In this document: positions 1 to 20,000 of the stretch, one piece after another
How positions within the stretch are numbered: the first letter of the stretch is position 1
Layout of the letters: every line of letters starts with the position of its first letter
DNA from: an uncultured virus (IMG/VR IMGVR_UViG_3300037067_013691)
Lineage: Duplodnaviria; Heunggongvirae; Uroviricota; Caudoviricetes
Virus record (IMG/VR): IMGVR_UViG_3300037067_013691
Length of the DNA stretch: 20,000 nucleotides
Strand: one strand, 5' to 3'
The notes under the pieces: model-generated
The model's database searches: none
Told to the model about the DNA's origin: nothing
What the model saw: only the letters and a program-made list of their open reading frames with translations
Program-made: the position numbers and the translations under genes

Positions 1-3000
1 TATTCAATTACTCCTGCAACACCATAATCATTAAATATTTTCTTTGTATTATCACTATACTTATCATATTGGTCTTTTGTTATAGTAAATATATTCCCAT
101 CCACATCACGACCTGCATATAACTTATCTTCTACATCCCCAATAATTTTAGCACTATCATTAAACCATTCTTGCCATTCCTTAAACTCACTTGGAGTTTT
201 AGGTTTTTCAATAATTGGATTAAATTGTGTTACATTCTCACTTACTACTGGCTCTGAAATCTTAGGTTTTATTTCAGTTACAACCGATGGAGCAACACCT
301 ACATTCCAATCATTCTTCAGGACATATTTAATACCATCCCTTAAATCTTGTGCCATATTTCCACAATAAGGGCCTGAACACATCATTTGTGTTACTTCTT
401 TTGTTTTAGGGTCAATAGTATAATTCCCTGTTTTCCATCCTTCCCCTGCCTGTTGATACCATAATCCTACAACTTCACCATTTGCACCTTTTATCATAGC
501 ATACTTCATTAATACTGGAGTTTTACCTTTTCCAGAACCAACATCAGGAGAAGTCATTGCTTCAAAATATGCTATATTCTGCCCTCTCAATTCATCAGGG
601 CCTCCCACGTCTTCTGACTTACCTACCTTCGTTGAACTTTCTACTACTATTTGACTCTGTGACTTAGGTACAAATAAATCTGTAGTTATACCAGCAGTTC
701 TTAATGGTTTTAAATCTTCTAGACTAATTAATACTTCTGATTCCCCTATCCTTTTCAACCCTTCAGCATTAGGAATTTCTTTCTTCAATAAGTATTCTTC
801 TGCAACCTTTCCACCTATTTCTAATTCGGGATGTAAAGCTTTTCCTTCTGGAGTGAATTGAGAAATAAATCCTTCCATATATATAGAAGGATTATCAGCC
901 ATATCTTGCCTTAATTCTTCCGTAAATTTATCAAGTCTATAGCCATTATTTGTAGCTAAAGATTTATTGTAAATCTCTATAATTCGTTTATCTTTTTCTG
1001 TCCTATCTTTCTCCCTTGGGGATAAAGCTAGTTTCAACAACCTATTTGCTTCTACACTATTTAAAGAAACCACCACTGGAACTTCCGTTGGTTGTATGCC
1101 ACTCGCAATATTTACAAATTCATTTGTTTTATATTCTTCTATCTGCCTACGTAAATCATCCCCTTGCATCCGATTTGCCACATCAAGTATAAAATCATCT
1201 TCCTTCGTATTTATACCCTTTAACTTATTCTCTTTAGCCGTCTTTACCATATTATTTGCTTTTTCAATAGTAACATAAGTAATCGTAGGCATTCTGGTAT
1301 CTTCATCCTTAACCATTATTGCCCTAGCAAGATACTGATTAAAATCAGTCCCCGATCTCAATGAAGGATATGCCCTATTAAATTCTGCCCAAGTCATTAC
1401 CTTATTTGTGGTTGTATCTAATACATTTAATAACGTACTATCTGTAGGATTACGAAAAACAAATGCCCACCCATCATCTTTCATAATTTGCATGGAAATG
1501 CCAGGAGCAGTCACCTTAGCATATTCTCCCATTGGAACACTAAATACTTGTCCCTTTAATTTAACAGATGTGCCATCTTTAAATGTTATGGGATTCTCGC
1601 TCCTCGTAAATCCCGTAACACGATTAATACCTGATAAGAGTGTTTGTTTAGCTACAAATTCACCATATCGATCATATATTTCTAACGCAACTTTTAAATT
1701 ATTCTCATGTTCAGCAGGGTTATCTTTTGCCAAGAATACATTTATATCATTCGCAAATTGATCTCTTGCTTCTTTAATAACAGAATCACCATACTTATAC
1801 TTACGATAACTAGCTAAATCACTTATTTTATTTTTCTCTTTAACTTCAGAATTTAACTGTTTGAACTCGCTAAGATCAGTTTTATCTTTTTTAGCAACAT
1901 CTTCAGCCAATAGTACAGATACTTTATCGGGAGCAATCACAGACGCAGTTGAAATATCACCCTTCTTGTATACAGCCGCAGCTAATGATTCTCCACTTAA
2001 TTTATTATTACCTGATTCTTTTCTTACTTCATTAACTATCTTTACTCCTTCTGGTGTTAATCCACTTGTTCCACCTGCCACACTAGCAGCTATTTGAGCT
2101 ATAGGACTCAACGATGCCAATCCAACAGCACCTTTGGATGTTTCTTTACCTATAAATCCTGACTGTCCACCTCCAGGTCTTGACGAACCCTCATAACCTA
2201 CTAATACACCCCCTAAACGGGCTTCTTCACCATTGGCATTTTTTTCTATTGATACACCCTTGATACTCTCTTTACTCTCTTTACTCTCTTTACTCTCTTT
2301 ACTCTCTTTACTCTCTTTACTCCCACCCCCACTATAACCTTTACCACCACCACTATCACCACGGGAAATTGCTATCTCCCCCATTATAATCTTTTGTGAT
2401 TTCGACCAATCTTCTTTCTCTTCAGGTGTCATACGTTTAAATACATAATCAGATGCAGCCGTTAATGCTCGATTAATAGCGAACGCATCACCCATTCCTG
2501 CTGCTGACCCTGTAAATCCTTGCCCCAAATTACCCGCACCGGATTGTTGATAATAATAGAGTGGAGGATTCTCTTTATCTGTACCATCACCAAGTTTACG
2601 TGTTACTATTCTAGATAATAAATTCCTGTAATTAGACTTATAATTTTTAAACCATTCCCTATCTACTGCGGATACAGGCTGTATGGCAGCACCACCCCTA
2701 GTTACGCCCCTCGCTTTTTCCTTGCTCTCATTAATCTGTTTTATCTTTTCATTTAGCTTGTTATCATCTGACCACTCTTCATCTGATAAAGAAGCTATCG
2801 TACTGCTAGATAAACCAGAACGTAATTTATCATTTGCAACATCACCAAAATCTTTCTGAACTTTAGCATTATATTCTGCCATCAATTCAGCAAGTCTAGA
2901 TGTTCCAATCCCACCAATACCAAATGTAGCACCTTTTTCTGACTCCTTTTCCCTAAATAACGCATATTGATACGCTTTATATCTAGGTGAATCCTTGGCA

Positions 3001-3188
3001 GGAATCCCAATAGGGCTAATACTAACATACGTTTTTTTAACCTCAGCTTGTTTTGCAACAATTTGTGGAGTTTTATCGCCTATACGTGCCAATTGATCTG
3101 AAGTATATTTATTAGCATTACTTCCACGTGTAGCCTGATCTACTGTAAACTTTTGTGTACTTGTTGTTTTTAACTTATCTATTGCCAT
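1..3188 (-). CDS. Large hypothetical protein (>1060 aa, 3'-truncated by the window edge), possibly an internal virion protein
   Basis: ATG at 3188 lies just after the stop of the upstream gene (3190). It reads MAIDKLKTTSTQKFTVDQATRG... and stays open to position 1 (...DYGVAGVIE). It is missing from the ORF track because there is no stop in the window. Charged/Gly-rich; no family recognised. Confidence 0.85.
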   Translation of the reverse strand, partial: MAIDKLKTTSTQKFTVDQATRGSNANKYTSDQLARIGDKTPQIVAKQAEVKKTYVSISPIGIPAKDSPRYKAYQYALFREKESEKGATFGIGGIGTSRLAELMAEYNAKVQKDFGDVANDKLRSGLSSSTIASLSDEEWSDDNKLNEKIKQINESKEKARGVTRGGAAIQPVSAVDREWFKNYKSNYRNLLSRIVTRKLGDGTDKENPPLYYYQQSGAGNLGQGFTGSAAGMGDAFAINRALTAASDYVFKRMTPEEKEDWSKSQKIIMGEIAISRGDSGGGKGYSGGGSKESKESKESKESKESKESIKGVSIEKNANGEEARLGGVLVGYEGSSRPGGGQSGFIGKETSKGAVGLASLSPIAQIAASVAGGTSGLTPEGVKIVNEVRKESGNNKLSGESLAAAVYKKGDISTASVIAPDKVSVLLAEDVAKKDKTDLSEFKQLNSEVKEKNKISDLASYRKYKYGDSVIKEARDQFANDINVFLAKDNPAEHENNLKVALEIYDRYGEFVAKQTLLSGINRVTGFTRSENPITFKDGTSVKLKGQVFSVPMGEYAKVTAPGISMQIMKDDGWAFVFRNPTDSTLLNVLDTTTNKVMTWAEFNRAYPSLRSGTDFNQYLARAIMVKDEDTRMPTITYVTIEKANNMVKTAKENKLKGINTKEDDFILDVANRMQGDDLRRQIEEYKTNEFVNIASGIQPTEVPVVVSLNSVEANRLLKLALSPREKDRTEKDKRIIEIYNKSLATNNGYRLDKFTEELRQDMADNPSIYMEGFISQFTPEGKALHPELEIGGKVAEEYLLKKEIPNAEGLKRIGESEVLISLEDLKPLRTAGITTDLFVPKSQSQIVVESSTKVGKSEDVGGPDELRGQNIAYFEAMTSPDVGSGKGKTPVLMKYAMIKGANGEVVGLWYQQAGEGWKTGNYTIDPKTKEVTQMMCSGPYCGNMAQDLRDGIKYVLKNDWNVGVAPSVVTEIKPKISEPVVSENVTQFNPIIEKPKTPSEFKEWQEWFNDSAKIIGDVEDKLYAGRDVDGNIFTITKDQYDKYSDNTKKIFNDYGVAGVIE
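2265..2322. repeat. 9-bp tandem repeat (ACTCTCTTT)x6 encoding (Ser-Lys-Glu)6 in the large minus-strand ORF
   Basis: Six perfect units at 2265-2318 plus a partial ACTC; in frame as GGG-SKESKESKESKESKESKE-SIK. Confidence 0.95.
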
Positions 3189-3189
3189 T

Positions 3190-3498
3190 TTACATCCCTC
3201 CTCTACTATTGGATGTCCATCTAGAGATAACATACAACACTATAACTATTAAAAATATAGCCATCGATGGAACATATAATTGTGTAACTGCTTGTTCTAA
3301 TCCAGTCATAGGTATTCTGCCTGCCTGTTCTGCTGTCAATATCTTCCCCGTAGCATTCCACGTTGTCATATCTGAAGCATTAAACGTCTGGGCTAATGTT
3401 CCATTATCGGCAGTCCAATGTAAAGCAATACTTTGTGTAATAGGAACAATAATGAATATCCCTATCAAACACCAAAACACAAACATTACCTTGCCCAC
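3190..3498 (-). CDS. Small two-TM membrane protein (102 aa), putative minor virion membrane protein
   Basis: N- and C-terminal hydrophobic helices; the loop has NGT, NAS and NAT sequons; start overlaps the upstream stop. Confidence 0.8.
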   Translation of the reverse strand: MGKVMFVFWCLIGIFIIVPITQSIALHWTADNGTLAQTFNASDMTTWNATGKILTAEQAGRIPMTGLEQAVTQLYVPSMAIFLIVIVLYVISRWTSNSRGGM

Positions 3499-3932
3499 TA
3501 TGCACCTCTTATTAATCTAGCAATCATTAATCCAAATGAAATCAATACACCACACATAATAGGAACATAGAGTAATATCCAAACTAAATAATACTCATTA
3601 CGTATCATACATACATTATCTGTACTATTCCACTTGCCCCCTGCTGTAGCACATTGTGCCTCAGTCTTTGTACTATCTATATCATATAACCATGAATAAT
3701 CAGCCGTAACAGCTTTAATAAAATAGTCAAGTGCACTTTTAGGTGTCCCACCATAGCTTAGAACACCACCAACAGTAGGATCAGAAGCTTGCGAAGTCTG
3801 TATCTGACCCATTCCATTAATCATAGCAACCTGCTCTTCTGTATATAAGCTAACACCCTCTACTATATTACCAACTAATGTTAACACTAGAAATATAAAA
3901 ATACAGGAAATAAACCACTTTGGACTATCCAC
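3498..3932 (-). CDS. Membrane protein (144 aa) with N- and C-terminal TM segments and a Cys-containing loop
   Basis: ORF track. Hydrophobic ends, C-x3-GGKW-x6-C loop, tightly packed between its neighbours. Confidence 0.8.
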   Translation of the reverse strand: MDSPKWFISCIFIFLVLTLVGNIVEGVSLYTEEQVAMINGMGQIQTSQASDPTVGGVLSYGGTPKSALDYFIKAVTADYSWLYDIDSTKTEAQCATAGGKWNSTDNVCMIRNEYYLVWILLYVPIMCGVLISFGLMIARLIRGA

Positions 3933-3935
3933 TTT

Positions 3936-5708
3936 TTATCTCCTTTCTCCCACAAATATACCTGCCAACGCTATTACAACAAATGGAACTATATTCCACA
4001 ATGGAACTAACTTTAATACTGCCATTACTATTATTGTTCCAGCTACAACGACAATAGATAATAATAAATTATTATTACCAAAAGATGAATAGAATATAAT
4101 CCCTATTGATACACTAACCATCATTGCTAACATATACCAAAATGTTGATTTAGGTATCTCCCATTGATCGGCAGCAAAATTAACTATTGAATAAAAGGGC
4201 GTATTCTGCATATTGGTGTAATCAGGTGATTGAAACCACATATCTGATGTACTAGGATTATCAACAATATCTACCCCCTCTCCCGTAGAAGCTAATGTAG
4301 TCACCATTACCGTAGCATTAGATGTAGAATAAAATCCTGATGTTTCGCCCCATGCCATAATATAATAAGTAGTGCCTGCTGCTAAACCTGTTTTGGTAGT
4401 AGAACTCTGTACATCAAAATATACCAAAGCACCATCCGTTGTAGATGTAGGATACGAACCAGCTTTATATCTTATTAATGTTCGGCTTGAACCAACCCCT
4501 TTTGCCCATGATAAAGATACTGAATTAGCTTCAGGAATAACCACTAAATTTGTAGGTTCACTAACTCCAGTACTGGTAGTAAATGTTATTTCTGCACCTA
4601 ATTGAGTAGAAACATCATTTGTTATTTCTGCTCTAATATAATAAGTAGTACCTATTGCTAGTCCTGATATATCAACATATGGTAAATCACCTGTCTCATA
4701 ACCATCTACTGCCGTAGTATTAGATGTATAAACATTAGTTACTGTGCCCCGCAAAAAACGTACTTCACAAGATTGCCCACCATCATTACTTACTAACGCA
4801 TTTAATCTTGCTGTAGCTGAAGTAATTTGGGATACACTAGACGTAGTAATAGAAGGATCATTTAGCATTGTAAATGCTACCTCATCACCATACGCATATC
4901 CTAAATTATTATGTGCGTAAGAACGGTAGTAATATGTTGTTCCTTTTATTAATCCCGTCTTAATATAGGAATATATACCAATTGCACTAGCACCTTCTGT
5001 TGAATTAGCAGTATATGTAGATGGGGGAACTATATTATCAGGGTTCGTAGAATTTGACGTAGCCCCCCATACAAATCCTCTTAAATCAAGCGTTCCACCA
5101 TTAAGTCCTGTAACATCACCATTTAATGTCACACTATGTACTCCACCTGTATAAGAAATATTAGATGCAATATCCGTAGTAGTAGATGGTACAGTTGCAA
5201 TATAATCCACCACCACATAAGCATAAGTAACCCAATTATTAGAAACTGATGTCGCTTGAAATCCGAATTGTGCACTATCTACATCACTTTTTGTCCATGC
5301 CAAACCTGTACTTGGATTTGTTGCCCATGTATATGAATACAATACCCATAAAGTCGTTATAGACTGACTATGACTATCATCAATCCCTCCAATTCTAACC
5401 ATAGGTAAAATACCAACGCTACCACTTGGATTCTTTGCCTTAAAATAAAATGTCACTGAATTGATTGTTGCACTTGGAGTAGTATCTGCAAACTCCCATG
5501 TATGCGCTTTATTATACGTTAACTGAATATATGCAGTATCATCATCTGTGTTTATATTTGTATAATCAGCAGCCCCACCAACATATGTACCAAATATATA
5601 ATATCCCTCTCCTGTCGCTATTTGTGTAATTGTAGTAGCATATACAGGAGTAGGAACTAATCCCATAAGCATCACAACTAATAAACATACATATATTAAA
5701 TACTTCAT
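3936..5708 (-). CDS. Membrane-anchored surface/spike protein with FN3-like repeats (590 aa)
   Basis: Signal peptide (..PTPVYA), Thr/Ser-rich beta domains with GL.xGTTYY FN3 signatures, and about three C-terminal TM helices. Confidence 0.8.
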   Translation of the reverse strand: MKYLIYVCLLVVMLMGLVPTPVYATTITQIATGEGYYIFGTYVGGAADYTNINTDDDTAYIQLTYNKAHTWEFADTTPSATINSVTFYFKAKNPSGSVGILPMVRIGGIDDSHSQSITTLWVLYSYTWATNPSTGLAWTKSDVDSAQFGFQATSVSNNWVTYAYVVVDYIATVPSTTTDIASNISYTGGVHSVTLNGDVTGLNGGTLDLRGFVWGATSNSTNPDNIVPPSTYTANSTEGASAIGIYSYIKTGLIKGTTYYYRSYAHNNLGYAYGDEVAFTMLNDPSITTSSVSQITSATARLNALVSNDGGQSCEVRFLRGTVTNVYTSNTTAVDGYETGDLPYVDISGLAIGTTYYIRAEITNDVSTQLGAEITFTTSTGVSEPTNLVVIPEANSVSLSWAKGVGSSRTLIRYKAGSYPTSTTDGALVYFDVQSSTTKTGLAAGTTYYIMAWGETSGFYSTSNATVMVTTLASTGEGVDIVDNPSTSDMWFQSPDYTNMQNTPFYSIVNFAADQWEIPKSTFWYMLAMMVSVSIGIIFYSSFGNNNLLLSIVVVAGTIIVMAVLKLVPLWNIVPFVVIALAGIFVGERR

Positions 5709-5709
5709 A

Positions 5710-8700
5710 CTATGCGCCTGTCTTTAACCATACTTGCCATACAAATAATACCAACGCTACCGCTAACATAATTGCCATCATTGCTAACTCTGCCAAACCT
5801 GTACCCCACAAAATAATAATAATTGGCACAGGGATAACAATAGCTGCAATAGCATGACCAGCAGGAAAACATAGTAACGCTACTATGGCATATACAACAA
5901 ATCCTATTAACGTACCAACCGTACTACCCTCAATATTAAACGAGTTACCTACAGTAGAAAATATACGTGTAACTTGTGGGCCAAGCAATGTCCGCCATGC
6001 TAATTCTGATTGATACTCATGATTATAATCATCCTCATTTGGAGTAGGAGAACTGGATACAATTGTAAATAAATTAGGACGCACAACATCTAATTCTGGG
6101 ATACACGTTGAAAAGATAACACCACCACTAGAATTCAAACAAACACCACGCCCTGAGATATACTCAGTTAAATCAGTTGAATAATATGTCTCCATTAAAG
6201 AAGCAGAAGACCGCACCCACGAATCCAATCTAGTTAAATCTGAACCCTGCCAATCAGATGATACTAAAGCATACTCGGCATAAGTATTCGGTGAAAAATT
6301 AGCATAAATCCTTACCCTATAAGATGAACCCCAATCTAATGCAGTTACAGAGTCAGCAGCAAGATATATTGAACCTGGTCTATATCCCCACTCAAAACAC
6401 TTAGTTTGTGCTATAACTGTTGTACCATTAACCAATTGTAAATAAAATAATGTTGACACATCTTTAGCTTGGTCATAGTAAGGAGGATAAAAGTTCTTAT
6501 ATAATAATGTAATTAGCCAATCCCCTGTCTCAATGTATCCAGAAAAAACTTTAGCATCATCTACTGACAAGCATGGATTGCCCCATACTTCAAATAAATA
6601 ATCTACAGTCCATAATGATACCCACGATACACCATCTGTAACAGAATATCCCCCTGCTCCACCACCATATCCACCACCACTATCAGCTTGCCACATTACA
6701 TAATTTGAAGAATCACCTGCAACTGCACGTATCACAACAGCATATGTAGTATTAGCTGTAAGGCATTTCTCTGTATCCATTGTAAATGTATACCACGTGT
6801 AAGATGTTGAGAAAGAATTACCATCTAATTCACAATAAACTAAATCAGCACCCGTAGGATATGGGTCTGTACTATATGCAGTAGTTTGCGTACTCCAAAT
6901 ATATCCAGTTGCGTTATGCGAATAAGACCTATAATAATAGGTTTGATATGCACTAGTAGGAGCATCATAAGTCCAACTACCAGCCGAATAAGACCCACTA
7001 ACAGTATAATTAGTAGAATATGATGCTGGTGGATTTTCCTTTACTGGTAAAGTAGCATTAGAAGTATGTCCCCAAGCAAATCCTCTAGCATCCATAGTTG
7101 TAATATATGAGCCTGAAAATGTTGTTGTAGTTGGTGTTACTGTATTACGAATAGATACCCTGACAGTTCCAGGACTTCCCACCTTTTTAAGCATTACTTT
7201 TACAGTAGTAATAGAATGTGGAATATCAGTTGTATTAGTAGTAAATGTTTGATAAGTTAAATTAGCTGAGTTAATTTTGTTAGAATCACCATCACCACCA
7301 ATATTCCAATATTCATAAGGAACAGGAGAACCTTTTGTTGCAAATAACTTATCATCACCATAGTACCATGTTGATCCAAGTAGCATCTTAGCACGATAAT
7401 GATAAACAGTAGCCGCATTTAACCCCGTAACAGACCTACTAAATACACCTGAACTATATGTTCCTGATTCTACACTAGAATAACCATAAGAAGAATTTAA
7501 ACCATAATCAAACCCTACTTGTGAAACTGTAAGTGTAGATGATACTACTAACAAACCATTTAATATTGCCGTAGTCTGTGTAAATCCTGTTACTCCTTTG
7601 GTAGTAACTGAATTTTCATATGGGGTAGAAATACAACCAGTATATGTATCAGAATACTGTGAAAGTACACCATCATAACACCATGTCCATGCTCTAAAAT
7701 AATACGCTGTACCATTTATCAATCCCATTTGGACATAATTTGTTCCAGTAGAATTGTATGATAGAGTGCCATCCGTAACATCCGCAGGATATCCACCTGT
7801 TTTATATCTAATTACAGTATGAACAACTGTACCTGTACCCGCAACTGCATTTGTCCATGTTAAATCTATAGCAGAATTATTTGATGTACAGGTGAATCCA
7901 GTTGGCTCTGTAGGCTTGGTTAAAAATGTTTCCTCGCCACCCCATCCATATCCTGTAACATTATATGAATATGCTCTTTCATAATACCTATCACCAGATG
8001 TTAATCCTGTCTTATTATAAGAAAATGCTCCTGTTGAGAAAACTCCCACTTCTGTATAATTTGACGTATAAGAGGCTGGAGGAACTTCATTTACTGGTAA
8101 CGTACTATTAGATGTTGTCCCCCATGCAAATCCTCTCATTGTAGGATTTAATGCATCAATTATTTGTCCATTCATTGTAGAAGTGGTTTCTTCCACTAAT
8201 GTAGTTGTATTAGTTGTAGTGATAGGAACAGGAGAGGGAAGAGTATACTCAATATGTAATTTAGCACATTTAGTAGTTGACCCATCATAAGTATAAACAT
8301 CCCTGTAAGTATTATTAACAGCAGTAGAACTTCCTGCATGGTCGTCCCAAAATAAAACCATAGCATTCCCACTCACCCATCCTCCCCGTGACACTATCTC
8401 TTGAATTATTGTCTTAATTTCAGGTGAATTATATGCCGTATTTGCAGTCCAAGCAGGAATCCCATTCCATGTCACAGATGCAGTAGTAATATAGTTATTA
8501 TTCGCACCCGCAACAATTGTTCCTCTCCTCGCCTGATAATTAGCTAATGTAGAAAATACAGCAGCATTATCTTCATCATCACCAATAATTACTGAGTTTA
8601 CTACTGTATTTGATAATGATGTGACTGCCGTATAGGTTAAATACGATGTAGTAATAGTTCCTGTATTTGGGATAGTAACATTGAGAAAACGATATCCACC

Positions 8701-9603
8701 CCCAAACTTAAAACCAGCAGCACTATAACATCCTACATCAGATGATGTAATTGCTATACCATCTGTAGCCCAAGCAGAACCATTCCAATAAACACGCATA
8801 TCTCCTGCGCTTGCACCTACTATTAAATCAAGAGTAGGGTCTATTTCTATTGGATATTTAGATACTTTACCTTTATCTATATTCTCTATTAAAACATTAT
8901 TTATATAAGAAGTATCTACTTTAATATTATCTACACCACCATCTCTTGCCTGATAATCTACCTTTATACCACTGCCACTCTTAGTTAAATTAAAAGTGGC
9001 TTTAGTTGGTGCAGCAGACGATTTAAGTATTCTCTTAAACCGTACCATTGAATTAGATGCCTCTAATATTATATCAGTATCAATTGCAACATCTTTAAAT
9101 GTAACCTTACCACTTTCTACGATTGCTGATTGTATCGGGATAGATTTATCATCTATTTGAGTAATTTTAATATCAACTATTGAACCAGTTCGTTTATCTT
9201 TAACTATTATAGACTTATTCTGATAATCTATTGATAGTTCATATGGTGCTTTTGTGATTTTACCATCAACAATAGTTAAATCAATATCTTTCCACTGCTC
9301 TACAGAACTATCATAATTATCTTTATAATGTATAGGAGCTAATGCGATATCTGTAGAATACTTACCACCACCAAGATAGATTATTTTACAATTCTCTGTA
9401 CGATTTCCAATAATTTCCTGATTAGGAAAATATTTAATTCCCCCTACTACCACTACATCTTCTGTTACTGATGGTTTATTTAAGAAGGGAAACAATAACC
9501 CTAACGGGTCAGCAGCTTGAACAGGTTGAGGTATCACCATTAACAATGTAACGATGACCAACAACAAAGAATTGACCCATCTTACCTTTTGCCAATTCTG
9601 CAT
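5710..9603 (-). CDS. Large membrane-anchored surface/spike protein (1297 aa): WapA/RHS-like N-terminal module, FN3-like repeats, C-terminal TM bundle
   Basis: Signal peptide (..QPVQAA); RTEN..PIHYK..W.DID..YPIEIDPT module; repeated GL..GT.YYFRA FN3 motifs; three hydrophobic helices at the C-terminus. Confidence 0.8.
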   Translation of the reverse strand: MQNWQKVRWVNSLLLVIVTLLMVIPQPVQAADPLGLLFPFLNKPSVTEDVVVVGGIKYFPNQEIIGNRTENCKIIYLGGGKYSTDIALAPIHYKDNYDSSVEQWKDIDLTIVDGKITKAPYELSIDYQNKSIIVKDKRTGSIVDIKITQIDDKSIPIQSAIVESGKVTFKDVAIDTDIILEASNSMVRFKRILKSSAAPTKATFNLTKSGSGIKVDYQARDGGVDNIKVDTSYINNVLIENIDKGKVSKYPIEIDPTLDLIVGASAGDMRVYWNGSAWATDGIAITSSDVGCYSAAGFKFGGGYRFLNVTIPNTGTITTSYLTYTAVTSLSNTVVNSVIIGDDEDNAAVFSTLANYQARRGTIVAGANNNYITTASVTWNGIPAWTANTAYNSPEIKTIIQEIVSRGGWVSGNAMVLFWDDHAGSSTAVNNTYRDVYTYDGSTTKCAKLHIEYTLPSPVPITTTNTTTLVEETTSTMNGQIIDALNPTMRGFAWGTTSNSTLPVNEVPPASYTSNYTEVGVFSTGAFSYNKTGLTSGDRYYERAYSYNVTGYGWGGEETFLTKPTEPTGFTCTSNNSAIDLTWTNAVAGTGTVVHTVIRYKTGGYPADVTDGTLSYNSTGTNYVQMGLINGTAYYFRAWTWCYDGVLSQYSDTYTGCISTPYENSVTTKGVTGFTQTTAILNGLLVVSSTLTVSQVGFDYGLNSSYGYSSVESGTYSSGVFSRSVTGLNAATVYHYRAKMLLGSTWYYGDDKLFATKGSPVPYEYWNIGGDGDSNKINSANLTYQTFTTNTTDIPHSITTVKVMLKKVGSPGTVRVSIRNTVTPTTTTFSGSYITTMDARGFAWGHTSNATLPVKENPPASYSTNYTVSGSYSAGSWTYDAPTSAYQTYYYRSYSHNATGYIWSTQTTAYSTDPYPTGADLVYCELDGNSFSTSYTWYTFTMDTEKCLTANTTYAVVIRAVAGDSSNYVMWQADSGGGYGGGAGGYSVTDGVSWVSLWTVDYLFEVWGNPCLSVDDAKVFSGYIETGDWLITLLYKNFYPPYYDQAKDVSTLFYLQLVNGTTVIAQTKCFEWGYRPGSIYLAADSVTALDWGSSYRVRIYANFSPNTYAEYALVSSDWQGSDLTRLDSWVRSSASLMETYYSTDLTEYISGRGVCLNSSGGVIFSTCIPELDVVRPNLFTIVSSSPTPNEDDYNHEYQSELAWRTLLGPQVTRIFSTVGNSFNIEGSTVGTLIGFVVYAIVALLCFPAGHAIAAIVIPVPIIIILWGTGLAELAMMAIMLAVALVLFVWQVWLKTGA

Positions 9604-9794
9604 TTGCCCTCAAAATACTGATAATCTGCCCTTGCTGTTTTTTGAATCTTAGGGTCTTTAGACTTATACATTAAATAACGACAAAATCTAGCAGAACCAT
9701 CATATCCACCCTTGCTTGCTAATATTTTATATCGTCTCTGTCTCTGTGTATCAGTCTTATCCCAAACAAATGGCTGATGTGGACGTATCCTCAT
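9582..9794 (-). CDS. Small basic protein (70 aa)
   Basis: ORF track. Arg/Lys-rich; starts 3 nt after the upstream stop and overlaps the spike gene start. Confidence 0.65.
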   Translation of the reverse strand: MRIRPHQPFVWDKTDTQRQRRYKILASKGGYDGSARFCRYLMYKSKDPKIQKTARADYQYFEGKCRIGKR

Positions 9795-9797
9795 TCT

Positions 9798-9947
9798 TTA
9801 ACCCTTAAATAAACCTTTTAAATTACCTTTACCACTACTAAATGTCTTTTTAAAATCAGCGTTCAATTGACCAATAGACTTAGTTACAATTTTCTTGTTA
9901 ACAAATTTATCCAACTTAGAAACCTTACGTTTTGTTTTCTTTGGCAC
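9798..9947 (-). CDS. Small Lys-rich peptide (49 aa, MPKKTKRKVSKLDKFVNKK...LFKG)
   Basis: Hand translation. GTG start with GGGGG SD; fills the gap between flanking ORFs almost exactly. Confidence 0.65.
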   Translation of the reverse strand: MPKKTKRKVSKLDKFVNKKIVTKSIGQLNADFKKTFSSGKGNLKGLFKG

Positions 9948-9948
9948 T

Positions 9949-10056
9949 TTAGTTTCCCCCTTTATTAATATTCTTATTTCTGTTCCGTTTTAATGTCTTG
10001 CGATACTTATGCTTACACATCTTTTTTATGTGCCATTTCAAACCATTTTTACTCAT
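9949..10056 (-). CDS. 35-aa basic peptide resembling ribosomal protein bS22/mS38 (COX24/AURKAIP1 C-terminal family)
   Basis: MSKNGLKWHIKKMCKHKYRKTLKRNRNKNINKGGN. The KKMxKHKYRKxLKRxR core matches my recollection of that family's motif. ATGA overlap with the upstream ORF. Confidence 0.55.
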   Translation of the reverse strand: MSKNGLKWHIKKMCKHKYRKTLKRNRNKNINKGGN

Positions 10057-10139
10057 CTCAAACTAGCACGATGCTTTGATTTTATCTTAGCACCAGTATG
10101 ATACTTCTTACACTTACAACAATATCGTTTCTTAACCAT
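10053..10139 (-). CDS. 28-aa basic Cys/His peptide (MVKKRYCCKCKKYHTGAKIKSKHRASLR)
   Basis: Hand translation. AGGGA SD upstream; its stop overlaps the next ATG (ATGA). Confidence 0.6.
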   Translation of the reverse strand: MVKKRYCCKCKKYHTGAKIKSKHRASLR

Positions 10140-10168
10140 CTTTATTATCCCTACATTTATTTTATAGT

Positions 10169-10201
10169 GGGGGTAGTTCCCTTTTATTGAGAACTACCCC
10201 C
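10169..10201 (-). terminator. Strong 11-bp hairpin downstream of the intron-split gene (stabiliser or leaky terminator)
   Basis: GGGGGTAGTTC (10169-10179) / GAACTACCCCC (10191-10201); no U-tract on the minus strand. Confidence 0.6.
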
Positions 10202-10217
10202 TTGACTTAAACTAAAC

Positions 10218-10914
10218 TTAAGTCAAACCCTGAGCAGCTTTGGCGATCAGGATAAATAGAAGGATTATAATTGCTAAAGCAACTACGATACCAACTATTT
10301 CGCATACCAAGGTCTCTTCGGTTGTAGACCAACCAGTGGTATTCTCGCAAAGAGAAGTGGCAATTCCCCTGACAACCTGAAATGAAATCATGCCGATTAC
10401 GCCACATACGATTATCTGTTACGATATTACTGTCAATATCGGCTAAATCATTTCTGTTTAGCTCTTTATGTTTCCATAAAGCTCGGACTATATCATTACC
10501 CTTAATGGGTAGAAAGCCCATAGTCTCTACACATTTATCAGACTTATCTGAATTTAGCTCGGTATTAGCATGGCATTCAGCTTTAGCTTTCACCGAATTC
10601 GCTTTCTGCACCTTACCAATTACTCGATAAGGGGGCTGGCTTTTGTCAACCATCATCAGCATTACGCAATCTGTTACCACATATCCATTTTGATATGTGA
10701 CTAACTTATTTCTAGTTAGTTCACTATGTTTCCATAGTGTTCCGAGCACACCTTCATCCAATTTGGATGCCTCGTATCTGCTCTGTACGCATTTATCAAC
10801 TTGCGTTGAATTTAGTTCGGGATTCCCATGCCCAAAAGGTTTAGGGTCAACCGAGTTAGCGAGGTGCATCTGCCCAGTTACCTGAACAGAGGGCCTAATG
10901 ACCTGTCCAATCAT
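10218..10914 (-). CDS. Spliced 72-aa two-helix membrane protein, putative major virion protein; exons 10914-10901, 10666-10649, 10404-10218
   Basis: The joined exons (219 nt) read MIGQVVMLMMVGVIGMISFQVVRGIATSLCENTTGWSTTEETLVCEIVGIVVALAIIILLFILIAKAAQGLT*. Junctions were predicted from P1/P10 pairings. The last 3' splice site is the least certain. Confidence 0.75.
10405..10648 (-). ncRNA. Group I self-splicing intron 2 (~244 nt, no ORF)
   Basis: P1 GGU|UGAC-AAAA-GCCAGCC with U.G wobble; P2 CCUUAUCGA-GUAA-UUGGUAAGG; P3 AGAAAGC/GCUUUCU; P4 UUCGGU/ACCGAG; P7 GAGACUA/UAGUCC; P8 ACCC/GGGU; P9 CUUUAUG-GAAA-CAUAAAG; P9.1 and P9.2 hairpins; P10 UGGC/GCCA. Confidence 0.9.
10667..10900 (-). ncRNA. Group I self-splicing intron 1 (234 nt, no ORF)
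   Basis: P1 GGU|C-AUUA-GGCC; P2 UCUGUUCAG-GUAA-CUGGGCAGA; P3 CCUCG/CGAGG; P6a UCAAC-GCAA-GUUGA; P7 CAGAGCA/UGCUCG; P8 CAUCC/GGAUG; P9 CACUAUG-GAAA-CAUAGUG; P9.2 CACAUAUC/GAUAUGUG; ends GUAACAGAUUG; P10 UAAUG/CAUUA. Confidence 0.88.
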
Positions 10915-10961
10915 GTTATTATATTCCTAAGAATCCTACCGATTCGTGCAAACGCAAACAT
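10911..10961 (-). CDS. 16-aa leader ORF (MFAFARIGRILRNIIT) coupled to the intron-split gene
   Basis: Strong SD AAAAGGAGG 9 nt before the ATG at 10961; its TGA overlaps the ATG at 10914 (ATGA). Confidence 0.5.
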   Translation of the reverse strand: MFAFARIGRILRNIIT

Positions 10962-11133
10962 TTAAGTTTGCCTCCTTTTAAGTTAATACCTGTACGATTT
11001 AAACGATAATTTCTTCTCATTTCCACAAATAGATAACAGGATAGGCACAAATAAATAAATTGAATTAATGCCTAGGCTTGCGGAAACTGTTTTTGACAAT
11101 TAATAAATTGTACTAAGAAGAAATAAATCTCGT

Positions 11134-11217
11134 TTATACGTAAACTTTTCGCCCTTTGCGCATACGATACTTTCCACCACGTTTGCCAGTATGAAGTTTA
11201 CCTTTCTTACGAGCCAT
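11134..11217 (-). CDS. 27-aa basic peptide MARKKGKLHTGKRGGKYRMRKGRKVYV (resembles the PBCV basic adaptor motif TGxRGGKY..G.KVYV)
   Basis: Hand translation. First ORF after the promoter at 11306-11334; AGGGA SD. Confidence 0.65.
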   Translation of the reverse strand: MARKKGKLHTGKRGGKYRMRKGRKVYV

Positions 11218-11305
11218 TTATTTCCCTAGAAGAGCCAAACTGACTCATGCAAATTCGCTGATTAGCGAAATAGGAATTAGATTTAAAATAACCTAACATA
11301 ATATT

Positions 11306-11334
11306 ATGTTATCATGTATTTTGCAGGTTGTCAA
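11306..11334 (-). promoter_or_regulatory. Sigma70-type promoter of the structural operon
   Basis: TTGACA-17 bp-(TGa)TAACAT. The -35 overlaps the endonuclease stop codon, and an 18-bp perfect palindrome (11294-11311) covers the -10/+1 region. Confidence 0.7.
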
Positions 11335-12389
11335 GTAGTAATGTTTTTGAAATTTAATGGATAATGGAGCATCTCATTTTCATACATCTCATTGTTAATA
11401 GGATTCAATCTATTCGTATATTCTCTCAATTTATCTATATTAGTCATCTTAAATAATAAAGCCACGAGGGGTTTGGTGATATATTTAAACTTATCACAAT
11501 TCCTTTTAAAAGTAATTGTATTCTCGTTAACTATTCCCAAACCTTCTTCCCTTACATTAATTATAAATATTCCCTTACCTTTAAAATGTTGCACCTTCTC
11601 CCTATCTTTATCTTCTTTGCCATTATGCCACCTACCCCCATCTATCTCTATACCGACATTAATACAAGGAATATATAGGTCACACTCTACTTTATCTATT
11701 TTTATTCTATGCTGAATATCAGGAAAATAATGATATAACTCACAAAAAGCAAATATTTCTAACCTAGATGTTTGATTATTACATTTTGGGCAACCATATC
11801 CTGCAACCCTATTCCACACAGTACATAAATATTCATGCCCATTTACACATTTCCACCAAACTTTACGGTTACTACCACTAGATATATTATATATAGTTAA
11901 TGGATAATTCTTTCCTACTATCCATTGACTTGCTAAATTGGGGTATTTTGATGCCAACGAATTACTATCATCTACTTTCTTCCCATCACAATAAGGACAC
12001 CCTTGCCTATTCTTACCAACCCTACTACTAATCCTTGCCAGATAACTATGTCCTTCCTCACATTTCCAACTCACTGTCTTAAAACTTCCTCGTGTTACCA
12101 TATTAGGCTTTAGTTTATCATTCTCCTCATAATCCCATTCCTTACATAATTCAGGTTCACAAGATAACAATGAATTAGTATCACTAACTTTCCTATTCTT
12201 ACAATAAGGGCATCCAGAAGCTCTTAATTTAGTTCTACTATCAATCCTTGCATCCCAAATATGCCCATTATTACATATCCACTCTGCACTCTTATTAGAA
12301 TTAGTCATTACCTCATCAAACAATTTCTCGTTCTTTGGACTCCACTGACTACGCAATTCTGGAAAATTATCTCTAAGTAATCCCTTCAT
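11331..12389 (-). CDS. Free-standing putative homing endonuclease: three treble-clef zinc-ribbon repeats plus a Vsr/DUF559-like nuclease domain
   Basis: Three W.C..GH.[WY]...R....CP.C repeats (DUF4379-like); C-terminal SRLE..ECDLYIP..GIEIDGGRWH..DREK (EDxHD-type catalytic motif). Confidence 0.8.
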   Translation of the reverse strand: MKGLLRDNFPELRSQWSPKNEKLFDEVMTNSNKSAEWICNNGHIWDARIDSRTKLRASGCPYCKNRKVSDTNSLLSCEPELCKEWDYEENDKLKPNMVTRGSFKTVSWKCEEGHSYLARISSRVGKNRQGCPYCDGKKVDDSNSLASKYPNLASQWIVGKNYPLTIYNISSGSNRKVWWKCVNGHEYLCTVWNRVAGYGCPKCNNQTSRLEIFAFCELYHYFPDIQHRIKIDKVECDLYIPCINVGIEIDGGRWHNGKEDKDREKVQHFKGKGIFIINVREEGLGIVNENTITFKRNCDKFKYITKPLVALLFKMTNIDKLREYTNRLNPINNEMYENEMLHYPLNFKNITT

Positions 12390-12396
12390 GTTAAAT

Positions 12397-12425
12397 AGTA
12401 TAACACATTATACTTCTATTGTAAA
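12397..12425 (-). promoter_or_regulatory. Promoter for a probably leaderless endonuclease mRNA, overlapped by a palindromic operator
   Basis: TTTACA-17 bp-(TGt)TATACT ends 7 nt before the ATG at 12389; no SD; AGTATAA-CACA-TTATACT palindrome at 12397-12414. Confidence 0.65.
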
Positions 12426-12458
12426 CAAAAGGAGCGTGGTTTTAATGCTACGCCCTTT
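12423..12458 (-). terminator. Probable intrinsic terminator after the lipoprotein gene
   Basis: Imperfect stem GGGCGU/ACGCUC followed by CUUUUGUUU on the minus strand. Confidence 0.5.
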
Positions 12459-12480
12459 CTATTAAGAATATAGAAAATGG

Positions 12481-13269
12481 CTATAGGCTACGCCAGTTAA
12501 CTGACCCCACTATATCCCAAATTCTTGCATCAACAGAAGAGTTCAATTGTATACATACCAAGAGGTCTATTGTTGAATTGGCAGATATCTGAATTTCACC
12601 ACTTCCTGCACCATTCAGGTGAGTAGGGATTAAGACAACACTACTGGTAGTTCCTGTGGCAGAGAAATCAGAATCTATATAGTTACCTGCATTTCCCCCA
12701 ATTGTTAGAGCTAAACTTGATCCATCCAATGCAGTACTTAATGGTGACTGTCCAGTATGCAAATTAACATTTATAATTGGCCTTACATATACCCAAGTAC
12801 TAGTAGTATTCTGAACTTTCATAGTGAAGCATACTTGCGAACTTCCCAATACTTGTACATTACTTGGGTTAGTTAACCATGTTACGCCACCACTTTCTGA
12901 CGGTGTAATTCCACCACCACTAGTATTCCAAGGTTTTTCATTCTTCAATGCCGTTATAGCATTATTTACTGCTGTGGAAATAGCAGTATCAACTTCTACT
13001 CTCTTATAATATCCTGATAAATCTGGAGCAGTTCCCTGATTTATCTTAGAAATACGGTCATTGATATCATTTATTGCTGATTTTGATGCCTTACCTTCAT
13101 CTAATGAAGTAATTGAAGATTTTATTTTAGATATCTCAGAGTCCTGCTCTGTATCCTTGGCTGAAACCGTTGCTACCGCAGGTTTAGTGGGTAAACAACC
13201 TAACCCCACTACCCCAATAATCAAAATTGCACACAGAATTAAAATAGACTTTCTCAAAAGTACCTCCAC
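12481..13269 (-). CDS. Putative lipoprotein with a coiled coil and a C-terminal beta domain (start probably TTG at 13257)
   Basis: RK + hydrophobic stretch + GLGC lipobox-like motif; GGAGG precedes the TTG; fibre-like DLSGYYKRVEVD motif. Confidence 0.7.
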   Translation of the reverse strand: MEVLLRKSILILCAILIIGVVGLGCLPTKPAVATVSAKDTEQDSEISKIKSSITSLDEGKASKSAINDINDRISKINQGTAPDLSGYYKRVEVDTAISTAVNNAITALKNEKPWNTSGGGITPSESGGVTWLTNPSNVQVLGSSQVCFTMKVQNTTSTWVYVRPIINVNLHTGQSPLSTALDGSSLALTIGGNAGNYIDSDFSATGTTSSVVLIPTHLNGAGSGEIQISANSTIDLLVCIQLNSSVDARIWDIVGSVNWRSL

Positions 13270-13302
13270 TCAAAATAGTATATTATATTCTGAACTATAT
13301 AT

Positions 13303-13332
13303 ATCATATATTATATTAAACATCTGTGTCAA
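13303..13332 (-). promoter_or_regulatory. Leftward promoter of the divergent region
   Basis: TTGACA-18 bp-TATGAT on the minus strand. Confidence 0.45.
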
Positions 13333-13361
13333 AATTTATAATATATTATTCACAATACCTA

Positions 13362-13390
13362 TTGACAACCACTGTATAATGTGTTATATT
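13362..13390 (+). promoter_or_regulatory. Rightward early promoter with operator
   Basis: TTGACA-17 bp-(TGt)TATATT; TATAA-TGTG-TTATA palindrome at 13375-13388; downstream SD TAAGGAG. Confidence 0.75.
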
Positions 13391-13417
13391 CTTATATACA
13401 TTAAATAAGGAGTTCTA

Positions 13418-14056
13418 GTGGATAATCTTCAATCAGCCCAACAAGCAATAGAAGCAATACAGGAAAGGAATTCTGACCTTGTAAAGTATTTTCAGAATAC
13501 ACAGATAACTTCGGTGCAAGAGCAGAAGGCAACCGAAGAGAACCTTGCATCAGCACTTTTCACTTATAAAAAACTTAAAGATACCCAAGATGGGCTATTG
13601 AATCCATTACATGAAACAGAAAAGGGTATTAAAGCTCTCTTTAAGCCTGTACTAGACCAGTATACTAATGCTATAAATAAATGGAGAGATGGTTTAAAAG
13701 ATTGGAGAGCTTCCCAAAAGCAATTAACTGAAGCAAATATTGTACAACAAGCACAGGATTATTGGAATAAGAGAAAGGAAGCTGAAAAAACTGGCGAGGT
13801 AGTTCCTTTACCAGACCTTGGAACTTCAATTATCGCTAAAACATCCTATCATAATATGGGTAGTACATCTTATCGTAAACACATAAAGGTAAGTATCATA
13901 TTCCCTAATTTAGTTCCAAGAAAATATTGTGTACCATCTGAATCACTTCTAAGAAAGGAAACAGAACTTGCGCTAGAGCAAGGGAATCCAATTCCTCTAA
14001 TTGAAGGGGCTATAATAGAAATTGAAGAAATACCAGTAAATATAAAGGCAAAATAA
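13418..14056 (+). CDS. Coiled-coil phage protein with a Gp157-like C-terminus
   Basis: Long helical N-terminus; C-terminal VPRKYCVPSE..IEGA resembles the vP.ey...IPG motif of Gp157-like phage proteins. Confidence 0.6.
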   Translation: MDNLQSAQQAIEAIQERNSDLVKYFQNTQITSVQEQKATEENLASALFTYKKLKDTQDGLLNPLHETEKGIKALFKPVLDQYTNAINKWRDGLKDWRASQKQLTEANIVQQAQDYWNKRKEAEKTGEVVPLPDLGTSIIAKTSYHNMGSTSYRKHIKVSIIFPNLVPRKYCVPSESLLRKETELALEQGNPIPLIEGAIIEIEEIPVNIKAK

Positions 14057-14075
14057 ATAAAAGTGAGGTAAAGAT

Positions 14076-14252
14076 ATGAAACTAATAATTGAACCTACAC
14101 CAGCGGATGCAATTGTCTATAAAGTACCAAACAAAGAAATTACATTAGACCCTTCTAAAATATGGGTACTTAATATCGGTAAAGATGGTAAATGGCATGT
14201 CTACACTATGACTGATATATCCTTTGATTCTTATGAGAAGGTAACAATATGA
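14076..14252 (+). CDS. Hypothetical protein (58 aa)
   Basis: GAGGT SD; MKLIIEPTP...EKVTI; ATGA overlap with the next ORF. Confidence 0.7.
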   Translation: MKLIIEPTPADAIVYKVPNKEITLDPSKIWVLNIGKDGKWHVYTMTDISFDSYEKVTI

Positions 14253-14377
14253 AAGGATTAGAAGAAAAAATAGAACATACCAGAGTGCAACTTTGCCATG
14301 CTGAATTTAAGGTCTACCAATTACAAGTTAAATTACAAAACTTGGTAGATGGATTTCAGGAGGAAAAATCTAAATGA
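14249..14377 (+). CDS. Hypothetical coiled-coil peptide (42 aa)
   Basis: ATGA overlaps at both ends; MKGLEEKIEH...EEKSK. Confidence 0.65.
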   Translation: MKGLEEKIEHTRVQLCHAEFKVYQLQVKLQNLVDGFQEEKSK

Positions 14378-14571
14378 GTTCACAAACAATTATGCCGAAT
14401 ACAATAATTCACTGTAAGAATGTATCTTGCCAATTAACTTTTACTATCATTGCATATTCATTTAATGATAGGCAATGTACTGTAATTGACCAATGCAAGA
14501 CTATTGATTTTACGGGAAAAACTCAACTGTTTTGCCCTTGTTGCGGTATGGAGATCAAATCTAATGAGTGA
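14374..14571 (+). CDS. Small zinc-finger protein (65 aa)
   Basis: CKNVSC...CPCCG; GGAGG SD. Confidence 0.7.
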   Translation: MSSQTIMPNTIIHCKNVSCQLTFTIIAYSFNDRQCTVIDQCKTIDFTGKTQLFCPCCGMEIKSNE

Positions 14572-14818
14572 GATATTAGAGGAACAAGATAGGTTAGCGT
14601 ATCCTGTACACGAACATCCACATGGAGTCGAAAATACATCCCCAAGCGAGTATAGAGCATGGATATGTGTAGATTGTATGCACGTTTTCAGCGATACTGA
14701 AATTAGAGATGATATATCCAAAGGTTGGGGACACTCATGTAAATCACATCCATGTAGAAAAGGTCAGCGGTGTGAAAGCCATCTTGAACCATATATACCA
14801 AGCATAAGGAGTATCTAA
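14564..14818 (+). CDS. Cys/His-rich hypothetical protein (84 aa, true start MSEIL)
   Basis: GGAG SD before the ATG at 14564; CVDC, HSC and RCESH motifs. Confidence 0.7.
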   Translation: MSEILEEQDRLAYPVHEHPHGVENTSPSEYRAWICVDCMHVFSDTEIRDDISKGWGHSCKSHPCRKGQRCESHLEPYIPSIRSI

Positions 14819-15438
14819 TGAGTGAGATATTAAGTGCAGAGGAAACGTTGTTGCAACCAGATTACATATTAGGTTTATTATCAACAATCATTGATGGGAA
14901 ACACAAAACATTTGGTGATATATTCGATAAACTTAGTAAAGCAATGTTACAAGCCAATTTGTCCCAAGCTAAAGAAACCCATTACAAAGTTTCTCAATAC
15001 TACGAATCCGTAGTTATCCCTGCCCGAATAGCCGAGGCAACAGGACGTACGCCTGACGATACAAAAGATAGTGATGAATTTTGGGAGCCAATCATATACA
15101 AGGATGGCAAGATTGATGAAGAACAAGTCCTAAAAGAATTAGCAGACTTCTATTTTATGATGGAACAAGTACCAAAAGTTTATGACACTATCACTAATGG
15201 ATTATTATCAAAGCCACTCTATAAAGCCGAGGTGGTCATAGGTAAAGCACAGGATTGTGCCCAATATGATATTGAGGAAGCCATAGCCGAGGAAAAGAAG
15301 CGAATATTTGCAGAGATAGAGAAATTTCATATTGCTAGTTGCCAACTTACAGTCCATCGGTATGAGTGCAAGGATTGTCCATCATCAGATTTTATATGTA
15401 ACTGGCAACAACTCAAGAAGCAGGAAGGTGTGGCATGA
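14818..15438 (+). CDS. Hypothetical phage protein (206 aa)
   Basis: ORF track. TAAGGAG SD; TAATG overlap. Confidence 0.75.
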   Translation: MSEILSAEETLLQPDYILGLLSTIIDGKHKTFGDIFDKLSKAMLQANLSQAKETHYKVSQYYESVVIPARIAEATGRTPDDTKDSDEFWEPIIYKDGKIDEEQVLKELADFYFMMEQVPKVYDTITNGLLSKPLYKAEVVIGKAQDCAQYDIEEAIAEEKKRIFAEIEKFHIASCQLTVHRYECKDCPSSDFICNWQQLKKQEGVA

Positions 15439-15617
15439 ATAATCAAAAACTAGCATGGTACATTCTTGATGAGATAGCAGTTATGTGTAGCAGTAAACAT
15501 ATTGGCAGAGATTGCCCTATATGTGACCGAGCAGTTGAAGCCATGAAATTACTTGAAAAACCAACTCCTGATGAATGTAATAGGTTTTATAAAGAGCGTA
15601 TCTTACTAGGAGAGTGA
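15435..15617 (+). CDS. Hypothetical protein (60 aa, CPIC motif)
   Basis: Overlap-coupled at both ends. Confidence 0.65.
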   Translation: MNNQKLAWYILDEIAVMCSSKHIGRDCPICDRAVEAMKLLEKPTPDECNRFYKERILLGE

Positions 15618-15829
15618 AGATGGAGATAAATAACCCGTTTGATGAAAACAGTGTTACTAACTACGCTTTCAATGAAGGTTACCAAGCTAAAGAAGAAGCT
15701 ATGATTAAGTGGCTGTTTGAGAAGTGTGATGAGCATGCTTCTCAAGTACGAAATGGGAAGCTGTACTTTTCCAATAAACACCATCAATGTTTTATCTGCA
15801 TGAATAATCTAAAGGAAGGAAAGATATGA
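15614..15829 (+). CDS. Hypothetical protein (about 70 aa, C..H..C..C)
   Basis: Overlap-coupled; AGGAG SD. Confidence 0.65.
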   Translation: MKMEINNPFDENSVTNYAFNEGYQAKEEAMIKWLFEKCDEHASQVRNGKLYFSNKHHQCFICMNNLKEGKI

Positions 15830-16026
15830 GTATGTGTCCGTTAATGTTATTGGCAGCAACTATATGGAATAGTGGAGAACACGAAGTCTCTATGTCCAGT
15901 GATTATGTTGGTGAAAAATGTGCTTGGAGCGAGCGAGGTACTAAAAAGGATGGATGGTTAGATATAATTTGCAGTATAAGTCATCAAGTTGTAGGGCAAA
16001 AGGACGAGAGGTATTACCGTGAATAA
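15826..16026 (+). CDS. Hypothetical protein (66 aa, CPL..CAW motif)
   Basis: ATGA overlap; Cys motif common in small phage ORFs. Confidence 0.6.
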   Translation: MSMCPLMLLAATIWNSGEHEVSMSSDYVGEKCAWSERGTKKDGWLDIICSISHQVVGQKDERYYRE

Positions 16027-16312
16027 AGTTAGAATAGTAAAGAGTGGAGCAGAACCAGTCATTATTGAAAAACCAGGTAAACATATTCGCAAGTTTAATA
16101 TCGAAAATACCTTATCCATCCAATCTCCCTTCACCACTGAGGAACTGGCTGTAATGGCTGGATGGAGTAATAAAAAATGGAATGAGGTCTTTGGTTTATA
16201 TTTAGTCAACGAGTTTCATGGGGCTGGTTTCAACTTAGCCGATACGTTACTGGTTACGGGTAAACCATTCTTTGACTATCTCCATGAACAGATTAAGAAG
16301 GAGGTGAAATGA
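16019..16312 (+). CDS. Hypothetical protein (97 aa)
   Basis: GAGGT SD; overlap-coupled. Confidence 0.65.
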   Translation: MNKVRIVKSGAEPVIIEKPGKHIRKFNIENTLSIQSPFTTEELAVMAGWSNKKWNEVFGLYLVNEFHGAGFNLADTLLVTGKPFFDYLHEQIKKEVK

Positions 16313-16527
16313 GTAATACAATAACAGGAAGTAAAGCAACTAAACTTTTAGGAATTTCCCACCAAGCTTTTGCTTCATTAATTAAACGTAATCGTTTAAA
16401 GGCACAGAAAATAGATAGACACTATACATTAACACACAATGACCTAGAAAACTACATAAAATTGCGCTTATCAGAACTGAAAAAGGAGACTGATGAACTC
16501 GCAGACATCTTAAACTATCTTCAATAG
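16309..16527 (+). CDS. Excisionase/MerR-like (HTH_17-type) DNA-binding protein
   Basis: IT..KATKLLGIS...ASLIKRNRLKAQKI...Y.L...DLENYI; GGAGGTG SD. Confidence 0.75.
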   Translation: MSNTITGSKATKLLGISHQAFASLIKRNRLKAQKIDRHYTLTHNDLENYIKLRLSELKKETDELADILNYLQ

Positions 16528-16530
16528 GTA

Positions 16531-16568
16531 TTGACAACCACTTACTTTAGCAGTATAATATGTTATAC
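16531..16568 (+). promoter_or_regulatory. Consensus sigma70 promoter with operator
   Basis: TTGACA-17 bp-TATAAT (perfect consensus); GTATAA-TATG-TTATAC palindrome at 16553-16568. Confidence 0.85.
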
Positions 16569-16587
16569 ATTGAATAAGGAGTTAAAA

Positions 16588-16752
16588 ATGGAAACAACAC
16601 TTAAAGGGAACACTCTTACGGTAGAGATGGAACTATCCAAAGGAGAACGTAGCAAATCTGGGAAAAGCCTTATAGTATTCTCTACTAATGGATTTAAAAA
16701 GGTCGATAACTCAGAATATCAAATAAGCATCAATGTTATAAAGAGCAAATAA
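16588..16752 (+). CDS. Small beta-rich phage protein (54 aa, SKSGKSLIVFSTNG motif)
   Basis: TAAGGAG SD before the ATG at 16588; the TTG start in the ORF track is actually the -35 box. Confidence 0.75.
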   Translation: METTLKGNTLTVEMELSKGERSKSGKSLIVFSTNGFKKVDNSEYQISINVIKSK

Positions 16753-16753
16753 T

Positions 16754-16927
16754 ATGAAAGAATCACTTCAACTTTTGAAAGATTACGAACAGGAAATCAA
16801 GGAAACTTCCCTCTGGATTTATAGTATGCCCTATTCTAAATTGAATCCAGCATCACAAAGAGCCATAAGACAAGCTTGCAAGGAAACCATGTACTCTAAA
16901 ATATATGATATGACGGAGAATAAATAA
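16754..16927 (+). CDS. Hypothetical protein (57 aa)
   Basis: MKESLQLLKD...MTENK; fills the gap between neighbours. Confidence 0.65.
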   Translation: MKESLQLLKDYEQEIKETSLWIYSMPYSKLNPASQRAIRQACKETMYSKIYDMTENK

Positions 16928-17122
16928 ATGTTTACAAAAATATTAACAAGGGATATGGTTGGGCAGAAGATACGCATCTATGTAACTAACAGGAAACGTT
17001 ATACTGGAATACTAAGGGACTACGGAGATAACTTTATTCAAGTTAGCCCACTCCAAATGAAAATCGGTCAATCTATTTGGTTCAATCCTGAACAAATAAT
17101 TTCTCTTTCAATAGGTGAGTAG
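16928..17122 (+). CDS. Sm/Hfq-like fold protein (64 aa)
   Basis: GQKIRIYVTN..RYTGILRDYGDNFIQV...IWFNPEQIISL matches the Sm1/Sm2 pattern. Confidence 0.6.
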   Translation: MFTKILTRDMVGQKIRIYVTNRKRYTGILRDYGDNFIQVSPLQMKIGQSIWFNPEQIISLSIGE

Positions 17123-17124
17123 GC

Positions 17125-17515
17125 ATGACAGAAATAATTACAGTTGTTGATAGGGTTGAAGAAAAAGAAGCCAACAAATATAAGCTCATAACCAAAACTG
17201 GTGATGAATATACCATAGGTAAAATGCTTAATAATAGACTTAATGAGTTTCAATCAGGAATAGCACTTAAACTCACAATGGACTCTTATAATAACTTCCC
17301 CTATATAAAAGATTTTGTACGCTGTATTGATATAACACCTGAGAAATTAGCGCAAATCTCCAAGCCTATCAAGAATACTAAAGACATCTCCATAGAGGCT
17401 CAGGTAGCAGTAAAAGCTATTACGGACTTAATGGCTCATGGAATACAAGTATCTCAGGACTTAGAAGAGATGACTATGGAGNNNNNNNNNNGCATTAAAG
17501 GGGGCAATAGAGTGA
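17125..17515 (+). CDS. Hypothetical protein, possibly ssDNA-binding (spans the assembly gap)
   Basis: Beta-rich N-terminus plus a SIEAQVAVKA helix; probable end ..ALKGAIE* (TGA 17513-17515) after the N-run. Confidence 0.5.
17482..17491. other. Assembly gap (10 N)
   Basis: Ns in the sequence; true length unknown. Confidence 1.
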
Positions 17516-17736
17516 TTGACAGTAATGATATAAAACTTTTCTATGCTATCCCGAATAATCCAGTAGAATCACAAAAGGTTGTAATTATAGTTTCCGATGA
17601 TAAACGAATTATAAGTGGCAAGATTGCAACATTCGTATCTGTTGATTCAAAGATACAAAGTATTACCCTTGAACAACCTAATGGTAAACATATCACTTTC
17701 AATAATGAACATATTATCTCTATAGAGGAAGCATAA
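17512..17736 (+). CDS. Second Sm-like fold protein (74 aa)
   Basis: GGGGG SD and GTG start; QKVVIIV...ISGKI...ITLEQPNGKHITFNNEHIISIE. Confidence 0.5.
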   Translation: MIDSNDIKLFYAIPNNPVESQKVVIIVSDDKRIISGKIATFVSVDSKIQSITLEQPNGKHITFNNEHIISIEEA

Positions 17737-17919
17737 ATGAACTGCCCCAAATGTAACAACTCTCTCCAAGCTACCTTTACAGGCATAGAACATGCTTGGA
17801 CAAATCCAGTAACAGAGAAGTCCAATGATGGCTCAGTTATGTTCTACTATGTATGTATCAACCCTAAATGTGAGGATGGGAAAATGAATTGCCCTACTAG
17901 CGAGCCATTTCCGTTTTAG
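17737..17919 (+). CDS. Zinc-ribbon protein (60 aa)
   Basis: CPKC...CINPKC; GAGGA SD. Confidence 0.7.
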   Translation: MNCPKCNNSLQATFTGIEHAWTNPVTEKSNDGSVMFYYVCINPKCEDGKMNCPTSEPFPF

Positions 17920-17954
17920 CGACAAATCCAATTTAGATAAGGTATAATAATTTT

Positions 17955-18446
17955 ATGGCATTAAGTAAACGTCAGAAAATAACTCTAAGGAATGCAGGAT
18001 TCCTACCTAGGGAGATATATCAACTATCAACAGCCCGTGGCGGGGACTCAACGAGTGGACATACTGTACCAATGCAAATTGCATGGAGTAGCAAACCAGT
18101 ACAAGCAATGATTAGGTCTCGTAGGAAATGGATATCTAATCTAAAAAATGTTGGGTGGAATGATGCTGAAATAAAAGCAAAAATTAGTCAATACTATTCT
18201 ACTGGACGCTTTACAAATATTTTTAGTTTTATTAAATTGGAATATATTGCGTCAAAGAAATTGTCAGATTGGGCAACTGCTACTAAATTACGTGTAAGAG
18301 CTAAAGCCTCAAGAGTTTTAGGCCGAAGCTATGGAAGGAAAATGAGACCTACCCTCCTTCCCAAATATCTCCCCAAACGCCCCATGCTTCCCACCAAGCC
18401 CAAACTAATCCGCAAGCGTAGTTATAAGCTTGGCACAAAGGAATAG
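17955..18446 (+). CDS. Highly basic protein (163 aa), candidate terminal or DNA-binding protein
   Basis: Arg/Lys-rich; lies upstream of the PolB gene; TATAAT at 17943-17948 ends 6 nt before the ATG, suggesting a leaderless mRNA. Confidence 0.7.
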   Translation: MALSKRQKITLRNAGFLPREIYQLSTARGGDSTSGHTVPMQIAWSSKPVQAMIRSRRKWISNLKNVGWNDAEIKAKISQYYSTGRFTNIFSFIKLEYIASKKLSDWATATKLRVRAKASRVLGRSYGRKMRPTLLPKYLPKRPMLPTKPKLIRKRSYKLGTKE

Positions 18447-18454
18447 GAGGATAT

Positions 18455-18598
18455 ATGATAGAGACATTTGGAGTAGTAACCCCGCCATTTTCTACTAGAG
18501 AACTATCACTAATAATAACCATAGTAATTTTAGTGCTTAGCAACTTCCTGACTGTATGGTTAGTATCAAAACACAATAATAAACCATGCTCCAAATAA
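18455..18598 (+). CDS. Single-TM peptide (47 aa)
   Basis: AGGAGG SD; MIETFG...LIITIVILVLSNFLTVWLV..; overlaps the PolB start. Confidence 0.7.
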   Translation: MIETFGVVTPPFSTRELSLIITIVILVLSNFLTVWLVSKHNNKPCSK

Positions 18599-19776
18599 TC
18601 GGATATCACATAGACCGTGATTCACGCACTATTTTCACAAGCAATGGGGAAAAGTGTTCCAAATCACCCTACATAGACTTCCTGCTTAAAGAGCAAGATG
18701 CCATTAGAGTGTGTTATCAGCTTGATTTTTTCATTGCTAATCTGTTGAAATTTATCGGTCTATCTGACAAGCAACTCATTCAACTCCATGACACCTCAGA
18801 ATTATCCACCAATGGTTACAAGTTTAAGTTCGTACCCAAGAAATTCTTCTCCATTATCAAGGATGAGAAGTTCGTGGTATTATCTGATGCTTCTCAGTAC
18901 ATGGAAAGATATGACTTACTTGGAGACCCCTTAGAAAAGGCTAAGGAAGCCCAAAAAGTAGGGGTACAGGTTTATAACGCATTAAGTAGGTTGGGATTAC
19001 ACCCAAAGTCTTTGATTTCTCCAATAGCAACCTTTGAGAAAGAAGTCCTTTTTAAGATGGACTTACCTACCATAGATGATATGCCAGAAGAAGCTGCACA
19101 ATATGCCTATGAGTGTTGCACAGGGCCAATAATATGCTCATACCAGAAAGGAAAATTTGAGAAGTGTTGGGACTATGATTTGGTCTCAGCCTACGCATCG
19201 AAGCTTTCAGAATGTATAGACTATAGGTACGGTTCATGGGAAAAGATAGACCATTTTGACCCAACTGCTCATTATGGATTCTACTTATCAAATGTTGATA
19301 TGACAGCGAATTTCCATCCCATTGTATATGCCAGACATAATGAAGAATCACATTGCCCTTTGGGTGAATGGCAACGTAAATCTACACAAGATGAACTTAA
19401 CTTTATAACTAATTACAAACGTGGAACTTGGGAAGTAGAGGATGGATGGGTATTTCACCCTACCAAGATAGTAAAGCCCTATAAGAAAGTGATAGATTGG
19501 TTACATTCCCAAAAGGAAAAATCAACTGGAATGCAACGTAAGATAGTAAAACGCATTCAAGAAGGCTTGTGGGGTTATACACTTAGGATTGACTGGAATG
19601 GAGAAACAGCAACACCGTCCGAACATATGAATACAGTATTTGGATGCCAAACAGAGACTCCAGTTAAGTTGGAAGTTGCAAAATTTGTTATAGACAACCA
19701 ATTAGAAGAATTCTTATTATCAATTGCAGTGGACGGAGTATTAGCTACCAAAGAAGTAAATCTACCTAAGTCTTAG
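18586..19776 (+). CDS. polB: Short, degenerate family B DNA polymerase (protein-primed type)
   Basis: Motif A DYDLVSAYA; long TPR1-like insert; motif B KRIQEGLWG; motif C SIAVDG. Confidence 0.75.
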   Translation: MLQIIGYHIDRDSRTIFTSNGEKCSKSPYIDFLLKEQDAIRVCYQLDFFIANLLKFIGLSDKQLIQLHDTSELSTNGYKFKFVPKKFFSIIKDEKFVVLSDASQYMERYDLLGDPLEKAKEAQKVGVQVYNALSRLGLHPKSLISPIATFEKEVLFKMDLPTIDDMPEEAAQYAYECCTGPIICSYQKGKFEKCWDYDLVSAYASKLSECIDYRYGSWEKIDHFDPTAHYGFYLSNVDMTANFHPIVYARHNEESHCPLGEWQRKSTQDELNFITNYKRGTWEVEDGWVFHPTKIVKPYKKVIDWLHSQKEKSTGMQRKIVKRIQEGLWGYTLRIDWNGETATPSEHMNTVFGCQTETPVKLEVAKFVIDNQLEEFLLSIAVDGVLATKEVNLPKS

Positions 19777-19960
19777 GTACAAACCTATCAAGCACTAATT
19801 TGCTTATAACCCCCATTGTAGTCATAAACATAAACAATGCTACACCTTTTATCACTGAATCAGAGATACCATTGGAAAGTAATTGCACTCCTGAATATGA
19901 TACCATCCCGTTCCCTGCCATTATCCCACTTGTTTTAACGTGTGTAAGAATATTTTTCAT
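19766..19960 (-). CDS. Small membrane protein (64 aa)
   Basis: Hydrophobic helices; converges on and overlaps the polB stop. Confidence 0.55.
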   Translation of the reverse strand: MKNILTHVKTSGIMAGNGMVSYSGVQLLSNGISDSVIKGVALFMFMTTMGVISKLVLDRFVPKT

Positions 19961-20000
19961 AAGTAGATATTATATCTAACAACATCTACTTATGCAACCA

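Follow-up and report, generated by a model that had tools for sequence, protein, structure and literature searches.

The 20,000 nucleotides analysed here (the window, meaning the whole stretch) carry two divergent arms that meet at 13270-13417, at a GC content of 0.32-0.39. The minus arm (3-13269) encodes nothing but secreted or membrane proteins, very small peptides of basic composition and the beginning of a giant ORF; the plus arm closes with the gene for a distant PolB-like polymerase. Each item of the layout and gene inventory listed by a first-pass annotation was present in the sequence. The window is best read as the middle 20 kb of an uncultivated dsDNA virus-like element with a bacterial host, from groundwater and landfill communities. 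The window's polymerase is also encoded on a 73,633-bp contig, which puts the genome at 73.6 kb at least. Searches of metagenome contigs yielded six related ones of 33-104 kb, the longest being 103.6 kb, and genome sizes across the lineage range from 61 to 104 kb. For comparison we used contigs C131, C127 and C162 of relative G001, loci L004, L009, L013 and L018, and contigs of runs X1, X3 and X6. The three G001 contigs, all from one MAG, were joined through exact overlaps of 26 and 150 nt into a composite of 63.4 kb, rc(C127)+C131+rc(C162). Evidence on the window's own genome is confined to 1-20000; the ATPase, the transferase and the 3514-aa protein length described below all derive from relatives (polymerases 48-63% identical to that of the window), and none of them from the window itself.

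The minus arm ends in the giant ORF (3..3233, minus strand), which runs off the window after its N-terminal 1077 aa. This part has no TM segment and matched no family in Pfam, PHROGs or NCBIfam. The homologue in C131 is 3514 aa long and includes, at residues 2595-2720, a LigT 2H-phosphoesterase domain, the sole domain found; an RNA polymerase family was not seen. A tandem repeat of six copies of a 9-nt unit (2255..2326, minus strand) encodes an (SKE)n linker of the giant ORF, and a contig of run X3 has an allele that is 27 nt shorter. Next come two small minus-strand genes for proteins with a TM segment at both the N- and the C-terminus, of 102 aa (3190..3498) and 144 aa (3498..3932). The former has three N-x-S/T sequons where 0.7 are expected (z 3.2), and all three are identical in its 104-aa homologue in C131; a 145-aa homologue of the latter lies at the equivalent position of that contig.

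Two ectodomain proteins, both candidate spikes or adhesins with a signal-like N-terminus and a hydrophobic C-terminus, are encoded on the minus strand at 3936..5708 (590 aa) and 5710..9603 (1297 aa). Their hydrophobic C-termini (residues 521-588 and 1224-1297, respectively) are probably made of two to three helices rather than a single anchor. Residues 40-152 of the 590-aa protein matched phrog_6368 (E 6.8e-11), and its C131 homologue matched fn3 and Pur_ac_phosph_N; homologues of the 1297-aa protein contain DUF2341 and fn3. E-values for the spike-like homologues in C131 were 7.6e-6 and 9.1e-5 for fn3 and 1.5e-22 for DUF2341. The nearest Atlas cluster to the 1297-aa protein scored 0.93; fn3 occurs in 29% of its members, and the few labelled members are Viruses/Uroviricota. 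Sequons are in excess in the 1297-aa protein (24 observed versus 14.8 ± 3.2 expected, z 2.9), not in the 590-aa protein (5 versus 7.9). The first-pass annotation had described two C-terminally anchored FN3 spikes: the hydrophobic C-termini fit this, but the FN3 label is indirect, by way of the homologues and the Atlas cluster, as the window's own spike-like proteins did not match Pfam fn3 at E ≤ 0.01.

Five basic peptides of 27-44% K+R are encoded in the same arm, all on the minus strand: a 70-aa protein (9582..9794; 27% K+R) conserved in L004 (61%) and L018 (38%), a 49-aa peptide (9798..9947; 31%), peptides of 35 aa (9949-10056) and 28 aa (10053-10139) in the region 9949..10139, the 35-aa one still recognisable in L004 and C131, and a 27-aa peptide (11134..11217; 44%). 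A lipoprotein-like protein of 262 aa (12481..13269, minus strand) has an N-terminal hydrophobic, signal-type segment, then a Cys that hardly varies and lies in a relaxed lipobox (GLGC, LAGC, SVSC), and beyond it a predicted helical stalk and a C-terminal beta-sandwich. In its AF2 model, residues 140-262 have pLDDT values of 75-88, and the best fold matches of this head were CBM3-like modules and the Pgp3 C-terminus, at middling scores (Z 7.4-7.7, below 8). Thus the earlier calls of one huge ORF (open-ended here), small two-TM proteins, tiny basic peptides and a lipobox all agree with what we found. A free-standing homing-endonuclease-like gene (11331..12389, minus strand) encodes three DUF4379 zinc fingers (E 1.2e-47) and a nuclease-like C-terminus and also matched HNH and homing-endonuclease families in PHROGs; it is present in the window, L013 and L009 and absent from L004 and C131.

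By sequence comparison, the most conserved gene of the lineage is that of a tiny membrane protein of 72 codons. Its family comprises 32 proteins at 75-97% identity; the polymerase, by contrast, shows 26-70%. The protein is predicted to have two TM segments, a disulphide-capable loop and an N-glycosylation sequon; both Cys residues are invariant across this hyper-conserved family, and the sequon is retained even where the loop sequence differs. On the minus strand, the gene lies in three pieces: exon 1 (10901..10914), exon 2, an 18-nt micro-exon recognised by comparison with the intron-less C131 gene (10649..10666), and exon 3 (10218..10404). Exon 3 is taken to be protein-coding because its differences from L004 and C131 are synonymous. 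Intron 1 (10667..10900; 234 nt) and intron 2 (10405..10648; 244 nt) are tandem group I introns, predicted to be self-splicing. Intron 2 scored 78.8 bits against RF00028 (gathering score 50), and an L004 intron at the same site scored 67.2 bits. Its boundaries are given by DNA contigs of runs X1 and X6 that lack exactly 10405-10648 (joint 10403->10649). Rfam did not detect intron 1, a diverged paralogue of intron 2 with 142 of 247 aligned columns identical and matching helices; both introns have a U before the 5' cut and a G as last base. The intron 1 site is empty in L004 and C131, and the gene is uninterrupted in C131 and L009. The 72-codon gene is predicted to be expressed only once both introns have spliced out.

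The two group I introns within 10207-10914 had been overlooked by the first-pass annotation. A "235-aa ORF" spanning that interval is spurious, being the 72-codon gene split by the two introns. A 16-codon leader ORF (10911..10961, minus strand), with AAAGGAGG as the ribosome site in front of it, ends where the 72-codon gene begins, stop and start overlapping in ATGA; L004 has a similar leader. Just downstream of the gene, a conserved hairpin (10160..10200, minus strand) keeps its pairing in the window, L004 and C131 by way of compensatory changes; it has no U-run behind it and is a candidate terminator or stabiliser.

The arms are separated by a divergent promoter region (13270..13417) with a rightward TTGACA-N17-TGTTATATT (13362-13390) and a leftward TTGACA-N18-TATGAT (13332-13303). 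A second consensus promoter, matching at 12 of 12 positions, is found at 16531-16559. The number of sigma-70 matches alone is not above chance (3 observed versus 1.6 expected; 21% of simulations reach 3). The three best matches (12/12, 11/12 and 11/12) are all intergenic and correctly oriented, and the rightward one is kept in the window, L004, C131 and L009 as TTGACA-N17-TGnTATAYT, with a spacer of varying sequence, in keeping with the TTGACA/TATAAT promoters reported before. Shine-Dalgarno sites are present, and relatives carry bacterial-type SSB, DnaB and DnaC-like genes. The predicted host is a bacterium; the conserved extended -10 promoter, the Shine-Dalgarno sites and these replication genes uphold the earlier preference for a bacterial over an archaeal host. 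As to its phylum, two relatives were binned in MAGs labelled Clostridiales and Patescibacteria, and the nearest cellular cluster to the relatives' oligosaccharyltransferase is mostly labelled Chloroflexota (TM 0.89), the sole lead to that phylum, which the first-pass annotation had offered as a guess.

On the plus strand, an early or replication arm of about 20 small genes (13418..18446) was delineated from the ORF list, Pfam, PHROGs and comparison with relatives. It includes an HTH/excisionase-like gene (16309-16527), an N-run (17482-17491) and, directly upstream of the polymerase, a conserved gene for a basic 163-aa protein (17955-18446). The PolB-like polymerase (18586..19776, plus strand) is a short form of 396 aa that ends just past motif C; long forms have about 140 residues more, and neither ORF flanking the gene resembles that extension. 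We found 45 homologues. The window protein had no Pfam match at E ≤ 0.01, and the family profile found no PDB polymerase; the C131 orthologue matched phrog_11768 (DNA polymerase). The palm motifs of pPolB enzymes are DxxSLYP (A), KxxxNSxYG (B) and DTD (C). In our alignment (A1) an A-like D..SAYP and a B-like KR...G.WG are conserved, and VDG, which has one Asp only, stands at motif C. The gene had been called pPolB-like; PF03175 (DNA_pol_B_2) was matched by 6 of 19 aligned family members (best E 5.9e-9), though not by the window protein itself. Replication genes of the relatives comprise DnaB, DnaC-like, SSB and primase-like genes, a kit that by its gene content is of the large-phage type. Relatives also carry inteins in DnaB, DegT and the polymerase, homing endonucleases, YopX and Gp157/Gam-like genes.

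Contig C127 encodes a Zot/FtsK-HerA-like ATPase of 270 aa. The protein itself had no Pfam match and a Zot-like PHROG match at E 0.3 only; it has 52 homologues, and Pfam Zot (PF05707) was matched by 6 of the 41 aligned sequences (the query plus 40). In its AF2 model (pLDDT 89.5) no TM segment is visible. The first-ranked PDB match was the Zot N-domain 2r2a (E 5.8e-7), and the STIV packaging ATPase B204 was also listed; the TM-scores of the Zot fold match were modest (0.45/0.60), with generic RecA-like folds nearly equal. Among BFVD matches, ranks 2, 4, 8 and 11 were Inoviridae Zot proteins. Zot-like ATPases are the type used by extruded filamentous phages. Around the gene lie others for small membrane proteins, next to it those of 174-aa and 200-aa proteins with TM segments, and many further small basic and membrane proteins are encoded elsewhere in the relatives' genomes. 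An AglB/STT3 oligosaccharyltransferase, with domains above cut-off, is encoded in all six long loci that reach past the polymerase and in C162, next to sugar-pathway genes in those loci. The WWDYG motif is retained in 7/7 of these enzymes, and the Atlas model aligns to AglB-like proteins (TM 0.89); the few labelled members of the nearest Atlas cluster are Viruses/Uroviricota.

We searched for virion and lysis genes throughout. Pfam matched 4 of the 27 window proteins at E ≤ 0.01, only DUF4379 being above its cut-off; PHROGs likewise matched 4 of 27, and NCBIfam gave one weak, irrelevant match for 13 proteins. No capsid, terminase, portal, tail or lysin family was among the 27 (Pfam, PHROGs; 13 for NCBIfam), among the 34, 33 and 8 ORFs of the G001 composite, or in six further loci (88 ORFs for Pfam and 55 for PHROGs, in overlapping sets), within searches by HMMs that may overlook diverged jelly-roll or HK97 proteins. 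Neither a jelly-roll capsid family nor a jelly-roll fold was found. The earlier statement that head-tail, jelly-roll and lysin genes are not recognisable thus extends from the 20-kb window to the 63.4-kb composite. The proposed inspection of the rest of the contig, run on this relative, yielded the Zot-like ATPase and neither a terminase nor a capsid family. About 10 kb (73.6 versus 63.4 kb) to 40 kb (by the 103.6-kb contig) of related genomes lies outside the composite, and a head module could sit there. Partition, relaxase and conjugation families were likewise absent from the 63.4 kb. INPHARED gave no match by DNA or by four proteins, PLSDB none for the polymerase, and IMG/VR no contig of the lineage via the polymerase, its alignment or the giant ORF.

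Our preferred reading, a tentative one to which we give a probability of about 0.42, is that these are bacterial viruses of a new, membrane-based lineage, which possibly glycosylate their own envelope proteins. The conserved sigma-70-type divergent promoter would drive both arms, and a particle would be assembled at the cell membrane out of the membrane proteins of the minus arm. The element's own transferase might N-glycosylate their ectodomains, the basic peptides could condense the DNA and the ATPase could move it, and exit would be by budding or extrusion rather than lysis. Gene content, homologies, intron boundaries and the conservation of the promoter are what the sequences show directly; from these we infer that a particle exists, its architecture, the glycosylation of these proteins and non-lytic release.

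The strongest competitor, though in our judgement an unlikely one, is a tailed phage (Caudoviricetes) with head and tail genes in unseen DNA, whose membrane arm would act as a module at the host surface, in receptor binding or in superinfection exclusion and whose giant protein would be an injected polyvalent protein. A genome of 61-104 kb, an ORF of about 3500 aa, the Uroviricota label of Atlas neighbours and the unseen 10-40 kb suit such a phage, as do YopX, Gp157/Gam-like genes, homing endonucleases and inteins, which are typical of it; yet 63.4 kb of one relative holds no head, tail, terminase or lysin family, the sole morphogenesis-type ATPase found is Zot-like and not a terminase, and the lineage has six metagenome contigs of 33-104 kb versus none in IMG/VR by the searches above. 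An icosahedral PRD1-like or sphaerolipovirus-like virus with an internal membrane, its jelly-roll capsid too diverged for HMMs or in unseen DNA, ranks next and is also improbable. It would account for the putative pPolB-kind polymerase, the beta-sandwich head of the 262-aa protein and the small FtsK-HerA/Zot-like ATPase, which also shows a likeness to the packaging ATPases B204 of STIV and PH1 and is adjoined by many small membrane proteins. However, neither the capsid family nor its fold turned up, that head is best matched by carbohydrate-binding modules and not capsid proteins, the 174-aa and 200-aa neighbours of the ATPase have TM segments, and the genome is several times larger than in known families.

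We hold it somewhat less probable still that the element is non-viral, a large plasmid-like replicon remodelling the host surface through its own glycoproteins and glycosylation pathway. Surface glycoprotein-like genes do accompany a full glycan pathway, relatives were binned with bacterial MAGs, the lineage has no contig in IMG/VR, and neither a capsid nor a packaging hallmark was found; against this, partition, relaxase and conjugation families are missing from 63.4 kb, and PLSDB gave no match to the polymerase; lytic or chronic phages are a better fit for so dense a set of homing endonucleases, group I introns and inteins and for the Gam/YopX genes, and a Zot-like ATPase is of the virion-assembly type. 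Least credible by far is an archaeal pleomorphic or spindle-shaped virus. Going by their names, the AglB_core-like and DUF2206 families belong mainly to archaea, and a small two-helix hydrophobic major protein together with a pPolB is typical of spindle-shaped archaeal viruses, but an archaeal host is argued against because TTGACA-N17-TGnTATAYT is conserved in the window and its relatives (L004, C131, L009). Group I introns, bacterial-type SSB, DnaB, DnaC-like, YopX and Gp157 genes, a transferase whose nearest cellular cluster is bacterial AglB-like (Chloroflexota; TM 0.89) and the bacterial identity of both bins that hold relatives point the same way.

The membrane-based reading can be set against known systems. 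Pleolipoviridae have genomes of 7-17 kb and haloarchaeal hosts, and some, such as His2, have a pPolB. As in that family, the recognisable virion-type genes here encode membrane proteins, C-terminally anchored spike-like ones and small ones, alongside a small NTPase (in a relative) and a putative pPolB-kind polymerase, and no capsid gene was found. Unlike them, the present lineage has at least 73.6 kb, a predicted bacterial host, a giant ORF, replication genes of the DnaB/SSB kind and an oligosaccharyltransferase of its own, and none of the 27 window proteins matched the pleolipovirus core genes (spike, membrane protein, NTPase) in PHROGs or Pfam, within HMM sensitivity. The first-pass reading of a "pleolipovirus-like" virus therefore stands as to its recognisable particle-type genes, which are membrane-only, and not as kinship, given the genome of at least 73.6 kb, the lack of a pleolipovirus family match and the large-phage replication kit. 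What Tectiviridae and other PRD1-like viruses have in common with the lineage is its putative pPolB-kind polymerase, directly preceded by a conserved gene for a small basic protein, along with a packaging-type ATPase of small size and numerous small membrane proteins, whereas a double jelly-roll capsid gene was not detected here and the genome is about five times that of a tectivirus. N4-like and crAss-like phages, with giant virion-borne proteins, genomes of 70-100 kb and divergent arms, are similar in genome size, in the two arms and in a single ORF of about 3500 aa; they differ in that our giant ORF has a LigT phosphoesterase domain only and no RNA polymerase family, and in that head or tail genes were not found.

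To our knowledge, among bacterial viruses with dsDNA only Plasmaviridae (Acholeplasma phage L2) set a precedent for an envelope without a capsid combined with exit without lysis. L2 has a genome of about 12 kb, a wall-less Mollicutes host, membrane proteins and a small basic protein. Sequence similarity to it was not found (no match in INPHARED); membrane proteins and small basic proteins are common to both. The Inoviridae/Plectroviridae module consists of a pI/Zot ATPase, small hydrophobic coats and a C-terminally anchored adsorption protein, in ssDNA genomes of 5-15 kb with rolling-circle replication. Our lineage is instead a 60-100 kb dsDNA replicon encoding a PolB-like polymerase, the model of its 270-aa ATPase shows no TM segment, and no coat-protein homology was found. 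Yet no lysin was found either, the relative's ATPase appears Zot-like by sequence and fold and lies amid small membrane proteins, and both systems combine a tiny, highly conserved hydrophobic protein with large, C-terminally anchored ectodomain proteins.

The window has a GC content of 32–39% and is organized as two divergent arms, with minus-strand genes at 3-13269 and plus-strand genes at 13418-19776. Pfam (E ≤ 0.01) and PHROGs each matched 4 of the 27 window proteins, and a search of 13 window proteins against NCBIfam gave a single weak match that was irrelevant. No capsid, terminase, portal, tail or lysin family was present among the Pfam and PHROG matches of the 27 proteins or the NCBIfam matches of the 13. 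Above the Pfam cut-off there was only DUF4379, in a 352-aa endonuclease-like protein. The endonuclease-like gene (11331-12389) is free-standing and encodes three DUF4379 zinc fingers; it is present in the window and in the related loci L013 and L009 and absent from the relatives L004 and C131.

A hydropathy scan bore out the membrane proteins that the first-pass annotation had listed for the minus arm. The 102-aa and 144-aa proteins have a transmembrane (TM) segment at both ends. Both the 590-aa and the 1297-aa protein begin with a signal-like segment, and their hydrophobic C-termini could accommodate two to three helices. Five peptides of 27–70 aa from the same arm contain 27–44% Lys + Arg. 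The scan revealed no TM segment in the open-ended 1077-aa ORF. A 9-nt tandem repeat present in six copies (2255-2326) specifies an (SKE)n linker within this giant ORF, and a contig from the public sequencing run X3 carries an allele of this repeat that is shorter by 27 nt. In the 262-aa protein, a relaxed lipobox with a nearly invariant Cys comes after an N-terminal hydrophobic segment. A structural model of this protein, built from 13 sequences, was confident for residues 140-262 only, which form a β-sandwich. The best fold matches of this head were CBM3-like modules and the C-terminal domain of Pgp3, with middling Z scores of 7.4–7.7. Tentatively, we take the protein for a helical stalk anchored in lipid and topped by a binding-type head rather than for a capsid protein.

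Relatives were found at 17 metagenome loci and at one locus in a metagenome-assembled genome (MAG), with conserved gene order. The MAG, G001 (Clostridiales bacterium UBA4821), contributed contigs C127, C131 and C162, which overlap exactly, by 26 and 150 nt, and were joined into a 63.4-kb composite. In this composite, the genes of the window's membrane arm recur in the same order. End overlaps joined no further contigs beyond C127 and C162, and no end-truncated partner was found for the missing half of a methyltransferase cut by the start of C162. The giant ORF in C131 encodes 3514 aa, with a LigT 2H phosphoesterase as the sole recognizable domain. The LigT-type domain lies at residues 2595-2720 of the 3514-aa protein (L021:1601-12145) and has two H-x-T motifs; possible substrates are RNA ends or cyclic nucleotides. 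This ORF has, on its left, a block of plus-strand genes (primase-like C-terminus, YopX) and a series of small proteins, either basic or with TM segments. A 270-aa P-loop ATPase belongs to this series, and further small TM proteins come after it. Upstream of the ATPase, five very basic proteins of 83–106 aa, one of which matches DUF5771, are encoded in a row (G001:C131 152-3817; L019:3566-3817 and neighbours). Together with the basic peptides of the window, the basic proteins of C131 make an unusual number of candidate DNA-binding mini-proteins.

The first-pass annotation had suggested looking for an ATPase in flanking DNA, and the 270-aa protein of G001 supplies one that is Zot-like. It has 52 homologues among 1.84 billion representatives, and 6 of 41 aligned sequences (the query and 40 homologues) matched Pfam Zot. 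The model of the ATPase had a pLDDT of 89.5. Its best match in the PDB was the Zot N-domain (E = 5.8e-7, TM 0.45/0.60), and it also matched the STIV B204 packaging ATPase and generic RecA-like folds there. In BFVD, ranks 2, 4, 8 and 11 were Zot proteins of Inoviridae.

Each of the six loci reaching beyond the polymerase (L013, L008, L009, L014, L011 and L004) carries a converging block there. This block encodes an STT3/AglB oligosaccharyltransferase, two DUF2206 membrane proteins, a methyltransferase, a DegT-type sugar aminotransferase and transketolase-like proteins. C162 adds GT2 and GT4 glycosyltransferases, UDP-glucose dehydrogenase and an epimerase/dehydratase, and also carries DnaB, SSB and VRR-NUC genes. 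The WWDYG motif is kept in 7/7 oligosaccharyltransferases, and their nearest cellular Atlas cluster is bacterial, with labels mostly of Chloroflexota (TM 0.89). From L013 and L004, we infer that the block, which lies outside the window, would also be present in the window's own genome. The 1297-aa protein contains 24 N-x-S/T sequons (14.8 ± 3.2 expected), the 102-aa protein 3 (0.7 expected) and the 590-aa protein 5 (7.9 expected). The plus-arm proteins (13418-19776) together contain 4, against about 12.5 expected from shuffles; the cytoplasmic-type proteins of this arm thus look depleted in sequons. The lineage's ectodomains probably carry an N-glycan encoded by the elements themselves. Within the part of the literature that was accessible, we found no prokaryotic virus with its own STT3/AglB oligosaccharyltransferase and matching sugar pathway, and nothing on this lineage. 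If the transferase acts on the element's envelope proteins, a glycan shield or glycan-based host range in phages becomes directly testable.

Rfam detected a group I intron on the minus strand at 10464-10659 (78.8 bits; gathering score 50). The apparent 235-aa ORF at 10207-10914 is therefore spurious; the first-pass annotation had missed two introns there. To define the exon/intron structure, we compared the region with two relatives: in G001:C131 the corresponding 72 codons are uninterrupted, and in L004 they contain one intron only (67.2 bits). In the window, the gene (10218-10914, minus strand) consists of exon 1 (10914-10901, 14 nt), intron 1 (10900-10667, 234 nt), exon 2 (10666-10649, 18 nt), intron 2 (10648-10405, 244 nt) and exon 3 (10404-10218, 187 nt). 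Each intron is preceded by U and ends in G. Intron 1 escaped detection by Rfam; aligned with intron 2, it is identical in 142 of 247 columns, and paired changes preserve the helices that the two introns share. Exactly 10405-10648 is missing from DNA contigs of two public runs from different studies, so intron 2 is a present-or-absent insertion. L009 has the endonuclease gene together with an intron-less 72-codon gene, and we therefore rejected a link between the endonuclease gene and the introns. As predicted from the sequence, the two introns, 18 nt apart, would form an unusually compact natural splicing system.

The spliced product is predicted to have two hydrophobic helices separated by a loop of ≈ 24 residues. 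Exon differences from the relatives are mostly synonymous, so the gene is protein-coding. An RNA gene was ruled out by synonymous third-position differences at 97% protein identity, and Rfam had no family for the intron-less copy. The protein family has 32 members with 75–97% identity (26–70% in the polymerase family). Both cysteines of the loop are invariant, and an N-x-S/T sequon is retained despite changed loop sequence. Within the sampled regions no gene of the lineage is more conserved than this one, and the twin introns mark it as the most constrained in the genome. A basic leader ORF of 16 codons (10911-10961) has a strong ribosome site and resembles a leader in L004. Its end and the start of the gene overlap in ATGA, which suggests translational coupling. 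After the gene lies a hairpin (10160-10200), with no U-run behind it, whose pairing is preserved in the window, L004 and C131 by compensatory changes.

The polymerase (18586-19776, plus strand) had been called pPolB-like, a label that appears fair, motifs A and B being conserved; motif C is VDG. In the polymerase family (P0017-P0045), short forms of ≈ 390 aa, including that of the window, stop just after motif C, and long forms (515–556 aa) have ≈ 140 residues more past it. Two ORFs were rejected as the missing thumb for lack of similarity: the one after the polymerase, which encodes a phosphoesterase, and the 163-aa ORF before it. Hint/intein inserts occur in the polymerase, DnaB helicase and DegT aminotransferase of relatives (L014:10001-12226, L009:4634-6331, L009:17957-19903). 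With many HNH endonuclease genes, these inteins show an unusually heavy load of selfish elements.

The window's polymerase was also recorded on a 73,633-bp contig, and contigs of relatives reach 103,625 bp. L013 is 100% identical to the window over ≈ 9800-16500 and then diverges, and read depth in the public runs X1 and X2 drops about five-fold to the right of ≈ 16,500. This pattern means that the window's right-hand part is either a minor variant, a recombinant or the product of an assembly switch, and it includes an N-run at 17482-17491. The DNA occurs in groundwater and landfill metagenomes of four studies, and the window may have originated from two of these samples. The lineage was not found in IMG/VR, where a search with the window's start also gave no match, nor in INPHARED by DNA or four proteins, nor in PLSDB with the polymerase as query. 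Among 399 scored genomes of the class of G001 (401 drawn), only G001 itself carried the polymerase family.

The bacterial host proposed at first pass agrees with several observations. The window, L004, C131 and L009 share the rightward promoter TTGACA-N17-TGnTATAYT, in which the spacer varies, and Shine-Dalgarno sites precede most plus-arm genes. The group I introns and bacterial-type SSB, DnaB, DnaC-like, YopX and Gp157/Gam-like genes point the same way. We rejected promoter counts as statistical evidence, since the total (78 sites) was below the shuffle mean (88.7) and the number of high-scoring sites was not significantly above chance; the weight of the promoters comes from placement and conservation only. 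One relative fell into a Clostridiales bin, and a fragment from the 262-aa family bears the label Patescibacteria; binning of mobile DNA is unreliable. An archaeal virus is, on these data, extremely improbable.

The data fit large bacterial virus-like elements of a new lineage, in which the recognizable morphogenetic genes are limited to those for membrane proteins and a Zot-like ATPase. Our main reading is a membrane-based particle, to which we assign a probability of about 0.4. A tailed phage is unlikely: across the 63.4 kb of G001 we found no capsid, terminase, portal, tail or lysin families. A head module of the conventional kind could lie in the 10–40 kb of the related genomes that were unseen. 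The same unseen 10–40 kb could encode a diverged jelly-roll capsid, as expected of an icosahedral virus with an internal membrane; this, too, we hold to be improbable, and the modelled β-sandwich head of the 262-aa protein, probably of the binding type, does not read as such a capsid. That the element is non-viral seems quite improbable, because its many homing endonucleases, introns and inteins favour a virus over a plasmid.

Building on the membrane-based particle, the lineage may, more doubtfully, represent an unrecognized class of 60–100 kb dsDNA bacterial viruses without a protein capsid. Virus-encoded membrane proteins, N-glycosylated by the virus's own AglB-type oligosaccharyltransferase and a custom glycan pathway, would make up the particle, either as a membrane body or as an extruded filament. 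The Zot-like ATPase would drive assembly, the tiny basic peptides would condense the genome, and the major structural protein would be the 72-codon two-helix glycoprotein. If true, bacterial elements of 60–100 kb built on membrane logic would widen the known range of virion architectures, and a membrane-based lineage would explain why such contigs evade virus-detection pipelines. To our knowledge, capsid-less membrane-based viruses of bacteria comprise only one small family of Mollicutes phages, the others being archaeal. The capsid-less reading would place the logic of inoviruses or pleolipoviruses in a large bacterial virus with its own N-glycosylation machinery.

Follow-up and report, generated by a model that had tools for sequence, protein, structure and literature searches.

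A very likely homologue of the ribosomal protein bS22 encoded by a probable virus of groundwater and landfill metagenomes

bS22 is a protein of the small ribosomal subunit that is visible in structures of the M. smegmatis, C. acnes and F. johnsoniae ribosomes. As PMC10085706 describes it, the protein forms a helix lying far inside the cavity that h27, h44 and h45 enclose, with its N-terminal part touching h44/h45 at the neck and with further contacts to 23S rRNA; the same source gives a lysine plus arginine (K+R) content of 55-65% for bS22 and an inhibition of E. coli cell-free translation by free bS22 and eL41 peptides. Two other papers (PMC7797042 and PMC7005279) assign one site, which is vacant in other bacteria, to the bS22 of F. 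johnsoniae, to the eL41 of archaea and to a portion of mS38. A second set of related systems comprises the virus-encoded ribosomal proteins (bS21, bL12, bL9, bL31, bL33 and others), in each of which a small exchangeable homologue is carried on a viral genome. E. coli ribosomes take up viral bS21 and bL12, according to PMC6375957, and phage bS21 sits among structural genes and is expressed late, according to bioRxiv 10.1101/2021.10.11.463225. We found no report of a virus-encoded bS22 in the literature on bS22 with phage or viral ribosomal proteins, judged by titles and abstract openings, and the term 'bS22' has no occurrence in the main texts of PMC6375957 and of a 2025 cyanophage preprint (bioRxiv 10.1101/2025.09.23.678156). 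An earlier note on the DNA studied here had placed bS22 outside the known phage ribosomal proteins, and the literature found, including that main text of PMC6375957, agrees with it.

We analyzed a stretch of 20,000 nucleotides (the window) from the IMG/VR virus record IMGVR_UViG_3300037067_013691, with emphasis on a 35-codon open reading frame (ORF) whose product is, to judge by its sequence, very likely a divergent homologue of the small-subunit protein bS22, in the same class as the conserved core of mS38/AURKAIP1/Cox24. The earlier note had described the ORF and its coupling by an ATGA overlap without giving a strand; both features were confirmed and lie on the minus strand (Table 1), and the plus-strand frame at 9949..10056 is closed. 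The core quoted in that note, LKWHIKKMCKHKYRKTLKRNR, is present within the translation MSKNGLKWHIKKMCKHKYRKTLKRNRNKNINKGGN.

Table 1. Positions in the window of the bS22-like gene and of the features around it.
Feature	Positions	Strand	Remarks
Intron-split membrane-protein gene	10218..10914	minus	Exons aligned to the uninterrupted 71-aa gene L149:6982-7197
Exon 1 of membrane-protein gene	10914-10901	minus	
Intron 1	10900-10667	minus	
Exon 2	10666-10649	minus	18 nt
Intron 2	10648-10405	minus	
Exon 3	10404-10218	minus	
G+C-rich hairpin GGGGTAGTTC...GAACTACCCC	10170..10200	minus	Separates the membrane-protein gene from the small basic ORFs
28-aa basic ORF MVKKRYCCKCKKYHTG..., putative gene	10053..10139	minus	This strain only
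ATGA start/stop overlap of bS22-like ORF with upstream 28-aa ORF	10053..10056	minus	Read from the sequence
bS22-like peptide gene	9949..10056	minus	35 codons; translation MSKNGLKWHIKKMCKHKYRKTLKRNRNKNINKGGN
Shine-Dalgarno-like AAAGGGGGA for the 49-aa gene	9955..9963	minus	Inside the last codons (K-G-G) of the bS22-like ORF
49-aa basic protein, conserved partner	9798..9947	minus	GTG start; 45-46-aa orthologues directly follow the gene in L144-L146
70-aa basic protein, wider family	9582..9794	minus	HMM of 4: 12 further loci at E < 0.01
1297-aa protein	5710..9603	minus	Hydrophobic N-terminal leader and C-terminal hydrophobic tail

Relatives of the element were collected by means of the 1297-residue protein: 19 of its 75 homologues were aligned and used for a metagenome search, giving 80 loci of 162 confirmed relatives (L143 is the window's own contig). 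A bS22-like gene of 30-34 residues was found at the syntenic place in three other contigs, L144 (MSKNGLKWHVAKMRKHKHRKMLKRDRKKNK), L145 (MSKNGLKWHIGKMRKHKYRKRMKRDRNKNKK) and L146 (MSKNSLKWHLGKMRKHKHRKRLKRDRNKNINKGR), followed in each by basic genes of 45-46 and 70-74 residues and then by the large gene, whose product is 58-67% identical (tblastn). The earlier note would have given up its assignment had relatives lost the motif M-x-K-H-K-Y; the form M-x-K-H-K-[Y/H]-R-K is kept in all three related contigs that have the gene. The four viral peptides share 20 invariant columns, including the non-basic S2, N4, L6, W8, H9, M13, H16 and N29, and have Y or H at position 18, the same two residues that alternate there in cellular bS22. 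Nucleotide differences fall chiefly at the third codon position (for example 8, 2 and 15 at the three codon positions for L143 versus L145), synonymous switches of arginine (CGN/AGR) and leucine (TTG/CTN) codons occur between orthologues, and a crude count over 29 codons gives a pN of 0.08-0.17 with synonymous sites near saturation. By these comparisons, the motif and the non-basic residues are under purifying selection. No variants inside 9949-10056 were found among the DNA contigs of other runs, which is uninformative with respect to selection because the strains are near-identical. Given the syntenic orthologues in three related contigs and the mainly third-position differences between them, we judge the 35-codon ORF to be a real, selected gene of a small uncultivated virus-like clade from groundwater and landfill metagenomes.

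The motif KM..HKYRK matched 21 loci in IMG/VR, none of which has a bS22-like small ORF. Single-protein scans of IMG/VR for close relatives returned one weak locus for the 1297-residue protein and none for a 590-residue and a 396-residue neighbouring protein. Against GenBank phages, neither blastn nor tblastn matched the region or the 1297-residue protein, and the 590-residue protein had one weak match (32.5% identity over 35% of its length).

The genes on either side of the bS22-like ORF differ in how far they are conserved. The 28-residue ORF that overlaps it has no counterpart in L144-L146 or at other loci and no family match; in L145 the bS22-like gene likewise overlaps a stop codon, which there belongs to a membrane-protein paralogue lying upstream. 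Right after the shorter bS22-like ORFs of the relatives comes GGAG or AAGGAG. An HMM built from the four 49-residue-type proteins found no others among 11,410 ORFs, and members of the 70-residue family always lie directly upstream of the large protein gene. One of the 75 homologues of the 1297-residue protein is named 'Tail protein, viral metagenome', and residues ~760-1010 of the 1297-residue protein are common to proteins on nine IMG/VR contigs; tail genes (tape measure, minor tail or tail fibre) are present on four of the five of those contigs that were scanned, and in at least one case the ORF with the match is a minor tail protein in its own right. The G+C-rich hairpin is reported on the plus strand by a scan for terminator-like structures (10170..10200), and in L144, too, the bS22-like gene has such a hairpin ahead of it, similar to that of the window.

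As a separate observation, the adjoining gene for a membrane protein of ~71 residues with two helices is split by two group I introns. The region had the appearance of a 235-residue ORF (10207..10914), which we rejected as a gene since it holds these introns. Rfam Intron_gpI (RF00028) scores 78.8 bits at 10464-10659 (intron 2; gathering score 50) and 18.7 bits, which is below gathering, at 10722-10974 (intron 1). The last three bases of each upstream exon are GGT and the last base of each intron is G. The joints 10403/10649 and 10665/10901 occur in DNA contigs from other runs and represent precise intron-less alleles. The number of introns in this gene varies from one to three among relatives, with one in L144 (67.2 bits) and three in L145 (by alignment, none of them at the Rfam gathering score). 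The closest parallel is Orf142 of Staphylococcus phage Twort, a different gene from that of the two-helix protein but comparable to it as a short gene of a phage, interrupted by several group I introns, whose internal exon is very small (three introns and a 23-nt exon according to PMC10136302, compared with 18 nt here).

The gene order bears directly on the main alternative to a function at the ribosome, namely that the peptide is an exapted or generic nucleic-acid-binding polycation of the virion or nucleoid, one of several small polycations produced along with the structural proteins, which neutralizes or condenses the genome and for which bS22 ancestry is history and not function. We treat this as the main and a serious rival because the same slot in distant relatives holds unrelated small basic peptides. 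Among the nine more distant relatives examined that have the 70-residue family, seven have a basic ORF of 25-38 residues upstream of the 70-residue gene (K+R fraction 0.39-0.56), unrelated in sequence to the bS22-like peptide (for example, MAKKKGRCKKWSKSGKKRCLKRAKR); such an ORF lies directly before the 70-residue gene in L219, L218 and L206, but in L149, L199, L202 and L205 the two are set apart by other ORFs or by over 100 bases. None of these seven peptides matches COX24_C or bS22 at E <= 10. (We also tried them as mimics of other tiny ribosomal proteins, such as bTHX, and discarded the idea, as they are without Pfam matches.) The whole gene block looks structural, and the bS22-like gene lies after the gene of an abundant-looking small membrane protein and before those of two basic proteins and giant tail-like proteins; in spindle-shaped archaeal viruses the gene of a small basic DNA-binding virion protein adjoins those of small hydrophobic capsid proteins. 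Charge alone, however, leaves unexplained why the non-basic residues listed above are invariant despite saturated synonymous sites, and why the toggle between Y and H falls at precisely the position that toggles in cellular bS22. Moreover, part of the large protein is common to tailed phages, which to our knowledge do not usually package protamine-like peptides. On balance we consider a polycation role rather unlikely.

The earlier note had called the peptide virus-encoded, and this part of its claim we can uphold as probable. The carrier has phage and mobile-element gene content and a tail-protein domain, but the ~25 kb available per relative showed no capsid, portal or terminase gene, which is why we hold its identification as a virus to be probable and not proven. 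The window contains a homing-endonuclease-type gene (DUF4379/endonuclease-like), an excisionase-like helix-turn-helix (HTH) gene and many short ORFs without a known family. In its relatives there are genes for DnaB (intein-containing in one copy), AAA_25 ATPases, RecT, YopX, DUF5131 and a tyrosine integrase, for DNA methylases of four kinds, for many NUMOD3/HNH homing endonucleases, for IS240-type transposases and for an STT3/AglB-like oligosaccharyltransferase. If instead the contig were a piece of a bacterial chromosome, for example from Patescibacteria, the ORF would be the organism's own bS22. That no capsid, portal or terminase gene appeared in those ~25 kb would fit such an origin, as would the oligosaccharyltransferase, a homologue of which is labelled at NCBI as 'MAG: STT3 domain-containing protein [Patescibacteria group bacterium]'; viral contigs are, however, often binned into host MAGs. 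We find a chromosomal origin improbable, in view of the absence of any housekeeping-family match among the ~27 ORFs of the window, of the RecT, YopX, DUF5131, integrase, methylase, homing endonuclease and IS element genes of the relatives, and of the large protein, with its homologue named as a tail protein and its domain found in the tail modules of IMG/VR phages. Cellular bS22 also retains a basic N-terminus, which is absent from the viral peptide.

The identity of the host is indicated in two directions. A bacterial host is suggested, as far as gene content and signals can tell, by sigma-70-like promoters (which share GTATAATGTGTTATA(T/C)T), by strong Shine-Dalgarno sites, by group I introns and by the presence of DnaB and RecT, and the AglB-type oligosaccharyltransferase, together with some weaker homologues in archaeal MAGs, would point to an archaeal one. 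Several studies have near-identical copies of the stretch in their groundwater and landfill metagenomes, and there is no RNA run among the sequencing runs listed as containing it.

We evaluated the likeness to bS22 with curated profiles, with a profile of our own and with shuffled and natural controls, all of which bear on whether a peptide rich in lysine and arginine might resemble bS22 by chance or convergence, with no common descent. The peptide is very short and very basic, and neither of its scores against curated models reaches the cut-off: its single Pfam match is to COX24_C (PF08213; E 6.6e-4) at 20.0 bits, short of the gathering score of 23 bits, and its single NCBIfam match is to ribo_bS22 (NF047430; E 3.9e-4) at 20.5 bits, short of the curated cut-off of 34 bits. 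COX24_C gives 20.1 bits for the orthologue in L145 and 22.0 bits for that in L146, and the L144 orthologue has no Pfam match whatsoever. PHROGs returned no match to the 35-residue peptide, and the other basic ORFs of the window (27, 28, 49 and 70 residues) have no COX24_C or bS22 match at E <= 10. A phmmer search of the PDB (177,635 sequences, E <= 10) yielded six distinct matches, all to mS38/AURKAIP1 and with 14 of 24 residues identical; their individual E-values of 2-10 (that is, all above 1) make none of them significant alone. The actinobacterial and Bacteroidetes bS22 chains were absent from these matches at E <= 10, and a PDB profile search with the four viral peptides brought no improvement (mS38 alone, E 5-10). 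In a phmmer search of 1.84 billion representatives at E <= 0.001 there was no bS22 match, which says little because such short proteins are possibly sparse in the library. The sole match was a 411-residue protein of C2H2-zinc-finger-like repeats (E 7.9e-4), which we rejected as a relative since fingers of this kind are beyond a peptide with a single Cys.

For a test independent of the motif, NF047430 was run against 151 genomes of one phylum; it matched in 33 of them at E <= 0.001 (26 above the cut-off), and 30 loci of this set gave 24 unique cellular bS22 peptides with the consensus MGSVIKKRRKKMRKHKHRKMLKKTRWQRR. The HMM of these 24 peptides scores the window peptide at 29.1 bits and those of L144, L145 and L146 at 25.7, 21.9 and 23.8 bits. 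By the earlier note, a score no better than that of shuffled Lys/Arg-rich peptides would have refuted its assignment; the maximum over 5000 shuffles of the window peptide is 12.2 bits, and none of 20,000 shuffles (5000 per viral peptide, maxima 12.2-16.2 bits) reaches the real score. Natural basic ORFs fail to score as well. Among 11,410 ORFs of at least 18 residues from the 80 related loci just the four viral peptides exceed 8 bits, and a further 66 small ORFs, each at least 35% K+R, all fail to do so. Aligning the four viral with the 24 cellular peptides (hhalign) gives a probability of 96.8% and an E-value of 2.7e-10 over 25 ungapped columns, and the best ungapped, full-length identity of the window peptide to a cellular bS22 peptide is 17 of 31 residues. 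Besides the initiator Met, 11 cellular positions are invariant or nearly so, and 8 of these 11 are kept in all four viral peptides; the core motif appears in register (K-K-M-x-K-H-K-[H/Y]-[R/K]-K-x-[L/M]-[K/R]-[K/R]-x-R) within a peptide of ~30 residues. Profile, shuffle, natural-control and conservation tests are thus all in favor of the bS22/mS38 likeness first proposed in the earlier note; chance resemblance we consider very improbable, and homology of the peptide to bS22, as read from these alignments, very likely. The gene was most likely captured from a bacterium.

The shortfall against the curated bS22 model can be judged by the behavior of a cellular subtype with the same HKY motif. 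A scan for the DNA pattern KM..HKY[KR]K..[KR]R, with one genome per prokaryote species, found at least 120 loci, and about 115 of 120 among the matches listed are peptides of 29-33 residues and of one type, as exemplified by MSSVLKKRRKKMRKHKYKKLRRRQKFLRRKS from Nitrospira and MANAKKWRKKKMAKHKYRKRLKRTRWERRKK from an Anaerolineae MAG; other carriers are Desulfobacteraceae, Lentisphaeraceae, Kiritimatiellia, Margulisiibacteriota and a Rickettsiales MAG. NF047430 scores the peptides of five such genomes at 34.2, 30.2, 23, 22.1 and 21.1 bits, so that one of the five passes 34 and the 20.5 bits of the window peptide falls just under the lowest. Missing this cut-off is therefore not disqualifying, because four of the five cellular peptides miss it too.

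In size (30-35 residues in the viral peptides, 28-32 in the cellular ones) and in having a single basic helix motif, the viral peptides resemble cellular bS22. They differ in their carrier, which is a virus-like element, in a score under the curated cut-off, and in that ribosome binding, visible in structures for bS22, is here inferred. They also differ at individual positions, with H in place of the invariant R8, variable residues in place of the invariant K10 and N in place of the nearly invariant S3. The K+R content is 37% in the window peptide and 44-48% in its relatives, compared with a median of 53% in the cellular set, and this deficit is confined to the first 11 residues (18% viral versus 55% cellular), the core being 65% K+R in the viral and 53% in the cellular peptides. 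With mammalian mS38 the peptide shares KNxLK....KM..HKYRK..KR.R, but mS38 is a mitochondrial protein of 199 residues in which the motif is one segment, and the COX24_C score here is below gathering. The likeness to eL41, also a tiny basic helix, which PMC7005279 and PMC10085706 place in the same h27/h44/h45 cavity, is purely positional and comes from the literature; the 35-residue peptide has no match to Pfam Ribosomal_L41 at E <= 10. With virus-encoded ribosomal proteins the gene has in common purifying selection and a place among late or structural genes of the kind reported for phage bS21.

One further reading, that of a cationic peptide with antimicrobial or toxic action which is secreted or released, would accord with the growth inhibition of several bacteria by free C. 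acnes bS22 (described in PMC10085706) and is highly improbable for a peptide with no signal peptide, no immunity or export gene nearby and a structural operon context.

The reading that we prefer is that of a ribosomal peptide turned to viral use. The bS22-like peptide would be produced together with the adjacent structural-type genes, and its conserved helix (K-M-x-K-H-K-Y/H-R-K-x-L/M-K-R-x-R) would insert into the h27/h44/h45 pocket of 16S rRNA at the host 30S subunit's neck, the bS22 binding site that is empty in E. coli-type ribosomes; we propose this pocket on the basis of the solved structures of the family as described in the papers cited above. There the peptide might take the place of the host's bS22 or occupy the site where it is vacant, and translation in late infection might in this way be biased or damped, an effect suggested by the precedent of viral bS21 and bL12 and by the inhibition of cell-free translation by bS22 and eL41. 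The virus-specific and much less basic N-terminal third (MSKNGLKWH) may set an occupied ribosome apart from one that holds the host protein, and the altered N-terminus could make the viral version functionally distinct. That the peptide binds the host ribosome and alters translation is, from its sequence and by analogy with these systems, a tentative claim that we place somewhat below even odds. For the full proposal, in which the gene encodes the first virus-encoded member of the bS22/mS38/eL41 group, with a retained rRNA-binding helix and a redesigned head, and acts as a late-infection pocket plug that creates a virus-specific ribosome favoring viral late messages or shuts down host translation, our estimate is a probability of roughly 0.4.

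These results suggest that the element tampers with host translation and that a virus-encoded bS22 may have to be added to the known virus-encoded homologues of ribosomal proteins. For gene annotation, they indicate that a widespread cellular subtype escapes the curated bS22 models and that functions of this kind can be concealed in genes under ORF-calling cut-offs. In the small subunit, bS22 is located at the neck, near both the P site and the decoding center, and a viral copy with an altered N-terminus would be a compact and testable tool for ribosome takeover, its 30-35 residues being within reach of chemical synthesis. A viral bS22 could in this way help to explain the role of bS22 itself, a poorly understood ribosomal protein.

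The 235-aa ORF listed for the region 10218-10914 is spurious; what this region really holds is a gene for a two-helix membrane protein, split by two group I introns that flank an 18-nt exon (coordinates are collected in the table below). The number of introns varies among relatives that carry an orthologue of the bS22-like gene (one in L144 and three in L145), alleles without introns are present in DNA contigs from other runs, and at the more distant locus L149 the gene is continuous. About 400 bases upstream of the split gene lies a free-standing gene for a 352-aa endonuclease-like protein, in which three treble-clef zinc-finger repeats (DUF4379) are combined with a C-terminus that resembles restriction endonucleases; at the equivalent position L145 encodes a NUMOD3+HNH endonuclease.

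Features of the window and of related loci (L-numbers)
Feature	Location	Strand	Remarks
Giant ORF	3-3233	-	runs on past 25254 in L143, the window's own contig
Giant ORF	L145:16212-24893		
Candidate tiny basic ORF	10053-10139	-	28 aa, begins MVKKRYCCKCKKYHTG
Membrane-protein gene	10218-10914	-	~71 aa, intron-split
Group I introns	10900-10667; 10648-10405	-	
Continuous membrane-protein gene	L149:6982-7197		
Candidate tiny basic ORF	11134-11217	-	27 aa, MARKKGKLHTGKRGGKYRMRKGRKVYV
Endonuclease-like gene	11331-12389	-	DUF4379; PHROG HNH/homing endonuclease
Predicted sigma-70-like promoters	13362-13390; 12425-12397; 13332-13303	+; -; -	score 10-11 of 12
Tandem two-helix paralogues	L219:8616-9503; L218:1236-2520; L199:3703-4283		
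STT3/AglB-type oligosaccharyltransferase	L144:252-2162	+	
DnaB-type helicase with intein	L178:1370-3970	-	

In more distant relatives, the slot of the window's intron-split gene, directly upstream of the small basic peptide, is occupied by two to four paralogous genes in tandem, each for a protein of 77-122 aa that has two hydrophobic helices and may be the element's major structural or membrane protein. The giant ORF, which follows genes of 590, 144 and 102 aa, exceeds 1077 aa within the window and reaches 2893 aa in L145, and had no Pfam match in either. The oligosaccharyltransferase of relatives is 43-64% identical between elements, while its identity to AglB-like proteins of archaea is 23-28%. 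NCBI labels one homologue, encoded on a contig of 61,295 bases, as coming from a Patescibacteria-group MAG.

Two of the three predicted promoters have an extended -10 TG and the 15-mer GTATAATGTGTTATA in common. The promoters lie in the intergenic region between divergent genes and ahead of the endonuclease gene, and suggest a bacterial host and a common early promoter. The two candidate tiny basic ORFs have an HTG(x)K stretch in common; neither matches a known family or has a counterpart among the 80 related loci.

A further endonuclease domain, of the LAGLIDADG type, is carried by the intein of the DnaB-type helicase at the related locus L178; taken with the introns and the abundance of NUMOD3 genes, this intein shows that selfish genetic elements have heavily invaded this group of elements.

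Follow-up and report, generated by a model that had tools for sequence, protein, structure and literature searches.

Two related group I introns around an 18-nt micro-exon very probably interrupt a 72-codon membrane-protein gene in an uncultivated phage-like element

In the window analysed in our study, i.e. the whole 20,000-nt stretch of DNA from an uncultured virus (IMG/VR record IMGVR_UViG_3300037067_013691), sequence comparisons indicate that a membrane-protein gene of 72 codons (219 nt), carried by an uncultivated phage-like element, is very probably interrupted by two group I introns, designated A and B. The gene occupies 697 nt of the minus strand (10914-10218), of which 478 nt are intron, in agreement with the estimate of about 480 in 700 nt given in a preliminary description of this DNA. 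According to the model that we propose with high confidence, the 219-nt gene would carry two related ORF-less members of a mobile intron family with a stop-free frame. The GGU at the end of each upstream exon would pair with the internal guide of the following intron through a U.G wobble, each intron would fold into helices P1 to P9.2 with the P3/P7 pseudoknot and end in G, and after transcription each would excise itself by the usual two transesterifications, leaving a predicted spliced mRNA for MIGQV-VMLMMV-GVIGMISFQ..., a protein of 72 aa with two transmembrane segments (TM). Since the family appears to keep one frame without stops, normally the one entered from the upstream exon, a ribosome starting on unspliced RNA would run through the introns and would not terminate inside them. 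The features involved are listed in Table 1.

Table 1. Predicted features of the interrupted gene and its surroundings, with positions in the window
Feature	Position	Strand	Description
Lipoprotein-like gene	12481..13269	-	262 aa; signal peptide with lipobox-like LGC
Endonuclease-like gene	11331..12389	-	352 aa, three DUF4379 treble-clef zinc fingers; free-standing, homing-endonuclease-like
Upstream ORF	10911..10961	-	16 codons, MFAFARIGRILRNIIT; ATG at 10961
Read-through frame	10207..10914	-	235 codons, without a stop in either unspliced intron; exon 3 read in another frame
Exon 1	10901..10914	-	14 nt, AUGAUUGGACAGGU; M I G Q, then bases 1 and 2 of the Val5 codon
Intron A	10667..10900	-	234 nt, ORF-less group I intron; terminal G at 10667
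Micro-exon	10649..10666	-	18 nt, CGUAAUGCUGAUGAUGGU; third base of the Val5 codon, V M L M M, then bases 1 and 2 of the Val11 codon
Intron B	10405..10648	-	244 nt, ORF-less group I intron; terminal G at 10405
Exon 3	10218..10404	-	187 nt, stop codon included; third base of the Val11 codon, then residues 12-72
Hairpin	10170..10206	-	11-bp G+C-rich stem directly 3' of the gene; no U-run on the gene's strand

In regard to the exon structure, uninterrupted proteins of 72 aa make up 19 of the 25 database homologues, with starts identical to that of the predicted spliced product, and they match the two-TM protein and the micro-exon that had been proposed from the sequence alone. The start MI.QV[VI]ML... 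is present in all 21 full-length homologues, and one of them, P0002, begins MIGQVVMLMMVGVIGMISFQVV, thereby equalling the predicted product at both junctions; exon 3, which encodes the remainder of TM1, a loop with the pattern Cys-x14-Cys and TM2, is 96% identical to P0002. The loop is conserved among the homologues, TM1 is partly invariant across them, and all three exons are intact in the window. Homologues, intron-less alleles and DNA contigs agree on the junctions CAGGT/CGTAATG and ATGGT/TGGCGTA, exactly as first noted, and the intron-less relatives whose existence would support them were found at nine loci. Two other 3' ends had been mentioned as possible. Use of GUAACAG/AU for both introns would give the product MIGQVLRNADDG..., which no homologue has, and an end of intron B at 10409 is rejected because the frame would shift; only 10667 and 10405 fit the homologues, and the alternative ends are therefore unsupported.

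The two tandem introns were recovered by profile as well as by structure. An nhmmer profile of eight homologous introns from other loci, with the window excluded, matches the window exactly twice, at intron A (10895-10669, E 2.6e-47) and at intron B (10642-10414, E 9e-58), so that the tandem ORF-less arrangement on the minus strand, as originally described, is borne out by profile matches and by the covariation presented below. Comparison with the Rfam covariance model gave a divided result: intron B reaches 78.8 bits against RF00028 (gathering score 50, E 7.4e-19), whereas intron A stays at 18.8 bits, below the gathering score of 50 and in the wrong register (E 0.036, local search of 1 kb). 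Among 19 related loci, scores above the gathering score were obtained only in L005, L013 and L014.

In intron A, P1 is formed by 10903-10900 with 10895-10892, where GGU/C pairs with GGCC. It is followed by P2 (10889-10882 with 10877-10870, closed by a GUAA loop), P3 (10865-10859 with 10775-10769), P4 (10855-10850 with 10821-10816), P5 and P5a, P6 (10809-10805 with 10800-10796), P7 (10783-10778 with 10749-10744), P8, and P9 (10739-10733 with 10728-10722, GAAA loop), after which come P9.1 and P9.2. When exon 1 and intron A are folded together, the minimum free energy structure (z -4.3) contains P1, P2 and P4-P9.2. Intron B is built likewise, with P1 formed by GGU/UG and CAGCC, P2 at 10631-10624 with 10619-10612, P3 at 10607-10601 with 10517-10511, P4 at 10597-10592 with 10563-10558, P6 at 10551-10547 with 10542-10538, P7 at 10525-10520 with 10491-10486, P8, P9 at 10481-10475 with 10470-10464, and then P9.1 and P9.2. 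The wobble 5' site after GGU is thus found for both introns, the U in each case pairing with a G of the internal guide. The P10 pairing, also part of the preliminary description, stands for intron B with 4 bp (UGGC:GCCA), while in intron A the 6 bp are obtained by eye and only with one G bulged (CGUAAUG:CAUUAG).

Furthermore, covariation was assessed over ten helices in ten introns, giving 540 cells; P9.2 was not counted, since the members are not aligned in register at this helix. Paired bases fill 93.3% of the cells, and 39 of 55 pairs are compensatory, i.e. changed on both sides. None of 500 shuffles was as good, and slid controls had 29-40% of cells paired. The P3/P7 pseudoknot, with compensatory changes at 5/7 pairs of P3 and 4/6 pairs of P7, and eight other helices are backed in this way, including the P3/P7 pairings first seen in the window. 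A terminal G is found in 9/10 introns of the family. The exception is intron B of L005, where ending in G and keeping the reading frame are incompatible, so that not every family member would be cleanly spliceable.

The distribution of the introns among alleles suggests that they are, in all likelihood, a mobile family with related members at several sites of one gene. The 19 metagenome loci comprise nine intron-less alleles, three with B only, two with A only, one with B and C, and four with B and D. Precise absence of intron A, or of intron B, is documented by DNA contigs of other runs: in runs X3 and X5, 10666-10900 is absent with one other letter in its place, and in runs X5 and X6 the same is seen for 10404-10648. 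The runs that contain DNA of the element are groundwater and landfill metagenomes, and no RNA run was found for 10150-11000. Four intron sites in the 219-nt gene, each after GGU, are verified in DNA. The alleles examined at the DNA level show all combinations from none to two introns, and read-through ORFs of relatives (P0028, P0029, P0031-P0033) suggest combinations of three and up to four. The pair A and B, together with an invariant micro-exon, recurs in six other read-through ORFs (P0030, P0034-P0038), whose translated introns are only 48-58% identical, which points to long co-existence under constraint; in the read-through frame the micro-exon reads CVMLMMV, invariant in all seven aligned ORFs. 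No relatives were found in IMG/VR by scans with the 57-aa ORF of exon 3, the alignment of the 72-aa protein or the read-through alignment, and the segment 9600-12500 was without a blastn match among 50,697 phage records.

It is quite improbable that one or both introns are splicing-dead relics, leaving either a pseudogene or a gene from which only the 57-aa ORF starting at ATG 10391, in the same frame as exon 3, is made. Such decay would agree with the low Rfam score of intron A, with its weakened P4, where U.C and C.A occupy two of six pairs, and with the rule-breaking 3' junction of L005. On the other hand, intron A has three private changes at otherwise conserved columns, within the 0-4 of eight of the nine other introns (the outlier, L016_D, has 12), the exons are all intact with exon 3 nearly identical to that of P0002, the combination of A and B with its micro-exon is repeated in relatives, and the 57-aa form would be devoid of TM1.

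The frame that stays open through both introns requires separate consideration. One frame is without stops in 9/10 introns, while the other two hold 4-17 stops; shuffling of the variable positions, which leads to about 3-4 stops per intron, gave P 0.006-0.031 per intron for such a frame, in a sample of ten introns from related genomes, so that the cases are not fully independent. The open frame is that of the upstream exon in 8/10 introns. Exceptions are intron B of L015, with five stops in the exon frame, and intron D, whose open frame is not that of the spliced exons. In the alignment, length differences before P9.2 are all multiples of 3 except at the 5' end of L015_B, and all seven distinct outgroup introns with the same P4-P6 core have 1-4 stops in the homologous frame.

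An alternative account of such an open frame, namely that the 235 codons are a real gene for a repeat protein whose two repeats of about 80 aa merely resemble intron cores, is hardly credible. Similar ORFs of 145-343 aa do recur in protein databases (17 matches, one of them named a hypothetical protein at the source), and public annotation calls the frame itself a protein (P0027, 180 aa, 99% identical). Conservation of the read-through protein had been named as evidence that would speak against the introns, but these ORFs show no codon-position bias: substitutions between the ten intron units fall at 1303/1064/1202 over the three codon positions, with no third-position excess, a flat profile that rules out protein-coding selection on this frame. 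The ORFs are therefore best regarded as translated intron cores and not as a protein family. In addition, the conserved 'peptide' motifs coincide with P3-P7, the helices covary, exon 3 would be read outside the frame conserved by the 25 homologues, and in five of six aligned relatives the read-through stops some 20 codons inside exon 3, in the sixth, P0038, even before that.

A different reading, possible but tentative, is that this is an intron lineage adapted to translation, in which selection keeps the genomic frame open from the start codon across tandem introns, and which reached its sites by reverse splicing. Insertions and deletions would then come in threes, intron A would be 3n long when B follows, and D would be open in the frame of a ribosome that has read through unspliced B. 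The first ribosome, coupled to RNA polymerase, could cross 0.5-1 kb of ribozyme without terminating, and the introns could fold in succession behind it and then splice. Were this true, the accepted rule, protection of bacterial group I introns by an early in-frame stop, would be inverted. The presence of one family at at least four sites with GGU alone in common is as integration by reverse splicing, guided by an internal guide of 3-5 nt, predicts. In the full-text literature searched, with most subscription journals outside it, no description of stop-free ORF-less group I introns was found.

As to the expression of the gene, the strong Shine-Dalgarno (SD) sequence noticed upstream does exist (AAAGGAGG, ~10977-10970), but it lies 9 nt before the ATG of the upstream ORF and serves this 16-codon ORF and not the 72-aa gene, whose own SD is a weak AGGAA. 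The TGA of the upstream ORF overlaps the ATG of the gene as ATGA, and within the ORF a small hairpin (GAAUC GGUAG GAUUC) immediately precedes the weak SD; most related loci, whether intron-bearing or intron-less, have a similar short ORF upstream that ends in ATGA and contains a hairpin. The downstream hairpin is likewise real, but without a U-tail on the strand of the gene. In L016-L019 there is a comparable hairpin, with an A-rich run after it.

Further upstream, the endonuclease-like gene (Pfam PF14311, E 1.2e-47; phrog_559 'HNH endonuclease', E 3.8e-23) forms an insertion that separates the lipoprotein-like from the intron-bearing gene. Among arrangements with enough upstream sequence, it is present in three intron-bearing and one intron-less, and absent from two intron-bearing and three intron-less, a mixture that contradicts a clean association with intron presence. 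The 262-aa lipoprotein-like protein has a helical region, a G/S linker and a beta-rich C-terminal part, with an invariant Cys in alignment A4; its AF2 model, from a seven-sequence alignment, is of low confidence (mean pLDDT 55, pTM 0.41), and no usable match was found in the protein atlas.

The preliminary description had taken the 72-aa protein for the major coat or matrix protein, i.e. a virion membrane protein, so that virion assembly would need two splicing events. We consider this unlikely. Such a part could be played by a small two-TM protein whose Cys-x14-Cys loop is conserved, and the gene is tandemly duplicated in three of the nine intron-less loci (L001, L007, L010), has its own leader ORF and 3' hairpin, and stands upstream of very large proteins, which carry fn3/DUF2341 domains in the relative L020; related contigs hold phage-type genes (Sipho_Gp157/Mu Gam-like, YopX and a weak match to protein-primed-type PolB). 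Against it, no capsid, portal, terminase or tail family was detected, either in the window or over 38 kb from a relative, and none of the neighbours (lipoprotein-like, endonuclease-like, large proteins) is annotated as capsid or tail. The 72-aa protein matches no Pfam or PHROG family, holins and coat proteins included, the best hits of alignment A1 (16 members) being DUF1490 in Pfam (E 0.01, 6/16) and 'pilin' among PHROGs (E 0.073, 1/16), neither significant, and tblastn of the 1297-aa and 1077-aa neighbours against the 50,697 phage records returned nothing. The observations are also compatible with a holin, a pilin-like protein or a superinfection-exclusion protein, and the upstream neighbour is lipoprotein-like.

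Group I introns in phage genes are already known, even several per gene with a short exon between them, as in orf142 of phage Twort. New in the present case are the intron density, with 478 nt of intron in a 219-nt gene, and the occurrence of one family at four sites that have GGU alone in common, with natural presence/absence alleles; four intron sites in one small phage gene have no precedent in the full-text literature searched, which leaves most subscription journals outside. The 18-nt exon is shorter than the natural examples of 23 nt and 34 nt in the cited papers. Such a family offers a compact natural system for testing the spread of group I introns by reverse splicing, for which direct evidence is lacking according to one review. 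Stop avoidance, if confirmed, would raise a testable question on ribosome transit, Rho-type polarity and ribozyme folding. In practical terms, a real 72-aa gene is missed by gene callers and public annotation, while its introns are read as 'hypothetical proteins' of 145-343 aa.

Several known systems share some of these properties. In collaborative (trans) homing, as outlined in PMC3984707, a free-standing endonuclease is encoded beside an ORF-less intron. The endonuclease-like gene upstream of the intron-bearing gene (PHROG 'HNH endonuclease', 'homing endonuclease') recalls this arrangement, from which the window differs in that endonuclease and introns are not cleanly associated across related arrangements. 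As with td, nrdB and sunY of phage T4, the introns lie in a phage protein gene where translation and splicing would interact. According to two reviews, most bacterial coding-gene introns have an in-frame stop close behind the 5' splice site, by which ribosomes are kept off the core (PMC3073962, PMC3984707). Unlike this rule, nine of the ten members of the present family are without any stop in that frame.

In their size of about 230-250 nt, the GNRA loop of L2 and the GAAA of L9 (by eye), the introns of the window also resemble subgroup IC3, the compact tRNA-type introns such as those of Azoarcus tRNA-Ile and cyanobacterial tRNA-Leu. Typical of IC3 are a compact core, a tetraloop in L2 and a P5 receptor to which the GAAA of L9 docks. 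The P5 internal loop of the family (CCUAAA...CAUGG) is presumably comparable to the 11-nt tetraloop receptor, which it resembles, and an intron within a tRNA gene array of the viral contig L031 fits the family's invariant P4-P6 core pattern too. The window introns differ from IC3 by their location in a protein-coding gene and by the extra hairpins P9.1 and P9.2. Helices P7.1 and P7.2, placed between P7 and P3', are on the other hand typical of subgroup IA. The 5' strand of P7 (alignment columns 133-138) and P3' (columns 141-147) are 2 nt apart in all ten introns, leaving no room for these helices, so that the family lacks what would place it in IA2, the subgroup usual in phages such as Twort and T4.

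A very short exon between two group I introns is likewise known from the 23S rRNA gene of Coxiella burnetii, where it measures 34 nt (PMC10136302). The closest precedent, however, is Twort orf142, which, according to PMC10136302 and PMC11878797, contains several related ORF-less group I introns of subgroup IA2, with a 23-nt exon between two similar ones. As in that gene, several related ORF-less introns would share a phage gene outside DNA metabolism with a very short exon between them, and exon skipping would be mechanistically possible in the window gene too, given that GGU closes both 5' exons and that loss of the 18-nt exon keeps the frame; the joint 10901/10404 would then encode 66 aa. 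What sets the window gene apart from Twort is the shorter exon (18 nt vs 23 nt), together with a host gene of only 219 nt, a family present at four or more sites, and introns that are stop-free in the exon frame.

The small gene is covered by two overlapping reading frames, one open from its ATG and a second whose C-terminal part encodes a hydrophobic helix (see the table). With the ORF of the second frame as query, 25 of 26 candidate proteins were accepted at E <= 0.01, mostly of 72 aa (19 proteins), the others being of 73-74 aa (two) or 57-66 aa (four), and the full-length homologues start with MI.QV[VI]ML[LM]. The N-terminus of one homologue, P0002 (MIGQVVMLMMVGVIGMISFQVVRG...), is exactly that of the predicted product after removal of introns A and B as delimited in the preliminary description. 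The match to homologues predicts exon 1 and, between the introns and followed by exon 3, the micro-exon CGUAAUGCUGAUGAUGGU. Each junction is slightly ambiguous in position because the intron and the exon begin with some of the same bases, and the rules for group I introns decide between the options, the original choice being the only one with a U at the end of either 5' exon and a G at the end of either intron; the alternative 3' sites proposed at the same time are fitted by no homologue. Because each 5' exon has GGU at its end and the micro-exon spans six codons, skipping it is predicted to give an in-frame product of 66 aa.

Features of the small gene and its surroundings in the window
Feature	Coordinates	Strand	Length	Remark
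Exon 1	10914-10901	minus	14 nt	
Intron A	10900-10667	minus		
Micro-exon	10666-10649	minus	18 nt	
Intron B	10648-10405	minus		
Exon 3	10404-10218	minus		
Open frame	10914-10207	minus	235 codons	starts with ATG
Second-frame ORF	10391-10218	minus	57 codons	
RF00028 match	10659-10464			78.8 bits (gathering score 50), E 7.4e-19
Second Rfam match	10974-10722			18.8 bits, E 0.036
Family profile match	10642-10414			E 9e-58
Family profile match	10895-10669			E 2.6e-47
Leader ORF	10911-10961	minus	16 codons	
Endonuclease-like gene	11331-12389	minus	352 aa	three DUF4379 treble-clef zinc fingers
Lipoprotein-like gene			262 aa	upstream; invariant Cys in LGC lipobox

Covariance models recognised the two introns unequally: intron B exceeds the gathering score of RF00028, but intron A gave only a weak, mis-registered match in a sensitive local Rfam search. 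An nhmmer profile built from eight introns of other loci, with the window excluded, matched the window at two places only. The structure drawn on the ten-intron alignment A3 comprises P2, P3, P4, P5, P5a, P6, P7, P8, P9 and P9.1, P3 and P7 forming a pseudoknot; standard pairs occupy 93.3% of 540 cells, 39 of the 55 pairs show changes on both sides, none of 500 shuffles attains any of five pairing measures, and sliding the partners by 1-3 columns lowers pairing to 29-40%. P1 reads GGU|C:GGCC in intron A and GGU|UG:CAGCC in intron B, with a U.G wobble at the splice site in both. Minimum free energy folding of intron A together with exon 1 recovered P1, P2 and P4-P9.2 unaided (z -4.3), and P4 of this intron holds two mismatches. 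Judged by its sequence, intron A displays no sign of decay, since its private changes at columns uniform in the nine others number only three, within the 0-4 of eight of those nine; the ninth, intron D of locus L016, has 12 and is without P2.

L2 is a GNRA loop and L9 is GAAA, while the P5 internal loop reads CCUAAA...CAUGG, which we take to resemble the 11-nt tetraloop receptor. With only 2 nt between P7 and P3', the introns lack the P7.1/P7.2 helices that IA2 introns, the usual phage type, possess. The pattern of invariant P4-P6 positions led to nine loci on viral contigs, of which seven are distinct and one lies within a tRNA gene array; this provides a lead that the family may be closer to compact tRNA-type introns.

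Scanning metagenome contigs with the 72-aa alignment, followed by mapping of the exons, yielded 19 related loci. Nine are intron-less (L001-L004, L006-L010), three have an intron only at the second site of the window, B (L005, L013, L014), and two only at the first, A (L011, L012). L015 has B and a third site, C, which follows Val21, and four loci, L016-L019, have B and a fourth, D, which interrupts Trp36; over the region read these four are nearly identical, L018 being cut at its 5' end. The window combines A and B. GGU precedes all four sites (ACAGGU|, GAUGGU|, UCAGGU|, CUGGGU|), and the 3' exons share nothing at their starts. In a comparison of the window with contigs from four public DNA runs, some from X5 and X6 skip 10404-10648, some from X3 and X5 skip 10666-10900, in either case with one other letter instead, and one contig has A and lacks B. 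These are DNA alleles, not spliced RNA, and they fix the junctions to the base. Uninterrupted homologues, alleles, family profile and covarying helices together bear out two group I introns and the predicted 72-aa product.

Several loci show further peculiarities. Three intron-less loci carry two tandem gene copies (L001 4702-4920 and 5001-5216; L007 1230-1445 and 1598 onwards; L010 322-537 and about 690 onwards). In intron B of L005 (4765-5001) a terminal G is incompatible with the reading frame: the frame demands ...AAAA|UGGUGUC, and ending at the G two bases later would shift it; this intron has either a non-G 3' end or a shifted 5' site, or is a defective allele. Intron C of L015 is a mosaic with A-type-like 5' and 3' ends and a P6 like the B type of L015/L016. 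Within 10449-10765, contigs of X5/X6 fuse pieces of introns A and B, by a skip of 10482-10764 with 28 other letters between or by a return from 10702 to 10449; they represent either recombinant or mosaic members, or else further introns, of the family.

The 235-codon frame is resembled by 17 database proteins of 145-343 aa, one of which (P0027) is 99% identical and is called by its source a hypothetical protein from a Patescibacteria-group MAG. Six (P0030, P0034-P0038) have the A+B layout of the window with an invariant micro-exon, and, from protein sequence alone, P0028 spans four intron units and P0029 and P0031-P0033 span three. Such read-through homologues, whose conservation in place of the 72-aa product the preliminary description had named as evidence against its reading, do recur, but as a protein family they are ruled out by mismatches spread evenly over codon positions among the ten introns (1303/1064/1202); their conserved 'motifs' are the ribozyme core. 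Protein sequences P0039-P0042 and P0043 point to the intron family being read through in other host genes as well, one with three units separated by very short exon pieces (..FLIISTIVG.., ..NKTDHRFCP..) and another in which one unit lies at the end of an unrelated protein, roughly 130 aa long.

In nine of the ten introns one frame lacks any stop codon, the other two frames having 4-17 stops. In eight of the ten, the open frame is that of the upstream exon; the exceptions are intron B of L015, with five stops in the exon frame, and intron D of L016, where the open frame is the one a ribosome would have after unspliced B, with one stop near the 3' end. Shuffling the 117-141 variable positions per intron, with the 106 conserved columns fixed, gave an expectation of 2.7-4.4 stops per intron, so that zero stops has P 0.006-0.031 for each. 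Length differences before P9.2 are all multiples of three (3, 6 or 9 nt in the P1 loop, an 18-nt loss of P2 in L016 intron D, 3 or 6 nt more in P6, 3 nt in P8), the 5' end of intron B in L015 being the exception. The P4-P6 core alone does not explain this, as each of seven outgroup introns sharing it contains 1-4 stops in the corresponding frame. In two reviews, most bacterial group I introns are described as having an in-frame stop just past the 5' splice site, keeping ribosomes out of the core (PMC3073962, PMC3984707), opposite to the frames found here. The first, polymerase-coupled ribosome would be spared termination within 0.5-1 kb of intron; that the stop-free frame serves to keep this ribosome from terminating in the introns is our preferred reading, though a tentative one that we hold to be less likely than not; the sample is small and its genomes are related.

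In regard to function, no Pfam or PHROG family matches the small gene, whose predicted product has two hydrophobic helices, a short C-terminal tail and a loop in which the cysteines C30 and C45 are invariant. The strong SD previously ascribed to it belongs to the leader ORF, whose stop overlaps the ATG of the gene, and the downstream hairpin is indeed present 3' of the gene but has no U-run on its strand. Together with the lack of any capsid, portal or terminase gene in the window or in a 38.6-kb relative contig, this leaves a major coat/matrix protein possible but unsupported, and in our view unlikely.

Leader ORFs that contain a small covarying hairpin occur in most relatives, with and without introns, including L001, L004, L005, L006/L007, L008/L009 and L013; clear cases have 14-20 codons, their own strong SD and an ATGA end that overlaps the ATG of the 72-aa gene. 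The stems vary in step (GAAUC/GAUUC, GAGUC/GACUC, GAAGC/GCUUC), with a loop beginning GGU, directly upstream of the weak SD of the small gene, and look like a translational-coupling or operator element.

The endonuclease-like gene, whose PHROG matches are to families with the annotations 'HNH endonuclease' and 'homing endonuclease', is a free-standing insertion between the lipoprotein-like gene (its AF2 model is too poor for use) and the small gene. It occupies the same spot in the window, L011, L016-L019 and the intron-less L008/L009, and is absent from L005, L012, L004, L001 and L020, so its link to the introns is not clean. Downstream lie small ORFs and proteins of 1297, 590, 144 and >1077 aa, the first and last without tblastn matches in phage records. 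The 38.6-kb contig, from a MAG titled Clostridiales, carries an intron-less relative, Sipho_Gp157/Mu Gam-like and YopX genes and a weak protein-primed-type PolB match. The disagreement between the two bin labels, together with the gene content, suggests a phage-like element. The contigs behind P0027 and L020, near-identical or related, were assigned to different MAGs, one Patescibacteria-group and one Clostridiales; probably at least one assignment is mistaken, which is not surprising in a phage-like contig. In L020 (3-536 and 610-1782, minus strand), an ORF of 390 aa matches DNA_pol_B_2 (protein-primed type) weakly and is followed 73 nt later by a second open ORF on that strand; the two may be pieces of one polymerase gene, split or frameshifted.

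The preliminary description was right on the introns and the predicted product and unsupported on function, and two tandem introns in a small gene are confirmed as an observation at the sequence level. The nearest known case is orf142 of phage Twort. Compared with it, the introns described here are of another structural type, the exon between them is only 18 nt, the host gene, just 219 nt long, has at least four insertion sites, and the frames are stop-free.
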